DNA of 64,000 nucleotides from Thermoplasmata archaeon (lineage in GTDB: Archaea > Thermoplasmatota > E2 > JACPAO01 > JAHFTW01): contig JAXDQS010000003.1 in NCBI GenBank assembly GCA_034667725.1, forward strand, positions 480,001-544,000. Direction: 5' to 3'. The notes under the pieces were generated by a model, which made no database searches, was not told the DNA's origin, and saw nothing but the letters and a program-made list of their open reading frames with translations. Shown piece after piece: positions 1-64,000 of the stretch; within the stretch, counting starts at the first letter, position 1, and every line of letters starts with the position of its first letter. Position numbers and translations under genes: made by a program.

Positions 1-543
1 CTCCAGCGTGTCGAGGTAGCCGAGGGCGCTCTGGGGTGGCGTGTCGCGGCCGTCGCCGACCGGGTGCACCCAGACGTCGCGCAGGCCCGCCTTGGCGGCG
101 GCCTTGAGCGCGGCACCCAGGTGCGACTCGTGGGCGTGGACGCCGCCGGGCCCCAAGAGGCCCATGAGGTGGAGGCGGCCGCCCGTGCGGCGCGCGTGCG
201 CGAACGCCGCCGCGAGGGCCGGCTCGGTGCCGAAGGCGCCGGCGGCGACGGCGTTGTTGATGCGCATGTAGTCCTGGTGCACGACGCGGCCGGCGCCGAT
301 GTTGAGGTGGCCGACCTCCGAGTTGCCCATCTGGCCCGGGGGCAGGCCGACGGCGGGGCCGTTGTTCAGCAGCTCGGTCGTGGGGCAGGTGGCGCGCAGC
401 CGGTCGAAGGTCGGGGTGCGGGCCAGCTTCACGGCGTTGCAGACGTGGGTCTCGTCGCCGAAGGCGAAGCCGTCCAGGACCACCAGGAGGGCGGGACGGT
501 GCGTGCGCGGGGCCACGCCGGCGGCGACCGGGTGGCGGCTCAA
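1..543 (-). CDS. gpmI: 2,3-bisphosphoglycerate-independent phosphoglycerate mutase (N-terminal part; runs off window)
   Basis: Manual minus-strand translation gives LVVLDGF...GLPPGQMGNSEVGHLNIGAGRVVHQD...LHLMGLLGPGGVHAH...DGRDTPPQSA, the iPGM signatures. Start is TTG 543 or GTG 516. Confidence 0.95.
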   Translation of the reverse strand, partial: MSRHPVAAGVAPRTHRPALLVVLDGFAFGDETHVCNAVKLARTPTFDRLRATCPTTELLNNGPAVGLPPGQMGNSEVGHLNIGAGRVVHQDYMRINNAVAAGAFGTEPALAAAFAHARRTGGRLHLMGLLGPGGVHAHESHLGAALKAAAKAGLRDVWVHPVGDGRDTPPQSALGYLDTLE

Positions 544-1151
544 GAACCCGGCTGGACCATCATGCGCCGGCGTTCGAACGGAAAGCGGCGGTCGTGGCCA
601 TCGCCTGGGTCCTCCGGGTCGAGCCGGGTCAAGGGGAAGCGGTGCAGCACGCGGTGGCGCGGGCCTTCGGGCCCTTGCTCGGAGGCGAACAGGCAGACCT
701 CGTCGAACCAGTCCTCCGCGAACTGGGCCGCGCGGAAGTCGTCGCAGAACCGCCGCAGGTCCACGGGCTGGGGCAGACGGCCGAGGGTCACGTGGGCCGA
801 GAACGGCCGGCCGGCGTTGGGGTCCTGGCGCATGGGGGTCGCGGCCTCCAGCAGCATGGCGAGCCCCTCGATGCCGCCGGCCACGGCGCCGGCCCAGACG
901 ACGCGGGCGCGGGCCGGGTCGGGGAAGGCGCCGACGCCCTGGACGACCACGGGGACGGAGTGCGCCTCCTGCAAGACGGGAGCGACCGCGCGCACCACCG
1001 CCGTGGGGTCGGCCTCGCCCAGGAAGCGCAAGGTGAGGTGCCAGGAGCCGGGCGGGACCGGGCGGAGGCCGGGCGCGCGCTCCCGCAGGAAATGGGTCAC
1101 GCGCGCATATTGCGGCGACGGGGGCGCCTGCACGCCCAGGAAGAGGCGCAC
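540..1151 (-). CDS. thpR: RNA 2',3'-cyclic phosphodiesterase (2H family, 2'-5' RNA ligase-like)
   Basis: RLFLGV N-terminus, two HxT motifs (WHLTLRFLG, AHVTLGR), GAFP...RVVW. Confidence 0.9.
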   Translation of the reverse strand: MRLFLGVQAPPSPQYARVTHFLRERAPGLRPVPPGSWHLTLRFLGEADPTAVVRAVAPVLQEAHSVPVVVQGVGAFPDPARARVVWAGAVAGGIEGLAMLLEAATPMRQDPNAGRPFSAHVTLGRLPQPVDLRRFCDDFRAAQFAEDWFDEVCLFASEQGPEGPRHRVLHRFPLTRLDPEDPGDGHDRRFPFERRRMMVQPGS

Positions 1152-1277
1152 AAGGGAGGATGCCGTGGTGGGATGAAAAAACACGCCGGCATGGGTCGGG
1201 ATTGCCGTGCTTCCACCCGTCTCTGCCCAGGAAACCTAAGCCCGACCCCTGCATCCCCGCCCGCCCAGGTGAGCCAG

Positions 1278-1568
1278 ATGGCCACGTACCGCATCGAGTG
1301 CACCCATTGCCGCGAGACCAGCTTCATGACGACCCGCCCGCCCACCCCCGTCGGCGGCGACCGCGTCGTCCCCCGCCCCGCCCTGCGCTGCTGCCCCTGC
1401 TGCGGCCGCAGCGACCGGATGCGGGTCTTCGTCCAGGCGCGCCGGCCGGCGGACTACCACGACCACGTCCGCAGCGTCTGGCACGCCGACCGCCTGCCCA
1501 TCCCCGGCCAGGCCTGGCGGCGCATCCAGCAAGACATCCAGCGCTCGACGCCGCCGGTGGCGAAGTAG
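1278..1568 (+). CDS. small zinc-ribbon protein, unknown function
   Basis: AGGTGA SD upstream of ATG 1278; CTHC and CCPCC motifs; GC3-rich codons. Confidence 0.7.
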   Translation: MATYRIECTHCRETSFMTTRPPTPVGGDRVVPRPALRCCPCCGRSDRMRVFVQARRPADYHDHVRSVWHADRLPIPGQAWRRIQQDIQRSTPPVAK

Positions 1569-1673
1569 GACCGCAGGCATGACCCGCGCTTTTTCCGCTT
1601 TCCCCTGGAACCGGCCGCCGCTTTCGACAATCCGACCAGGAGGGTCAAATCCCCCTTCGGCAACTCGAGCCGC

Positions 1674-2825
1674 GTGCGGGTCCTCCTAGGCATCGCCCTC
1701 TGCGCCCTTCTTGCCACCACGCCGGCCGCCGCCGACGTCGCCAGCCTCCTGCACCCCGAGTCCCCCCTCGGCCCCGTGCTTGAGAGCCATGCCGGCGCCG
1801 GCGTCCGCTCCTTCGGGCCCACGCACTCTCCCGTCGGCAGCGGCTTCGGCGGCTTCGGCGGCGGCAGCCCCAGCATCAACTACAGCCAGCCGTGCCCGGT
1901 CGGCCTGACCTTCAACGGCCCCAGCTCCCTGCCCTGCATGTTCGTCCCGACAGTTCCCGGCCCCGTCGTGCCGCCGCCCGGGCTGCTGATCGCTCCCATC
2001 AAGTCCACCGAGCCCGAGGTCGAGCCGCAAGCCCCCCGCGACGAGGTGGACGGCGGCCGCGACGCCGCCGCGGACGAGGCCACCGCCGTCGCCCCGCCCC
2101 AGGACGCCATGAGCGCCCGCGGCGCCGGCGACGCCACCCCCGCCCCGCTCCCGCCGCCCCGCCCCACGGGCCTCGCCGCCGCCCTCGCGCTGGCCGGCCC
2201 CGCCCTGCCCGTCGCCGGCTGGCTCGCCGCCCTGCTGCTGGCGGGCGGCGCCCTCGTCGCCATCCTGCTGGCCCGCCGCCGCGCCGGCCTGCCCTTGCTG
2301 CCGCTCGGCCAGAAGAACGGCCGCGCCCGCGCCACGGTGCGCGACGCCGTCCTCGAAGCCGTCCGCGCCAACCCCGGCATCCACAAGCAAGGCCTGGTGC
2401 GCCACCTCGGCCGCAGCAACGGCACCATCGAGCACCACCTCGACCGCCTCGTGGCCGCCGGCGAGGTCGTCCTGGTGCGCCGCAACGGCTACAACTGCCA
2501 CTTCGCCGCCGCCGGCGTCGACCGCCGCATCATGGGGGCCGCCGCCGTCCTCAAGTCGGAGACCGCCCGCAGCCTCCTCCAGGCCGTCGCCGCCACCCCC
2601 GGCCTGGGCCTCACCGTCGCGGCCCGCGCCCTCGGCGCCTCGGTCTCCACCATCCACTACCACCTCGGCCGCCTCGCGGAGGCCGGCCTCGTGCAGGTCC
2701 ACGCCGCCGGCTCCGCCCGCCACGTCCACCCCACTCCGCTGGCCCACCAGGCCCTGGCCACGTGGGCCGGCGCCGCCCCGGCGTCGGACGCCGGCAGCCA
2801 GGCGCCCAGCCTTGCCACCACCTGA
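1674..2825 (+). CDS. membrane-anchored transcriptional regulator (signal peptide, Pro-rich ectodomain, TM, tandem winged HTH, COG3398-like)
   Basis: N-terminal hydrophobic signal; TM ending RRR; two repeats of the type NPGIH..L...LG.S.GTIEHHL.RL..AG.V. Confidence 0.8.
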   Translation: MRVLLGIALCALLATTPAAADVASLLHPESPLGPVLESHAGAGVRSFGPTHSPVGSGFGGFGGGSPSINYSQPCPVGLTFNGPSSLPCMFVPTVPGPVVPPPGLLIAPIKSTEPEVEPQAPRDEVDGGRDAAADEATAVAPPQDAMSARGAGDATPAPLPPPRPTGLAAALALAGPALPVAGWLAALLLAGGALVAILLARRRAGLPLLPLGQKNGRARATVRDAVLEAVRANPGIHKQGLVRHLGRSNGTIEHHLDRLVAAGEVVLVRRNGYNCHFAAAGVDRRIMGAAAVLKSETARSLLQAVAATPGLGLTVAARALGASVSTIHYHLGRLAEAGLVQVHAAGSARHVHPTPLAHQALATWAGAAPASDAGSQAPSLATT

Positions 2826-2857
2826 GCCGTTCTTGGGGAAGGAGCGATCGCCCCGGC

Positions 2858-3052
2858 ATGGGCATCCTCGACATGTTCCGCGGCAAGAAGGCCGCCGCCA
2901 GCCAAGACCCCGTCTGCCACATGCAGGTCACGCCCGCCAAGGCCGCCGGCACGGCCACCCACGGCGGCACCACCTACCTGTTCTGCTCCGCCGGCTGCAA
3001 GGCCAAGTTCGAGAACGACCCGCACGCCTACCTCGGGGCGCACGCGCACTAA
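2858..3052 (+). CDS. YHS/TRASH domain metal-binding protein
   Basis: DPVCHMQV...GTTYLFCSAGCKAKFENDP. Confidence 0.9.
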   Translation: MGILDMFRGKKAAASQDPVCHMQVTPAKAAGTATHGGTTYLFCSAGCKAKFENDPHAYLGAHAH

Positions 3053-3069
3053 GGCGGAGCGGAATGAAG

Positions 3070-3142
3070 TGGGCCACTCCAGATTTGAACTGGAGGCTAC
3101 TGGTCCCGAACCAGCAAGGTTACCAAGCTACCCCAGTGGCCC
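3070..3142 (-). tRNA. tRNA-Pro (CGG)
   Basis: Reverse complement GGGCCAC...GCTGG-TTCGGGA-CCAGT...TCCAG-TTCAAAT-CTGGA-GTGGCCC-A forms a full cloverleaf; no intron; CCA not encoded. Confidence 0.95.
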
Positions 3143-3202
3143 TTGAACGTCCCCGACTTGAGGGGGGTATTTGGGCGTGGTGGCCTGGCGTCGGGCGGCG
3201 GC

Positions 3203-4252
3203 CTACGCCACCAGGATGTCGTCCACCCAGTAGCCGACGAAGTCGCCTTCGCCGCAGCCGGCCGGCAGGTTCGTGAGGGCGCTGCAGCCGGCGTCGGCGT
3301 CGAAGCGGAACTGCACGACCGTCGTGCCGGCGGGCAGGGGGAAGACGGCCTGGGTCCATTCGACGAGGTCGCCGTTGTAGTAGCCGATCTCGGTGAGGGT
3401 GCTGGCGTCGGGGCCGACGAGGACGTGCAGGCCGTCGAGGCCGTTGCTCTCGGCGCCGCCGCGGTACCAGAAGGAGAGCATGGTGTCGGCGGGGCTGGCC
3501 TTGAAGGGCAGGGTCTCGAGGCGGGTGCGGTAGTTGTCCGGGTAGCCGGAGAACCACGACTTGGCGCCGGCCTTGAACTGGTCGGTGGCTTGGGCCCAGG
3601 CGTTCTCGGGGAACTCGGCGTCCAGCTCGGTGGGGGCGCTGGGGTCGGGGGCCGCGAGGACGTTGCTGGTGATGGTGAACTGGCTGCCGTCGGTCTCGGC
3701 GCCGTCGGAGAACAGCGGGACCTTGGTGGGCGGGGGCGGCGGCTGGGCGGCGACCACGAGCATGGTGGCGTTGCCGGGCGCGCCGTTCTTGGGGGTCACG
3801 GTGGCGGTGAGCTTGTAGGTGCCCGCGACGGTGTAGGTGGCGGTGAGCTTGCCGGGCAGGGTGGAGCCGCCGCCGGCCTTGGTGGCCTTGGCGTCGGGGG
3901 TGGCGGCGCCGGTGGCGTTGGCGACCTGCTGCTGCATGACGATCCAGGTGCCGGAGGTGACGTTGGCGCCGTTGGCCTTGGCGGCGAGGGTGAAGTTGAC
4001 CGTGAGGGGAATGATGCCGTCGGGCTGGAGGCGGGCGAAGGCGACCTCGGTGCCGCCGGCAGCGCCCGTGCCGCCCGGCCCGGTCGTGCCGCCGGGGCCG
4101 GTGGTGCCGCCGGGGCCGGTCCCGCCAGGGCCGGTGGTGCCGCCGGGGCCCGTCGTGCTGTCGGTGCCGGTGGAGGCGGGGTCGTCGCCGGAGCAGCCGG
4201 CAAGGGCAAGGCCTAGGATGAGGAGGGCAACCATGCCCTTCGGGTCCGCCAT
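3203..4252 (-). CDS. secreted lipoprotein with Gly/Thr/Pro linker, PKD-like and C-terminal jelly-roll-like domains
   Basis: Lipobox LALAGC; PGGTTG repeats; TATYTVAGTYKLTATVT (PKD-like); FSDGAE...FRFDAD...WVDDI. Confidence 0.8.
   Translation of the reverse strand: MADPKGMVALLILGLALAGCSGDDPASTGTDSTTGPGGTTGPGGTGPGGTTGPGGTTGPGGTGAAGGTEVAFARLQPDGIIPLTVNFTLAAKANGANVTSGTWIVMQQQVANATGAATPDAKATKAGGGSTLPGKLTATYTVAGTYKLTATVTPKNGAPGNATMLVVAAQPPPPPTKVPLFSDGAETDGSQFTITSNVLAAPDPSAPTELDAEFPENAWAQATDQFKAGAKSWFSGYPDNYRTRLETLPFKASPADTMLSFWYRGGAESNGLDGLHVLVGPDASTLTEIGYYNGDLVEWTQAVFPLPAGTTVVQFRFDADAGCSALTNLPAGCGEGDFVGYWVDDILVA
4065..4165 (-). repeat. coding tandem repeat (PGGTTG, 15-18 bp units)
   Basis: About 5 imperfect copies of ggtggtgccgccggggcc. 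Confidence 0.8.
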
Positions 4253-4267
4253 GGCGCGGGGAGGGGC

Positions 4268-5422
4268 TCAGGCGCCCGAAAAGCGTTGCGAGCGGCGGCG
4301 GGCGATGGCCGCGGCGCCCAGCACGACGAGGGCGGCCAGGAGGCCGGCGGGCGCGGGGACGTTGACGGGGCGGGCGACGGGGTCGTTGGCGACGGCGACC
4401 TCCTTGCTGCCCAGGGGCGCGGTGACGTTGATGGTGTGCTCCTGGGACGACCGGAAGACGCCGCCGTCGATCTGGCGGGCGCCCATGTAGTGGTTGAGGA
4501 ACTCGGCCTCGACGTGGACGGTGTTGTTGCCCTTGCGCCAGCCAGCGTGGCTGGAGTCGGCGGTCCAGCGGCCCTCCTTGGGCTCCATCGTGATGGCGCC
4601 CTTGCCGTCGGCGTGCACCAGGCGGACGGCGCGCAGGCAGGGGTGGGCGCGCGCCAGGTCGTCCTGGGTGCAGGCGTGCAGCGCGGGCGAGGGGGCGGCG
4701 TCCAAGGTGGCGACGATGCTGTCGCCGCTGAGCTCCAGCCGGCCGCGCGTCTCCAGGGTGAAGGCGGCGCCGCCGACGGTGAAGGTGAGGTTGGCCGCGG
4801 TGGCGTGGCGGCGGTCCTGGGCGGTGGCGCGCACGACGTACTCGCCGGCGGCCGCCGCGTCGAGGCGGGCCTCGTAGTGGCCGTCGCGCTCGGTGGGCTG
4901 GAGCTGCACCGGCACGGCGGCGCCGTCGCGCAGCACCGACAGGCTGGGGGCTTCGGCCTTGGCGTTGTCGGTGGCCAGCACGTGGATGGTGACCAGGCCG
5001 CCGGGGGCCTGAACGGGCGGGTCGACGGACAGCTCCAGGTGGGGGGCGGAGAAGTCGGAGACGGGCGGGTTGATGGCGACGATGAAGAACGCCAGCCACG
5101 CCATGAAGAACATCGAGGCGGTGCCGAACCATTCACGGCGCTTGAAGTGGGCCACGTCGGCGCCGAGCCTGGGGAACAGCCACCGGAGGCCGAGGCCGAA
5201 GGCGCCGCACAGGGCGAGGCCGCCGAGCCAGCCGGTGACCTGGTTGCCATTGAGCGACGCATACAGCGCCCAGGAGGCGGCGGCCGCAACGACGGCCCAC
5301 CCGATCAGGATGGCCGTGGTCTTGAACGACACGATCTCGCGGTGGATGAACGTGTCCTCGTCGAAGTCGGGCAGCTTGAACTCGTACTCGCCCTCGGTCC
5401 CCGGGACCTTCTCGTCCGCCAC
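4268..5422 (-). CDS. membrane protein with 3 N-terminal TM helices, Ig-like ectodomain and C-terminal anchor
   Basis: GTG start 22 nt from the TATA at 5445-5453; EYEFKLPDFDE N-terminus; C-terminal VPAPAGLLAALVVLGAAAIARRR. Confidence 0.8.
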   Translation of the reverse strand: MADEKVPGTEGEYEFKLPDFDEDTFIHREIVSFKTTAILIGWAVVAAAASWALYASLNGNQVTGWLGGLALCGAFGLGLRWLFPRLGADVAHFKRREWFGTASMFFMAWLAFFIVAINPPVSDFSAPHLELSVDPPVQAPGGLVTIHVLATDNAKAEAPSLSVLRDGAAVPVQLQPTERDGHYEARLDAAAAGEYVVRATAQDRRHATAANLTFTVGGAAFTLETRGRLELSGDSIVATLDAAPSPALHACTQDDLARAHPCLRAVRLVHADGKGAITMEPKEGRWTADSSHAGWRKGNNTVHVEAEFLNHYMGARQIDGGVFRSSQEHTINVTAPLGSKEVAVANDPVARPVNVPAPAGLLAALVVLGAAAIARRRSQRFSGA

Positions 5423-5444
5423 GGGCGCGGCGACGGAGGGTCCA

Positions 5445-5453
5445 TTTAAAAAA
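5445..5453. promoter_or_regulatory. TATA box shared by divergent genes
   Basis: TTTAAAAAA lies 22-27 nt from both divergent start codons (5422, 5481). Confidence 0.7.
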
Positions 5454-5480
5454 GGCGGGGCGGGGTCGCCGCGCGCTCGC

Positions 5481-7535
5481 ATGAAGGCCGGGATGACGAA
5501 CGTGGACGTGGCGGCGCTTGCGAGCGAGCTGGCGTCCCTCGTGGTGGGCGCCCGGGTGGACCGCGCCTACCAGCCCGGCCGCGACGTGATCCTGCTGCGG
5601 CTGCGGCGCAAGGGCACCGGCAAGGTGGACCTGCTGTTCGAGCTGGGCAAGTTCCTCACGGCCACGCGCCGGCCGCCGGAGAACCCGGACAAGCCGAGCA
5701 TGCTGGCCCAGGTGCTGCGCGACAAGCTGGAGAACGCCCGCGTCGTCGGCTTCCGCCAGATCGGCTTCGACCGTCTGCTGCGCATGGACCTGGAGCGCGG
5801 CGACGGCCCCCGCAGCGTCGTCTTCGAGCTGTTCGGCGACGGCAACCTGCTTCTCCTCGACGCCGCCGGCGTCATCGAGCTGCCGATGCGCGGCAGCGAC
5901 TTCGGGGCCCGCCGCCTCCGCAAGGGCGAGCCCTACGTGGCGCCGCCGGGCGCCTCGCTGCCGTTCGGCCTCGACGTGGCCGCCCTCCAGGCCGCCTCCG
6001 CCGGCAAGCGCGACCTGGTGCGCTTCCTCGCGGTGGACCTCGGCTTCGGCCCGCTCTGGGGCGAGGAGCTGGCGCTGCGTTCCGGCGTCGGCAAGAACCT
6101 CCCCGTCGCGCAGCTGGACGCCGCCCAATGGCTCCGGGTCCACGCCGAATTGCAGCGGCTGGGCGGCGACATCGCCCGCAACGACCTCGCGCCCGCCCTC
6201 GTCCACCGCGCCGGCGAGCAAGTGGACGCCGTGCCGTTCGCCATGCTGCGCTACCCGTCCCCCGAGTTCAGCCACGAGGAGGCCCCGAGCTTCCGCGAGG
6301 CGCTGGACGCGTTCTTCGTCGGCGGCCCCGAGTCGGACGAGGAGGGCGACGAGCCCGACGACCCGCGCCGGGGCCGCTACGAGGAGGCCCGCGCCAAGGT
6401 GCTGCGGCAGGTGCAGCAGATGGACGAGGCCATCGGTCGCTTCGTAGAGGAGGAGGCGGAGCACCAGCGCGACGGCGAGGCGGTCTACGCCAGCTTCACC
6501 CGCGTCCAGGCCATCCTGGAGGCGCTGCACAAGGCGCGCGCCGAGCGGCCGTGGACCGAGGTGGAGGCCAGGCTGGCCCAGGGCCGCGCCGAGGGCAACG
6601 CGTTCGCCCTCCAGGTCCCGGAGCTGCGGCCGCACAACGGCACCGCCGTGCTGGAGTTGGCGGGCGCGGAGGGGGAGCCGCGCCGCGTCGAGGTCGATTT
6701 GCGGCTGACGGTGCAGCAGAACGCCGAGCGCGCGTTCGACGCCGCCAAGAAGGCCCGCAGCCGCCGCGAGGGCGCCGAGGCGGCCCGCAAGGACGCCATG
6801 GCCAAGCTCGCCGCCATCGAGGCCGCGGGCCTGGACGCGTTCGGGGCGGCGCCGCAGCGGGTCGAGCGCACCAGCCGCCACTTCTGGTTCGAGTCCTACC
6901 GCTGGACCCTGACGCCCAGCGGCCTGGTGGCGGTGGGCGGCCGCAACGGCGCCCAGAACGACGCCGTCGTCAAGAAGTACCTGCGCGAGGGCGACCGCTA
7001 CGTCCACGCCGAGATCCACGGCGCCCCCAGCATCGTCGTCCGCCCCGCCGAAGGGGTCGCCGCCGACATCAGCACCGCCGACCTGCGCGCCGCCTGCCAC
7101 TTCGCCGTCGTGTCCTCCCGCGCCTGGCGCCAGTACGGCCCCGCGACCGCGTACTGGGTCAACGCCAGCCAAGTCTCCAAGACGCCCCGCAGCGGCGAGT
7201 TCGTCCCGCGCGGCGCCTGGATCATCCATGGCAAGCGCAACGTCGAGCCCGACCTGCCGATGCAGTGGTGGGTCGCCTTCGTCGAGCTGCGCATGGACGG
7301 CACCCCGGTCCCCAAAGGCACCGACGCCGGCGGCCGCACCGTCCGCAAGCTGGTCGGCGCCACCCTCGACTCGCTCCGGCCCTACGCCGACAAGGCCACC
7401 CCGATGCTGCCCGGCCCCATCGGGCCCGCCGACGCCGCGCAGTGGCTGGTCGCCAAGTACGGCGTCACCAACGAGGAGGCCGCCGCCGTGCTGCCCGCGG
7501 GGTCGGTGCAGTTCCTCGAGGACGTGGCGCTGTGA
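5481..7535 (+). CDS. rqcH: ribosome quality-control NFACT protein (Rqc2/RqcH)
   Basis: MTNVDV N-terminus; QIGFDR; ELFGDGNLLL; coiled coil; WFESYRW...GGRNGAQND..VKKY; HAEIHGAP; SKTPRSGEFVPRGAWIIHGKRN. Confidence 0.92.
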   Translation: MKAGMTNVDVAALASELASLVVGARVDRAYQPGRDVILLRLRRKGTGKVDLLFELGKFLTATRRPPENPDKPSMLAQVLRDKLENARVVGFRQIGFDRLLRMDLERGDGPRSVVFELFGDGNLLLLDAAGVIELPMRGSDFGARRLRKGEPYVAPPGASLPFGLDVAALQAASAGKRDLVRFLAVDLGFGPLWGEELALRSGVGKNLPVAQLDAAQWLRVHAELQRLGGDIARNDLAPALVHRAGEQVDAVPFAMLRYPSPEFSHEEAPSFREALDAFFVGGPESDEEGDEPDDPRRGRYEEARAKVLRQVQQMDEAIGRFVEEEAEHQRDGEAVYASFTRVQAILEALHKARAERPWTEVEARLAQGRAEGNAFALQVPELRPHNGTAVLELAGAEGEPRRVEVDLRLTVQQNAERAFDAAKKARSRREGAEAARKDAMAKLAAIEAAGLDAFGAAPQRVERTSRHFWFESYRWTLTPSGLVAVGGRNGAQNDAVVKKYLREGDRYVHAEIHGAPSIVVRPAEGVAADISTADLRAACHFAVVSSRAWRQYGPATAYWVNASQVSKTPRSGEFVPRGAWIIHGKRNVEPDLPMQWWVAFVELRMDGTPVPKGTDAGGRTVRKLVGATLDSLRPYADKATPMLPGPIGPADAAQWLVAKYGVTNEEAAAVLPAGSVQFLEDVAL

Positions 7536-8584
7536 GGCTGCTGCGCAAGTCCATCGCCGAAGGCCTCCTGGTGCTGCGCCTCGACGCCCTCGACGACCTC
7601 TGGACCCTGCGCAACCTCATCGGCGAAGGCGACCTCGTGGCCGCCGACACCGTCCGCACCGCCGAGTCCCCCGGCGACAAGGTGCGCGAGGCCAAGATGG
7701 AGAAGCGCCGGATGCGCCTCGGCGTCCGCGCCATCCAGGTCGAGTGGCACTCGTTCGACGACCACCTGCGCGTCCTCGGCCCGATCGAGACGGGGCCGCA
7801 GGACCACGGCCGCCACCACACGCTCGCGCTGCGCCCTGGCGACGAGGTCGAGATTCAGAAGCGCCACCCCATCGCGGCCTGGCAGCTTCGCCTGGTCGAG
7901 GAGGCCGTCGCCCAGAGCCAGGCGCCCCAGGTGCTGCTGCTGGCCATCGACGACGCCGAGGCGCAGTTCGCCCACCTCAAGGCCTACGGCCTCCAGCTCC
8001 TGGGCAGCCTCCCGTCCGCCGGCCAAGGCAAACGCCACCCGGGCGCCGCCGAGGCCAAGCGCGCCTTCTACGACGAGGTGCTCCGGAGCCTCCAGCTGTT
8101 CCGCGCCGAGGGGACCCCGCTCGTGGTGGTCGGCCCCGGCTGGTGGCGCGAGGAGTTCCTCGCCCACGCCCGCGACAAGGCCCCGGCCGCCGTCGCCGGC
8201 GCCATCACCGACGGCACCAGCCAAGGCGGCCGCGGCGGACTGCAGGAGGCCCTCCGCCGCGGCGTCGTGGACCAGGTCGCCCGCGACCACCGCGTCGCCC
8301 GCGAGACGGCCCTGGTCGAGCGCGTCCTGGAGTCGATCGCGCGCGGCGACGGCCTGTGCGCCTACGGGCCCGCCGAGGTGGCGCGCGCGGTGGCGGCGGG
8401 AGCGGTGGACGACCTCCTGGCCAGCGACGAGGCGGTGCGCACCGGCAAGGCGACCGCGCTTCTCCACGCCGCCGAAGCGGCCCGCGCGCGCATCCACATC
8501 GTCTCCGGCCTGCACGACGCCGGCTCCCGGCTGGCCCAGATGGGCGGCCTGGCGGCGCTGCTGCGGTTCCGGCTGGATTCCTAA
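7532..8584 (+). CDS. pelA: archaeal pelota (Dom34) ribosome rescue factor
   Basis: LDDLWTLRNLIGEGDLV...LRVLGPI...HHTL; VGPG; AYGPAEV; GGLAALLRF; GTGA overlap with the rqcH stop. Confidence 0.92.
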   Translation: MRLLRKSIAEGLLVLRLDALDDLWTLRNLIGEGDLVAADTVRTAESPGDKVREAKMEKRRMRLGVRAIQVEWHSFDDHLRVLGPIETGPQDHGRHHTLALRPGDEVEIQKRHPIAAWQLRLVEEAVAQSQAPQVLLLAIDDAEAQFAHLKAYGLQLLGSLPSAGQGKRHPGAAEAKRAFYDEVLRSLQLFRAEGTPLVVVGPGWWREEFLAHARDKAPAAVAGAITDGTSQGGRGGLQEALRRGVVDQVARDHRVARETALVERVLESIARGDGLCAYGPAEVARAVAAGAVDDLLASDEAVRTGKATALLHAAEAARARIHIVSGLHDAGSRLAQMGGLAALLRFRLDS

Positions 8585-9216
8585 GGCTCGGGCGCGGTCG
8601 CGGGCTCGACGGCGAGGCCGTAGTCGGCACGCGCCTCCAGCGAGACGCTGGCGCCGGCGCCGACGGGGTCCTGCCGGACCCGGATGGTGTAGCTGCCCGG
8701 CTCGGGCGCCTCGCCGGCGTCCAGGGTGAAGCTGTTGGGGGAGCCCGCCACGCTCGACATGTTGTCGACCACGGCGCCGTCGGGGCCGAGGAGCTCCACC
8801 ACGAGGTTGTGCGGCTGCGCCGAGGTCACCGCGACACTGCCCTTGACCGACACGACGCCCTCCTCGACGACGACCTCCAGGGAGACGTCGTTGCCGACCG
8901 CGGGCGGCAAGGCTGGGCCCAGGGTGCCGGTGCTGGAGGTGATGTAGATGCTGTCCGGGTCGGCGGTGTTGTTGGCGCCGTCCTGGTCCAGGTCGTCGTC
9001 GCCCAGGTTGGGCTTGCCGTCGTTGTCCAGGTCGCCCGTGGCGTTCAGGTCGGGGTAGCGCGCCTTGAACAGCTGCGCCGCGTCGGGCGTCGGGCCCCCG
9101 CCGCCGATGGGATCGACGGCCGCCTCGTTGTTGTACTCATACACGAAGACGCCCACCATCACGACGGCCAAGAGCGCCGCGCCCACGATGCCCACGACAG
9201 TGTCGGTCGAAACCAT
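8581..9216 (-). CDS. membrane-anchored acidic extracellular protein with DxDxDG repeats and PPC-like domain
   Basis: N-terminal TM; DLDNDG, DLDQDG; LVVELLGPDG...PGSYTIRV. Confidence 0.75.
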   Translation of the reverse strand: MVSTDTVVGIVGAALLAVVMVGVFVYEYNNEAAVDPIGGGGPTPDAAQLFKARYPDLNATGDLDNDGKPNLGDDDLDQDGANNTADPDSIYITSSTGTLGPALPPAVGNDVSLEVVVEEGVVSVKGSVAVTSAQPHNLVVELLGPDGAVVDNMSSVAGSPNSFTLDAGEAPEPGSYTIRVRQDPVGAGASVSLEARADYGLAVEPATAPEP

Positions 9217-10103
9217 CAGCCCAGCTTCTCCGCGGTCACTTCGAAGCGGGTGTAGGAGAAAACCCCGACGGTGAAGCTGTTGCCGACGTCATGCCGCGCC
9301 GGATCGGCCTCGCCGCCGACCTCCTGCCGGCACGCCGCCGCGCGCTGCAGCTCGTCCGGCGTCGAGTCGGCGGCCGGCAAGGGGCAGTCGCCCGTGGCCA
9401 CGAGGTCCACCCGCACCCGCCACTTGCCCGCCGTCGGCACCCCCATGTCCGCCGACAGCTTGGCGACCACGTCCGCCTCCGTCGTGGCCGGCCCGCCCAC
9501 CGCGATCAGGTCCGCCGGCTTCGGCCGCTCCGTGCTCAAGACCCAGTCGGCCGTCTTCTCCTGCGAGATGTACTGGCCCGGGTTCTCCAGGTCCGCCTGG
9601 GCCGGCAGGTTCGACATGTAGAGGGTGCCGGGCAGGAAGTCGCCGACGGCGTCGTACACCTCGACCTTGAACCGGTCGGGCTCGCTGGCCACGATGTCGT
9701 CCGTGAAGTTGAGCTGCAGCCGCACCGCGAACACGTTGTCGTGCGGCACCTCGAAGAAGAAATCCTTGTGGCTTTCCGCGTTCGACAGGTCGTCCAAGGC
9801 CTGCGTCTGGCCCACCAGGTCCTCGGTGTGGTCCGTGAACGTGACGCGGAACTGGCTCGGCACCTCGTCCGGCACCGGCAGCAGCAGCACCAACGCAACG
9901 CAGCCCGCAAGCAGCAGCGCGCCCACGACGCCCGCGCCGATGTCGAAGCCGCGGCCCGGCGCCTTGGTGCGCACGGGGCCGGCCGCAGGGGGCGCGGCGG
10001 GGGCTGCCGCAGGCGGCGGCGCAGCGACGGCCGGCGACGCCGGGCCAGGACGAAGCACGACCGAGGAACGGACTTGGCGCGCGGCCACGTCCTCGTTTGA
10101 CAC
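9216..10103 (-). CDS. membrane-anchored hypothetical protein
   Basis: Single TM followed by an acidic beta-rich ectodomain; stop/start overlap with the downstream gene; start may be GTG 10088. Confidence 0.7.
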   Translation of the reverse strand: MSNEDVAARQVRSSVVLRPGPASPAVAAPPPAAAPAAPPAAGPVRTKAPGRGFDIGAGVVGALLLAGCVALVLLLPVPDEVPSQFRVTFTDHTEDLVGQTQALDDLSNAESHKDFFFEVPHDNVFAVRLQLNFTDDIVASEPDRFKVEVYDAVGDFLPGTLYMSNLPAQADLENPGQYISQEKTADWVLSTERPKPADLIAVGGPATTEADVVAKLSADMGVPTAGKWRVRVDLVATGDCPLPAADSTPDELQRAAACRQEVGGEADPARHDVGNSFTVGVFSYTRFEVTAEKLG

Positions 10104-10192
10104 TTGGAAGGTTCATGATGCTTTTGCACGCGTCGTGCAACAGTCCCCCGACGCGGTGCGTTCATCAAGCACGCCCGGCTCGCCGCCGCCAC

Positions 10193-10265
10193 AGCCCCGT
10201 AGTCTAGTGGTCAAGGATAGGGGACTTTGGATCCTTTGACGTCGGTTCGAATCCGACCGGGGCTA
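10193..10265 (+). tRNA. tRNA-Gln (TTG)
   Basis: AGCCCCG...GGGGA-CTTTGGA-TCCTT...GTCGG-TTCGAAT-CCGAC-CGGGGCT-A; the A1-U72 pair is typical of archaeal tRNA-Gln. Confidence 0.95.
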
Positions 10266-10392
10266 CTCAGGCGGCGGGCGCGGGGCGCCACGCCGCTGGT
10301 GAGCCGCCGGCGGCTTCGGGGTTGCCCGCTTCGCATCGCAACCGCATCGGGAACGCCCTCCGGGGCGTTTCCTCGCCGCATCCGACCGGGGC
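10251..10392 (+). repeat. 13-bp duplication of the tRNA-Gln 3' end flanking a hairpin-rich insert (att-like scar)
   Basis: atccgaccggggc at 10251-10263 and 10380-10392. Confidence 0.65.
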
Positions 10393-10395
10393 GCG

Positions 10396-11703
10396 CTAGT
10401 CTTCCTTCCGCAGCGGCCTCAGCACGCCCGCCATGACGGCGGCGGCCAGGATGGCCAGCACCGGCAGGGGGAAGGCGTCGCGCGGCTGGCGGACGCCTGC
10501 CGGCGTGTCGGCGGCCTGGCCGCGGGGCGCGGGGTCGTTGGCTTCGGCGGCCGGGGCGACGGCGCCCCCCGTGTTGGAGACGAGGTTGGCCGGGACGATG
10601 ACGGTGGGCGTCCCCGTGGGCCGGGGGATGGTGGTGGCTCCGGCGGCGGGGGCGGCCGTGGCGGCGGGTGACGAGGTGGCCGCGGCTGGCGTCGCCTCCG
10701 CCTGGGTGGCGGCGCTCGTGTTCGAGGCGGTGGTCGTCGTGGTGGCGGGCGGCGGGGTGGTGCCGCCGGCCTGGGCGGGCGTCTCGACGGGCTGGTCCTC
10801 GACGACGGACTCGGGCGTGGCCGCTTCGGGCGCGGCGACGGACGTGGACATGACCTGGAGCGTGGGGGCGGCGCCGGGCAGCAGGGGCAGGAGGATGGGC
10901 GTCGGGGAGCCGGGGACGATGGCGGTGGCGTTGTCGATGCCTTGCGGGACGGTGCCGTTGGCGGTGGCGACCAGCTCGACGACGGCGGTGCCGTTGGCGA
11001 GGTCGAGGTCTTGCGGGCGCAGCACCACGACGCCGCCCTGCCGAATGAACTCCAGCGGGAGGGGGCGGCCGTCCTTCAGCACGAGCATCAGCGACTGGAC
11101 GACGGGGGCGGTCGCGTTGGTGGTGGCGTTGCTGGTGCCGTTGAGGATGGGCTTGGCCGATCGGACGGGGCCCGTGTAAACGAGGACTTCCGGCTTGGCG
11201 GCCTCGACGGGCGGCGGCGTGGGCTGGACGGGGACGTCGGGGATGGCGTCGCCTTGGTCGAGGCCCAGGCCGCCGGCCAGGCCGTTGCCGAAGCCGTTGC
11301 CGGAGGAGGCGTCGGCGCCGTTCGCGGCCGCGTCCTGCTTCTCGAGGAACGCGACCAGGCCGAGCGCCAGCGCCATGCCGAGCATGAGGGCGAGGGCGGC
11401 GACGGCGAGGACGAGGTAGAAGCGGACGCGCTGGGGCTCCAGGATGGAGCGGCCGCGCTGCGACAGCGAGTAGTAGACCCAGCGCCGCTCGGGGTCGTCG
11501 AACCGGTCGATGAGGCCGGCCTCCAGGAGCTTCTTGAGGTGCTCGGACACGGCGGGCTTGCCGAGCTCGAGGCGGGTGGCCAGCTCGGCGCCGGTCATGC
11601 GGCGCTCGGCAAGCAGGCGCATGATTTCGCGCCGGGACTCGCTGGAGAGCACCTTCAGAAGGGCGTCGTCCAGCGGCAGCTCAAGGACTGCGGGCGCGGT
11701 CAT
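10396..11703 (-). CDS. ArsR-type HTH fused to TM, low-complexity ectodomain and C-terminal membrane anchor
   Basis: LKVLSSESRREIMRLLAERRMTGAELA...VSEHLKKLLEAGLI...WVYYSL; TM; Thr/Ala/Pro-rich region with multiple NxT/S sequons. Confidence 0.85.
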   Translation of the reverse strand: MTAPAVLELPLDDALLKVLSSESRREIMRLLAERRMTGAELATRLELGKPAVSEHLKKLLEAGLIDRFDDPERRWVYYSLSQRGRSILEPQRVRFYLVLAVAALALMLGMALALGLVAFLEKQDAAANGADASSGNGFGNGLAGGLGLDQGDAIPDVPVQPTPPPVEAAKPEVLVYTGPVRSAKPILNGTSNATTNATAPVVQSLMLVLKDGRPLPLEFIRQGGVVVLRPQDLDLANGTAVVELVATANGTVPQGIDNATAIVPGSPTPILLPLLPGAAPTLQVMSTSVAAPEAATPESVVEDQPVETPAQAGGTTPPPATTTTTASNTSAATQAEATPAAATSSPAATAAPAAGATTIPRPTGTPTVIVPANLVSNTGGAVAPAAEANDPAPRGQAADTPAGVRQPRDAFPLPVLAILAAAVMAGVLRPLRKED

Positions 11704-11887
11704 GCAGGACTCCCATGCGAAAGGGGCCATATCAAGCGTAGGGATGGTGTTCGGTGGGCGCCGAACCTATCGTTCTCCTTCTGATGGCCCCCGGTTTGGC
11801 GGGTCCCGAACCCGGTTTCGGCGCCCGCCGGCCCGGCCGCGATGGGAAAAGCGCAAAAAGACCCCCGCCCGTGGGCGCGCCGTCGCG

Positions 11888-13048
11888 ATGCGCATCGCCA
11901 TCTTCACGGACTCCTGGCTGCCGCGCGTCGACGGGCTCACGACCAGCGTCCAGGGGTTCAAGTCGGCGCTGGAGCGGCGCGGCCACGAGTTCCACGTCTT
12001 CTGCCCGGGGCCGAAGTGGGAACGCACGGCGGACACCACGACCTACAAGGGCGTCCCGTTCTGGGGCTACCCCGACTTCCGCATCTCGTGGCGGTCGGGC
12101 GGCCATGACACGGCCAAGATCCTGCGCGACGAGGGCTTCGACCTGGTCCACATCCAAAGCCCGTTCCTGGTCGGATTGTGGGGCCTGCGGGCCGCCCGCA
12201 AGGTCGGCATCCCGGTCATCACCAGCTACCACACCTACGTCCCCGACCTGGTGCCCTACGTCGTCCCGCCCGGCTTCCGCGGCATGAGCCAGAAACTGGT
12301 GTGGCGGCTCACCGAGACCTTCTTCCAGCGCTGCGACTGCGTCCTGGTCCCGTCCCCCAGCTGCGCCCGCGAGCTGTTGGAGCATGTGCCGCACCACAAC
12401 ATCCCCAATCTCGAGGTCCACGCCAACGGCGTCGACACCGACCGCTTCCACCCTGGCGCCCGCAGCGACCCCATGCGCGCCCGCCTCGGCCCCCCCGGCA
12501 GCAAGATTCTGGTCTCGGTCGGCCGCCTGGCCCGCGAGAAGGACGTCCCGTTCCTGCTGGAGGCGGTCGCCTTGGCCCGCGCCCGCGAGCCCCGCCTGCA
12601 CCTGGCCATCGGCGGCCGCGGCCCCGAGCTGCCCCGCATCGAGGCCCGGATGCGCGACCTGGGCCTGGAGGAGCACGTCACCTTCCTCGGCTTCATCCCC
12701 GACGCCGACCTCGCGATGGTCTACGCCTCGGCCGACGCCTTCGCCAGCGCCTCGCAGTTCGAGACCCAAGGCATGACCGCCGTCGAGGCGATGGCCTGCG
12801 GCACCCCGGTCGCCGCCGTCCGCGCCCGCGGCCTGGCCGACTACGTCCTGCACGGCCGCACCGGCTTCCTGTTCACGCCGGACGAGCCGAAGGACGCCGC
12901 CGAGGCCATCCTGCAAGCCGTCCACGCCGGCCCCGAGGCGCGGCAGGCGGCCCGCGCCCACGCCGAGACCCTCAGCCTGCAGGAGTCGGTCGACCAGCTC
13001 GAGGCGATCTACCGCCGCATCGCCGCCGGCCGGGCCGCGTCCTCGTAG
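11888..13048 (+). CDS. GT4 glycosyltransferase
   Basis: MRIAIFTDSWLPRVDG; NGVDTDRF; VGRLAREK; ETQGMTAVEAMACGTPV. Confidence 0.92.
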   Translation: MRIAIFTDSWLPRVDGLTTSVQGFKSALERRGHEFHVFCPGPKWERTADTTTYKGVPFWGYPDFRISWRSGGHDTAKILRDEGFDLVHIQSPFLVGLWGLRAARKVGIPVITSYHTYVPDLVPYVVPPGFRGMSQKLVWRLTETFFQRCDCVLVPSPSCARELLEHVPHHNIPNLEVHANGVDTDRFHPGARSDPMRARLGPPGSKILVSVGRLAREKDVPFLLEAVALARAREPRLHLAIGGRGPELPRIEARMRDLGLEEHVTFLGFIPDADLAMVYASADAFASASQFETQGMTAVEAMACGTPVAAVRARGLADYVLHGRTGFLFTPDEPKDAAEAILQAVHAGPEARQAARAHAETLSLQESVDQLEAIYRRIAAGRAASS

Positions 13049-14115
13049 GCCGCCAGCACGCCGCGGGCGATGGCGTCCCAGTCGAAGCGGGCGGCCTGCG
13101 CCCGGCTCGCCGCCGACGCGCGCGAGCGGGCGGCCGGGTCCGTGGCCAGCCGCGTGATGGCCTCGGCCCACCGCCGCGGCTCGTGCGGCAGCACCGGGCC
13201 GGCGGCGCCGACCACCTCCGGGATGCCGCCCGCGTCGGCGGCGACCACGGGGGCGCCGCACGCCATGGCCTCCAGGATGCTGATGCCGAACGCCTCGTAG
13301 CGCGCCGGGTGGACGTAGGCGACGGCGCCGCGCAGCAGGGCGTCCTTCTCCGCCTCCTGGATCCAGCCGAGGAAGCGGACCCGGTCGGCGACCCCGAGCC
13401 TGCGGGCCTGCGCCTCCAGCCGCTTGCGGGCGGGGCCTTGGCCGGCGACCAGCAGCTCCAGGTCCCGGGGCACGTCGGGCCAGGCCGCCACCAAGGTGTC
13501 GAGGCCCTTGACGCGCACCACCCGGCCGACGGCGATCGCGTAGGGCTTGGGGCGTTGGGCGGCGGGGCCGTCGGGCTGGGGCTCGACCGCGTTGTGGCTG
13601 ACCCGAAGCTTGTCGGCAGGGCCCCCGTGGGCCTCCAGGTCGCGCCGCAAGAAGTCGCTGACGCACAGGACGCGGCGGGCGTGCCGGAGGGTGCGCATGA
13701 ACATCCGGTCGTTGGCCCGGCTGGCGAGCCCCAGGAGCCCGCGCCCCTCGCCGTAGGTGTTGTGGTAGGTCAGGACGCCCGGGCAGTCCAGCTCCCGGAA
13801 CGCCTTGCTGTAGCTCGGGGACCAGCGGAAATGCAGGTCGACGACGTCCGGCCGGATGTCCCGGATCGCCTGGCCGAGCCCCTTGGTCACCACGGGCGGC
13901 GGATTGTAGAACCGGCGCAGCGGGAAGCTGGACGGCAGCCGATGGACCTGCATCCCGTCCTCCTCCGTGGTGCCGGGCACGGAGCCGGGCTGGGCGGCCG
14001 TGACGACGTGGACCTCGTGGCCCCAGGCCGCCAGCCGCCGCCCCACCGCGCGGATGCGGCGCTCGATGCCGCCCGCGTAGGGAAAGTAGAACGGGTTGAG
14101 CTGGACGACGCGCAC
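13009..14115 (-). CDS. GT4 glycosyltransferase
   Basis: PYAGGIE; VGRVVRVKG; EAFGISILEAMACGAPVV. Confidence 0.92.
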   Translation of the reverse strand: MRVVQLNPFYFPYAGGIERRIRAVGRRLAAWGHEVHVVTAAQPGSVPGTTEEDGMQVHRLPSSFPLRRFYNPPPVVTKGLGQAIRDIRPDVVDLHFRWSPSYSKAFRELDCPGVLTYHNTYGEGRGLLGLASRANDRMFMRTLRHARRVLCVSDFLRRDLEAHGGPADKLRVSHNAVEPQPDGPAAQRPKPYAIAVGRVVRVKGLDTLVAAWPDVPRDLELLVAGQGPARKRLEAQARRLGVADRVRFLGWIQEAEKDALLRGAVAYVHPARYEAFGISILEAMACGAPVVAADAGGIPEVVGAAGPVLPHEPRRWAEAITRLATDPAARSRASAASRAQAARFDWDAIARGVLAAYEDAARPAAMRR

Positions 14116-14222
14116 GCCGGGCCGGCCGACGAGGGCGGGGCCGAAAAGGCTGCCTTTGTGCTTGCCCGGGCGGCAGCGGTTCGGTGGTCTCGGTACCCTC
14201 GGTGGATCCCCTCAGGACTTTG

Positions 14223-14322
14223 TGTGGAATCTGTGTCCAGTCGGCGGCGCGCGACGAGCACTGATTTCCTCAGATTCGGAAGATTCCCACAGAACTCTGT
14301 GGAATCTGTGTCCAGTCGGCGG
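14223..14322. repeat. 25-bp direct repeat with degenerate CACAGA/TCTGTG 9-bp units (REP-like)
   Basis: tgtggaatctgtgtccagtcggcgg at 14223 and 14298. Confidence 0.75.
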
Positions 14323-14424
14323 GGTTCACGGGGGGCCGGACGAGAACCCCTGAAGTGGTTCCGTGGGACTCGGCGCGTTCCAGGTTGGGCCAAGCCTCAA
14401 GCCGCCTGCCCAGGTTCCGCCGTC

Positions 14425-14886
14425 ATGCCCGCCAAGAAGGCGACGCCGGCCAAGGGCGCCACCACCCGCGTCTCCGGCGAGGGCTACACCACGGCCTCGA
14501 CCTTCAGCCCGCGCATGGCCGCCGCGTGGAAAGAGCTCGACGCCGCCGTCCGCCGCGTGTTCCCCAAGGCCGAGCCGGTGTTCGACTACGGCGTGCGGGG
14601 CTGGCGGGTGCCGCGCCCCCTCAAGGTCGAGGCGTGGAAGGGCACGATGGACCCCAACTGGCTGACCCTCTACCTGGCGGAGCGGGCGCAGGGCATCACG
14701 CTGCACTTCTGGAACCCGTGCGAGCCCGGCTTCCTCAAGCGCAAGGGCCCGGAGCTGGCGCCGCACGGGCTCAAGGCGATGGTGGGCTGCCTGCAGTTCA
14801 CGCGCAAGGGGGACTATCCCGTGCCGGTCATCGAGGGGTTGCTGCGCGAGGCGCGGGGCCAGATGGAGTCCGAGGCGCCGCGGTAG
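14425..14886 (+). CDS. DUF1801/YdhG-like protein
   Basis: PKAEPVFDYGVRGW...LAERAQGITLHF...GCLQF pattern; CCTCAAG box about 24 nt upstream. Confidence 0.65.
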   Translation: MPAKKATPAKGATTRVSGEGYTTASTFSPRMAAAWKELDAAVRRVFPKAEPVFDYGVRGWRVPRPLKVEAWKGTMDPNWLTLYLAERAQGITLHFWNPCEPGFLKRKGPELAPHGLKAMVGCLQFTRKGDYPVPVIEGLLREARGQMESEAPR

Positions 14887-15237
14887 CTACACCGCGCCGA
14901 CCAGCGCCAGCACCGAGAGCAGGTTCCACACCACGACCGCCATCGAGACGCAGCCCACCACCAGCAGGCCCCAGTGCGCAGCACCGCCGCGGCCCATCGC
15001 GACCTGGCGGCCGGCGACGGCGAGGATCAGCAGCAGCCCCGCCAGCTTCGCGGCCAGGAGCGCCTCGTAGCCGTGCGCCACCAGGACGCCGGCGAGGGGG
15101 CCCAGCTCGATGGCGCCCTGCTCCAGCGCCCACGCGGTCGTGAGGACGTCGAGGTACCAGAGGCAGCCGATGGCGAGCCCCGCGATGGCGAGGCCAGCCC
15201 GCTCTGGGGCAGGCAGGTGGAGAGACTGAGTGCGCAT
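14887..15237 (-). CDS. small 3-TM membrane protein (DUF5658-like)
   Basis: LDVLTTAWALEQGAIELGPL...AKL...VVVWNL. Confidence 0.7.
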   Translation of the reverse strand: MRTQSLHLPAPERAGLAIAGLAIGCLWYLDVLTTAWALEQGAIELGPLAGVLVAHGYEALLAAKLAGLLLILAVAGRQVAMGRGGAAHWGLLVVGCVSMAVVVWNLLSVLALVGAV

Positions 15238-15298
15238 GGCCCCAGGTGTGGGCGGCCGGCACGGATGCAGCCACGGGTGGCGGCAAGCGGGCTTTGTC

Positions 15299-17224
15299 CT
15301 AGGGCGCGGGCGTCACCCGGAAGGCCGCGAGCGGGGCGCCGCGCAGCTCGACCAGGCCGACGCCGGACAGCCTGCGCAGGTGGTAGACGGTGGCGCCGTA
15401 GCTGGTCTCCAGGCGGCGCGCCGCCTCCACGACGGTGATGCCGGGCTCCTGGTGCAGCAGCGCCTCCAGCCGGCACGCCAGGTCGGTCTTCAACAGGCCG
15501 TCCGTGGGGCACGCGGGCGCGGAGGCCAGGTAGACGCAGACGTAGCGGCCGGCCTTGCGCTGCCGCACCAGCCCCGCGCGCTCCAGCACTTGGAGGTGGT
15601 GCTGCAAGGCGCCGCGGCCGCACCCCGCCAGCCGGGCCAGCTCGTTGAAGTGGATGCCTGGCGCCGCCGCGAGGTGGGCGAGGATGCGCGCCCGGGTCGG
15701 CTGGTCGGCAACACTTTGCCCGCCCAGCCGCGAGAACAGCCCGACCGCCGCGGCCGGCACCGTGCGCCACAGCGCCCAAAGCGGGAACACGGCCACCCCC
15801 AGCCCGGCCAGGAGCGGATGCGGCGGCGCGACGCCGGCCAGCGGTGGCGGCGCGGGCGCGGCCGGCGGCGCGACGCGCGGCGTAGCCGTCCTCGCCACCG
15901 GCAGGGGCGAGCACGCGTCGCCCGGCCCGGCGCCGTCGAGGTCGGCCTGGTCGGCGTTGGGCGTGTCCGGGCAATTGTCGGGGAACGCGGCGACCCCCTG
16001 CTGCGCGATGCCGTCGCCGTCGCGGTCGGCGTCGCAGGCGTCGCCTTGCCGGTCGAGGTCGAGGTCCTGCTGCGCGGCGTTGGGCTCGGCGGGGCAGTTG
16101 TCGGCCTCGTCCTGGACGCCGTCGCGGTCGCTGTCGCGCACGGGCTTGGCCACCGCCGGAAGGATCAGGCTCGACGGGGCCGCGGGGACCACGGGCGCCT
16201 CGACGCAGGCCTCCGGATGCAGCACGCAGCCCTCCAGGCGGGGCGCGACGGGCTCGTGGTGCGGCGGCAGCAACGGGGCGACCGGCGACGGCGCCGACGG
16301 GCACAGGCCCGCGGCCGGCGCGAGGCATTCGGCGATGCCGTCGAACCGGAGCCGCCAGAACGCCTGGCCGTCCCACGACAGCAGCGCGGGCACCGGGTCG
16401 AACTGGCCGGGCAGGAAGGTGTACTGCCGCGTCGTCGCGTTGTAGCGCAGCAGGTTGAGGCGGTCGAAGCTCCAATGCTCGTAGGCCAGCAGGGCGCCCT
16501 CGTCGCGGGCGGTCTGCACCAGCCGGCCGCCGACCCGGTCGATGGGCAGCCACGCCGGCGTCGCCGTGCCCGGCAGCTCCTCGAAGGCGGCGCCGTCGTA
16601 GGCCAGCATGGCGTGGCCGCCGCCGGACAGGAACGCAAGCACGTGCGCCGTGGCGCCGTCCCAGATGAGGCCGCGGGCCGCGAGGAACCGCGGCGGCGCA
16701 GGGCTCGCGGGCCGGAACGCGTCGGCCGCGGCGTCGTACTGCTGCGGCGGCGCCGCCAGCGCGGCGGGCACCAGCGTCAGGCCGTTGGCGGTGGCGAAGT
16801 GCGACGGCCGCGCGTCGCCGCCCCACGGCGCCGGCGGCGCGGCAGGGCTCGCGGCGCGCGCCGCAACACAGCCGCACGACTCGCGCCACAGCAGCGCGGG
16901 CGCGCCGGGCGTGACCACGAGGAGCTCGCCGGGCGCCACGACGTGGACCGTGCCGAGGCCGGCGGCCGCGGGCAGCCGCGCGAGGCGTTCACTCGTGCCG
17001 GCGGCCGGCAGGTAGCGCTCCAGCGTGGCGTCGCCGTGGCCGTCGCAGGCTGCGCGGACGTAGTAGAACGCGCCGGCCATCCATTGGCCGTCGGCGCAGT
17101 CGTCGGGCGCGAGGCCGACGCGGCCGGTGGCTTGCACGGCCCAGACGCCGTCCGATTGCGCGTCCGCGGCCGCCACCAGCGGCACCGCGAACGCCAGCAA
17201 CAGCAGCCAAGCCCGTCCCGCCAC
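15299..17224 (-). CDS. receptor-like regulator: signal peptide, kelch/beta-propeller-like domain, thrombospondin type-3 repeats, TM, tandem winged HTH
   Basis: DSDRDGVQDEADNCP..PNAAQ.DLD.D..GDAC twice; GLFSRL...PGIHFNELAR...LQHHL.VLE.AGLV; PGITVVEAA...YHLRRL. Confidence 0.85.
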   Translation of the reverse strand: MAGRAWLLLLAFAVPLVAAADAQSDGVWAVQATGRVGLAPDDCADGQWMAGAFYYVRAACDGHGDATLERYLPAAGTSERLARLPAAAGLGTVHVVAPGELLVVTPGAPALLWRESCGCVAARAASPAAPPAPWGGDARPSHFATANGLTLVPAALAAPPQQYDAAADAFRPASPAPPRFLAARGLIWDGATAHVLAFLSGGGHAMLAYDGAAFEELPGTATPAWLPIDRVGGRLVQTARDEGALLAYEHWSFDRLNLLRYNATTRQYTFLPGQFDPVPALLSWDGQAFWRLRFDGIAECLAPAAGLCPSAPSPVAPLLPPHHEPVAPRLEGCVLHPEACVEAPVVPAAPSSLILPAVAKPVRDSDRDGVQDEADNCPAEPNAAQQDLDLDRQGDACDADRDGDGIAQQGVAAFPDNCPDTPNADQADLDGAGPGDACSPLPVARTATPRVAPPAAPAPPPLAGVAPPHPLLAGLGVAVFPLWALWRTVPAAAVGLFSRLGGQSVADQPTRARILAHLAAAPGIHFNELARLAGCGRGALQHHLQVLERAGLVRQRKAGRYVCVYLASAPACPTDGLLKTDLACRLEALLHQEPGITVVEAARRLETSYGATVYHLRRLSGVGLVELRGAPLAAFRVTPAP

Positions 17225-17349
17225 GGCCGTCTTGATCGGTCGCGGGAATAAAGGAATGGTGGGACGGTCCCTTAGCAAGCCTCAAGCAGAAAGGCTGCCT
17301 TTCCTGGGGTCGCGTCGCGGAAAAGAGAAGGAGGAGGGGAGGAGGTCCG

Positions 17350-17634
17350 TCAATAGCAGATGGTGGCTGGAATCGTGGTCCTGATGCACGGGCCGTTCAG
17401 GCCTTCGCAGCTTCCGTCCGGGCACACGCCTTGGCACCGCTCGAGCGAGTTCTGGTTTGAACAGACCCCGACGCAGAGTTGGTAGCCGCTCGAATGAGGT
17501 CCGTAACTTCCAATGCACGAGCTGGTCGTGACGACAGCCGCCCCCGCCGTCGCGCTACCGCTGAACGCCAGCAAAGCCAGCACCAAGCTCGTCGCGCCCA
17601 GAAGCGCGCAGATTTTCGTGTTCATGGGGTTCAT
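17350..17634 (-). CDS. small secreted cysteine-rich peptide
   Basis: Signal peptide ending SATA, then about 60 aa with 8 Cys; lower GC than its neighbours. Confidence 0.65.
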   Translation of the reverse strand: MNPMNTKICALLGATSLVLALLAFSGSATAGAAVVTTSSCIGSYGPHSSGYQLCVGVCSNQNSLERCQGVCPDGSCEGLNGPCIRTTIPATICY

Positions 17635-17701
17635 CCCAACCGCTTCGGCTGGGCTTCGCCGGACCCGCTTAGGCACATATGCCGCTTTTGGCTGATCGTG
17701 G

Positions 17702-18961
17702 CTATTGCGGCTGGAGAATTTCCTTGGACGCGTCGATGGACGTCGGAAGCGCAAACTCAGGGGCCGGCTGCATCCTCGCCTTCGCCACCTTGGCCTTGTG
17801 CTGCAGGTCATCGATCGCGTTCATGTGGTTGATGAACGCCATGTAGGGCGAGTCGTAGGGGCTGAAGTAGGCGTGGATGTCGCCGTCGCCCATCCCCTTC
17901 GTGCAGGAGTAGTACAGGTGGTCGCTGGTCTGGAGGCGGCGCCACGCGTGCACCAGGTCCGCGTCGCCGGTGGCGTGGACGTCCCAGGCCATGTTCTTGA
18001 GGCGCTCGAAGCAGAGCTGCTGCATCCGGTTGCCAAGCCAGCCGCTGACGTCGCGCTCGGTGTCGGCCCACGAGATGGCGTGCGGGACCTGCAGTTCGTC
18101 GCGCGCCTCGTGGCGGCCGGCGACCTCGCTCGGGGTGGCGAACCGGAGGTGGGGGTGCTTGAGCACCTCGCCCGGCAAGTGCTCCAGGAACTGGAAGATG
18201 CCGGTCTCGGGCCATTGGTGCTCGCCGAAGGTCTCGTAGTCCATGAACAGGTTGACGGTGTCGCCCTGGGCCTGGGACAGCCAGTCGGCGAACTTGTCGG
18301 CGGTGAGGGGGAAGCCGGCCCAGCCGTGGTTGCTGAAGCGGAACGCGACGTCGTCGCTGAGGCGGTAGTTCTTCAGCAGCACCTTGAGGCCGTCGACGCC
18401 GGCGGGGCGGTAGAGGACGTTGGGGCTGCGGCTGCCGAGGATGCGCTCGGTGCCTTCGGTGAGCATCGCCTTCCACCCCATGCCGGCAACAGTGCGCGCG
18501 ATGCGGTCGTCGTACACCAGCTCGGTGTTGCGGAACACGGTGGGCTGGACGCCGAGGTGGCGTTGCAGCGCGGCGGAGTGGGCCTGGACCTGGGCCTTGA
18601 ACTCGGCCTGGTCGTCCCACAGCGAGGCCATCGAGTGGTAGTAGGTCTCGCCGAGGAACTCGACCTGGCCGGAGTCGGCGAGGTCCACGAACGACTGCAG
18701 CACGTCGGGGCGCTCGTCGGCGATCTGCTCCAGGAACACGCCGCTCAGGGAGTAGGAGGCGCGGAAGGCGCCGTCGGTCTTGCGCACCATCTCCAGGACC
18801 TGCTGGTTGGCGGGCAGGTAGCACTTGCGGCTGGCGCGGTCCAGAATCTCGCGGTTCTTGGCGCGGTCCCAGTAGTCCAGGCCCTTCGGGGCGTCGAACG
18901 ACTGGATGCGGCGCAGGCGGTGCGGCTGGTGGACCTGGAAGTAGAAGCAGACGTCGGTCAT
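17702..18961 (-). CDS. glycoside hydrolase family 57 (alpha-amylase-like)
   Basis: FYFQVHQP; ETYYHS; FRNTEL; LSDDVAFRFS; FMDYETFGEHQW; LQTSDHLYY. Confidence 0.93.
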   Translation of the reverse strand: MTDVCFYFQVHQPHRLRRIQSFDAPKGLDYWDRAKNREILDRASRKCYLPANQQVLEMVRKTDGAFRASYSLSGVFLEQIADERPDVLQSFVDLADSGQVEFLGETYYHSMASLWDDQAEFKAQVQAHSAALQRHLGVQPTVFRNTELVYDDRIARTVAGMGWKAMLTEGTERILGSRSPNVLYRPAGVDGLKVLLKNYRLSDDVAFRFSNHGWAGFPLTADKFADWLSQAQGDTVNLFMDYETFGEHQWPETGIFQFLEHLPGEVLKHPHLRFATPSEVAGRHEARDELQVPHAISWADTERDVSGWLGNRMQQLCFERLKNMAWDVHATGDADLVHAWRRLQTSDHLYYSCTKGMGDGDIHAYFSPYDSPYMAFINHMNAIDDLQHKAKVAKARMQPAPEFALPTSIDASKEILQPQ

Positions 18962-20151
18962 TGGGTTTGGTCTCCTCGAAGGTTTCGGGCGGATCGGTAG
19001 ACGGCGAGGGTCTTGGCGCAGGACTTGTCCCAGGTGAACGAGCGGGCCTCGCGGGCGCCGTTGCGGCCGAGCTCCTCGCGCAGCTCGGGGGAGTCGAGGA
19101 GGCGGACGATCTGGTCGGCCATCTCGTCGGTGTCCCAGTACTCGGCCCGGAGCACGTGCTTGAGCGCCTCGCCGACGCCGCAGGTGCGGCTCACGATGGT
19201 CGGCAGGCCCGTGGCCATGGCCTCCAGGACGCTGATGCCGAACGGCTCGCTGACGCTGGGCAGGACGTAGACCTCGTGGCTTTCGTAGAACGCGGCCTGC
19301 TGCTCCATGTCCACGAAGCCCGTGAAGCGGACGTTGTCGGCGATGCCCTGGTCGAAGGCGTACTCGATGCACTCGCCCAGCATCTCGCCCTTGCCGGCCA
19401 CCACGAAGCGGGTGCCCGGGCGGACCTCCAGCACGCGCTTGGCGGCCTTGAGGAAGTAGAGCGGGCCCTTCTGGCGGCTCAGGCGCGACAGGAACAGCAC
19501 CGAGCCGCGGCCGTCGTGGTAGTCGCGGTCCATGCCGGGCTTGAACTTGGAGAAGTCGACGCCGTTGTGGACCGCGACCACCTTCGAGGGGTCGGCGCCG
19601 TAGGCCTTCTCGACCAGGCCCTTGGTGTAGCGGCTGACGGCGATGACGCGGTCGGCGCCGGCGACCCCGCGCCGCTCGATGTCCTCGATCCACGCCTGCG
19701 GCATGAAGCCGGCGCTGCGGTCGTGCTCGATGCTGTGCACCGTGAACACGAGCGGGATGCCGGTGCGGCGCCGCAGCTCGAGGGCGGCGGGCACGGTGAT
19801 CCAGTCGTGGCAGTGCAGCACGTCGGCGTCGAACGACTTGAACGCGTCCACCAGCCGTTCGTTGTAGAGCATGACGGCGGCGTTGAAGTTCTGCTCGTAG
19901 CGGCGCCCCTTGTCGCGGGTGGAGCCGCCGTAGGGGTCGATGGGCTCGGCCTCGACCTCGACGATGTTGAGGTGGCCGTGGTGGTCCGCGACCCGCAGGC
20001 CGTCGGCCATGGAGGGCATGTGCGGCATGTAGAAGTCGAGCTGGACGCCGATGCGGGCGAGCCCTTGGGTGAGCTCCAGGCAATGGATGCCTAGCCCGCC
20101 TGCCATGAACGGCGGAAACTCCCAGCCCAGCATCGCGACCTTCATGGGCAT
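18958..20151 (-). CDS. GT4 glycogen/alpha-glucan synthase-like glycosyltransferase
   Basis: MLGWEFPPFMAGGLG; HCHDW; VHSIEHDR; PSVSEPFGI. Confidence 0.9.
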   Translation of the reverse strand: MPMKVAMLGWEFPPFMAGGLGIHCLELTQGLARIGVQLDFYMPHMPSMADGLRVADHHGHLNIVEVEAEPIDPYGGSTRDKGRRYEQNFNAAVMLYNERLVDAFKSFDADVLHCHDWITVPAALELRRRTGIPLVFTVHSIEHDRSAGFMPQAWIEDIERRGVAGADRVIAVSRYTKGLVEKAYGADPSKVVAVHNGVDFSKFKPGMDRDYHDGRGSVLFLSRLSRQKGPLYFLKAAKRVLEVRPGTRFVVAGKGEMLGECIEYAFDQGIADNVRFTGFVDMEQQAAFYESHEVYVLPSVSEPFGISVLEAMATGLPTIVSRTCGVGEALKHVLRAEYWDTDEMADQIVRLLDSPELREELGRNGAREARSFTWDKSCAKTLAVYRSARNLRGDQTQ

Positions 20152-22034
20152 CAACGCGTCACAGGGATGCCGGTGGCGGTGGTGGCGCGCACCGGGCGGC
20201 GGGAGTAGGCGTTGACCGTCTCGACGAAGGTGGAGTGGCTCCAGACGAGCGGCGTGACGCTGGTGTGCTGGCCGGTGCGGGCGTCGACCTGCTCGGGCAG
20301 CAGGTCGGTCGGGGAGGCCTGCTTGGCGCACCACTCGATGAGCTCGCGCGCCCGGTCGGCGTTGCCGAGGCGGAGGTGGCACTGGGCCAGCCAGAGGGTG
20401 CAGATAATCCAGGCGTTCTCCTTGCCGTAGTAGACGTCGCCTTCGTAGCGCGCGATGCCGCCGGTGGCCTTGACCCAGAGGCGGTCCTCCACGGCCTTGA
20501 CGACCTGGGCGAAGCGCGGGTCGGTGGTGGGCACGAGGTCCATCAGAAGCGCCAGCAGCGAGGCGGCGTCGATGGTCTCGTCGCGCGGCTCGATCGACTT
20601 GACGAAGGCGTTGCGGCCGGGGTGCCAGAGCTTGGCGAGCGCGGCCTGGTGCATCCGGTGGGCGGCCTCGTTCCAGAAGTCGCTGCGCTTGGCGAGCGCC
20701 TTGCCGATGGTGGCGGCGGCCCGGAGGCCGCGGATGGTGGCGGCGACACTGTAGACGTTGATGGCCTTCTTCTCCTCCCACAGGTCGAAGGTCGGCAGCG
20801 GCAGGCCGTCGGGGCCGGCGTAGCGCATCAGGAAGTCGGCCGCGCCGCGCACCAAGGGCCACGACACCAGCAGCTGGTCGAGGTCGCCGGAGGCCTCGTA
20901 CTCCGCAAGGACGGCGTCCACGACGCTGGCGGTCTGGTCGATCTGCAGGAACGGCGGCGGGTGCCAGGTGGAGCCGAGGTTGCCGTCGGGGAGGTGGCGG
21001 TGCAGGAAGCTGCCGTCGTCCTCCTGGCAGCGCGCCGCCAGGCCGAGGAAGGCTTGCGCGTTGCGGCGCAGCCCGACCTCGCTCATGGCGCGGCTGATGT
21101 AGGCGCCGTCGCGCCACCAGCAGTAGTTGTAGGTGTCGCCGCCCGACTTCAGGGTCCGCGAGTCGGGGCTGGCGATGACGGCGCCGTCGAACGCCTGGCA
21201 TTCGCGCATGACGTAGAGGCTGCGGCGGTACACGGCGCGGGCGCGGGGCGACAGGTCGCCGGCCAGCTCGGGGACGCGGTTGCGGGCCCAGTGGTTGCCG
21301 AAGCCGACGGTCTCGGCGGTGTAGAGCTGCGGGTCGCGGTCGGCGACGTGGCGCTGGAACTCGTTGCTCTCGCGCCGGCTGCCGGCCAAGAGGACCATGA
21401 GGTGCAGGACGCGCTCCTGGCCGCCGGGCAGCTCGACGTTCCACTGCACCACCGAGTCGGCGGCGCCGTGGCTGATGCGGTTGCCCTGGAGCTTGCCGTC
21501 CTCGGCGTCGACGTAGCTGCCGGCGAGGCCCTTGAGGGTGTGCTCGCCGCACGAGACGTCGTCGAAGTCGGGGCGGCCCATCACCTGGAACCAGGTGTCG
21601 CCCTTGTAGTGGGTGACGGAGCGGCGCTCGGCGTCCCAGTACGCGGTGCCTTGGTACAGGGTGCCGCCGATGTTGAGGCTCTGGTAGTGGAACACCCGGA
21701 GCCGGCGCGGCTTGTCGCCCGGGTTCCGGACCGTGATGCGGCGGATGATGAGGTCCAGGTTCGGGTGGACCATGTCGTCGAGCGTGATGTGGACCCCGAG
21801 GCGCTGCAGCCGGGTGCGGGTGGCCCCCGACTCCTCCAGGTAGCCCATCTCCAGCGGCGCCTCGCCGCCTTGGTCCACCCAGCTGAACGAGTCGGTGTCG
21901 GCGTCGAACAGGCCGACGCGGGCCTGCTGGAGCTGCTGGTGCAGGCCGGGGCGCGGGTAGTAGAGCTGGGCCCAGCTGCCCCGTTCGTCGACGGTGAGCA
22001 GGATGCGGGAGTTGCCGGAGGTGAGGGAGATCAT
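20151..22034 (-). CDS. glycoside hydrolase family 15 (glucoamylase-like)
   Basis: YNYCWWRDG; QIDQT; DLWEE; GIARYEGD; LLPEQV; PLVWSH. Confidence 0.93.
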   Translation of the reverse strand: MISLTSGNSRILLTVDERGSWAQLYYPRPGLHQQLQQARVGLFDADTDSFSWVDQGGEAPLEMGYLEESGATRTRLQRLGVHITLDDMVHPNLDLIIRRITVRNPGDKPRRLRVFHYQSLNIGGTLYQGTAYWDAERRSVTHYKGDTWFQVMGRPDFDDVSCGEHTLKGLAGSYVDAEDGKLQGNRISHGAADSVVQWNVELPGGQERVLHLMVLLAGSRRESNEFQRHVADRDPQLYTAETVGFGNHWARNRVPELAGDLSPRARAVYRRSLYVMRECQAFDGAVIASPDSRTLKSGGDTYNYCWWRDGAYISRAMSEVGLRRNAQAFLGLAARCQEDDGSFLHRHLPDGNLGSTWHPPPFLQIDQTASVVDAVLAEYEASGDLDQLLVSWPLVRGAADFLMRYAGPDGLPLPTFDLWEEKKAINVYSVAATIRGLRAAATIGKALAKRSDFWNEAAHRMHQAALAKLWHPGRNAFVKSIEPRDETIDAASLLALLMDLVPTTDPRFAQVVKAVEDRLWVKATGGIARYEGDVYYGKENAWIICTLWLAQCHLRLGNADRARELIEWCAKQASPTDLLPEQVDARTGQHTSVTPLVWSHSTFVETVNAYSRRPVRATTATGIPVTR

Positions 22035-22073
22035 GGGGCACCGAACCTGGGAGGAAGGGATGGAGGAAGGGGA

Positions 22074-23054
22074 TCAGGCGACTTGCCGCGCCGTCGGCGG
22101 CAGCCCCGACGCGCTGGTGACGTACTTGGTCGCCACCCGGTGCGCGAGGCGCAGCCGGTCCCGGTCGGGGACCGCCAGGAGCTGGCCGGCGAGGTTGCCT
22201 GCGTTCCAGGCGTCGCCGGCGCCGGTGAGCCGGCGGCCGGGCGTCGCGGAGGCGGGGACGGTGACGGCGCCGTCGGGGCCGACGCTCGCGGCCCATTGGC
22301 GGGTGTGGACGTCGAGGCGGACGCCGAGGCGCTCGGACAGCTCGGCGGCGGCCCCCATCGGGTCGCGGCCGGCCTCGGTGCCGGCGTAGGCCGCCAGCTC
22401 GTTCTCGTTCATGCCGAACGAGCCGACGCCGCGCCACAGCGGGCCTGGGCGGACGAGCTGCTGGGCGTCGGCGGCGCGGTGGCGCGGGTCGCCGGTGTCG
22501 AGGTACACGAAGGTGCCGTGGCGGCCGAGGCGGTCGGCGACGGTGCGCAAGAGCGGGGTGCCGTGCGCGTTCTGGGACCAGTTGACGACGGCGACGGCGT
22601 CGGCCTCCTCCATGAGGGCCCAGTCCTCCTCCTGGAGGCGGCGCGGGCCGAAGTCGGCAAGCGGGCCGGCGTGGCTAAGCATGACGTTGGCGTCGGCGCA
22701 CTCCAGGCCAAGCGTGACCGAGGAGCGTTTGCCGGTGCGGACGCGGGAGGTGCCGAGCTTGGTGCCCTTGGCGGCCTGCTGCAGCAGGCGGGCGCCGAGC
22801 GCGTCGGTCTCCGCGATCAGCTCGACCTGGGCGCCGAGGCGGGCCAAGGCGAGGGCGAGGTTGGCCGCGTTGCCGCCGAGCTTGAGGTGGACGGGCCCGA
22901 TCGGCAGGTTGCCGCCGCCGCGGCCGGCGATCTCGTGGAGGCGCGCCCCCGTCTCGCCCCAGGCCGGCAGCGGTGCCAGGGCGTCGATGTAGAGGTCGGG
23001 CAGCACCACGACGCGGCGGCGGCGCAGCTTCGACAAGGGGACGGCCACGGGCAT
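22074..23054 (-). CDS. PfkB-family carbohydrate kinase
   Basis: GGNAANLA; NENEL; TGAGDAWNAG. Confidence 0.88.
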   Translation of the reverse strand: MPVAVPLSKLRRRRVVVLPDLYIDALAPLPAWGETGARLHEIAGRGGGNLPIGPVHLKLGGNAANLALALARLGAQVELIAETDALGARLLQQAAKGTKLGTSRVRTGKRSSVTLGLECADANVMLSHAGPLADFGPRRLQEEDWALMEEADAVAVVNWSQNAHGTPLLRTVADRLGRHGTFVYLDTGDPRHRAADAQQLVRPGPLWRGVGSFGMNENELAAYAGTEAGRDPMGAAAELSERLGVRLDVHTRQWAASVGPDGAVTVPASATPGRRLTGAGDAWNAGNLAGQLLAVPDRDRLRLAHRVATKYVTSASGLPPTARQVA

Positions 23055-23057
23055 CCC

Positions 23058-23384
23058 TCACTGGCGCGGCGCGAACGGCGACTCCGGCGGCAGCAGGTAG
23101 ACGACCGCGTCGGTGCGCCAGACCTGGAAGCCGTACTCGCGGGCGTAGTCGCGCAGCAGCATCTGGTTGCGCTCCTCGGAGCGGTCGGCCTGCATCCGCA
23201 TCGACGACCGCAGGCAGCGGGGGCAGACGTGGATCTGCTCGCCGGACTGCTCGTGGGCCAATTGGACGCCGGGCTCGCCGTGGCAGCAGGCGCACGCCGG
23301 CGCCTCGCCGGGCGTCCGGGCGCGCAGCACCGGGCGCCGCGCCGCTTGGCGTTCGGCGCCGACTGTGGACGGGGGCATGGACAT
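23058..23384 (-). CDS. small zinc-finger protein
   Basis: CACC...CPRC; CCCTCAAG box 24 nt upstream of ATG 23384. Confidence 0.6.
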   Translation of the reverse strand: MSMPPSTVGAERQAARRPVLRARTPGEAPACACCHGEPGVQLAHEQSGEQIHVCPRCLRSSMRMQADRSEERNQMLLRDYAREYGFQVWRTDAVVYLLPPESPFAPRQ

Positions 23385-23524
23385 GGGGTGGCGATGGCCA
23401 CCGCGCCTCTTGAGGGGCGGGGTCGCGTCAACCATCTGGCGAAAAGAAATGTTGCCCGAGCCCCGTTTGGAATGCTGGCCGCGGAATCCGCGGGTTTTCC
23501 TGAACTACGGGGTGGAATGCGCGG

Positions 23525-24523
23525 TCAGGCTGCCTTCGAGCCGGGGCGGGCGGGCTGCAGCGACAGCCGCTGCTGCATCGTCAGCACGGGCGCGAACAGG
23601 TCGCCAAGCTTCTCGGCGCGGCGCACGGCGTCGTCGGGCCCGAACCGGAACCCCTCCGGGTCGCCGCGGCGGCGCAGCCGCTCCAGCTCCGGCCAACTGA
23701 GAGGAACGGAGACAGACGGCTCGGGACGGCCGCGCAACGAATAGACGCAGACCGTGGTCTTGTGGGTGTCGTTCTGGCTCCAGTCCACCAAGACCTTGTG
23801 GGCCCGGAGCGCCTTGCGCATGTTCGAGGTCACAAGCTCCGGCAGGGCTGCCTCCAAGGCCTCGGCCACGCGGCGGGCGAACGGCTTGGTCTGCGCGTAG
23901 GTCATGGGCGTGTTGAGCGGCGCGTACACCTGGATGCCTTTGGCGCCCGACACCTTCGGGAAGCACTCCAGGCCCAGGTGCCCGAGCGCTGCGCGGACGG
24001 CCTCGGCGACCTCGGCGCACTCCAGCACGCCGGCGCCCTCCCCCGGGTCGAGGTCGAAGGCGAGCGTGGTCGGGCGGTCGGTGTCGCGGAAGGTGCAGAG
24101 GTAGGTGTGCAGCTCCAGGTCGGCGGCGTTGGCGAGCCACACCAGGTCCGCCAGCGAATCCGCCATGCAGAACTCGATGTCGGCGCCGCGGGTCTCCGAG
24201 TACCAGTTCGTCGTCGGCAGCCACTCGGGGCGGTGCGCGGGGCACTCCTTCTGGTAGAAGAACGGGGCCTCGACGCCGTTGGGGTAGCGCTTGAGGCTCA
24301 AGGGGCGCCCGGCCAGGTGCGGCAGCAGCCACGGCGAGATCCGGACGTAGTAGTCGATGAGCTCGCGCTTGGTGAACCCCGTCTTGGGATACATCACCTT
24401 GTCCAGGTTGGTGAGCTGGAGACGGCGCCCCTCGACCTCGACCTCGAGCGCCTGCTTGCCCGCCCGCGCGACCGCGGCGTGCATCGCCTTGGCCGGGTCC
24501 TTCGTGCCGGCCATCGGCCTCAC
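23525..24523 (-). CDS. ligD: NHEJ primase-polymerase (stand-alone LigD Pol domain)
   Basis: LTNLDKVMYP; RYPNGV..FYQK; FDLDPG; SGAKGIQVY; VDWSQN...YSLR...VSVPLSW. Confidence 0.93.
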   Translation of the reverse strand: MRPMAGTKDPAKAMHAAVARAGKQALEVEVEGRRLQLTNLDKVMYPKTGFTKRELIDYYVRISPWLLPHLAGRPLSLKRYPNGVEAPFFYQKECPAHRPEWLPTTNWYSETRGADIEFCMADSLADLVWLANAADLELHTYLCTFRDTDRPTTLAFDLDPGEGAGVLECAEVAEAVRAALGHLGLECFPKVSGAKGIQVYAPLNTPMTYAQTKPFARRVAEALEAALPELVTSNMRKALRAHKVLVDWSQNDTHKTTVCVYSLRGRPEPSVSVPLSWPELERLRRRGDPEGFRFGPDDAVRRAEKLGDLFAPVLTMQQRLSLQPARPGSKAA

Positions 24524-25323
24524 GCCGCCGCCTTGGCCTTGCCCCTGACCTTCTTGAGCGACTTCTCCAGCGCGGTCACCAGGTCGATGGCGGGTGCCGC
24601 CGACTCGGGCGTGGGCTCGGCGACGATGTCGTGCCCCTTCGCCTTCTGCTCGATGAGCGCCATGAGCTTGTCGCGGTGCTCGTTGCGGTACTTCTGCGGG
24701 TCGAACTCCGCGCTCAGGCCCGCGATCAGCTGCTCCGCCAGCTTGAGCTGCTTGGCGTCGACGTGGCTCTTGCCCGCCTGCCTCGCCTCGGCGGCGATGC
24801 CCTCGGGCGGCACGACCTCCTCCTGGAAGCGCATGGTCTCCAGCATCAGGATGTCGCCTTGGACGCGGATGGCCACGAGGTGCTCCTTGTCGTGCATGAC
24901 CATGCGGCCGATGCCGACGCGCCCCGACTTGTCCAAGGCCGCGCGCAGCAGCTGGTAGGCAGCACCCGCGTTCTTGTCGGGCAGCAGGTAGTAGGGCTTC
25001 TCGTAGTAGACCGGGTCGATCTGCTCCGACGCCACGAACTCCTGCAGCTCGATGCTGCGGGTCGCCTCGGGGTCGGCGGCCGCCAACTCCTTTTCGGTGA
25101 AGGTGACGTGGCTGCCGCGGGTGTACTCGTAGCCCTTGACGATCTCCTCGCCGGGGACCTCGTCGCCGTGCTTGGCGCAGACCCGCTTGAACTTGATGCG
25201 GGCACCGTCGGCGGCGTGCAGCATATGGAAGCGGACGTCCTTGTCCGTCACCGCGGTCACGAGCTTGACCGGGATGTTCACGAGGCCGAGGCTGATGGCT
25301 CCGCTCCAGACTGCGCGCGCCAT
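24520..25323 (-). CDS. ku: Ku DNA end-binding protein
   Basis: RAVWSGAISLGLVNIPVKL; IVKGYEY; IDPVYYEKPYYL; GGAGGTGA SD. Confidence 0.95.
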   Translation of the reverse strand: MARAVWSGAISLGLVNIPVKLVTAVTDKDVRFHMLHAADGARIKFKRVCAKHGDEVPGEEIVKGYEYTRGSHVTFTEKELAAADPEATRSIELQEFVASEQIDPVYYEKPYYLLPDKNAGAAYQLLRAALDKSGRVGIGRMVMHDKEHLVAIRVQGDILMLETMRFQEEVVPPEGIAAEARQAGKSHVDAKQLKLAEQLIAGLSAEFDPQKYRNEHRDKLMALIEQKAKGHDIVAEPTPESAAPAIDLVTALEKSLKKVRGKAKAAA

Positions 25324-26297
25324 GGCTTCACCTCCGCCTGCTCCCACACGACCTCGGTCGCGGGCTTGTCGTTCCTCAGTCCTTTGAAGCTGGCCTGGAA
25401 CAGCAGGCCAAGAGGTGTCAGGTTCGAGAACTCCACTTCACACACCATCCTTGGGTCCACCCAGTGGACGTCGGGCTCCTCCTCTTCCAAACGGGCGCCG
25501 AACGGGCAGCCCAGCACCGGGATCGCTTGCAGCCGCGCCAGCAGCCTGGCGCCGTCGGCGCCGCCGAAGCCCGTGCCGACCTTCCCCACGTAGCGCAGGG
25601 TGCCGCCGGGCCGGTCGTGGTGGCCGACCAGGAGGTTGCCGATGGCGCCGGCGCGGGCGCCCTGCCCCTCCTTCCAGCCGCCGATGACGAACTCCTGGCG
25701 CAAGCGGTTGCGAATCTTGAGCCACGACGGGCTGCGCCGGCCGGAAAGGTACGGGCTCGCGAGCCGCTTGGCCACGATGCCCTCCAGGCCCATGGCGCGG
25801 CTGACCTGGAGCATCGCGTCGCCGACGCCGACGTGGCTCGGCGGCGTGCTCCAGTTGGCGCCCTGGAGCGCAAGCGACTCCAACGCCGCGCGCCGCTCGG
25901 TGTACGGCAGCTGCGTCAGGTCCGTGCCGCGCAGCCGCAGCACGTCGAAGGCGAAGTAGTGCACCGGGTTCGACGCGACCTGGCGCTGGACGTCACCGGG
26001 GTCCAGGAGGCCCAGCCGGCGCTGCATCCGCGGGAAGCTCGGGCGGCCGTGCGCGTCGAGCGCCACGACCTCGCCGTCCACGACGGTGCGCGCCGGCAGC
26101 TGCCGGGCCATCGGCTGCAGCTCCGGGAACGTGTGCGTCACGTCGTTGCCGTTGCGGCTCCAGACCCGCATCCGGCCGCCGTCCCGGCTGGCCAGGGCGC
26201 GCACGCCGTCCCATTTGTACTCGAAGGCGAACTCCAGGGGGCGCTCCGGCAGCGTGGCAGGCGTTGCCAGCATGGGCGGCACCCAGTCGTCCGGCAT
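25278..26297 (-). CDS. ligD: ATP-dependent DNA ligase (stand-alone LigD ligase domain)
   Basis: PMLA; EYKWDGVR; SRNG; DGEVV; FDVL; EGIVAKR; YLSGRRS..WLK; YVGKVGTGF; FKGLRNDK. Confidence 0.93.
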   Translation of the reverse strand: MPDDWVPPMLATPATLPERPLEFAFEYKWDGVRALASRDGGRMRVWSRNGNDVTHTFPELQPMARQLPARTVVDGEVVALDAHGRPSFPRMQRRLGLLDPGDVQRQVASNPVHYFAFDVLRLRGTDLTQLPYTERRAALESLALQGANWSTPPSHVGVGDAMLQVSRAMGLEGIVAKRLASPYLSGRRSPSWLKIRNRLRQEFVIGGWKEGQGARAGAIGNLLVGHHDRPGGTLRYVGKVGTGFGGADGARLLARLQAIPVLGCPFGARLEEEEPDVHWVDPRMVCEVEFSNLTPLGLLFQASFKGLRNDKPATEVVWEQAEVKPWRAQSGAEPSASAS

Positions 26298-26336
26298 GGA
26301 TGCCCCGGTTCTGTCCCTGCTGCCTATTAGATTGTT

Positions 26337-26421
26337 CGGGGAATGGCGGCTTTCGCACGGTTGTCCCGCCGAGGACGACCCGCATCGGCGGTGCTTTGCC
26401 GCCCTTCCCGTGGGCAAGGGA
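26337..26421. ncRNA. candidate structured RNA (nested stems plus possible pseudoknot), family not recognised
   Basis: Complementary pairs GGGAA/TTCCC, GGCGGC/GCCGCC, GCAC/GTGC, GGTTGTCC/GGACGACC and CGCCGA/TCGGCG. Confidence 0.45.
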
Positions 26422-26519
26422 TATGGTTCCGTCCAGACAGAAAGCCACTTGATGCCGTGCAACGCCAAACCCGCAAGGTCTGGCTGCGCCCGTCCGGCAG
26501 AACGCCTGGATGGATCCCC

Positions 26520-27029
26520 ATGAAGCCCCACAACCCCCGACCCGCCGCGGCCCACAACCTGACGCCGCCCTACATGCCCCAGGCCGACCTGGACTATGAA
26601 GAAGGGTTCCGCGCCCTGGTCGCGATCGAGGCAGAGATGATGGTGCAGGGCGTGTCCGCCGAGCGGCTGCTGCGCCGCGGCCACGCGCGCTTCGCCCTTG
26701 GCAACTTCCTGGCCGCCGCCTTCGACGCCGAGCGCGCCATCCGCATGGACCCGCACAACCCCGAGGGCGACTACCTGAAGGGCCAGGCGTTCCTGGCGAT
26801 GGCCGCCGTCAAGCACGGGGTCGCCCGCCCCGCCATCGGCACCGGCCTGCCCAAGAAGGCGCTGCCGCCGCGCCGCCACCTGCTGCTCACGGCCCGCAAC
26901 TGCTTCCAGCGGGTGCTGGCCCTCAACCCGGACGACCCGCAGGCCCGCAAGGCGCTCCGGGCCACCCGCGCCATCCTGGCCGACCTGGCCGCCCACCCGG
27001 ACGCCCAGTCCCCGCCCCAGGCCGAGTAG
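26520..27029 (+). CDS. TPR-repeat protein
   Basis: RGHARFALGNFLAAAFDAERAIRMDP; ARNCFQRVLALNPDDPQA; start could be 26573. Confidence 0.75.
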   Translation: MKPHNPRPAAAHNLTPPYMPQADLDYEEGFRALVAIEAEMMVQGVSAERLLRRGHARFALGNFLAAAFDAERAIRMDPHNPEGDYLKGQAFLAMAAVKHGVARPAIGTGLPKKALPPRRHLLLTARNCFQRVLALNPDDPQARKALRATRAILADLAAHPDAQSPPQAE

Positions 27030-27112
27030 CCGGGTCCGGGCCGCCCGGATGCCAACCCTGAGGCCTTGGAGCGTCGAGAAACTCCATGAAGCGCCCCACT
27101 GGAGGCGACCCT

Positions 27113-27376
27113 ATGACAGGTGATTTTGATGCCGCAGCCCAACCCCACCGGCCCCGCAAGCCGGACTTCCCGCACTTCGCGCCGGACGAGCCGGAGCGAC
27201 CGGACCACATCCCGCAGCCGAGCCCCCGCGACCCCGAGCCGCCAGGGCCGCTCCCGAGCCGCCCGCTCCGGCACGGCAAGCCCGGCCAGCCGGACGACGA
27301 CACGCCCGTCCCGCCCCCGCAAAAGCCGGACGAGCCCAACCCCGGCGAGCCCGCGCAAGGCATCGCGTCCCCGTGA
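27113..27376 (+). CDS. possible Pro/Asp-rich small protein overlapping the 5' part of the hemerythrin gene
   Basis: GGAGG upstream; almost all codons end in G/C after codon 10. Confidence 0.4.
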   Translation: MTGDFDAAAQPHRPRKPDFPHFAPDEPERPDHIPQPSPRDPEPPGPLPSRPLRHGKPGQPDDDTPVPPPQKPDEPNPGEPAQGIASP

Positions 27377-27917
27377 CCCGGAAGCCATCGCCACCCTGAA
27401 GGAGGACCACGCCCGGCTGCGCGAGCTGCTGCCCCGCCTGCGCGCGGCGCCGGACGCGCACAACCGCGAGAACCTGTTCCAGGACGTCCAGGACGAGCTG
27501 GCCATCCACGGCCGCCTCGAGGAGGACATCTTCGACCCCGCGTTCCGGGACGCCGCCAAGGGCCTGGACCGGAAGCTGTACTTTGAGGCCCGCGAGGAGC
27601 ACCAGTCCATCGACCGCCTGCTTGCGGAGATGCGCCGCACCGACGTCGGCTCCGAGGCGTTCGCCGCCCAATGCAAGGTGCTGGAGGACCAGGTGCTGCG
27701 CCACATCGACGCGGAGGAGCGGACGATGTTCCCGAAGGCCGTCCGCCTGCTCGACAAGGAGAAGATGGCGGAGCTGGCCGGCCGGATGCGCCGCCGCCGC
27801 CTCGAGCTGCACGGGCAGACGCCGGTCGAGCGCGCCAACCACGACCAGGAATCCGCCCGCGAGAGCCTGTGGGGCCGGCTGTTCGGGCCGTTCGGCGACG
27901 ACGACCGCGCCATCTGA
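27129..27917 (+). CDS. hemerythrin/HHE cation-binding domain protein
   Basis: AIATLKEDH; ELAIHGRLEEDIF.P; EAREEH; HIDAEE..MFP; AGGTGA SD before ATG 27129. Confidence 0.85.
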   Translation: MPQPNPTGPASRTSRTSRRTSRSDRTTSRSRAPATPSRQGRSRAARSGTASPASRTTTRPSRPRKSRTSPTPASPRKASRPRDPEAIATLKEDHARLRELLPRLRAAPDAHNRENLFQDVQDELAIHGRLEEDIFDPAFRDAAKGLDRKLYFEAREEHQSIDRLLAEMRRTDVGSEAFAAQCKVLEDQVLRHIDAEERTMFPKAVRLLDKEKMAELAGRMRRRRLELHGQTPVERANHDQESARESLWGRLFGPFGDDDRAI

Positions 27918-27952
27918 AGGGCCTTTTGTAGGACCATCCCCTCGGCGCCGCC

Positions 27953-28576
27953 ATGGAACAACCCGACTACCTCAAGCTCCTGCGCCAAGCGCGGGCGACC
28001 CTGCCCGAGAACGTGGGCAACAAGGACCGCTGGGCCCTGCCGAAGCCTGAGGTCATCCCCGAGGGCCGCATGACCATCCTGCGCAACTTCCGCGAGATGC
28101 TCACCGCCACCCGCCGCGACCAGGACCACCTGGCCAAGTTCCTGCTGTCCCAGATCGGCACCGCCGGCTCCGTCGACGGCGACCGCCTGGTCTTCACCGG
28201 CAAGGTGCCCATGGCGAAGATGCAGGGCGTCCTGGACGACTACGTCGAGACCTACGTCCGCTGCGCCGAGTGCGGCGCCCCCGACACCCACGTCGAGAAG
28301 GACGCCCGCGTCGCCATCCTGCGCTGCGAGGCGTGCGGCGCCCACACCCCCATCAAGGCCCGCAAGGCCCGCCGCCCCGAGGCCGCCGTCAAGGAGGGCG
28401 GCGTCTACGAGGTCCGCCTCAGCCAGCCCGGCCAGCGCGGCGAGGCCAAGGGCGCCTACGAGGGCTACTACTTCATCGTCCCCGGCGGCCAGGTCGGCCA
28501 GACCGTGTGGGCCAAGGTCAACCGCATCTCGGGCAAGATGGCGTTCTGCGAGCTGACGGTCAAGCCGAAGGACTGA
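27953..28576 (+). CDS. eif2b: translation initiation factor aIF-2 beta with C-terminal TRAM domain
   Basis: EGRMTILRNF; KFLLSQIGTAG; YVRCAECGAPDT...CEACGA; TRAM-like GGVYEV...GYYFIVPG. Confidence 0.92.
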   Translation: MEQPDYLKLLRQARATLPENVGNKDRWALPKPEVIPEGRMTILRNFREMLTATRRDQDHLAKFLLSQIGTAGSVDGDRLVFTGKVPMAKMQGVLDDYVETYVRCAECGAPDTHVEKDARVAILRCEACGAHTPIKARKARRPEAAVKEGGVYEVRLSQPGQRGEAKGAYEGYYFIVPGGQVGQTVWAKVNRISGKMAFCELTVKPKD

Positions 28577-28580
28577 GCCG

Positions 28581-29165
28581 CTAGACCACTTGCCGCGCGT
28601 AGGTCCCCACGAGCCGCGCCGTCGCCAGCACATGCCCTGCCATCGCGGCCTCCAGCGCCTCGCGGTCCGAGCCGGGCTCCAGCGTGACGGCGACGTCGAG
28701 CGCGTAGACGGTGAAGTTGTAGTGGTGCGGCGCGCTCGCGGGCGCCGGGCAAGGGCCGCGGTAGCCTTCGCTCTCGATGGCGCCGTGGGGGAGGCCCCCT
28801 TGGGGGAAGCGGAGGGCGCCGTCCGGGGCGGTGAGGTTCCACACCAGCCAGAGCGTGAGGGTGCTGGCCGGCGCCTCGGGCACCGGCATGTCGGCGTCCT
28901 GCAAGATCAGCGCGAGCGACAAGGTGGCGGGCGCGACGCCGGTGACGTTGAGCGGCGGCGACACCTGGCGCTGCTGGTTGGCGTCGCACGAGTAGGCGCG
29001 CGGCATCGGGGCGCCGTCGGCGAAGTCGGGGCTCGACAGGCGCAGCAGGGCCGGGTCCTGCGTCGTCGCCATCGTGCCCGACGACGTCGTGCCGGCCAGG
29101 CCGGGCGCCCCCCCGCAACCGGCCAGCAGCACGGCGCAGGCCGTGAGCAAGGCCAGGTTGCGCAT
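28581..29165 (-). CDS. YbhB/YbcL (PEBP) family lipoprotein
   Basis: LLAGC lipobox; LSSPDF..G; VSPPL; YRGPCP....HHY.F.VYALD. Confidence 0.88.
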   Translation of the reverse strand: MRNLALLTACAVLLAGCGGAPGLAGTTSSGTMATTQDPALLRLSSPDFADGAPMPRAYSCDANQQRQVSPPLNVTGVAPATLSLALILQDADMPVPEAPASTLTLWLVWNLTAPDGALRFPQGGLPHGAIESEGYRGPCPAPASAPHHYNFTVYALDVAVTLEPGSDREALEAAMAGHVLATARLVGTYARQVV

Positions 29166-29212
29166 GCCTTGGGCGAGCGGCCGCCTCACCTGACGGCTTC
29201 GGCCGCGGCAAC

Positions 29213-31774
29213 TCACCATTGCACCACGCGGGCGCCGATGCGGCCCGCGGCCACGTCGCGCCCGGCCACCTGCACCCGCACCCGGTCGCCCAGGCGCGCG
29301 CGCACCAGGCGCGACTCGCCGGTGTCCGGGTCGGCCCACGTGCGCCAGCCCGTGGGGTCGGTGACGTCGCGCGGCTCCTGGTAGAGCATCGACTCCCACT
29401 CGTCGACCTGGAACGGGCCGCCGGGCAGGTCGCGCAGGGCGATGCGGGCGTCGAGGCCGCCTTCGAGCTCGACGAACATCCAGACCGGCGTGAAGCCGCC
29501 GACCCTGCCTTGCGTCGGCATCTCGTCCCCGGCCAGCACGAGGCAGCTGGCCTTGATGCGGCGCTCGAGCTGGTCGGCGGCGCGCTCCTGGCTGCTGCAG
29601 TGGTCGCACATCGCCTGGAGCGACTGCTCGCTGTGCGGCGCCGGCCCCTTCGAGCCCTCGACGAGCCACTTGAGGTTGCGGTGCACCACCAGGTCGGGGT
29701 AGCGCCGGATCGGGCTGGTGAAGTGGCAGTAGTAGGTCGAGGCGAGGCCGAAGTGGCCGGCGTTCTCCGGCATGTAGGCGGCGCGGCCCATGGCGCCAAG
29801 CACCTTGATGGTCGCGATCTCGGCCAATGCCGCGTCCGGCAGGTCCGACAGGGTGTCCACGACCTCGCGGAACGGCTCCAGCCAGGCGTCCTGCTCCTCC
29901 TCCGAGAGCGCCGCGAAGCCGACCTTGGCCGTGACGCCGCCATCGGGGGCGGGCGCCGCTGGGGCCTCGACGGCGCCGCCGAACATCTGCAGCTTGCCGC
30001 CGCCTTTCTTGAGCTGGTCGAGCAAGGTCTCGGCGGCGGCCTCGGCGCCCCGGGTGCTCTTGCCGGGCAGCACCATCTCGGCCGGGATGCCCATGGTGGC
30101 AAGCTGGTGCTTGAGCCGCTCGGCCTTGTCGCGGTCGGGCAGCGGGTGGACGCGGTACAGGACGGGGACCTTGTTCTCGGTGAGGTGGCGGGCGACCGCC
30201 TCGTTGGCGGCCACCATGAACATCTCGATCATGCGGGTGGCGTCGTCGGCGCGCTTCTCCAAGGCCGAGAACCCGGCGGCGCCGAGGATCACTTTCAATT
30301 CGCCGGTCTCCAGGTTGATGCCGCGGCGGTGCTGCCGCATCCGGTCGGCCAGCTCCATCAACTGCTTGAACGGGGACTGGCCGGCCCGGGCGCGCTGCAA
30401 CGCGGTCTCGTACGCCAGGTTCTCGCGCACCCGGATGAGGGCCTTGTGGAACTGCATCCCCTCGACGCGGCCGTCGGCGCCGACCTCCAAGCCCACGCTC
30501 AAGGCCATGCGGTCGCCGTCGCTGCGCAGGCTGCACAGGTTGTCGGAGATGCGGGCCGGCAGCATCGGCAGCACGCGGCCCGGCAGGTAGACCGAGGTGG
30601 CGCGCTTGCGGGCGTGGCGGTCGAGCGTGGTGTCGAGCCGCACGTAGTGGCTCACGTCGGCGATGTGGACCCAGAGCCGGACCCGCCCCGCGCCAAGGTC
30701 CTCGATGCCGACGGCGTCGTCGAAGTCCTTGGCGTCGTGCGGGTCGATGGTGTGGCACTCCAGGCCGCGCAGGTCGGTGCGGTCGGGGTCCTCGGCCAGC
30801 GTGGGCTCCGCGAACTTGGCGGCGGCCTCCTCGGCCCGGGGGTCCTCGGTGTGCTCGAAGAACTCCTCCTGGTTGACATGGCGGCGGATGAGCGCCCCGA
30901 CCGCCTCCTGCGGCGACCAGAGGCCCCACGCCAGCAGGCAATGGACGTAGTCGCTCGAGTGGCTGGTGTGCTCGCCCAGCCAGTCCTGCGCCAGGAAGCC
31001 GAGCTGGCGATGCAGGTCCAGGCCGAACGCCTGCACGGCCCCCAGCCCGCCGATGCCGCGCACCGGCTCCCCGTCGCGGGGGACGCCGTCCCACTCCACG
31101 AACTGGCGCATCGCGGGTTCGACCCACTCCAAGGTGGCGCGCGCGGCCTCCGACGGCTGGGTGGCGGCGCGGCGGAACGAGCGCCCCTCCTCCGTCTCCT
31201 CCTCGGCCACCAGCTCCCGCCGGAGCCGCTGCAGCTCCTCCCACGCGGCCCGCATCCGGTCGTGCTCGGCCAGGCTCCACGGCCGCCACCGGTCGCCGCG
31301 GCCGCCGACCGTCTGGAAGCGGCCGGTGCCGGGACGGCGGCAGCGGTCGAGGGCGGCGCGCGCGTCGCGCAGCTGGCCCGGCGACGGGTCGGAGCCGTAG
31401 TGCGCCTGCGCAATCTGGAGGTCGGTCCAGGACTCGCGGTCGTCGCGGCAGGTCGCCTGCCACAACGCCTCCTCCAGCCGGCCGAGGTCGTCCTCGCCCT
31501 CCTCCGCCAGGTTGCCCTTGGCGTGGACCTCGACGAGGTGCTTGAGGCGGGCGAGCGCCTCCTCGTGGTCGCGCAGGTCGCCGGCGTAACGCTCGCGGAA
31601 GACGCGCCGCGTGAGGTGCTCCGCCTTCGTCTCCTTCACGCCGGCCACGGTCAGAAGTCGCGCCCACGGCACGCCCTTGACGCGATAACGGTCGAGCAGG
31701 ATGCCAAGGTTGCGCGGCGCCTCGATGCCGTGCGTCCCCGGCTTGAACTCGACCACGTCGCCCGGCTTGGACAT
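29213..31774 (-). CDS. rnr: RNB-domain exoribonuclease (RNase R/II family)
   Basis: TIDPHDAKDFDDA; VHIADVSHYV; TSVYLP; IEMFMVAANE; HFGL...YCHFTSPIRRYPDLVVHR; C-terminal S1-like domain. Confidence 0.9.
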   Translation of the reverse strand: MSKPGDVVEFKPGTHGIEAPRNLGILLDRYRVKGVPWARLLTVAGVKETKAEHLTRRVFRERYAGDLRDHEEALARLKHLVEVHAKGNLAEEGEDDLGRLEEALWQATCRDDRESWTDLQIAQAHYGSDPSPGQLRDARAALDRCRRPGTGRFQTVGGRGDRWRPWSLAEHDRMRAAWEELQRLRRELVAEEETEEGRSFRRAATQPSEAARATLEWVEPAMRQFVEWDGVPRDGEPVRGIGGLGAVQAFGLDLHRQLGFLAQDWLGEHTSHSSDYVHCLLAWGLWSPQEAVGALIRRHVNQEEFFEHTEDPRAEEAAAKFAEPTLAEDPDRTDLRGLECHTIDPHDAKDFDDAVGIEDLGAGRVRLWVHIADVSHYVRLDTTLDRHARKRATSVYLPGRVLPMLPARISDNLCSLRSDGDRMALSVGLEVGADGRVEGMQFHKALIRVRENLAYETALQRARAGQSPFKQLMELADRMRQHRRGINLETGELKVILGAAGFSALEKRADDATRMIEMFMVAANEAVARHLTENKVPVLYRVHPLPDRDKAERLKHQLATMGIPAEMVLPGKSTRGAEAAAETLLDQLKKGGGKLQMFGGAVEAPAAPAPDGGVTAKVGFAALSEEEQDAWLEPFREVVDTLSDLPDAALAEIATIKVLGAMGRAAYMPENAGHFGLASTYYCHFTSPIRRYPDLVVHRNLKWLVEGSKGPAPHSEQSLQAMCDHCSSQERAADQLERRIKASCLVLAGDEMPTQGRVGGFTPVWMFVELEGGLDARIALRDLPGGPFQVDEWESMLYQEPRDVTDPTGWRTWADPDTGESRLVRARLGDRVRVQVAGRDVAAGRIGARVVQW

Positions 31775-32448
31775 CAGAGGCCCGCGCAGAGGTCCTTGAG
31801 CGCCACCGCCGGCTTCCGCGCCTTCACGACGCCGGACGCCACCAGGACGCCGTGCGCGCCCAGCTCGATGGCCTTGGCGACGTCGTAGCCGGTCTTGACG
31901 CCGGCTCCGCACAGCACCTTGGTCTTGGCGCTCACCCGCTTGACCGCCTCGACGGCCTCCGACACCACCGTCGGGTCCGCCGACGTCACCGACACCTCGC
32001 CGCCGATGAGCTCGGGCGGCTCGATGGCGATGGCGAGCGGCTTGAGCTTCGCCAGCATCCGCGCCTCCACCACCGAGTCGGCGCACAAGAGCACCGGCAG
32101 CCCGGCCACCAGGCAGCGGGCCATCGTGTCGCGCGCCACCGTCGGGCCCACCTTGTGCTCGGCGTGGTTCAGGATCGTGCCCTTGGCGCCCGCCGCGCGC
32201 GCCGCGTCGGGCCCGGCGAAGCCGGTGCCGACGCCGGGGCCGCGGTCGTCCACGTGCTGGGCCCAGACCTGGACGCGGCCGCGCCGGCCCCTGCCGACGC
32301 GGGCCAGCTCCGGCATGGGGGGCGCGATGGCCATCTCGCAGCCGGCGGCCGTGGCCGCCTCCTGGGCGGCCCGGAGCAGCAGGTCGAGGCCGCGGCCGGT
32401 GGCCTCGGGGTAGGCCTTGCAGTTGACGATGATGGGCGGGAGCGCCAC
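31774..32448 (-). CDS. tpiA: triosephosphate isomerase (archaeal short type)
   Basis: IVNCKAY; AQHVD; LNHAEH; IEPPELIG; LCGAGV; GVLVASG. Confidence 0.95.
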   Translation of the reverse strand: MALPPIIVNCKAYPEATGRGLDLLLRAAQEAATAAGCEMAIAPPMPELARVGRGRRGRVQVWAQHVDDRGPGVGTGFAGPDAARAAGAKGTILNHAEHKVGPTVARDTMARCLVAGLPVLLCADSVVEARMLAKLKPLAIAIEPPELIGGEVSVTSADPTVVSEAVEAVKRVSAKTKVLCGAGVKTGYDVAKAIELGAHGVLVASGVVKARKPAVALKDLCAGL

Positions 32449-32517
32449 GGCGGGCCGATCGGCGTTGGGGCGAAAGCCTTGGCGACGCCTTTTTGCGGGG
32501 GCCGGCGTCGCGCGGCC

Positions 32518-33291
32518 ATGGTCGCGCCGAACCTGGTGGGCTCCGTCGGGTTGCTGCTTGCAGGCATGGGGCTCCTGTTCCTGTACCTGCGGCGCTACGA
32601 GGGCCACTTCGACCAGCCGCGGCTGTTCTTCGCGCTCCTCGTGGGCCTGTTCGCGGGCGCACTGCTGCGCTTCATGGAGCAGAAGCTGTTCGGCTTCGAG
32701 GTGCCGCGCCTGCTGCAGCCCGAGGGCGACCTGGCCACCGCGACCCTGGTCTACTCCGCCGCCTACAGCACGGTGGGCTACGCAATGCTGGAAGGGGCCG
32801 CCAAGACCGCGATCCTGGGCCTCAAGAAGTTCCGCACCCGCGCCGACGCCCCGTTCCATGGCGCCGCCATGGGCATCGGCTTCGGCGCCATGTGGGCCAG
32901 CGCGGTCGCGACCACCTTCTTCATCTCCGACGGCAAGGACATGGTGCTCACCGGCCCCGCCGTGCTGTTCGACCTGTTCGTGCTGGCGCTCGCCTTCGCC
33001 ATGCTGCTCGCCAACGCCGCCTCGGGCGTCTGGGTCGGCCGCGGCGCCGCCCAAGGCTCCCTCTGGCGCGGCCTCATGCTCGGCACCCTCTGGCAGATCC
33101 CGGCGCTGGCGTGCTACTGGGCGTTCCTCAACATCGCGGGCGCCGTCGTCCTCAGCTCGCTTTTGGCCCTCGCCTACGGCATCCTGGCCGTCTACGTCGC
33201 GGACAAGCGCATCCTGCAGCCCGCCATCCCGCCCGAAGTGCGCGACCAGCTGCGCCGCCAGGAACGCCGCGAGCGCCGCAAGGCCACCTAG
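32518..33291 (+). CDS. PrsW-like multi-TM membrane protein
   Basis: About 7 TM; LEGAAK and G.A.GIGFGA resemble PrsW motifs but are degenerate. Confidence 0.65.
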   Translation: MVAPNLVGSVGLLLAGMGLLFLYLRRYEGHFDQPRLFFALLVGLFAGALLRFMEQKLFGFEVPRLLQPEGDLATATLVYSAAYSTVGYAMLEGAAKTAILGLKKFRTRADAPFHGAAMGIGFGAMWASAVATTFFISDGKDMVLTGPAVLFDLFVLALAFAMLLANAASGVWVGRGAAQGSLWRGLMLGTLWQIPALACYWAFLNIAGAVVLSSLLALAYGILAVYVADKRILQPAIPPEVRDQLRRQERRERRKAT

Positions 33292-33746
33292 ATGTCCACC
33301 ATCCGGTAGAAGCCCGCGCGCGGCTCCAACAGGACGTCCATCGCGAGCATCCGGACCAGCTCCGCCTCGGCCCGCTTGCGCTCCAGGCCCGCCTTCTCCA
33401 GCGCCTCCAGGAGGTCGTCGCGCGCCGCGACGCCGCACAGCCGGCTCAAGGCGAGCGCCACCAGCTCGGCGCGGCTCGACTTGTTGGCGATGCCGGCGCC
33501 CTGCGCGGCGGCCGCCTCGACCGGCGAGTCGTGGCGCGGCAGGCGCGGCCGCGTGAGCGCCTCCGGCACGGCGCCGCCGAGGGTCGCGACCACCGCCCGC
33601 GCCTCGGCCGCGGAGCCGCCGGACCAGCGCAGGCGCGCGGGCTCCAAGGCGACGGCGCGGCGGCAACGCGGGCAGGCCGCCTGGGCGTGCCGCAGCTCGA
33701 CCGCCCAGGCTTGGCCGCAGCCGCACTGCGCGACGCCGAACGTCAC
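33288..33746 (-). CDS. zinc-ribbon plus winged-helix protein (DUF1922/DUF5817-like)
   Basis: QCGCG..W...CPRC; C-terminal LLEPRAGFYR. Confidence 0.7.
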   Translation of the reverse strand: MTFGVAQCGCGQAWAVELRHAQAACPRCRRAVALEPARLRWSGGSAAEARAVVATLGGAVPEALTRPRLPRHDSPVEAAAAQGAGIANKSSRAELVALALSRLCGVAARDDLLEALEKAGLERKRAEAELVRMLAMDVLLEPRAGFYRMVDI

Positions 33747-33889
33747 CCCTCCACCACCACGCGCGCCGGGCCGGCGCCGGGGAGGCGGAAGGCCATGCGG
33801 TCCATGCAGGCGCCGCAGCGCACGAGGCCAGCCATGGCGTCCGCGTCAAAGAGGCCGCGACAATGGTTGCAAGCGATCCAGAGTCCCAT
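33743..33889 (-). CDS. 48-aa C4 zinc-finger microprotein
   Basis: CNHC...CGAC; GTGA overlap with the next gene. Confidence 0.55.
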   Translation of the reverse strand: MGLWIACNHCRGLFDADAMAGLVRCGACMDRMAFRLPGAGPARVVVEG

Positions 33890-33991
33890 CGCACGGCGGA
33901 TTCGCTGGGAGGGGATGGACGTTGCAGGGAGGCGGGTGAATCCTTGCGCGACCCCAAACGGCCATGAAGCGCCACCCGGTCGCCGCCCCCG

Positions 33992-35560
33992 ATGACCTGG
34001 GATGCCGTGGCCGACGTCCTCGCCGGCCGCAAGACGGGGCAGACGGTGCGCCTGCGCGGCTGGGTGCACCGCTCCCGCTCCGCCGGCAAGATGGCCTTCA
34101 TCGTGCTGCGGGACGGCTCCGGCGGCGTCGTGCAGTGCACCGTCAAGGGCGGTGCGGTGGAAGACAAGGACCTGGAGGCGGCGAAGTCCGCCGGCATCGA
34201 GTCCAGCGTGCAGCTGCTGGAAGGGACCGTGGTGGCCGACGAGCGCGCCCCCGGCGGCTTCGAGGTCAAGGCGACCCGGTTCGAGCTGCACCGCAAGGCC
34301 GAGGCGTTCCCGCTGCGCGGCGAGCAGGGCACCGAGTTCGAGCTGGACAACCGCCACCTCTGGCTCCGGAGCACCGAGCTTTCTGCGATCCTGCGGGTCA
34401 AGGGCCGGCTCTACAAGGCCATCCGCGACTTCTACGCGGCGGAGGGGTTCGTGGAAGTGGATCCAAGTGTGATCACCACCAACGCCTGCGAGGGCGGCTC
34501 CACCCTGTTCACCTTCGACTACTTCGGCCAGACGGCCTACCTGTCCCAGTCGGCGCAGATGTACCTGGAGGGCTGCATCTTCGGCATCCCCAAGGTGTTC
34601 AGCATCACGCCCAGTTTCCGCGCCGAGAAAAGCCGGACCAACAAGCACCTCACCGAGTTCCATCATCTGGAAGCGGAGTACGCCTGGTGGGACGCCGAGG
34701 ACAACCGCGTGTTCCAGGAGCGCATGGTGACGCATTTGGCGCACACGGTGGCGAAGGAGTGCGAGGCCGACCTTCGGTTGCTGGGGCAGGACCCCGCCAA
34801 GCTGCTGCGGATCGGGACGTATGAGCCGGGCAAGTCCCTGGCCGACGAGCCGGGCAAGCGGTTCCCGCGCGTGGACTACGCGGCGGCGGTCGAGGAGCTG
34901 CAACGGCAAGGGTTCCACCTTCCTTATGGCGAGGATTTCGGCGTCCCGCACGAGAAGGCCCTGACGGAAGGGAGGGTGAACCCGATGTTCATCTGCGATT
35001 GGCCCGCGCGGATCAAGGCGTTCTACATGGCCGAGAAGCAGGGCACCGACCGCGTGCTGTGCAGCGACATGCTCGGCCCCGATGGGTATGGCGAGATCAT
35101 TGGCGGGAGCCAGAGGAGCGAGGACATCGAGAGCATGAAGCGCCGCCTGTCCGCGCAACTCCTGGCCGAAGCCGCCGAGAAGGCCGAGGAGCAGCACAAG
35201 AAGCTCGACTTCGGCATCCTCGACGGCACCCGCACGGTCGGCACGCCCGCGGAAGCGGAGGCGTTCTTCCAGGCCGTGTGCGAGCTCACCGGCACCAAGT
35301 TCACCGACGTCACGGTGGAGGCCATGGCCGGGTCCCGCGACCGCTCCACCCCGCGCGCGGCCCAGGACGCCTGGACCGACGCCTACTGGAAGGCCAGCCT
35401 GGCCCCCTACCAGTGGTACTTCGACCTCCGCCGCTACGGCTCCGTCCCCCACTCCGGCTTCGGCCTCGGCATCGAGCGCCTCCTTCGCTGGTTCACCGGC
35501 CAGGAGCACATCCGCGACATGCTGCCGTATCCGCGGACGCCGTCGAGGGCGTACCCATGA
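33992..35560 (+). CDS. asnS: asparagine--tRNA ligase
   Basis: LRGWV; LRDGSG; CEGGSTLF; YLSQSAQMYLE; FRAEKSRT.KHLTEF; EIIGGSQR; WYFDLRRYGSVPHSGFGLGIER. Confidence 0.95.
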   Translation: MTWDAVADVLAGRKTGQTVRLRGWVHRSRSAGKMAFIVLRDGSGGVVQCTVKGGAVEDKDLEAAKSAGIESSVQLLEGTVVADERAPGGFEVKATRFELHRKAEAFPLRGEQGTEFELDNRHLWLRSTELSAILRVKGRLYKAIRDFYAAEGFVEVDPSVITTNACEGGSTLFTFDYFGQTAYLSQSAQMYLEGCIFGIPKVFSITPSFRAEKSRTNKHLTEFHHLEAEYAWWDAEDNRVFQERMVTHLAHTVAKECEADLRLLGQDPAKLLRIGTYEPGKSLADEPGKRFPRVDYAAAVEELQRQGFHLPYGEDFGVPHEKALTEGRVNPMFICDWPARIKAFYMAEKQGTDRVLCSDMLGPDGYGEIIGGSQRSEDIESMKRRLSAQLLAEAAEKAEEQHKKLDFGILDGTRTVGTPAEAEAFFQAVCELTGTKFTDVTVEAMAGSRDRSTPRAAQDAWTDAYWKASLAPYQWYFDLRRYGSVPHSGFGLGIERLLRWFTGQEHIRDMLPYPRTPSRAYP

Positions 35561-35691
35561 GCGTGGCTTTGGTCGGGGGGCCGAGCGAAGCGAGCGCCCC
35601 CCTTGACGCGGGGGAGTCCCTCGGGGGCGGAGCCCCCAGGCGGGGCATGCTGCCCTACCCGCGCACGCCGTCGAGGGCCTACCCTTGAGCG
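35518..35691 (+). repeat. duplicated asnS 3' end (46 bp) flanking a REP-like hairpin insert
   Basis: MLPYPRTPSRAYP* is encoded at 35519 and again at 35647; 5 differences, all synonymous. Confidence 0.9.
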
Positions 35692-35700
35692 CTCCGGACA

Positions 35701-35761
35701 ACCACGGACCGCACGGATTCCACGGACCTAGGGTCTCCGTGCGATCCGTGAAATCCGTGGT
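35701..35761. repeat. palindromic element of 9-bp units (CACGGA x3 / TCCGTG x3)
   Basis: accacggaccgcacggattccacgga-cctagggtc-tccgtgcgatccgtgaaatccgtggt. Confidence 0.9.
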
Positions 35762-35781
35762 CCCAGGCGGAGGCGCGTAGC

Positions 35782-36168
35782 GTGCCGAAGCGCCGCGAGA
35801 TGCAGAAGGCCCGCGCCGGCATGTCGGTCAGCGAGGAGACCGTCGCCCTCTACGGCGCCGCCCGCGCCTTCCTCATCGGCGAATGGATCGGGGCCCTGCT
35901 GATGCTCTCCTCGTTCACGCTGCTCTACCTGCTCTACGCCGCCACCGCCTGGTCGCCGAAAAGCATCCTCATCGCCACCTTGGGCCTCATGGGCGTCGGC
36001 ACCGTCGCCTACCTGCGCAGCCGGGCCTACTACCAGCGTATCGCGTTCCCCTACGCCCCCCGCGCCCACCTCGGCGCCCTGCTGGTGGCCGGCTCGGCCG
36101 TCGTGTTCTGGCTGCTGTTCGCGCTGCTGGAAATCCTGGTGGGGCTCGGCGTCGAGGTCGGCGGTTAG
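35782..36168 (+). CDS. hypothetical 3-TM membrane protein
   Basis: Hydrophobic ORF with GC3-rich codon usage. Confidence 0.7.
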   Translation: MPKRREMQKARAGMSVSEETVALYGAARAFLIGEWIGALLMLSSFTLLYLLYAATAWSPKSILIATLGLMGVGTVAYLRSRAYYQRIAFPYAPRAHLGALLVAGSAVVFWLLFALLEILVGLGVEVGG

Positions 36169-36187
36169 GGTTTTGCCCTAACCCTGA

Positions 36188-37108
36188 GTGCCCGCCCCCG
36201 TGCCCGCCACGGCCTCCCCTCAAGTCGTGACCTCGACCGACCTCCCCTTCAAGGTGTTCCGCAAGGGCAAGGTGCGCGACGTCTACGACCTCGGCGACCG
36301 CCTCCTCATGGTCGCGACCGACCGCATCAGCGCCTTCGACGTGGTGCTGGAGCCCGGCATCCCCCTCAAGGGCGCCTGCCTGACGCAGATCAGCAACTTC
36401 TGGTTCCACCAACTGCGCGACGAGGTCCCGAACCACCTCGTGGAGACCGACGTCGCCCGCTTCCCCAAGGAACTGCAGCCCTACGCCGCGATGCTCAAGG
36501 GCCGCGCCGTCCTGGTCGAGAAGCTCAAGCCGCTGCCGGTCGAGTGCATCGCCCGCGGCCACATCTCGGGCTCCGGCTGGAAGGAGTACAAGAAGTCCGG
36601 GACCGTGTGCGGCATCAAGCTCCCCCCCGGCCTCCAGGAGTCGCAACGCCTCCCCGAGACCATCTTCACGCCCAGCACCAAGGCGGACGAGGGCCACGAC
36701 GAGAACATCAGCTTCGCGGAGTGCGAGAAGATCGTCGGCAAGCAGACGGCCGCCTGGCTGCGCGACACCACCATCCGCATCTACGAGACGGCCCGCGCCC
36801 ACGCCGCCGAGCGCGGCATCATCATCGCCGACACCAAGTTCGAGTTCGGCACCCGCGCCGACGGCACCATCGTGCTCATGGACGAGATCCTCACCCCCGA
36901 CTCCAGCCGCTTCTGGCCGATGGAGTCGTTCAAGCCTGGCGGCAGCCCGCCCAGCTTCGACAAGCAGTTCCTGCGCGACTGGCTCGAGACCCAGCCCTGG
37001 GACAAGACGCCCCCCGGCCCCCGCCTGCCCCCGCAGGTCGTGGAGGGCACCGCCCAGCGCTACTACGAGGCGTACGAGAAGCTCACGGGCAAGCCGTTCC
37101 GGGTCTAG
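36188..37108 (+). CDS. purC: phosphoribosylaminoimidazolesuccinocarboxamide (SAICAR) synthase
   Basis: GKVRDVY; ATDRISAFD; TPSTKA; ADTKFEFG; DEILTPDSSRFW; SFDKQFLRD. Confidence 0.96.
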   Translation: MPAPVPATASPQVVTSTDLPFKVFRKGKVRDVYDLGDRLLMVATDRISAFDVVLEPGIPLKGACLTQISNFWFHQLRDEVPNHLVETDVARFPKELQPYAAMLKGRAVLVEKLKPLPVECIARGHISGSGWKEYKKSGTVCGIKLPPGLQESQRLPETIFTPSTKADEGHDENISFAECEKIVGKQTAAWLRDTTIRIYETARAHAAERGIIIADTKFEFGTRADGTIVLMDEILTPDSSRFWPMESFKPGGSPPSFDKQFLRDWLETQPWDKTPPGPRLPPQVVEGTAQRYYEAYEKLTGKPFRV

Positions 37109-37161
37109 GGTTCAAGCCGCTCTTCAACGTGCTTATAACGGCCCCAAGAATCGAAACCACG

Positions 37162-37509
37162 ATGCGCATCCCGGTCGCCGACCGCCTCCTCGCGGTCGTG
37201 GGCTACCTTCCGTTCCTGTTCTGGGTTCCGGTGGTCCTGAAGCGCGACTCGATGTTCTGCCAGTTCCACGGCCGGCAGGGCGGCGTCCTGTGGGCGCTCT
37301 GGTTCGTCCCGGTCTTCCTCATGCTGGTGGTGTCGGTCTTCGTGCCCGACCTCACCGTCGGCTCGGTGGGCCCGTTCTACTTCGGCGCCATGATGGTACT
37401 CACGGGCATCTACCTCCTGCTGGTGCTGGTCGGCGTCCTCAAGGCGCTGCTGCGCGAGCGGTACAGGATGCCGATCGTGGCGGACCTTGCGTTGAAGATG
37501 GGCTTGTAG
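37162..37509 (+). CDS. DUF4870/Tic20-like small membrane protein
   Basis: GYLPFLFWVP...FCQFHGRQG...YRMPIV; CTTATAA box about 24 nt upstream. Confidence 0.75.
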   Translation: MRIPVADRLLAVVGYLPFLFWVPVVLKRDSMFCQFHGRQGGVLWALWFVPVFLMLVVSVFVPDLTVGSVGPFYFGAMMVLTGIYLLLVLVGVLKALLRERYRMPIVADLALKMGL

Positions 37510-37746
37510 CCGCGTGATGGAGGGCCGCAGCGCAGCGGAGGCCCCCTCCCTAGCAACATGCCGGCTGGGTTCGCAGCCGACAGGATGCCCATCGTGGCGG
37601 ACCTTGCGTTGAAGATGGGCTTGTAGCCGCGTGATGGAGGGCCGCAGCGCAGCGGAGGCCCTCCCTGGCAACATGCCGGCTGGGTTCGCAGCCGACAGGA
37701 TGCCGATCGTGGCCGACCTCGCCCTGAAGATGGGCCTGGAGCCCGT
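37463..37746 (+). repeat. tandem repeat, 2.4 units of 115-117 bp: gene 3' end (47 bp) plus ~70-bp double-hairpin element
   Basis: acaggatgcc..atcgtggc.gacct.gc..tgaagatgggc at 37463, 37580 and 37695. Confidence 0.92.
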
Positions 37747-37797
37747 CTGGCGGCTTTGGCAAACCTTATGGAAGCGCCCTAGGCATCGTCGTCGTCC

Positions 37798-38871
37798 ATG
37801 AAGGCCGTCCCCGTGCTGCTCCTGCTGCTGGCCACGACCTTCAGCGGCTGCCTCGGCGGCGAGGCGCGCACCGAGTGGGCCTTCGAGGTCACCCAGCTTG
37901 CCACCTTGGCCGACCAGGGCCGCAGCGGCAAGGGCGTGGTGGTGGCCATCCTCGACACCGGCATCAACCGCGAGCACGCCGCGCTGGAGCACCTGTTCGA
38001 CGGCGACCTGGAGAACGGCGAGGTCACCCACTTCCAGGACTTCCTGGGCACCGACCAAGGCCCCGCCAAAGCGTTCGACCGGGACGGCCACGGTTCGCAC
38101 GTGGCGGGCGTCCTGGCCGCCTCCGGCAGCACCCTCGGCGACAAGCTGGTCTACGGCGGCGTCGACCTGCGCGGCGGCGCCCCCGGCATCCGGCTCATGG
38201 TCGCGCGGGTGTGCGGCGAGGCCGCCTGCGACGGCAACGCCATCGTGCGCGCCGTCGACTGGGCCGCCGCCAACGGCGCCCAGGTCCTGTCGTTGAGCCT
38301 GGGCCGCCAGGCCAGCAGCTCGGTCCTGCCCGTCCAGCTCCAGGACGCGATGGAGTCCGCCATCAACCGCGCCATCGACCGCGGCATCGTGGTGGTCGCC
38401 TCCGCCGGCAACGACGGCCCGGGCAACACCGACGTCGGCAGCCCCGCCAGCATCCCGCGCGTCATCGCGGTCGGTGCCATCCAGGAGGACGGCAGCGTGT
38501 GGGCGTCCTCCAGCCGGGGCGACGACGCCACCAACCCGTGCCGCACCATCCCCGTCGTGGGATCGCAGGGCCGCTGCAAGCCCAACCAGAAGCCCGAGCT
38601 GGTCGCCCCCGGCGTCGACATCCTGTCGTCCTGGACCGACGACTCCTACGCCCGCGCCTCCGGCACCAGCCAGGCCACGCCGTTCGTGACCGCCGCCGTC
38701 GCCCTCATGCTGGAAGGCCACGGCCGCCTCACCGACGCCGACGACGTGGCCCGCGTCAAGAAGGTCCTCGTCGACACCGCCCAGCCGGTCGCCGACCAGG
38801 CCATGCCGCACGACGAAGGGGCCGGCTACGGCCTCGTGCAGGCGCTCGCGGCGGTCAACGCCTACCGTTAG
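37798..38871 (+). CDS. S8 subtilisin-like serine protease, lipoprotein
   Basis: FSGC lipobox; ILDTG; HGSHVAG; SAGN; GTSQATP. Confidence 0.92.
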   Translation: MKAVPVLLLLLATTFSGCLGGEARTEWAFEVTQLATLADQGRSGKGVVVAILDTGINREHAALEHLFDGDLENGEVTHFQDFLGTDQGPAKAFDRDGHGSHVAGVLAASGSTLGDKLVYGGVDLRGGAPGIRLMVARVCGEAACDGNAIVRAVDWAAANGAQVLSLSLGRQASSSVLPVQLQDAMESAINRAIDRGIVVVASAGNDGPGNTDVGSPASIPRVIAVGAIQEDGSVWASSSRGDDATNPCRTIPVVGSQGRCKPNQKPELVAPGVDILSSWTDDSYARASGTSQATPFVTAAVALMLEGHGRLTDADDVARVKKVLVDTAQPVADQAMPHDEGAGYGLVQALAAVNAYR

Positions 38872-39809
38872 CCGCCGTGCGGGCCTTGGGTCTCCAGCCA
38901 CCGCTCCGCGTCGATGGCCGCCTTGCAGCCCGAGCCGGCCGCCGTGATGGCCTGCTTGTAGCGGTGGTCGTAGACGTCGCCGGCCACGAACACGCCCTCC
39001 ACCGAAGTGTAGGTGTCGTACTGGCCCTCCTGCACGATGTAGCCGCCCTCATCGAGGCGCAGCTGGCCCCGGAACAGCCCCGTGTTGGGCACGTGGCCGA
39101 TGGCGCTGAAGTAGCCCTGCGTCGCCATCTCCTCGGCCTTGCCCGTCGCCAGGCTGCGGATGCGGACGCCCGTGACCGACTCGGTGCCCAAGAGCTCCTC
39201 GATGACGGTGTTCCACAGGATGCGAATCTTGGGGTGCTCCATGGCGCGGGCGGCCATGATCTTGGAGGCGCGGAACGAGTCGCGGCGGTGGATGATGGTG
39301 ACCTTGGTGGCGAACTTGGTCAAGAACAGCGCCTCCTCCATCGCCGAGTCGCCGCCGCCCACCACCACGACCTCCTTCTCCTTGAAGAAGAAGCCATCGC
39401 AGGTGGCGCACGCGGACACGCCCTTGCCGCGCAGCCGGGTCTCGGACGGGAGGCCCAGCCACTTCGCGGTGCTGCCGGTGGCCACGATGACGGCGCGCGC
39501 CTCGTGCGTCCCCGAGCTGCTCGTGACCTTGAAGGGGCGGTGCATGAAGTCGACGGCGGTGGCGTCCTCGTCGCGGAACTCCGCCCCGAAGCGGATCGCC
39601 TGCTTGCGCATCTGCTCCATCAGGTTGGGCCCGGTGACGGCGTGCTCGAAGCCCGGGAAGTTCTCCACGTCGGAGGTGATCATGAGCTGCCCGCCCGCCT
39701 CGAAGCCGGCCACCACCAGGGTCTTGAGGTTGGCGCGGGCCGCGTAGATGGCGGCGGTGCAGCCGGCGGGTCCGGAGCCGATGATGAGGATGTCCCAGGG
39801 CTTCTGCAC
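38868..39809 (-). CDS. trxB: thioredoxin-disulfide reductase
   Basis: IIGSGPAG; GGQL; VENFPG; CATCDG; GGGDSAMEEA; HRRD; GVFVAGD. Confidence 0.96.
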   Translation of the reverse strand: MQKPWDILIIGSGPAGCTAAIYAARANLKTLVVAGFEAGGQLMITSDVENFPGFEHAVTGPNLMEQMRKQAIRFGAEFRDEDATAVDFMHRPFKVTSSSGTHEARAVIVATGSTAKWLGLPSETRLRGKGVSACATCDGFFFKEKEVVVVGGGDSAMEEALFLTKFATKVTIIHRRDSFRASKIMAARAMEHPKIRILWNTVIEELLGTESVTGVRIRSLATGKAEEMATQGYFSAIGHVPNTGLFRGQLRLDEGGYIVQEGQYDTYTSVEGVFVAGDVYDHRYKQAITAAGSGCKAAIDAERWLETQGPHGG

Positions 39810-39869
39810 GGTCGGCGCCACCGGAGGCGGCTTGATGGGCGTTGGGGTTGGTTTGGGCCTGGGGGCCAA

Positions 39870-39929
39870 ACCACGGATCGCACGGATTTCACGGAAACCT
39901 TCGTCCGTGGAATCCGTGCGATCCGTGGT
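39870..39929. repeat. second copy of the 9-bp-unit palindromic element
   Basis: accacggatcgcacggatttcacgga-aaccttcg-tccgtggaatccgtgcgatccgtggt. Confidence 0.9.
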
Positions 39930-39991
39930 CGGACCCGCTGGGCGCAGCCCACGCGGTGTCCTCAAGAACACGCCCCCGCCTCCCCGTCCGC

Positions 39992-42079
39992 TTGAAGCCG
40001 CCCATCTACATCGGGGTCGCCTGGCCGTACGCCAACGGCCCCCTGCACCTCGGCCACGTCGCCGGCTCGCTGCTGCCGCCGGACATCTTCCGCCGCGCCA
40101 TGCGGATGATGGGCCACGACGTGCTGATGGTCTCCGGCTCCGACTGCCACGGCACGCCCATCATGATCCAGGCCGAGAAGGCAGGGACGACCCCGGCCGA
40201 GGTGGTGGCGCACTTCCACGCCGACCATGTCCGGGCCTTGGAGCGGCTGGGCGTCGGCTTCGACCTGTTCACGACCACGACGACGCCGAACCACCGCGAC
40301 TGGGTGCAGCAGGTGTTCTTGGCGTGCCGCGAGATGGGCTACATCGAGAAGCGCACCTCGGCGGCGCCGTTCGACGCGATGGCCAACCGGTTCCTGCCCG
40401 ACCGCTACGTCGAGGGCACCTGCCCGCACTGCGGCGACAAGGGGGCCCGGGGCGACCAGTGCGACGCCTGCGGCAAGACGCTGGACCCGAAGGACCTGCA
40501 GAACCCGCGCAGCAAGCTCGACCCGACGCACCCCGTCACGTTCCGCGACACCGAGCACTTCTTCTTCCTGCTGTCGAAGCTGCAGCCGGCGCTGGAGAAG
40601 TACGTGGCGCGCACGGGCGGCCATTGGCGCTCCAACACCATCCACTTCACGCAGAACTGGCTGAAGGAGGGCTTGCAGGACCGGGCCATCACGCGCGATT
40701 TGACCTGGGGCATCCCGATCCCCGAGGCGGGCTACGACGACAAGCGCATCTACGTCTGGTTCGAGGCGGTGTGCGGCTACCTGACGGCGAGCATCGAGTG
40801 GGCGGCCCGCAGCGGCAAGCCGGACGCCTGGAAGCGCTACTGGACCGACCCCGCCGCGAAGGCGTACTACTTCCTCGGCAAGGACAACATCCCGTTCCAC
40901 ACCATCATCTGGCCCGCCATCCTGCTCGCGTTCAACGAGGCGCGGGCGAAGAAGGGCGAGAAGCCGCTGAACCTGCCGTTCGACGTGCCCGCCAACGAGT
41001 TCCTCAACCTCTCCGGCCTCAAGTTCTCCAAGTCGCAAGGCGTCGGCATCGGCGTCCACGAGGTGCTCGACCGCTTCCAGCCGGACGCCGTGCGCTACTA
41101 CCTCAGCATCAACATGCCCGAGGGCAAGGACGCCGACTGGACCTGGGAGGACTTCGGCAGCAAGGTCAACGACGAACTCGTCGGCACCCTGGGCAACCTG
41201 TTCCACCGCGTGCTGTCGTTCACCCACAAGAACGTCGGCCGCATCCCCAACGACCCCGAGCCGCACGACAAGCTGGACGCCAAGGTGCGCGAGGCCATCG
41301 CGGCCACCGGCGAGGAGCTGGCCCTCCACCTCTCGACCGTCAACCTCCGCAAGGGGATGCGACGCGTGATGGAGCTCGCCATCCAGGGCAACCAGTGGAT
41401 GCAGGAGGCGCAGCCGTGGGCCCGCTTCAAGACCCACCGCGAGGAGGCCGAGGACAACCTGCACTCGCTGCTTCGCCTGTGCAAGGCGCTCGCCGTCTAC
41501 ATGGCGCCCTACCTGCCGCACGCCGCCGAGGAGGCCTGGCGGATGCTCGGCGAGCAGGGCAGCGTCCACGCCCAGCCGTGGTCCGCCGCCCAGGCGCCGC
41601 TCCAGGCCGGCCAGGCGCTCCAGGAGCCCAAGGCGCTGTTCGTCAAGCTGGAGCCCGAACTGGTCGCGCAACTGGCCGGGCCTGCGCCCGCCGCCGCGCC
41701 CACGGCCGCCAAGGCCCCGCCGAAGCCCACCGCCATCGCGACCCCGCCGCACGGCACCGTGACCATCGACGACTTCGCCCGGCTGCACATCCGGCTCGCC
41801 AAGGTGGTCGCCGTCGAGGACCACCCGAAGGCGGACAAGCTCTACGTGCTCCGCCTCGACGCGGGGGAGCTGGGCCCGCGCCAAGTGGTCGCCGGCCTCA
41901 AGGCGCACTACAAGCCCGAGGAGCTCGTGGGCAAGACCGTCGCGTTCCTGGCCAACCTCCAGCCCGCCATGCTGCGCGGCGTCGAGTCGCAAGGCATGGT
42001 GCTGGCCGCCGACGACGGCACCCTCGTGGGCGTGCTGCGGCCCGACCGCGAGCTTCCCGCCGGCTCGAAGGTGCGGTAG
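39992..42079 (+). CDS. metG: methionine--tRNA ligase with C-terminal tRNA-binding domain
   Basis: WPYANGPLHLGH; Zn knuckles CPHC/CDAC; YVWFEA; GKDNIPFH; KFSKS; HPKADKL...GVESQGM; TTG start. Confidence 0.96.
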   Translation: MKPPIYIGVAWPYANGPLHLGHVAGSLLPPDIFRRAMRMMGHDVLMVSGSDCHGTPIMIQAEKAGTTPAEVVAHFHADHVRALERLGVGFDLFTTTTTPNHRDWVQQVFLACREMGYIEKRTSAAPFDAMANRFLPDRYVEGTCPHCGDKGARGDQCDACGKTLDPKDLQNPRSKLDPTHPVTFRDTEHFFFLLSKLQPALEKYVARTGGHWRSNTIHFTQNWLKEGLQDRAITRDLTWGIPIPEAGYDDKRIYVWFEAVCGYLTASIEWAARSGKPDAWKRYWTDPAAKAYYFLGKDNIPFHTIIWPAILLAFNEARAKKGEKPLNLPFDVPANEFLNLSGLKFSKSQGVGIGVHEVLDRFQPDAVRYYLSINMPEGKDADWTWEDFGSKVNDELVGTLGNLFHRVLSFTHKNVGRIPNDPEPHDKLDAKVREAIAATGEELALHLSTVNLRKGMRRVMELAIQGNQWMQEAQPWARFKTHREEAEDNLHSLLRLCKALAVYMAPYLPHAAEEAWRMLGEQGSVHAQPWSAAQAPLQAGQALQEPKALFVKLEPELVAQLAGPAPAAAPTAAKAPPKPTAIATPPHGTVTIDDFARLHIRLAKVVAVEDHPKADKLYVLRLDAGELGPRQVVAGLKAHYKPEELVGKTVAFLANLQPAMLRGVESQGMVLAADDGTLVGVLRPDRELPAGSKVR

Positions 42080-42129
42080 CCGCCGAACCCGCTCGCAGCC
42101 TCTTTGAGCACGCAGGCGCATCGACGGGC

Positions 42130-42600
42130 GTGCGGCTGCTTGCCCTCCTCGCCCTCGGCCTGTTCCTGCTGCCCGGATGCACGACCGACGAGGACGTCAG
42201 CGACGCCCAGAAGCTCCTGGACCAAGCCAAGCTGGCGACCGGCCAAGGCACCGAGGACGTCCAGTTCACCATGAACGTCACGGCCGCCGCCATCGTGCCC
42301 GGCCGCTGCTTCGACGGCGCCACCTCCTTCGGCGACGAGTGCCACCTCCTCGACGTCACCCTCAACCTGACCAAGGCCAAGCGCGACCTCGACCTCTGGC
42401 ACGGTTGGAGGGGCTTCACCCAGGCCGGCCTTGGCATCCCCAGCTTCGCCGAGGGCGGCCAGGTCGCCGCCGCCGGGCGCATCGTGCAGGTGCAGATGCG
42501 CTTCGAGATGGACGCGGGCACCGCCGAACGCCTGGTGGAGCTGCAGCACAAGGGGGACTGGGGGCCGACGTACACCACGGCCGCGGTGCCCGCCTACTGA
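42130..42600 (+). CDS. hypothetical lipoprotein
   Basis: LFLLPGC lipobox-like signal; GC3-rich frame. Confidence 0.7.
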   Translation: MRLLALLALGLFLLPGCTTDEDVSDAQKLLDQAKLATGQGTEDVQFTMNVTAAAIVPGRCFDGATSFGDECHLLDVTLNLTKAKRDLDLWHGWRGFTQAGLGIPSFAEGGQVAAAGRIVQVQMRFEMDAGTAERLVELQHKGDWGPTYTTAAVPAY

Positions 42601-42611
42601 TCCAACTAGGG

Positions 42612-43265
42612 TCAAAGGCACGACTGGACGTGCCGCACGCTCGCCGCGACGCTGCGCGCCGCCGCCTCGCCCTCGACGCTGGGCCCATGCCCGCAGTGCA
42701 GCGCCCGCACCGGCAGCTTGCCCAGGCGCAGGATGCTCTCCGCCTCCAGCCTCAGCTCGGAGTCGGGGAAGTCGAAGCGCCCGATGCCGCCCTCCGCGAA
42801 CAGGGTGTCGCCCGAGAACAGCGTGCCCGTGCCTTCGTGCCAGTAGCACGCGCTGCCAGGGCAGTGGCCGGGCGTCTCCAGCACGCTGAACGCGGCGCCG
42901 CCCAGCTCGATCGAGTCGCCGTCGCCCACCACGTCGTCCACCAGAATCTGGACGATACGGCCGCCGAACATCTCGGAGGTCGGGTCGCGGCCCTCCGCGA
43001 GCTTCATGGCGGCGCGGCGGCTGGCCACGACGCGGGCCCCCAGCGCCTTGTAATGCGGGAGGCCGTTGACATGGTCCAGGTGCTCGTGCGTGACCGCCAC
43101 GCTGCGGACGCGCTTCGGGTCGGTGACAGCGCGCACCTCCTCCAGCACGCGCGCGAAGTCGAGGCCATGGCCGGCGTCCACCATGTCGAAGGCGTTCGAC
43201 TTCGGGTCCTTGACGAGGAACTGGTTGCAGTCCCAGCCGCGGCCGCCCAAGCGCAACACCTTCAT
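42612..43265 (-). CDS. metallo-beta-lactamase fold hydrolase
   Basis: THEHLDH; TPGH; SGDTLF; GHG. Confidence 0.92.
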   Translation of the reverse strand: MKVLRLGGRGWDCNQFLVKDPKSNAFDMVDAGHGLDFARVLEEVRAVTDPKRVRSVAVTHEHLDHVNGLPHYKALGARVVASRRAAMKLAEGRDPTSEMFGGRIVQILVDDVVGDGDSIELGGAAFSVLETPGHCPGSACYWHEGTGTLFSGDTLFAEGGIGRFDFPDSELRLEAESILRLGKLPVRALHCGHGPSVEGEAAARSVAASVRHVQSCL

Positions 43266-44359
43266 GGCGCCGCCTCCGCCGTGGGCGCCAGCGTCGCCGC
43301 CCGGTCGGCCGCGCGCGCGATGGCGTCGAGCACGCCGCCCGCGGGCGCCAGCAGGCGCGCGGGGACGGCGGCGTGCGCGAACCCTTCCGCCAGGCCGAGG
43401 CGCTCCATGGCCGCGAACGCGCCGCCGTGCAGGTCGGCGTGGGCGCGCCGGGCCTGCGCCGCGATGGCGGGGAACGGCTCGGGGCCGCCCGCCCGCAGCG
43501 CCTCGCCGACGGCGGCGACCGCCGTGCGGCCGGCGGCGAGGGCCGCGCCCGTCGCGCGCACCAGCTCGCGCGCAAGCGGCGGCGTGTCCGGGAGGGCCAT
43601 GCGGCGGGCCAGCTCCTGCGGCGGGTAGGCCAAATCGGCGCGCGCGACGCCGTGGCCTTCGAGGACCGCCTCGGCGACCGCCATGGCCTTGCGGCCGGCG
43701 TCGTGCAGCTCGGCGGCCATGAGGTCCAGCAACTGGAAGTCGCTGACGTTCTCCAGCGGCAGCTCGAGGGTGGCGACCAGGCGCAGGGCTTGCAGGTAGA
43801 GGCGGGACAGGTCCTCCTCGTGCATGGCCACCAGGATGCGGGCGTCCTGGGCGACGCGCTCGGGGTGGGCGCCGTAGGCCTCGACGCAGTCGGCGGCCAG
43901 CTCCAGCATGTCGCCGAGGCGGGACGCCATCATCTGCAGCAGGTCGGTGCCGCTGCTGAACGGCGCGGGCAGGTTGTTCTGGAGGCGGAACCCGATGGCC
44001 GCGGGCGCGACCCGGGCCTGGATGCGCTCGTCGAGGTGGCGCAGGAACTCGCGGGCGGCGGCGACGCAGTCGGGCCCGAACTTGCCGGCGGCCGGCGCGA
44101 GCGACAGCTCGTTGGCGCCGCGGACGTAGCCCGCCGCCAGCCGCGCGCACACGGCCTTCGGGTCGGCGGGCGTCGTGGCCTGGTAGCGGCGCTCGCGCAC
44201 GACGGGGACCACCAGCAGGCTGCCGCCGATGACGTGCAGGTCCACCTCGCGGCCCTTCTGCTGCTCCGGGTCCCAGCCGTCGATCCACTTCTTGGGCAGG
44301 TAGATCGAGTACGCGCCGCTGCCGACCTGGGTGACCCGCTTGCGCTTCAGGGCCTGCAC
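43262..44359 (-). CDS. AbrB-like/PhoU-like regulator (archaeal phosphate uptake regulator type)
   Basis: RVTQVGSGAYSIYLPKKW (AbrB-like); AGYVRG; helical C-terminal region. Confidence 0.7.
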   Translation of the reverse strand: MQALKRKRVTQVGSGAYSIYLPKKWIDGWDPEQQKGREVDLHVIGGSLLVVPVVRERRYQATTPADPKAVCARLAAGYVRGANELSLAPAAGKFGPDCVAAAREFLRHLDERIQARVAPAAIGFRLQNNLPAPFSSGTDLLQMMASRLGDMLELAADCVEAYGAHPERVAQDARILVAMHEEDLSRLYLQALRLVATLELPLENVSDFQLLDLMAAELHDAGRKAMAVAEAVLEGHGVARADLAYPPQELARRMALPDTPPLARELVRATGAALAAGRTAVAAVGEALRAGGPEPFPAIAAQARRAHADLHGGAFAAMERLGLAEGFAHAAVPARLLAPAGGVLDAIARAADRAATLAPTAEAAP

Positions 44360-44406
44360 GCCTTTGCCATGGGCGGCGCCATTTAGGAGCCCGCCTATGC
44401 CGCCCC

Positions 44407-45027
44407 ATGGACAAGGACGCGGCCGAGGCCTACCTGCAACGCCTCGCACCCTCGAAGGGCGTGTTGGCGCAGATGCAGGCCCGCGGCGAGGGCGCCGGCT
44501 TCCCCATCATCGGGCCACTTGTGGGATCCCTGTGCGCCCAATGGGCCCAAGCCGTCGGGGCCCGCCGGGTGTTCGAGATGGGCTCCGGCTTCGGCTACTC
44601 CACCGCGTTCTTCGCCAAGGCGGTCGGGCCGGAGGGCGTCGTCGTCCACACCGAGGACTCCGACGAACTGCAGGCCGAGGCGAAGGAGTGGCTGGGCCGG
44701 CTGCGGCTCAGGTCCCGCGTCGAGTTCGAGCCGGGCAACGCCATCGAGACGCTGCGCCGCCGCAAGGGCGCCTGGGACGTGGTGTTCATCGACATCGAGA
44801 AGGAGGACTACCCCCAAGCATGGGAGGTCGCGCGCCACCGCGTCCGCACAGGCGGCGTCATCGTGACCGACAACACGCTCTGGCAAGGCAAGGTGTGGGA
44901 CCCGAAGGCGAAGGACGCCCAGACCCGTGGCGTGCGGGAATACACCCGGCTGGCGTTCGAGGACGAAGGGTTCGCGACCACGATCGTGCCGTTGCGGGAC
45001 GGGGTGGCGGTGTCGTTGCGGCTCTAG
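44407..45027 (+). CDS. O-methyltransferase
   Basis: FEMGSGFGYS; VFIDIEKEDY; GGVIVTDNTLW. Confidence 0.9.
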   Translation: MDKDAAEAYLQRLAPSKGVLAQMQARGEGAGFPIIGPLVGSLCAQWAQAVGARRVFEMGSGFGYSTAFFAKAVGPEGVVVHTEDSDELQAEAKEWLGRLRLRSRVEFEPGNAIETLRRRKGAWDVVFIDIEKEDYPQAWEVARHRVRTGGVIVTDNTLWQGKVWDPKAKDAQTRGVREYTRLAFEDEGFATTIVPLRDGVAVSLRL

Positions 45028-45683
45028 GGCAGCTTCCCGCCCGGCCCAAAGCTCCGCAGCGTCATCGCGAACCGCTGCACCGTCGTGAGCGCCCCCACCA
45101 CCGCGAAGTATGCCATCACCAACTCCAGGAAGTTGGTCGCGCGCCCAAGGACCATCAAGGGGCCGCCGTTCCATTCGCTCCAGCCGAACTGGATGAGCGG
45201 CAGGAACAAGAGGAGGACCATGCGGTCGGCGCGGCCGAGCCAGCCGCCGTAGTTGCGCTTCAACCCGACGGCTTGCGCCTGCGTGCCCATGTAGCTCGTG
45301 AGCAGCGTGAAGCCCACCGCGAGCAGGCCGATCCAAGGTGTTGGCGACCACGGGCTGAGGGCGATGCCGACCAGGAAGGCGGTGTCGCTGAACCGGTCGA
45401 TGGCGTGGTCGAGGAAGTCGCCGCGCGGGGTCGCCTGGTTGGTGAGCTTGGCGACCTTGCCGTCCAAGAGGTCGAGGATGGAGTTGAGCCCGACGCAGGC
45501 CCAGGCCGCCAGCAGCACCGCGCGGCCCGCGTAGCCCGGCGACGAGGCCCAGAACAGCACGCCGCCGAGGATGGCCACCGCCAAACTGAGCCAGGTGAAG
45601 ACGTCGGGGTGGACACGGCGGACCACGTGGGTCAGGGGGTCGAGCCACCAGTCGAGGACGCGGCGGTGTCTGTCCAGGACCAT
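45024..45683 (-). CDS. CDP-alcohol phosphatidyltransferase (archaeal phospholipid synthesis)
   Basis: DLLDGKVAK...RGDFLDHAIDRFSD. Confidence 0.9.
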   Translation of the reverse strand: MVLDRHRRVLDWWLDPLTHVVRRVHPDVFTWLSLAVAILGGVLFWASSPGYAGRAVLLAAWACVGLNSILDLLDGKVAKLTNQATPRGDFLDHAIDRFSDTAFLVGIALSPWSPTPWIGLLAVGFTLLTSYMGTQAQAVGLKRNYGGWLGRADRMVLLLFLPLIQFGWSEWNGGPLMVLGRATNFLELVMAYFAVVGALTTVQRFAMTLRSFGPGGKLP

Positions 45684-45687
45684 GGGC

Positions 45688-46206
45688 TCACCGGATGGGG
45701 AGCTGGCCGCTCCAGTCGACCGGCTCCAGGTCGGGGGCTTTCAAGGCGTCGAGCCGCACGTCGGCAAACGCCGCAAACACTTCGGCGGCGTTTCGTCGCG
45801 TGCCGTCCCGCTGCACGACCCGAGGGGTCGCGTCGAGCGCCTCCTGCAAAATCAGGTCGAGCGCCTCGGCCTCCAGGTTCTCGTGGACCTTGGCGGGGCC
45901 GTAGCCGCGCAGCTGGAGGCGGCCGCGCAGCACGGCAGGGTCGCAGCGCAGCACCCAGGCCGCGTCGAGGCCAAGGAGGTGGCTCAAGTGGCCTTCGACG
46001 AGGCAGTCGGCCGGCAGCCCGCGGCGTTGGCGGCGCAGCAGGGCCACGTCGATGGCGTCCGCCTGGTCGGTGGGGTCGTGGCCGGCCACGGCGCCAACGG
46101 CGCGGGCCCACGCCTTGAGGTCGACGACGGCCCAGCCGTGCCGGGCCGCCTCGGCGGCGACCGTGGTCTTGCCGACGCCCGGCGTGCCGGTGAGGGCGAC
46201 GCGCAT
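45688..46206 (-). CDS. AK6/Fap7-type adenylate kinase
   Basis: TGTPGVGKTT; VEGHLSH; RL..RGY...KV.EN.EAE. Confidence 0.9.
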   Translation of the reverse strand: MRVALTGTPGVGKTTVAAEAARHGWAVVDLKAWARAVGAVAGHDPTDQADAIDVALLRRQRRGLPADCLVEGHLSHLLGLDAAWVLRCDPAVLRGRLQLRGYGPAKVHENLEAEALDLILQEALDATPRVVQRDGTRRNAAEVFAAFADVRLDALKAPDLEPVDWSGQLPIR

Positions 46207-47525
46207 CAGCCCTGCACGACGCGCGGGGCGGCGCCGGCCAGCTCGATGAAGGGGTAGCCGCCGAGGCGCGCGTCGTTGAAGCAGTAGCGCACTTCCTGGA
46301 AGCCGGCCTTGAAGGCGGCCACGTCGCGGCGCACCCGGGCGGGGTCCTCGCGCCGCAGCAGGGCGCGGGCGAAGAACCGGGCCACCTCGGCCATGTGGCC
46401 CTTGCCCATGCCGGTGCGGGTCAGCTCCTGCACGCCGAGGCGGACGCCGCTCGGGGTCAGCGGCTTGGTGTCGCCGGGCAGCATGTTCATGTTGGTGATG
46501 ATGCCGCACGCCTCCAGGGTCGCCGCGGCCTGCGCGCCGGCGCCCGAGTCGGCAGCACCGTGGCGGGTCACGACCTGGTGGCTGCGGGTGAAGCCGCGGT
46601 CGGCGGCAAGGACATCGAAGCCTTCCGCGGCGAGGGCGGCGCCGAGGGCTTGGGCGTTCGCCACGATGTCGCGGGCGTACGCGGTCCCGAACTCGAGGAA
46701 CTCGGCGAGCGCCACCACCTTGCCGGCGACGTGGTGCAGGTGGTAGCTGGAGACGACGCCGGGGAACACGCCGGCGTTGAGCCTGCGCTGCATCTTCTCG
46801 TCCTTGGTGTCGCTGAGGACGAAGCCGCCTTGCGGGCCGGGGAAGGTCTTGTGGCTGCTGCCGGTGAGGACGTCGGCGCCCTCCCGCAACGGGTCCTGGA
46901 ACTGGCCGCCGGCGATGAGCCCCAGCACGTGCGCGCCGTCGTACATCACCGTCGCCCCTGCCTCGTGGGCGGCGTCGGCCAGCTCTTTGAGCGGGGTCGG
47001 GAACAGGAACATCGACTGGCCGAACAAGGCGAGCTTGGGGGCCTCCTTGCGAATCAGCTTGAGGCTGCCGTCCAGGTCCGGCTCCATGCGGTCGATGTCC
47101 CAGGGGTAGGTGTGCAGCGCGAGGCCGCGCATCCCGACCGCCCCCATCGGCGCGTGGCTGATGTGGCCGCCGTCCGCCGTCGAGACCGCCGTGATGGCGT
47201 CGCCCGGCTTGGTGAGCGCCTTGAGGACCGCGAGGTTGGAGTTGGTGCCCGAGGTGCTCTGGATGTTGGCGAAGGCGCAGCGGAACAGCTTCTTCGCCAG
47301 GTCGATGCCCAACGACTCGACGGTGTCGAAGTCGCCGCAGCCCTGGTAGTACCGCTTGCCCGGCAGGCCCTCGGCGTAGCGGCCATGGAAGTCGGTCACC
47401 AGCATCTCGGCCACGCGCGGGCTCACGATGTTCTCCGACGCGATCATCGGCAGGCCGTCCCGGAACAGCGCGGTGCTGCGGCGCGCCGCGTCCCGGACCG
47501 TCTCGGCCGCCTGGCGGTTGTCCAT
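46206..47525 (-). CDS. glyA: serine hydroxymethyltransferase
   Basis: MIASEN; YAEGLPGKRYYQG; GGHISH; DGAH; SSHKTFPGPQGG; SGVRLG. Confidence 0.96.
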   Translation of the reverse strand: MDNRQAAETVRDAARRSTALFRDGLPMIASENIVSPRVAEMLVTDFHGRYAEGLPGKRYYQGCGDFDTVESLGIDLAKKLFRCAFANIQSTSGTNSNLAVLKALTKPGDAITAVSTADGGHISHAPMGAVGMRGLALHTYPWDIDRMEPDLDGSLKLIRKEAPKLALFGQSMFLFPTPLKELADAAHEAGATVMYDGAHVLGLIAGGQFQDPLREGADVLTGSSHKTFPGPQGGFVLSDTKDEKMQRRLNAGVFPGVVSSYHLHHVAGKVVALAEFLEFGTAYARDIVANAQALGAALAAEGFDVLAADRGFTRSHQVVTRHGAADSGAGAQAAATLEACGIITNMNMLPGDTKPLTPSGVRLGVQELTRTGMGKGHMAEVARFFARALLRREDPARVRRDVAAFKAGFQEVRYCFNDARLGGYPFIELAGAAPRVVQG

Positions 47526-47582
47526 GCCCGCGCGAGCGGCTGGGTGGTGAAAAGCGAAGTGGGGCCCGCCGTTGGGAGGCGC

Positions 47583-48113
47583 GTGCATCCGGTCGTGGCC
47601 CTCGGCCACTCGAACCAGCCGCCGGAGCGGTTCCTGGAGGCGCTCCAGGCCCACGGCGTCCAGGTCCTGGTGGACGTCCGGCGGTTCCCCGGCTCCCGCC
47701 GGGTCGCCTGGACCGGCCGCGACCAACTGGAGCCGATGCTGGCCGAGGCGGGCATCCGCTACCTGCACGCGCCGGACCTGGGCGGCCGGCGCTCGCCGCG
47801 TCCAGGTTCCCTTAACACGGCGTGGCGCAACGCGCAGTTCCGCGGCTACGCCGACCACATGGACGCCCCCGAGTTCCAGTCCGCCTTGGACCGCCTGCTC
47901 GCGTTGGCCAAGAAGGAGGTGGTGGCCGTCATGTGCGCCGAGGCGGTTCCCTGGCGCTGCCACCGCTCGCTCCTGGCCGACGCGCTGGTGGCGCGGGGCG
48001 CCCAGGTGGTGCAGGTGCTTTCCCCGACGAAGGCGGAGCCGCACCGCATGACGCCGTTTGCCAAGGTGGCGGACGGCAAGGTGACGTATCCGGGCGAGAA
48101 GCCCCTGGTCTAG
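47583..48113 (+). CDS. DUF488 family protein
   Basis: GHSN; DVRRFPGSR; LGGRR; MCAEAVPWRCHR. Confidence 0.9.
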   Translation: MHPVVALGHSNQPPERFLEALQAHGVQVLVDVRRFPGSRRVAWTGRDQLEPMLAEAGIRYLHAPDLGGRRSPRPGSLNTAWRNAQFRGYADHMDAPEFQSALDRLLALAKKEVVAVMCAEAVPWRCHRSLLADALVARGAQVVQVLSPTKAEPHRMTPFAKVADGKVTYPGEKPLV

Positions 48114-49345
48114 GCGAAGGCGGGCAGCCGTGCCCACCGCAACCCGCCCGGATCCATGGCGCCCCGCGGCTTGGCCACCAGTCCCGCCGCGTGGACTGCG
48201 GGCGCCGCCACGCCGGCCCACTCCAGGCCGAAGCGCGCCAGCGCCTGCTGGCCGGTTGGGGCGGTGAAGCCGGTCAGCCGCACGCCGACGAGGCGGATGG
48301 GCCGGCCGTCCAGCATCGGGCGCAGCAGGGCTTGGACAGCGGCGTAGGCGCGGGCGGCGCCGGTGGGGTCGGCGGCGTCGTAGGGGACGTCGGCGGTCTG
48401 GGCGCGGGTGAGGGTGACGAAGCCCTCGTAGCGGACCTTGACGGTGAGGGTGGCGAACGGCCGGCGATCGTGGCGCAGGTGGTGGCCGAAGGTCTCGGCC
48501 AAGAGCTCGCGGGCGGCGTGGGCGACCTTGGCGGGGTCGCGGACGTCGTGGAGGAAGGTCATCTCGTTGCCGCGCGACTTGCGGGGGCCGGAGTCGGCCT
48601 CGACGGGGCGGCGGTCGCGGCCGTTGGCGACCGCCCACAGCCAGGCGCCGTGCGCGCCGAAGCGGCGCTCCAGGTCGGCCACCGGTGTCGCGGCAAGCTG
48701 CGCGACCGTGCGCAGCCCTTCGTCGGCGAGGGCGGCGGCGGTCTTGGGCCCGCAGCCGTGCAGCTTGCGCACGGGCAGCGGCGCGAGGAACGCCTGCACG
48801 CGCTCCGGCGGGACGCGGGTGACGCCGTGCGGCTTGCGGTGGTCGCTGGCGACCTTGGCGACGGACTTGTTGGGCGCGACGCCGACGCTGCAGCTCAGGC
48901 CGGTCTCGCGCTGGACGGCGGCCTGGAGGCTGTGGGCGAGGGCGAGCGCCGCGTCCCAGGCGGTGCCGCCGGTTTCTCGTGCAAGTTGGGTGCAGCGCTC
49001 GGTGACGTCGAGGTAGGCCTCGTCCATGCCGACGGCCTCGAAGACGTCGGCGTAGCCTTCCAGCACGTGCAGGACGGCGTCGCTGGCCTGCTTGTAGCGG
49101 GCGAAGTCGGGGCGCAGGTAGACGGCGTGCGGGGCGCGGCGCCAGGCCTCGCTGATGGGCATCGCGCTCTTGACGCCGAAGACGCGCGCCTCGTAGCTGG
49201 CAGTGCAGACGACGCCGCGGCCCTTGCCCCCGCGCGGGTCGGCGCCGACGACGAGCGGGAGCCCCTTCAGGCTGGGGTCGTCCCTCGTCTCGACGCTGGC
49301 GTAGAACGCGTCCATGTCCACGTGGAACACGATGGCGCCCTGCAC
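48110..49345 (-). CDS. dinB: DNA polymerase IV (Y family)
   Basis: HVDMDAFYASVE; ASYEAR.FGV; DEAYLD; SVGVAPNK..AK.AS...KP.G. Confidence 0.95.
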   Translation of the reverse strand: MQGAIVFHVDMDAFYASVETRDDPSLKGLPLVVGADPRGGKGRGVVCTASYEARVFGVKSAMPISEAWRRAPHAVYLRPDFARYKQASDAVLHVLEGYADVFEAVGMDEAYLDVTERCTQLARETGGTAWDAALALAHSLQAAVQRETGLSCSVGVAPNKSVAKVASDHRKPHGVTRVPPERVQAFLAPLPVRKLHGCGPKTAAALADEGLRTVAQLAATPVADLERRFGAHGAWLWAVANGRDRRPVEADSGPRKSRGNEMTFLHDVRDPAKVAHAARELLAETFGHHLRHDRRPFATLTVKVRYEGFVTLTRAQTADVPYDAADPTGAARAYAAVQALLRPMLDGRPIRLVGVRLTGFTAPTGQQALARFGLEWAGVAAPAVHAAGLVAKPRGAMDPGGLRWARLPAFA

Positions 49346-49450
49346 GCCCGGGGATGGGCGGCGGCGGGCACAAGCGTGGCGCAGGGGTGGGTGAAAGTGG
49401 GGCGGGGCCGACCCGGAGCCGTCAAAAGCGACCCCCTCGTCCTGCGGGCC

Positions 49451-50353
49451 GTGAGCAAGGGCGGCCGCATCCAGGAGGTGGAGCGCCGCACCGGGTCCGC
49501 CATCGACGAGCTGGCCAAGAGCCTGCTGCGCTACCGCATCGTGCGCGGCCCCGCCCGCCGCCTGGCCAACTCCCGCCTGGCCTGGGCCGCCGTGTCCCGC
49601 CTCGACCGCGTCCGCGCCGGCCGCCTGCTGGAGCGCATCCGCAAGGGCGGTCCCGTCCCGCAGCATGTCGGGATCATCATGGACGGCAACCGCCGGTTCG
49701 CGCGGGCGCTGGGGCTGGAGGACCTCGGCATGGGCCACGTGGCCGGCCAGGAGCGCCTGGAGAACGTCCTCGACTGGTGCCTCGACCTCGAGATCAAGGT
49801 GCTCACGGTCTACGCCTTCAGCACCGAGAACTTCCAGCGCGCCGACGCCGAGCGCGAGCTGTTGATGGAGCTGTTCGAGCACAACTTCCGCAAGATGGCG
49901 GACGACCCCCGCGTCCACCAGCACAAGATCCGCGTCGCCTGCATCGGCGACCTCAGCCTCCTGCCCGAAGGGGTCCGCGCCGCCGCCGCCCACGTCATGG
50001 AGCGCACCGCCGGCTACTCGGGCTACCGCTTCAACGTCGCCATCGCCTACGGCGGCCGCCAGGAGATCGTCGAGGCCGTCCGCCAGATCGCCGCCGACGC
50101 CCAGGCCGGCCGCCTGCGCCCCGACGAGGTCACCGCCGAGACCCTCAGCAGCCGGCTCTACACCGGCGGCCTGCCCGACCCCGACTTCATCATCCGCACC
50201 AGCGGCGAGGAGCGCATCAGCAACTTCCTCCTCTGGCAGATGGCGTACGCCGAGCTCTACTTCGCGGACGTCTACTGGCCCCAGCTGACCCGGCTGGAGT
50301 TTCTCCGGGCGATCGAGGAGTTCCAGGCCCGCAAGCGCCGGTTCGGGTCCTGA
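49451..50353 (+). CDS. uppS: cis-polyprenyl (undecaprenyl-type) diphosphate synthase
   Basis: HVGIIMDGNRR; YAFSTENF.R; YGGRQEI; IRTSGEERISNFLLWQ. Confidence 0.95.
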   Translation: MSKGGRIQEVERRTGSAIDELAKSLLRYRIVRGPARRLANSRLAWAAVSRLDRVRAGRLLERIRKGGPVPQHVGIIMDGNRRFARALGLEDLGMGHVAGQERLENVLDWCLDLEIKVLTVYAFSTENFQRADAERELLMELFEHNFRKMADDPRVHQHKIRVACIGDLSLLPEGVRAAAAHVMERTAGYSGYRFNVAIAYGGRQEIVEAVRQIAADAQAGRLRPDEVTAETLSSRLYTGGLPDPDFIIRTSGEERISNFLLWQMAYAELYFADVYWPQLTRLEFLRAIEEFQARKRRFGS

Positions 50354-50392
50354 GGCCTTCCGCAGCGCAGCCGTCTTGAACCCGCAGCCTCC

Positions 50393-52006
50393 ATGGCCCG
50401 CCCGATGCGCCTCCCGGCCCTCCTGCTCCTGGCCCTTCTGGTGGCGCCGCCGGCCCTGGCCCAAGCGGATGGGGACGGCGACGGGCCCCCCACCTGCGAG
50501 TCCCAGGTCACCGCAGCCCTCGGCCAGGTCGCAGGCGCCCGCGCCGACCTCGACCGGCTGCGCGGCGACACGCTGCGGGCCATCGTCGGCTCGCCGCCCG
50601 TCAACCTCACGACCGAGGAGCAGCGCGGCACGATGCGCATCCTGGAGGGCATGGGCGGCCAGATGGCCGGCCTGGTGGCGCCCGCCGACCTTGCCGACCT
50701 GGAGGCTTGCGGTGTCGCCTGCCCGCCGACGCCTGCCCCGGCGGCCGCCCTGCTCACGGCCCGCGGCGGCGCGCTCGCCGCCGACGCGGCCGCCTTCGTC
50801 GAGGGGGACAGCGCGGCCAGCGCGCAGGCGACGCACCGCCGCGTCGCGCACGGCCTGCAAGACCTGCACGGCCTCGCGCACGCTTGGCTGGACGAGCGGG
50901 TCGCAGCGCTCCGCGCCTGCTCCGGCCAGGCGCCGCAGGAGGGCCTGCTGGCGTGCCTCGCGCCAGCCGTGGCGGACCGCCGCGACCCGGCGTCCTGCCT
51001 CGCCGCCGCCGAGGCGGCGTGGCGGCGCGGGCCCGGCGGCCGGGTCGCCAACCGCACCGCCGCAGAGCGGCTCGGGCACGTCGAGGCCGACGGCGCCCAG
51101 GCCACCGGTGTTGCGACCGCTTGGCAGATGCGGCCCGACCCGGTCGCGGCCGTCCAGCATCTCCAGGCGCGCGGCGTCCTGGTGCTGGGCGCCGTCTCGG
51201 GCGTCGGGCCGGCCACCGTGCGCGGCGACGGCGGCGACCGGACCTTGGCCGGCGACCGCACCGAGGTCAAGGTGCAGGACGGCTCGTTCCTGCGGCTCGA
51301 CGCGCGGTGCGACCTGGTGTGCCACCTCACCTTCGGCCCCGGCGTCCGCCTCGACGCGACCGGGCCGGGCCGCTGGGAGTGGAGCGCGGGCCCCGTGCGC
51401 GGCGGCGTCGAGGCCACCGGCACGGCACGCGCCAACGGCACCTGGCTCGAGGTCGCCGCCGGCCGGGTGGCCTTCTGGAGCCTCGGCCCCTCGCTCATCG
51501 CGCCCGTCCCCGAGGCGTGGCTGGCCAGCCCGCGCCTGCTGGGGGTCGCGGTCGGCGTCCCCACCGCCCAGGAGGCCGGAAGCTTCGGCCCGCGCGCCGG
51601 CGCCGTCCGGCTGCGGCCGCACGCCGGCGAGGACGGCTTCACGCTGGAGCTGGACCTGGCGCGGCCCGGCTGCGGCGGCGCGGTCGCGGACGCCCGCCTG
51701 TTCGACGCCGGCGCGCTTGGGCAGATCACGGCCGACCAGGTCGCGGTGCGGCTCGACCGCGGCGCCGGCACCGACGAGCTGCCCGCCTCCGACGTGGCCA
51801 CCCTGCTGGCCGGCGGCGCCGGCTGGGCCCTCGACGGCACCGGCGCGCGGGTCCACGTGCTGGCGTGCGCCGACGCGGCCGGCAGCTACCGCCTGGTCGC
51901 CAACACCGCCAGCGGGCACGGCTCCCCCGGCGCCGGCATCCTCGTCGGGCTGGCCCTCCTGGCCACGGCAGCCTTATGCCGCCGCCCCAAGTGGCGCGCA
52001 GCGTGA
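50393..52006 (+). CDS. secreted/surface protein with C-terminal sorting-signal-like anchor
   Basis: Signal peptide; paired Cys; C-terminal SPGAGILVGLALLATAALCRR. Confidence 0.7.
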   Translation: MARPMRLPALLLLALLVAPPALAQADGDGDGPPTCESQVTAALGQVAGARADLDRLRGDTLRAIVGSPPVNLTTEEQRGTMRILEGMGGQMAGLVAPADLADLEACGVACPPTPAPAAALLTARGGALAADAAAFVEGDSAASAQATHRRVAHGLQDLHGLAHAWLDERVAALRACSGQAPQEGLLACLAPAVADRRDPASCLAAAEAAWRRGPGGRVANRTAAERLGHVEADGAQATGVATAWQMRPDPVAAVQHLQARGVLVLGAVSGVGPATVRGDGGDRTLAGDRTEVKVQDGSFLRLDARCDLVCHLTFGPGVRLDATGPGRWEWSAGPVRGGVEATGTARANGTWLEVAAGRVAFWSLGPSLIAPVPEAWLASPRLLGVAVGVPTAQEAGSFGPRAGAVRLRPHAGEDGFTLELDLARPGCGGAVADARLFDAGALGQITADQVAVRLDRGAGTDELPASDVATLLAGGAGWALDGTGARVHVLACADAAGSYRLVANTASGHGSPGAGILVGLALLATAALCRRPKWRAA

Positions 52007-52953
52007 CGGGCACCCTGCCGTCCCTCCCTGTGGCGGGCGCCGCCGGCAGCGGCCGCCCCCGCCTGCCGGAGTGGTTCAAGGTCCGCCCGCCGGGCGGCGA
52101 CCGCTACGCCGAACTCAAGCAGGCGCTGCGGGCCCGTGGCCTCAGCACCGTGTGCGAGGAGGCCCGCTGCCCCAACCTGGCCGAGTGCTGGTCGGGCGGG
52201 GCGTCCGGGAAGGGCACCGCGACCCTCATGGTCATGGGCGGCACCTGCACCCGTGGCTGCCGCTTCTGCTCGGTCCCCACGGGCAAGCCGGGGATGCTGG
52301 ACCCCGAGGAGCCGCGCAAGGCGAGCGAGACGGTCGGCGTCATGGGCGTCGGCTACGTCGTCATCACCAGCGTGGACCGCGACGACTTGGTGGACGGGGG
52401 TGCTGCGCACTTCGCCGAGGTCATCCGGCGCTGCAAGGCCGACCACCCTGGGCTTCTGGTCGAGGTGCTGACGCCGGACTTCGCGGGCGACGTCGAGGCG
52501 TTGCGGAAGGTGCTGGCGGCGAAGCCCGACGTCGTGGCGCACAACATCGAGACCGTGCGGCGGCTGACCTCGGGCGTACGGGACCGGCGGGCCGGCTACG
52601 ACCAGTCCCTGGCCGTGCTGAAGGCCTACAAGGAGCTGGGCGCCCGCTTCACCAAGACCAGCATCATGGTCGGGCTCGGGGAGACTCCCGAGGAGGTCCG
52701 CGCGTGCTTGGCGGACCTGCGCTCGGCAGGAGTGGACATCGTGACTTTCGGCCAATACCTGCGCCCCACCCAGGAGGCCAGGCATCTGCCGGTCGTAGAG
52801 TTCGTGCATCCCACCCAGTTCGCCGCGTACCAGACGATGGCCGAGACGATGGGCTTCCTGTATGTCGCAAGCGGGCCGCTGGTGCGGTCGAGCTACAAGG
52901 CCGGCGAACTGTTCCTGGAAGGCATGATCCGGGGCGCCAACCCCGTCAACTAA
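52003..52953 (+). CDS. lipA: lipoyl synthase
   Basis: CEEARCPNLAEC; CTRGCRFC; TSVDRDD; HNIETV; GQYL.P; RSSY. Confidence 0.96.
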   Translation: MTGTLPSLPVAGAAGSGRPRLPEWFKVRPPGGDRYAELKQALRARGLSTVCEEARCPNLAECWSGGASGKGTATLMVMGGTCTRGCRFCSVPTGKPGMLDPEEPRKASETVGVMGVGYVVITSVDRDDLVDGGAAHFAEVIRRCKADHPGLLVEVLTPDFAGDVEALRKVLAAKPDVVAHNIETVRRLTSGVRDRRAGYDQSLAVLKAYKELGARFTKTSIMVGLGETPEEVRACLADLRSAGVDIVTFGQYLRPTQEARHLPVVEFVHPTQFAAYQTMAETMGFLYVASGPLVRSSYKAGELFLEGMIRGANPVN

Positions 52954-54265
52954 GGTTCGCGCCCGTCGCCTGCCGCACGTGCAGCACGTCCGCCTCGATG
53001 CCATCCCCCGCCTGGCTCCCCCACCGCTTGGTGTCCTGCTGCACGACGGCATGGACCGCGTTGTCCGGCCCCACGGCGCACTCGAACAGGTCCCGGGGCG
53101 GGATGGGGCCGACCGCCATCGCGTCGGGCGCCAGCAGGGCCAGCGACCACGTCGGGCTCGGCTGGTCCGCGTCCGCCGACACCAAGGCGTAGGCGCGCCA
53201 TTCGGAGGCCGCGCCGGGCTCCAGGTCGGGCGTGGCGTAGAAGATCGTCGCCGCCGTGCCCGCGCGGCCGGCGCAGGCGTGCGACAGGCCGAAGCGGCCC
53301 ACGAACGGCGTGACGTCGGACTCCTGCCACGGCCCGCCGGCCAGGCTGCGCGCGACGCCGATGCGGCCGGGAAGGTTGCCGGCCCATGCGACGTCCTGTA
53401 CGCCGCTCCAGTCGACGCGGTCGTCGTGCCACACCACGTAGGCGTTGCCGGCGGCGTCGAAGGCCGCGCCGGGCGGGAGGTAGCCGGTGCCGTTCTGCAT
53501 CGTCGTCTCGTGCTCCTGGGTCCAGGTGGCGCCGCGGTCGGTGGAGCGGTGGATCGCGAGCGGCGTGCCGGCGCCGGTGCCCATCATGCAGGCGACAATG
53601 ACGGTGCGGTCGTCGGCTGGGGATGCGGCGGGGAGGCAGAACTCGGCGCCGGGGAAGCCATGCGTGGCCAGCCAGGTGAGGCCGCCGTCGGTGGAGACGG
53701 ACAGCATCATGCGGGCGGGGGCGTCGGCGGCGTTGTTGCTCATGAGGTACACGACCCCGTCGCCGTGGGCGGCGAGCCAGGGGCGGTCGTCGACGGCGGC
53801 AAGGGTGCCTTGGACGGGCCGCGAGAAGTCCCAGACGGGGCCGTTGGGGCCGGGGCTCCAGCGGTGGATGGCGTTGTCGGGCAGGTAGGTGTCCGCGAAG
53901 TAGAACCGCCCTTCGCCGTCGACGGCGGTGTCGCCTTCCAGCCCGAGGACGAGGGCGTGGACGTTGCCGGGCGAAGGCAGGGGCTTCCAGGTGGCGCCGC
54001 CGTCGCGCGAGTGCCACAGCCACGACGACAGGGTCGTGCCGTCGTTGGGGCGGTGCGTCTTGGCGGCCGCGGCGTACAGCGTCCCGTCGGGGGCGGCGTC
54101 GATGCTGGGCTCGAACCCGGGGCCGTCGGTCGTGAGCAGCGTGGGCGCGCCGAAGGCCAGGACGGGCGGCACGAGGGGCGGGACGGGCTGGGCGTCCTCG
54201 GCGGGCGTCGGCGTGGTGCAGCCTGCCAGCACCAGGAGCATCAGGAGGGCGGCGGCGCGGCGCAT
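52946..54265 (-). CDS. BNR/Asp-box (sialidase-like) beta-propeller lipoprotein
   Basis: VLAGC lipobox; SRDGGATW, STDGGLTW, STDRGATW. Confidence 0.85.
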   Translation of the reverse strand: MRRAAALLMLLVLAGCTTPTPAEDAQPVPPLVPPVLAFGAPTLLTTDGPGFEPSIDAAPDGTLYAAAAKTHRPNDGTTLSSWLWHSRDGGATWKPLPSPGNVHALVLGLEGDTAVDGEGRFYFADTYLPDNAIHRWSPGPNGPVWDFSRPVQGTLAAVDDRPWLAAHGDGVVYLMSNNAADAPARMMLSVSTDGGLTWLATHGFPGAEFCLPAASPADDRTVIVACMMGTGAGTPLAIHRSTDRGATWTQEHETTMQNGTGYLPPGAAFDAAGNAYVVWHDDRVDWSGVQDVAWAGNLPGRIGVARSLAGGPWQESDVTPFVGRFGLSHACAGRAGTAATIFYATPDLEPGAASEWRAYALVSADADQPSPTWSLALLAPDAMAVGPIPPRDLFECAVGPDNAVHAVVQQDTKRWGSQAGDGIEADVLHVRQATGANLS

Positions 54266-54309
54266 GGGCGGCGAAAGCCTGAAGGGCCTCATCAAGCAAG
54301 GGGGCCAAT

Positions 54310-54816
54310 GTGGCGATCACCGACGCTCTGCCCTACTTCCAGCTGGCAGGCCAACTCTCCCTCGTGGTGGGCGCCGCGTTCGCGTTCTACCAGCTGCTGC
54401 AAGTCGAGCGCAGCCGCAAGGACTCCGCCGCCTTGCAGACCGTGACCTCGTTCAACACCCAAGAGTTCCGCACGGCCTTCGCCAAGGTCTACACCCTGCC
54501 GCTCGGCGCCTCCGCCCAGCAGGTCCGCGACGCCGGCCGTGACATGGAGGACGCCGCGACGACGGTGATGATGACGTTCGAGATGATGGGCGTCCTCGTC
54601 CACAGCCGCATGGTGCCCATCGAGACCGTGGACCAAGCCATCGGCGGCTTCCTGCGCGAGTCGTGGCGGCGGCTGGAGCCCTACGTCCAATGGAAGCGCG
54701 CCGAGGTCCAGTCGGTGCGATGGGGCGAATGGTACCAGTGGCTGTACGAGCACCTGGCCACCAACCCACGGCGGCAGGTGGGGGCGTACGAGGCGTTCCG
54801 GGAATGGAAGCCGTAG
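54310..54816 (+). CDS. DUF4760-like membrane-anchored protein
   Basis: N-terminal TM; FEMMGVLV...W..LEPYV..KR...WYQWL. Confidence 0.65.
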   Translation: MAITDALPYFQLAGQLSLVVGAAFAFYQLLQVERSRKDSAALQTVTSFNTQEFRTAFAKVYTLPLGASAQQVRDAGRDMEDAATTVMMTFEMMGVLVHSRMVPIETVDQAIGGFLRESWRRLEPYVQWKRAEVQSVRWGEWYQWLYEHLATNPRRQVGAYEAFREWKP

Positions 54817-54861
54817 CACAATCCACCCCAGCGGCATTATTTTATATTCAAACGAAAGTCC

Positions 54862-55818
54862 ATGCCTGTGGAAGGTAAGTCGAAGGAAACCAACCCATGG
54901 TTGTTCTCCATAGCATTCCTTGTGGGCATAACAAGTGCCATAGTGTTGTACAATGTCTATCATCAAGAAGAAGTCATTCTATCCACAATAGATATAATAA
55001 ATCTTTCTCTTTCGTTGAGCATGGGTGGGGCCTCCATTGCCTTGGCGATAGTCGCTATCCGGCTCGGAAAAGCCTCCGAGCAGGTAATTGTAAGCCGTAG
55101 TGATGCAGCAATTCAATTGCAAACGAAAGTTTATTCGGATACCATTGAAGCGCTTCAGCAAATCAAGTCATCTACTGGCGTTACAGAGAAACGCATTGAG
55201 GATATTATTGCAGGTCGCGTAGGGGAAATGTCAAAGAAAATTGCGCAAGAGGTTCGGCCCGGATCACCGCTAAAGGCGTTAGAACTCCAAGAAGAAATTC
55301 AGCGAATTATTTCGGAAGATTTGGGAGATTCTAAGAGCGTGGCTGGCCACGCGCGCACTCGACAAGTCGAGCGTCGCAAGCAAATTGATTCGGCACGCTT
55401 GGCCCATGAGTTTGAGCAAGCATTCATTTCTGGTCTTATTGACAAGAAGAAGTATAACTTCTTGCATATTGGCTCCGGCGATCTTCTAGGGTCCGGCTAC
55501 GAACTGATGGATTGCGTGTTCAAGACTGCTAAGGGAAAAATTGTTGGGATAACTTCAATCTATAACGACGATGTGCGTGGACCAAGATTCAGAAAATACT
55601 TAGTCGAACACATCATGCTGATTGTTGACGAAATCAAGGCTGGAAAGTTCGATGCCGTCTTTGTGGTGTTTGCATTCGAAAACATTCATCGGGAACAATC
55701 TGTTATAGAACTGACCGCGGCTTTAAGCTCGCTGGATGCCCAGACCAAAGAAAAATTCGAAATAATTACGGGCACTCCGCAGCAAGTTGTTGAGGTCGTA
55801 TCAAAATCTCAGCACTAG
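54862..55818 (+). CDS. low-GC hypothetical protein (2 TM, coiled coil, alpha/beta C-terminal domain), probably horizontally acquired
   Basis: Abrupt drop in GC; own AT-rich TATA (ttattttatatt) upstream. Confidence 0.8.
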   Translation: MPVEGKSKETNPWLFSIAFLVGITSAIVLYNVYHQEEVILSTIDIINLSLSLSMGGASIALAIVAIRLGKASEQVIVSRSDAAIQLQTKVYSDTIEALQQIKSSTGVTEKRIEDIIAGRVGEMSKKIAQEVRPGSPLKALELQEEIQRIISEDLGDSKSVAGHARTRQVERRKQIDSARLAHEFEQAFISGLIDKKKYNFLHIGSGDLLGSGYELMDCVFKTAKGKIVGITSIYNDDVRGPRFRKYLVEHIMLIVDEIKAGKFDAVFVVFAFENIHREQSVIELTAALSSLDAQTKEKFEIITGTPQQVVEVVSKSQH

Positions 55819-56186
55819 GCCACTTCGTCCCCGCCATGCACCACGGCCGGCGGGTGGATCCGGTTCGAGTCGGGGAAGTCCCGGTACAGCGCCGTCCGAA
55901 GGTTCTGCACCTTGCTCCACACTTGGACGTGCAGCCGCTCCATCTCGCCGGTGCGGGGGGTCATCTCGTCGAACGCCGCCTCCAGTTGCGCCAGGTCCTT
56001 GACGTGGACGGCGACGTGCCATTCGCCCAGGTCCTTGGGGCCAAAGCCGAGCTTGCGGCGCTCCAGCTCCCAGGACTCGATGGCGCCGCGGCCTTTCATG
56101 TGCTTGAGCATGGCCTCGATGGCGGAGGCCAAGTCCAGGTCCTTGAAGCCTGGGCGCAGGTCGAACCAGAGGTGGTAGCGGTCCAT
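55815..56186 (-). CDS. small ferredoxin-like fold protein (DUF6614-like)
   Basis: YHLWFDL...RRKLGFGP..LGEWH...LAQLEAAF...ALYRDFPD. Confidence 0.7.
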   Translation of the reverse strand: MDRYHLWFDLRPGFKDLDLASAIEAMLKHMKGRGAIESWELERRKLGFGPKDLGEWHVAVHVKDLAQLEAAFDEMTPRTGEMERLHVQVWSKVQNLRTALYRDFPDSNRIHPPAVVHGGDEVA

Positions 56187-56275
56187 TCGGAGGCGGGAAG
56201 GGGCCGCCGCGCTTGGGCCTTCCCTTGCGTGGCCGGAACGTCAACGCCAAAGAGCGCCGCGCCTCTGCCGGCGCG

Positions 56276-58834
56276 ATGCAGGACTACCGCCTCCCGACCA
56301 GCCTCCGCCCGGTGCGGTGCGCCATCCACCTCGACGCCGACCCGGCCCGGCCCACGTTCTCGGGCACGGTGCGCATCGAGGCGGAGGCGTCGGCGGCGCT
56401 GCCGGAGGTCCGCCTGCACGCGACGGGCCTGCGGGTGCGCGAGGCCTTCGTGACGCAAGGGGGCAAGCGGGTGGCGGCCCCGGTCGCGGAGCGCAAGGAG
56501 GTCGGGCAGGTTGTCCTCCAGGTGCCGGTCGCGGCGGGGACGTTGACCATCGAGGTGGCGTACGAGGGCGACGTGGCCAAGGGCATGGCGGGGCTGTACC
56601 ACGCCAAGGACGGCCACGACGTCTGCCTGGCGACCCAGTGCGAGGCGACGGACGCGCGGGCCTTCGTGCCGTGCTTCGACGAGCCGGGGTTCAAGGCGGT
56701 GTTCGAGTGGACCGTGACGGCGCCGGAGGGCATGGTGGTGCTGGCCAACACGGCCGCCGTCCGCAAGGAGGGCACGACGTGGACGTTCACGCCCACCCCC
56801 CGGATGAGCAGCTACCTGCTGGCCCTCGCCATCGGCCCGTTCGAGGGGACGGCGCCCACCGAGGAGCGCGGCGTGCCGTTCCAGGTGTTCGCCATCGGCG
56901 GCAAGCATCCGCTGGGGGCGACGGCGCAGGCGTTCAGCCATCGTCTGCTGGCGTGGTACGAGGACTACTTCGGGCAGCCGTACGCCTTCGGCAAGTATGA
57001 CCAGGTCGCGATCCCCAGCTTCGCCTTCGGCGCGATGGAGAACCCGGGCCTCGTCACCTTCCGCCCCAGCCTGCTGCTGCTGGATCCGGCCAAGGCGACC
57101 TGGGACGAGCGCAAGGACGTCAACCTCGTCGTGGCCCACGAGTTCGCGCACATGTGGTTTGGCAACCTGGTCACGATGGCGTGGTGGGACGACCTGTGGC
57201 TCAACGAGGCGTTCGCGGAGTGGGTGGCGCACAAGAGCACCGCCGAACTGTCCCCCGAGCTTGATGTCTGGACCCGGTTCCGGCAACGCGCCGCCGGCGC
57301 CCTGGCCACCGACGCCTTGGCCGCGACGCACGCCATCTACCACCCCGTCAAGACCGCGCAGGAGGCGCAGGAGATGTTCGACGCCATCACCTACGGCAAG
57401 GGCTCCGCCGTGATGCGGATGCTGGAGGCGTACCTGGGCCCCGACAGGTTCCGCGCCGGCCTGCGCGCCTACATGGCCGAGTTCCGGTTCGCCAACGCCA
57501 AGGGCCCCGACCTGTGGCGCCACCTCGCCGCGGCCTCCGGGCAGGACGTCGGCGCCATCATGGGCGCCTGGGTCACGAAGCCGGGCCATCCCGTGGTGCG
57601 CGCCGGCTGGGACGGCCACCTCCAGCTCCGGCAGGAGCGCGCCCGCAGCAGCCCCGGCCCGGCCGAGCCGGGCGCCTGGCCCGTGCCGATGGTGGTCCGC
57701 TACGCCGACGACGCCGGCACGCACACGCATCCGGTGCTGTTCGGCCAGGCCCAGGCCACCGTCGAGCTGCCGGTCCGGGGACGCCTCCGCTGGCTCTGGC
57801 CCAACGCCGGCGACGTCGGCTTCTTCCGCTGCAGCCTGGAAGGCCCGCTCCTCCAGCAGGCCTTGGCCAGCGGCGGCCTTGCCCCCGAGGAGCAGGCCGC
57901 CCTGCTGCGCGACCTGTGGGGCGAGCTGCGCGCCGGCAACGTCGCGCCCGAGGCGTTCCTGGCCGCGTTCGAGGGCATCGCGGCCCGCTTGCAGCCCGGC
58001 GCGCGCTACGACCTCGTGGGCCACCTCGTCGGGACGCTGCGCGGCCTCGAGGCGCTCCTGGAGGCGAAGGGCGAGGAGCCCGCGCTTGCCGGCTTGCGCC
58101 AGGCCGCCCGCGTCTGGCTGCGCCCGGCCTACGAGGCGGACGCGCGGGCGGGCGCCGCGGCGCCGCCCGACGCCCGCAAGCGCCGGGCGAGCCTGCTGCG
58201 CGGCCTCGCGGCCATCGCGCGCGACCCCGCCGCGGCCGCCGAGGCGCGGGCGGCCGCCGCGCAGGAGCGCGCGGACGCGGGCGCGCTCGACCCGGACCTC
58301 GCGGCCGCCGCCGTGGCGTCCGAGGCCGTGCTGGGCGACGGCGCGACGCTTGCCGTCCACATGGCCGAGCACCGCGCCCGCCGCGACGCCAACGCGGCGC
58401 CGCAGCTGGTGGAGCGCTACCTCTACTCGCTCGGCGCGTTCCGCGGCGCCGGCGAGGTGGACCGCGTCCTTGCCGAGCTGGCGTCGGGCACCATCGCGCC
58501 GCAGGCGGTGGGGCCGATCCTGCGCGGGATGCTGGGCGAGCCGCACAGCGCCACCGCGGCGTGGCGGCACTTGCAGGCCCACTGGCCGAAGCTGAAGGAG
58601 TCGCTTGGCGAGGCCTGGGTCGCCATCCTGGTGGAGGGCTCCGGCGAGCTGCCGGTGGACTTGGAGGCCGAGGTGCTGGCGTTCTGGGGCCGCGAGCTGC
58701 ACGGCGCGGCCGGGCAGGCGCTGGGCCGGGCCAAGGAGCGGCTGGCCGCCCGCCGCGCGTTCGAGGCGCGGGTGGGGCCCGCGCTCGCCTCTTGGGCGGC
58801 ACGGCTGCCGCGGGCCTTCGTGCCCGCCCGCTAG
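56276..58834 (+). CDS. M1 family aminopeptidase
   Basis: TQCEATDAR..PCFDEP; GAMENPG; HEFAHMWFGNLV...LWLNE; YGKG. Confidence 0.95.
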   Translation: MQDYRLPTSLRPVRCAIHLDADPARPTFSGTVRIEAEASAALPEVRLHATGLRVREAFVTQGGKRVAAPVAERKEVGQVVLQVPVAAGTLTIEVAYEGDVAKGMAGLYHAKDGHDVCLATQCEATDARAFVPCFDEPGFKAVFEWTVTAPEGMVVLANTAAVRKEGTTWTFTPTPRMSSYLLALAIGPFEGTAPTEERGVPFQVFAIGGKHPLGATAQAFSHRLLAWYEDYFGQPYAFGKYDQVAIPSFAFGAMENPGLVTFRPSLLLLDPAKATWDERKDVNLVVAHEFAHMWFGNLVTMAWWDDLWLNEAFAEWVAHKSTAELSPELDVWTRFRQRAAGALATDALAATHAIYHPVKTAQEAQEMFDAITYGKGSAVMRMLEAYLGPDRFRAGLRAYMAEFRFANAKGPDLWRHLAAASGQDVGAIMGAWVTKPGHPVVRAGWDGHLQLRQERARSSPGPAEPGAWPVPMVVRYADDAGTHTHPVLFGQAQATVELPVRGRLRWLWPNAGDVGFFRCSLEGPLLQQALASGGLAPEEQAALLRDLWGELRAGNVAPEAFLAAFEGIAARLQPGARYDLVGHLVGTLRGLEALLEAKGEEPALAGLRQAARVWLRPAYEADARAGAAAPPDARKRRASLLRGLAAIARDPAAAAEARAAAAQERADAGALDPDLAAAAVASEAVLGDGATLAVHMAEHRARRDANAAPQLVERYLYSLGAFRGAGEVDRVLAELASGTIAPQAVGPILRGMLGEPHSATAAWRHLQAHWPKLKESLGEAWVAILVEGSGELPVDLEAEVLAFWGRELHGAAGQALGRAKERLAARRAFEARVGPALASWAARLPRAFVPAR

Positions 58835-58908
58835 GATGCGTGAACCAAAGTTCATGCGTTGCACGGGCACCCTTAAACCGGTGCTTTGGCTGCCTGCGCC
58901 CGAGCCGG

Positions 58909-60000
58909 ATGCCCGACAAGCCCCTGTCCATCCTGGAGAGCAAGAAGAAGGACCTGGAGCTGGACCTCTCGGACACCGACCTCAGGAAGCTCTACACCAC
59001 GATGGTGCGCGTCCGCAAGATGGACGAGAAGCTCATCCTGCTCCAGCGCCAAGGGCGCATCGGGTTCTACCTGTCCTGCCTCGGCCAGGAGGCGTGCCAC
59101 ATCGGCGCCGCCTACGCCCTGAACGAGGACGACTGGATCTTCCCGCACTACCGCAACCCCGGAACCCCCTTGCTGAGGGGGGTGTCGATGCTGCGGATGG
59201 TCAACCAGTGCTACGGCAACGCCGCCGACGAGATCAAGGGCCGCCAGATGCCGGTCCACTACTCCTTCAAGGACATCAACTTCTTCTCCATCTCCTCGCC
59301 GCTCGGCACCCAGGTCGTCCAGGCCGCCGGCGCCGCCTACGCCATGAAGCTCAAGGGCACCAAGCAGGTCAGCATGACCAGCTTCGGCGACGGCTCCTCC
59401 AGCGAGATTGACTTCCACTCGGGCATGAACTTCGCCGCCGTCACCAAGGCGCCGTGCATCTTCATGCTGGAGAACAACCAGTGGGCCATCAGCGTCCCCA
59501 CCAGCAAGCAGAGCGCCTCCGAGTCCTACGCCATCAAGGCCGCCGCCTACGGGATGCCGGGTATCCAGGTGGACGGCAACGACATCCTCGCCGTGTACAA
59601 GGTCACCAAGGAGGCCGTGGACCGCGCCCGCCGCGGCGAAGGCCCCACCCTCATCGAGCTGGTCACCTTCCGCATGGGCGCCCACAGCACCTCGGACGAC
59701 CCCAGCCGCTACTGCCCGCCGGAGCAGCTCAAGGAATGGGCCGCCAAGGACCCCCTCAAGCGCTTCGAGGCCTACCTGCTGCGCAACAAGGTCGTCACCC
59801 AAGCCGAGATGGACAAGCTCGCCAAGGCCGCCGAGGAGGAGGTCAACGCCGCCATCAAGGAGTCCGAGGTCAACGGCCCCCTTCCTCCCGTCGAGACCAT
59901 GTTCGACGACGTGTACGAGCACCTCCCCGAGCTCCTCAAGGACCAGCGCGAGGCCCTGCTGAAGGACTACAAGGAGCACGGGATGCCGGGGGCGCACTGA
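58909..60000 (+). CDS. pdhA: 2-oxoacid (pyruvate/branched-chain) dehydrogenase E1 alpha
   Basis: QRQGRIGFY; GQEA; GRQMPVH; FGDG...NNQWAIS; HSTSDDP. Confidence 0.93.
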   Translation: MPDKPLSILESKKKDLELDLSDTDLRKLYTTMVRVRKMDEKLILLQRQGRIGFYLSCLGQEACHIGAAYALNEDDWIFPHYRNPGTPLLRGVSMLRMVNQCYGNAADEIKGRQMPVHYSFKDINFFSISSPLGTQVVQAAGAAYAMKLKGTKQVSMTSFGDGSSSEIDFHSGMNFAAVTKAPCIFMLENNQWAISVPTSKQSASESYAIKAAAYGMPGIQVDGNDILAVYKVTKEAVDRARRGEGPTLIELVTFRMGAHSTSDDPSRYCPPEQLKEWAAKDPLKRFEAYLLRNKVVTQAEMDKLAKAAEEEVNAAIKESEVNGPLPPVETMFDDVYEHLPELLKDQREALLKDYKEHGMPGAH

Positions 60001-60053
60001 TGCGCATCCCCCAGCCGGCCCTCGACCTCGCCCCTCCCCAGGAGGCCCCCTGA

Positions 60054-60286
60054 ATGCCCCCCAAGACCCCGAAGCTCGACCTGACCACCTGGAACGCCGG
60101 CTCGATCGCCTTCCTGGTGCTGTCCCTGGCCAACGGCGTCCTGCTGGGCCTCGGCATCGCCGTCGGCGCCTGGTGGATGGTGGCCTTCCTGATGCAATGG
60201 CCGGTCGCCCTCGCCATCGGCGCGCACCTCGGCCACGTCAAGCTCGAAGGGTCCCCCCGCCAGCCCACTGGACCGGAGGCCGCCTG

Positions 60287-60287
<1 letters not shown>
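60054..60287 (+). CDS. small 2-TM membrane protein inside the dehydrogenase operon
   Basis: GGAGG SD; hydrophobic; TGATG overlap with the E1 beta gene. Confidence 0.7.
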
Positions 60288-61261
<974 letters not shown>

Positions 61262-61265
61262 GGCG

Positions 61266-62648
61266 GTGCGACCCGTGTTCAAGTTCAAGCTCCCCGACAT
61301 CGGCGAAGGCATCCAGGAAGGCGAGATCGTCCGCTGGATCAAGAAGGAAGGCGAGGCCGTCAAGGAGGACGAGCCGTTCGTCGAGGTCATGACCGACAAG
61401 GCGACGGTGGAGCTCACGAGCCCCCGCAAGGGCACCATCGCCAAGCACCACGTCGCCGAGGGCCAGATGGCCAAGGTCGGCCAGGTCATCGTCGAGATCC
61501 TCGAGTCGGGCGACGCGCCGGCCGGAAAAGCCTCCGAGGCCCCCGCCGGCCCGGCCCCGAAGGTCGCGGAGAACACCCCGTCCAAGGCGCCGGAGGCCAA
61601 GGAGGAGAAGACGCTGTTCGAGCTGCCCAAGGAGATCGCGGCGGCGACCAAGGTCATCGAGCGCAAGGGTGCTGCGGCCCAGGCGCCCGCCACCCCGAGC
61701 GCGTCGAGCGCGCCCAGCGTGCCCGCCGGCCACAAGGCGACGGCGGCGCCGGCGGTGCGCAAGAAGGCCCGCGAGCTCGGCCTCGACATCAACCAGGTGC
61801 GGGGGACCGGCCAGAACGGCCGCGTCACGGTGGAGGACCTGCAACGCTTCGGGTCGGCCCCGACGGCGCCCGCCGCGCAGCCGGCGGCGCCCGCGGGCGG
61901 CGCGCGCTTCAGCTACGCGGACGTGCGCTACTCGCAGGACCCGAGCCGCGAGGAGCGGGTGCCGCTGCGCGGGCTGCGGCGCACCATCAGCAAGGCAATG
62001 GAGCGCAGCAAGTTCACGGCGACCCACTTCACCTACGTGGCCGAGGTCGACTGCGACAACCTGGTGGCGCTGCGTGACGCGGCCAAGAACGTGGCGGACG
62101 CGCGCGGCGTCAAGCTGACGTTCCTGCCGTTCATCGTCAAGGCGGCCGTGGCGGCGCTGAAGCGGCACCCGGACGTCAACGTGGCGTTCGACGAGACCAC
62201 GGCGGAGATCGTGCGCAAGAAGTACTGGCACATCGGCATCGCGACGGCGACGGACGCGGGCCTCATCGTGCCGGTGCTGCGCGACGCCGACCGCAAAGGC
62301 GTCTTGGAGATCGCGCGCGAGATCCAGGACCTGAGCGAACGGACCAAGGCCGGCAAGGCCAAGCCGGAGGAATTGAGCGGCTCCACCTTCACCATCACGA
62401 GCCTGGGCAAGATGGGCGGCCTGCTCGCGACACCGATCCTGAACTACCCCGAGGTCGCCATCATGGGCGTCCACGAGATGAAGCAGGTGCCGGTCGTCAA
62501 GGACGGGCAGATCGCGATCGGGTGGCGGATGAACCTGAGCTTCTCGTTCGACCACCGCATCGTGGACGGCTACAACGGCGCGCTGTTCGCCAACACGCTG
62601 CTGTCTTACCTCGAAGACCCCCAGTTGCTGCTGCTGGAGTCGCTCTAG
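61266..62648 (+). CDS. pdhC: dihydrolipoamide acyltransferase E2
   Basis: Lipoyl domain MTDKA; PAVRK.ARE; GTG..GRV; DHRIVDG; start may be GTG 61275. Confidence 0.95.
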   Translation: MRPVFKFKLPDIGEGIQEGEIVRWIKKEGEAVKEDEPFVEVMTDKATVELTSPRKGTIAKHHVAEGQMAKVGQVIVEILESGDAPAGKASEAPAGPAPKVAENTPSKAPEAKEEKTLFELPKEIAAATKVIERKGAAAQAPATPSASSAPSVPAGHKATAAPAVRKKARELGLDINQVRGTGQNGRVTVEDLQRFGSAPTAPAAQPAAPAGGARFSYADVRYSQDPSREERVPLRGLRRTISKAMERSKFTATHFTYVAEVDCDNLVALRDAAKNVADARGVKLTFLPFIVKAAVAALKRHPDVNVAFDETTAEIVRKKYWHIGIATATDAGLIVPVLRDADRKGVLEIAREIQDLSERTKAGKAKPEELSGSTFTITSLGKMGGLLATPILNYPEVAIMGVHEMKQVPVVKDGQIAIGWRMNLSFSFDHRIVDGYNGALFANTLLSYLEDPQLLLLESL

Positions 62649-62649
62649 C

Positions 62650-64000
<1,351 letters not shown>

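Follow-up and report, generated by a model that had tools for sequence, protein, structure and literature searches.

Hairpin-rich cassettes beside duplicated gene ends in a Thermoplasmatota archaeon: candidate non-autonomous gene-end-replacement elements

Background

Replacement of a gene end that leaves the old end in place downstream is known so far from the WHO elements of yeasts and from the mobile ORFs of fungal mitochondria. The mitochondrial ORFs carry the C-terminus of a foreign gene, as in the case of Allomyces atp6. Among integrative elements, the T-loop is a classic crossover place of tyrosine integrases that target tRNA genes, and the CIMEs of streptococcal ICEs are gene-less, att-flanked derivatives of such elements. 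WHO homing elements, which reside at FBA1 in Torulaspora and Lachancea yeasts, bring a new 3' end for this gene, and the displaced end provides a second stretch of homology (eLife 2020; PMC7282813).

Here we describe short hairpin-rich cassettes in the 2.3-Mb metagenome-assembled genome (MAG) of an uncultured soil/groundwater archaeon of the Thermoplasmatota (G000 hereafter). As with WHO elements and mobile ORFs, the unit appears to bring a new 3' end of the target, and the old end, shifted downstream, decays; as a displaced piece it would be usable as second homology, arrays can form, and alleles are polymorphic between lineages. Unlike those elements, which encode their own endonuclease, occupy one target gene each and measure kilobases, the cassettes are about 45-220 bp long, contain no ORF and are found at more than 30 targets, with common modules. 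They came to attention in a 64,000-nucleotide stretch of one contig (the window), where a reading of the sequence alone, without database searches, pointed to gene tails duplicated around hairpin-rich inserts at three unrelated loci.

Results

Duplicated gene ends in the window

Realignment bore out the layout at all three loci, namely a working end, a cassette of 66-116 bp without an ORF, and a second copy of the end; all features given below are on the forward strand. The functional tRNA-Gln(TTG) gene (10193-10266; predicted by ARAGORN and matched by the Rfam tRNA model with 64.8 bits) is followed by a 116-nt cassette (10264-10379), which lies between the gene end and a 13-nt displaced copy of the 3' end (10380-10392, corresponding to tRNA positions 59-71). 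The repeated sequence, ATCCGACCGGGGC, is found at 10251-10263 and again at 10380-10392, with a period of 129, and is borderline in isolation, its score of 13 having been reached once by chance in 47 control scans. As in 8 other tRNA cases, the displaced copy begins in the T-loop. The cassette includes a module, GGTTGCCCGCTTCGCATCGCAACC, that recurs in the same genome at C10:457949 and C10:296637, and a weak antisense match, GCCGCCGGCGGCTTCG, to the T-loop and 3' end of its own target (score 9, rank 13 of 56, non-significant alone). Displaced ends of 19-32 nt are present at tRNA-Gln in 4 related genomes (G004, G005 with two cassettes, G006 and G009), and the site is empty in G002 and G007; the start of the duplication varies by lineage, at tRNA position 33, 41, 55 or 58. 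The comparison with related genomes supports this candidate, which is weak alone, at 13 nt.

The second target, asnS (asparaginyl-tRNA synthetase; 33992-35560, identified as an ORF with orthologues), ends in what the comparison of the copies indicates is a replacement tail including the stop codon (35518-35563). It is followed by an 82-bp cassette that matches the strict short-type pattern (35564-35645) and by a displaced, ancestral-like tail (35646-35691) that is continuous with the native downstream DNA. The two tails, with a period of 128, are identical at 41 of 46 positions, and all 5 differences are synonymous third-position changes. The in-gene tail shows derived or unusual synonymous states (TAT, CGG, GCG, CCA), whereas the states of the displaced copy are common to most relatives; in particular, the tail of the closest relative matches the displaced copy at 39 of 41 positions and the in-gene copy at 36 of 41. 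The distance between the two tails (5/41) is of the size that separates other species' tails from the displaced copy (2-12 of 41), and among the relatives compared no donor genome was found with exactly the in-gene tail. The cassette itself consists of hairpin A (a G-run, the loop CGAGCGAAGCGAG and a C-run), a linker and hairpin B (GGGGGCGGAGCCCCC); several loci of G006 and G008 contain the 26-nt hairpin A as well, at 96-100% identity.

The asnS site is empty in many other genomes, so that among related MAGs both states, empty and filled, are seen at asnS as well as at tRNA-Gln. A metagenome scan for an empty asnS allele of the G000 type gave no match, in a collection that may lack near-identical records. 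Three lineages (G000, G015/L052 and L056) are filled at an identical junction (cassette ...G, then GCATGCT...), which is kept in most filled lineages, L050 excepted: L053/L069 are filled 2 nt further upstream, and L050 has a far longer duplication of about 140 bp. G015 has two identical copies, and in L053 the displaced one has decayed, with non-synonymous changes. The cassette sequences at this site differ by lineage and are not alignable with each other, and therefore it is unproven that they descend from one asnS-specific cassette.

The third target encodes a small membrane protein of 115 aa (37162-37509; an ORF with orthologues). The gene had been labelled DUF4870-like in the sequence-only reading, a label for which we obtained no Pfam support. 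Here, the in-gene tail, the putative replacement (copy 1, 37463-37511), is followed by a 68-bp cassette (37512-37579) composed of the hairpin GGAGGGCC/GCAGCGCAGCGGA/GGCCCCCTCC and a module, AACATGCCGGCTGGGTTCGCAGCCG, that is present 6 times in the genome; then come a second tail, 1 base off the first (37580-37628), a second cassette of 66 bp (37629-37694) and the displaced native tail (37695-37743). The periods are 117 and 115. Copies 1 and 2 differ at 1 of 77 aligned bases, and the two cassettes by a 2-bp indel and one substitution, which is consistent with a two-cassette array produced by unequal crossing-over within the left part of the repeat, where 19 nt are identical. The third tail differs at 6 positions, 5 of which are synonymous, the sixth being the stop codon TAG that reads GAG. 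In 9 relatives, the orthologues end at the same place, with a stop directly after the final Leu, which makes the in-gene TAG the true stop and the displaced copy the one that lost it. The displaced tail has the codons usual in the family and runs into native intergenic DNA with the promoter-like motif TTGGCAAACCTTAT; in the relatives, the same motif lies immediately 3' of the stop of this gene.

Recurrence in the genome and divergence of the copies

To look for further cases, we took 3965 GC3-supported ORF ends and compared the final 45 nt of each with the sequence 20-330 nt downstream. The maximum score under a permuted null was 16, and 27 loci scored at least 17. Base-by-base alignment identified 19 of these as true tail duplications around hairpin inserts in protein genes; among the discarded loci, two are ordinary paralogues (neighbouring genes for ribosomal P1-like proteins and a tandem of PstS genes), and those whose periods fall at 264-327 bp, in each case a multiple of 3, are false antisense ORFs in repeated protein-domain sequence. 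Together with 12-13 of the 47 tRNA genes, in which a cassette is accompanied by a displaced 3' end with its start in the T-loop, these cases confirm a recurrent system, above the permuted null, rather than three coincidences. Every locus is duplicated, over 13-95 bp. The periods reported for the window (129, 128 and 117/115) are exact, but their likeness, which had been taken as a common feature, is coincidental, the genome-wide range being 72-266 bp. The targets are mostly conserved single-copy genes, such as those for PolD DP1 and DP2, Orc1/Cdc6, uS15, AsnS, a DRG GTPase and GDH. In some cases (C3:174677, C9:801 and C2:110109) the insertion precedes the native stop, and the last residues and the stop codon come from the cassette. 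In the relatives G004, G005 and G006, short-type cassettes at other targets are likewise flanked by duplications.

The claim that the copies differ only by synonymous changes, apart from one stop codon, holds for both protein genes in the window and extends to the genome, where 47 of 56 differences (84%) are synonymous and 42 of 56 fall in codon position 3. Random change would yield a synonymous share of 24%, and duplication followed by drift 39% (p=8e-12). Both copies of a tail look like alleles that evolved as coding sequences. Many loci, including most tRNAs, have identical copies. The reported contrast between C-rich codons in the displaced copy and G/T variants in the gene is present in both window genes (9 of 10 sites) but does not extend to the genome, where the in-gene codon is the rarer one at 26 sites and the commoner at 17 (p=0.22); being non-significant genome-wide, this asymmetry is not a signature of the mechanism.

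Structure of the cassettes

Cassette modules and hairpins are common to unrelated targets and to other genomes, in support of the proposal of gene-less inserts with a common hairpin whose loop is of the GAGCGNAGCGAG type. Among the hairpin loops are GNA-type triloops (GCGAAGC, GCGCAGC); in single-stranded DNA, mini-hairpins of this type are very stable. Folding energies predicted for the inserts with nearest-neighbour DNA parameters are ordinary compared to shuffled sequences (z of -1.4, +0.2 and -1.1). When the whole window was compared with Rfam 15, the tRNA alone passed, and the cassettes had no overlap with any match at E<=0.5. On visual inspection, the two ends of a cassette do not form inverted repeats.

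A longer class of cassettes, mostly located at tRNAs, also contains its own target site in antisense, as an imperfect copy that lies between the two sense copies and spans the left junction. The antisense arm is supported at tRNA cassettes (p=0.009) and at about five protein loci. An arm at every cassette is ruled out: for the protein loci overall it is unsupported (p=0.31), and neither protein gene in the window has one (rank 12 of 56 in the search at asnS). The antisense copy might imitate the target when folded, or serve as a guide.

Search for a mover

Given that the cassettes carry no gene, a trans-acting factor or a recombination route is needed. No integrase is encoded inside or beside the cassettes. 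The only tyrosine-recombinase candidate in the genome is a XerA-like ORF on another contig (C10:27530-28006), a weak match to PF00589 (26-27 bits, below the Pfam cut-off) that has no second copy and that nothing ties to the cassettes. Searches of the G000 genome for Y1_Tnp, Cas1 (PF01867), RVT_1, the TnpB zinc ribbon and Piwi gave no match, and the Y1 transposase is missing from all 32 family genomes, G000 included, although it was detected in control genomes. LAGLIDADG domains (LAGLIDADG_3) were found in 5 of the 32 family genomes, G000 not among them, and only inside open frames of 600-1800 aa, which are probably inteins; none of the 32 has a free-standing LAGLIDADG gene. These searches, then, found no endonuclease or recombinase able to drive homing. 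When tail copies were sought 0.3-80 kb downstream, no full-length autonomous element came up; the matches were paralogues (e.g. tandem PstS), antisense false ORFs and one real insert, of 595 bp with a small ORF, on C7.

Discussion

Comparison with known mobile elements

We found no description of such cassettes in the literature, mitochondrial GC clusters and double-hairpin elements being only loosely similar. The cassettes share with tyrosine-integrase elements and CIMEs the duplicated 3' end of the target, the functional copy supplied by the element and the T-loop boundaries in tRNAs, but there is no integrase in or near them, their cargo is two or three hairpins, many targets are occupied per genome, and at tRNA-Gln the boundary varies between lineages instead of marking a fixed crossover core. 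The term micro-integrative, applied to them in the sequence-only reading, is accordingly doubtful in its integrase sense. The description as REP-like captures a resemblance only: like IS200/IS605, PATE and REP/RAYT elements, the cassettes are small, hairpin-based and gene-less, and the target-complementary segment of the longer ones recalls the guide sequences of IS608. However, those elements duplicate no target and need a Y1 (HUH) transposase, whereas the cassettes are flanked by duplications of 13-95 bp and neither RAYT nor another Y1 transposase is present in G000 and 31 further family genomes; unlike in IS200/IS605, TnpB-type domains are absent from G000 as well. Folded single-stranded att sites on which host recombinases act, such as CTXphi attP(+) with XerCD or integron attC, offer another parallel, in that the antisense arm could be accounted for by a folded strand mimicking the duplex target; in those systems, however, the site is fixed (dif or attI), whereas the sites of the cassettes differ at every locus. 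Cut-and-paste MITEs produce short target-site duplications of fixed length, in contrast to the variable duplications with coding-like divergence seen here. Rewriting of gene ends by a reverse transcriptase, also suggested from the sequence, is unsupported: diversity-generating retroelements combine a reverse transcriptase with differences at adenines between template and variable repeat, and here there is no RVT_1 hit and the substitutions are of all kinds, not base-specific, and synonymous. Casposons differ by their Cas1, for which G000 has no hit.

Proposed origin and alternatives

The pattern agrees with the suggestion that the elements import a replacement fragment of their target. We give somewhat better than even credence to the interpretation that these are non-autonomous gene-end-replacement cassettes, each with a spare end from another lineage, similar to WHO elements minus the endonuclease gene. 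Under this interpretation, the cassettes would belong to a family of hairpin-rich and very small DNA elements (about 45-220 bp) that encode no protein, each joined to the spare end of one gene or tRNA, and the mobile unit would be the replacement end plus the cassette. On entry into a naive allele, the gene would read into the imported end and stay functional, and the resident end would be shifted downstream and remain as a stub; the stub would then serve as the second stretch of homology through which the unit passes by recombination between chromosomes and related species, as WHO elements and mitochondrial mobile ORFs do. Transfer between lineages, with recombination as the route, is what we infer; a nuclease, a recombinase or plain uptake of DNA might initiate it. 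By analogy, the footprint is that left by selfish "home-and-rescue" elements, without the enzyme gene. At each window protein gene, the element-borne and native ends show 5-6 differences (5 synonymous in each case), but copies are identical in asnS of G015 and in most tRNAs, where a nuclease acting on the native site would cut the filled allele too; unlike in WHO elements, many copy pairs are identical, with no obvious resistance. Hence simple cleave-and-resist homing cannot be the whole story.

The remaining explanations each account for part of the evidence. The loci could be scars of larger, integrase-borne plasmids or proviruses that entered gene and tRNA 3' ends by site-specific recombination, each with a copy of the end in its attP, and then lost most of their length, so that attL and attR now lie close to each other. 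The T-loop starts of the displaced tRNA copies, the fact that attP sites carry replacement ends from another lineage and the tyrosine-recombinase-like ORF all fit this origin, which we nevertheless regard as unlikely: it requires more than 30 separate deletions down to 45-220 bp, the remnants at unrelated targets have hairpin modules in common, the ORF is a single weak hit (26 bits), the tRNA-Gln boundary depends on the lineage, and the scan far downstream of the gene ends found no full-length element. Local errors of replication or repair, with stalling at stable hairpins close to gene ends followed by fold-back and template switching, would generate a sense-antisense-sense series in place. 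This is the shape of the longer cassettes, as expected from two template switches, and the many identical copy pairs agree with it; identical modules at unrelated genes and in other genomes, the same short-type cassette at many targets, synonymous-only divergence with an ancestral-like displaced copy, and cassette-supplied stop codons all go unexplained, so this origin seems quite improbable.

A conventional non-autonomous transposon, MITE- or REP-like, with unusually long target-site duplications and subsequent drift would account for short repeated inserts between direct repeats, for the identical pairs and for an unrelated IMG/VR contig with a similar cassette, of 46 bp, between perfect duplicates of 28 bp. 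We consider it very improbable, and long duplication plus drift is rejected by the synonymous excess (84% against the 39% predicted); moreover, change would be expected mostly in the displaced copy, which is instead ancestral-like, the duplications are 13-95 bp long, and no transposase family was found. Finally, the genome is a MAG in which strain-chimeric joins might occur, and assemblers could miscount the near-identical units of the 117/115-bp array. An assembly artefact of this kind is hardly credible for more than 30 loci with common cassette modules, as the layout is present in independent MAGs from different studies and assemblers, and chimeric joins would not add a conserved hairpin cassette.

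More tentatively, and at a level of confidence well short of even, the gene-end-replacement cassettes might represent a new class of protein-less archaeal mobile elements. Such an element would be a folded single strand in which a spare but functional end of an essential gene or tRNA is combined with a common hairpin core containing DNA-type GNA triloops and, for many of the elements, with an antisense "address" spanning the element's own insertion site; base-pairing would choose the site, and a host enzyme or one that has escaped recognition would insert the strand.

Conclusions

Annotation pipelines will miss these cassettes, and displaced stubs may pass for assembly errors or pseudogenes. 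If the cassettes are mobile, it becomes pertinent to ask which host or hidden enzyme moves them, whether the antisense arm is a guide, and whether gene ends move between species in uncultured archaea by way of such cassettes. Should the reading as folded single strands be true, they would constitute a natural "insert-and-rescue" drive that spreads between species and encodes nothing. Provided that they are mobile, the cassettes can shrink to less than 100 bp and colonize a quarter of the tRNA genes together with core genes of replication and translation, and the gene-end-replacement strategy would need no element-encoded nuclease.

Displaced gene ends in the window

The layout described in the sequence-only reading, in which a working gene end is followed by a short hairpin-rich, protein-less insert (hereafter, cassette) and a displaced second copy of the same end, is present at all three loci of the window. 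The tRNA-Gln gene (10193-10266) has a 13-nt 3'-end piece (10251-10263) that recurs 129 bp downstream; this repeat is borderline when taken alone. In four related genomes (G004, G005, with two in tandem, G006 and G009), tRNA-Gln cassettes have displaced ends of 19-32 nt, and in two others (G002 and G007), the site is empty. Only 4 nt separate the displaced tRNA-Gln fragment from the end of a gene for an ArsR/MarR-type winged-helix regulator (10396-11730, minus strand), so that the cassette occupies the entire spacer between the convergent genes. An Rfam search of the window yielded the tRNA as the sole match. The asnS tail, that is, the last 43 nt and the stop codon (35518-35563), has its second copy at 35646-35691, beyond an 82-bp insert. 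The tail of the 115-aa membrane-protein gene (37162-37509), for which the original label 'DUF4870-like' finds no support in Pfam, is present in three copies (periods, 117 and 115 bp); the resulting two-cassette array (37463-37743) would most simply have arisen through unequal crossing-over within the left part of the repeat, where 19 nt are identical.

At asnS, the cassette is found at an identical junction (cassette ...G / GCATGCT...) in the source genome, in G015/L052 and in L056; in L053/L069, it lies 2 nt further upstream, in L050, the duplication is longer, and in most other genomes, the site is empty. The two copies are identical in G015 and show synonymous differences only in L056, and the displaced copy is decayed in L053. 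A rare TAT codon is common to the in-gene tail in three of the filled lineages, and TAC stands in nearly all empty alleles, a pattern that fits either tails travelling with the cassettes or convergent recoding. A metagenome scan for an empty asnS allele of the source-genome type gave no match, which is uninformative.

Genome-wide extent and targets

To estimate the extent of the phenomenon in the source genome (2.32 Mb in 26 contigs, 71% GC, 90% complete), ORF ends were called by third-position GC, and the last 45 nt of 3965 ends were compared with the region 20-330 nt downstream; permutation of the downstream regions among genes served as the null. The best permuted score was 16, and 27 real ORF ends scored 17-42. 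Once paralogues and spurious antisense ORFs had been set aside, 19 protein genes remained with the arrangement of a tail, a GC-rich hairpin insert of 45-220 bp and a second tail. In addition, for 12-13 of the 47 tRNA genes, a quarter of the set, a 3'-end fragment of 13-44 nt is found again 83-266 bp downstream, and this displaced copy starts in the T-loop in nearly every case. The absence of further cases in the genome had been named as grounds for refutation; given these protein and tRNA genes with the same layout, that refutation clearly fails. At tRNA-Ser TGA (C2:79234-79500, minus strand), the arrangement is mirrored, with the cassette on the 5' side and the 5' half of the gene duplicated together with ~40 bp of upstream DNA (~70 nt), the upstream part having diverged in blocks; thus, the system is not confined to 3' ends. 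In two tRNA-Leu genes (C4:41350-41434 and C5:34506-34588), the displaced copies read GGGTCGAATCC whereas the functional tRNAs read GGTTCGAATCC (T54 position).

The protein-coding targets include both subunits of PolD (DP1 and DP2), Orc1/Cdc6, uS15, asnS, a DRG-type GTPase, glutamate dehydrogenase and a FlaI-like ATPase, among others. Selfish site-specific elements usually pick conserved single-copy genes of this kind. Several insertions lie a few codons upstream of the native stop, the last residues and the stop codon then being derived from the cassette.

Cassette composition and classes

Cassettes at different loci share modules. The asnS cassette belongs to a short type made up of hairpin A with the loop GAGCGNAGCGAG, a linker and hairpin B (GGGGCGNAGCCCC), the last lying a few bases upstream of the displaced copy. 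The membrane-protein cassette combines a related hairpin A, bearing out the proposed kinship of the two insert loops, with a module present in six copies in the genome. Cassette loops contain GCGNAGC, a motif that forms very stable DNA mini-hairpins; under standard parameters, the folding energies of the cassettes are not unusual compared to shuffled sequences. Of 401 sampled Thermoplasmatota genomes, 5 contain the strict short-type pattern, 4 of them in this genus, and the reversed-pattern control gave zero matches. In same-genus relatives (G004, G005 and G006), three of the four short-type copies likewise sit between duplicated sequences, which belong to other targets. At C10:248900-248945, a stop codon is immediately followed by a half cassette that comprises the linker, hairpin B and, of hairpin A, the 3' arm; it has no detectable duplication around it and may be a remnant or may involve a very short duplication.

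Some cassettes additionally carry an antisense arm, a mirror copy of their own target. In a comparison with non-cognate cassette-target pairs, this arm is supported in tRNA cassettes (p=0.009), those at Leu, Arg, Thr, Pro and Asn being clear cases, and is not supported across protein loci overall (p=0.31); about five protein loci have it, there spanning the left junction, and the asnS and membrane-protein cassettes of the window do not. Hence, there are at least two cassette classes.

The hairpin pair of the short type (loop GAGCGNAGCGAG, then GGGGCGNAGCCCC) also appears on 12 IMG/VR contigs (L094-L105; 34-63% GC); a Pfam search gave no matches for the ORFs next to it. On L097 (9575-9676), labelled GVMAG (47% GC), a 46-bp cassette has a perfect 28-bp direct repeat on each side, and on L105, the hairpins bracket three DnaA-box-like TTATCCACA repeats. 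Another intergenic repeat family, which is unrelated to the cassettes, lower in GC and based on CCCACAGA...TCTGTGGAATCTGTGTGC, accounts for most tandem repeats in the source genome with periods that are not multiples of 3. It has copies in the window (14223-14322 and 35692-35770) and forms tandem arrays (periods of ~75 and ~117 bp) on C10 at 118957-119428, 124255-124668, 130993-131283, 146528-146816 and 149103-149362, with ~25 more loci; a diverged copy directly adjoins the 3' side of the displaced asnS tail.

Search for a mobilizing enzyme

Searches of the source genome (90% complete) for Y1 transposase, Cas1, reverse transcriptase, TnpB-type and Piwi domains found none, and that for tyrosine recombinases gave one weak match, a XerA-like protein encoded at C10:27.0-28.2 kb. 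Across 32 family genomes, Y1 transposase is absent, and LAGLIDADG occurs solely within very long open frames. A scan for tail copies 0.3-80 kb downstream in the source genome revealed no long element between a gene and its displaced end except for a 595-bp insert at C7:17040-17760. There, the second copy of a gene tail (...LPDLPPPPSH-stop) lies 595 bp downstream, most of the differences between the copies being synonymous, and the insert contains, in place of hairpin modules, an ORF of ~150 aa that by eye resembles glyoxalase/VOC proteins; the locus may represent the cassette layout in a form that carries cargo.

Divergence and origin of the two copies

The near-synonymous divergence noted in the window, non-random with respect to codon position, holds more broadly: 20 copy pairs differ at 56 sites, 42 of these at codon position 3 and 47 synonymous. 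The synonymous share of 84% compares with 24% expected under random change and with 39% predicted by a model of duplication in place in which the in-gene copy is constrained and the second copy drifts freely. Although the sites are not fully independent, that model is rejected (p=8e-12), and both copies look like ends that evolved as coding sequence. Transposition with long target site duplications, to which the drift prediction applies, integrase scars, local template switching and assembly artefacts are all less consistent with the data than the reading favoured below.

As for polarity, comparison with the nearest relatives at asnS gives 39 of 41 matching positions for the displaced tail and 36 of 41 for the in-gene tail. 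In all nine orthologues of the membrane protein, the stop directly follows the final Leu, the codons agree with those of the displaced copy, and the same intergenic motif lies behind the stop. The relatives thus resemble the displaced copy at both genes, which indicates that the resident end is the one now displaced and that the newcomer is the in-gene copy; the in-gene asnS tail lies as far from the displaced copy as do the tails of other species. The in-gene copies had also been proposed to use rarer codons; within the window, this is true of 9 of 10 sites, and over all loci the trend does not reach significance (26 vs 17, p=0.22).

In the WHO elements of yeast, homing each time gives FBA1 a new 3' end and pushes the old one downstream, where the displaced fragment serves as the second homology (PMC7282813). 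The cassettes resemble this system in layout, coding-type divergence, polarity and the filled/empty pattern; unlike WHO, they encode nothing, and their modules are common to more than 30 targets. Some copy pairs are identical, which argues against a simple cleave-and-resist drive. Full-text literature searches found no paper describing such cassettes. On balance, we lean towards the view that these cassettes are non-autonomous, replace gene ends and are spread among related archaea by recombination.
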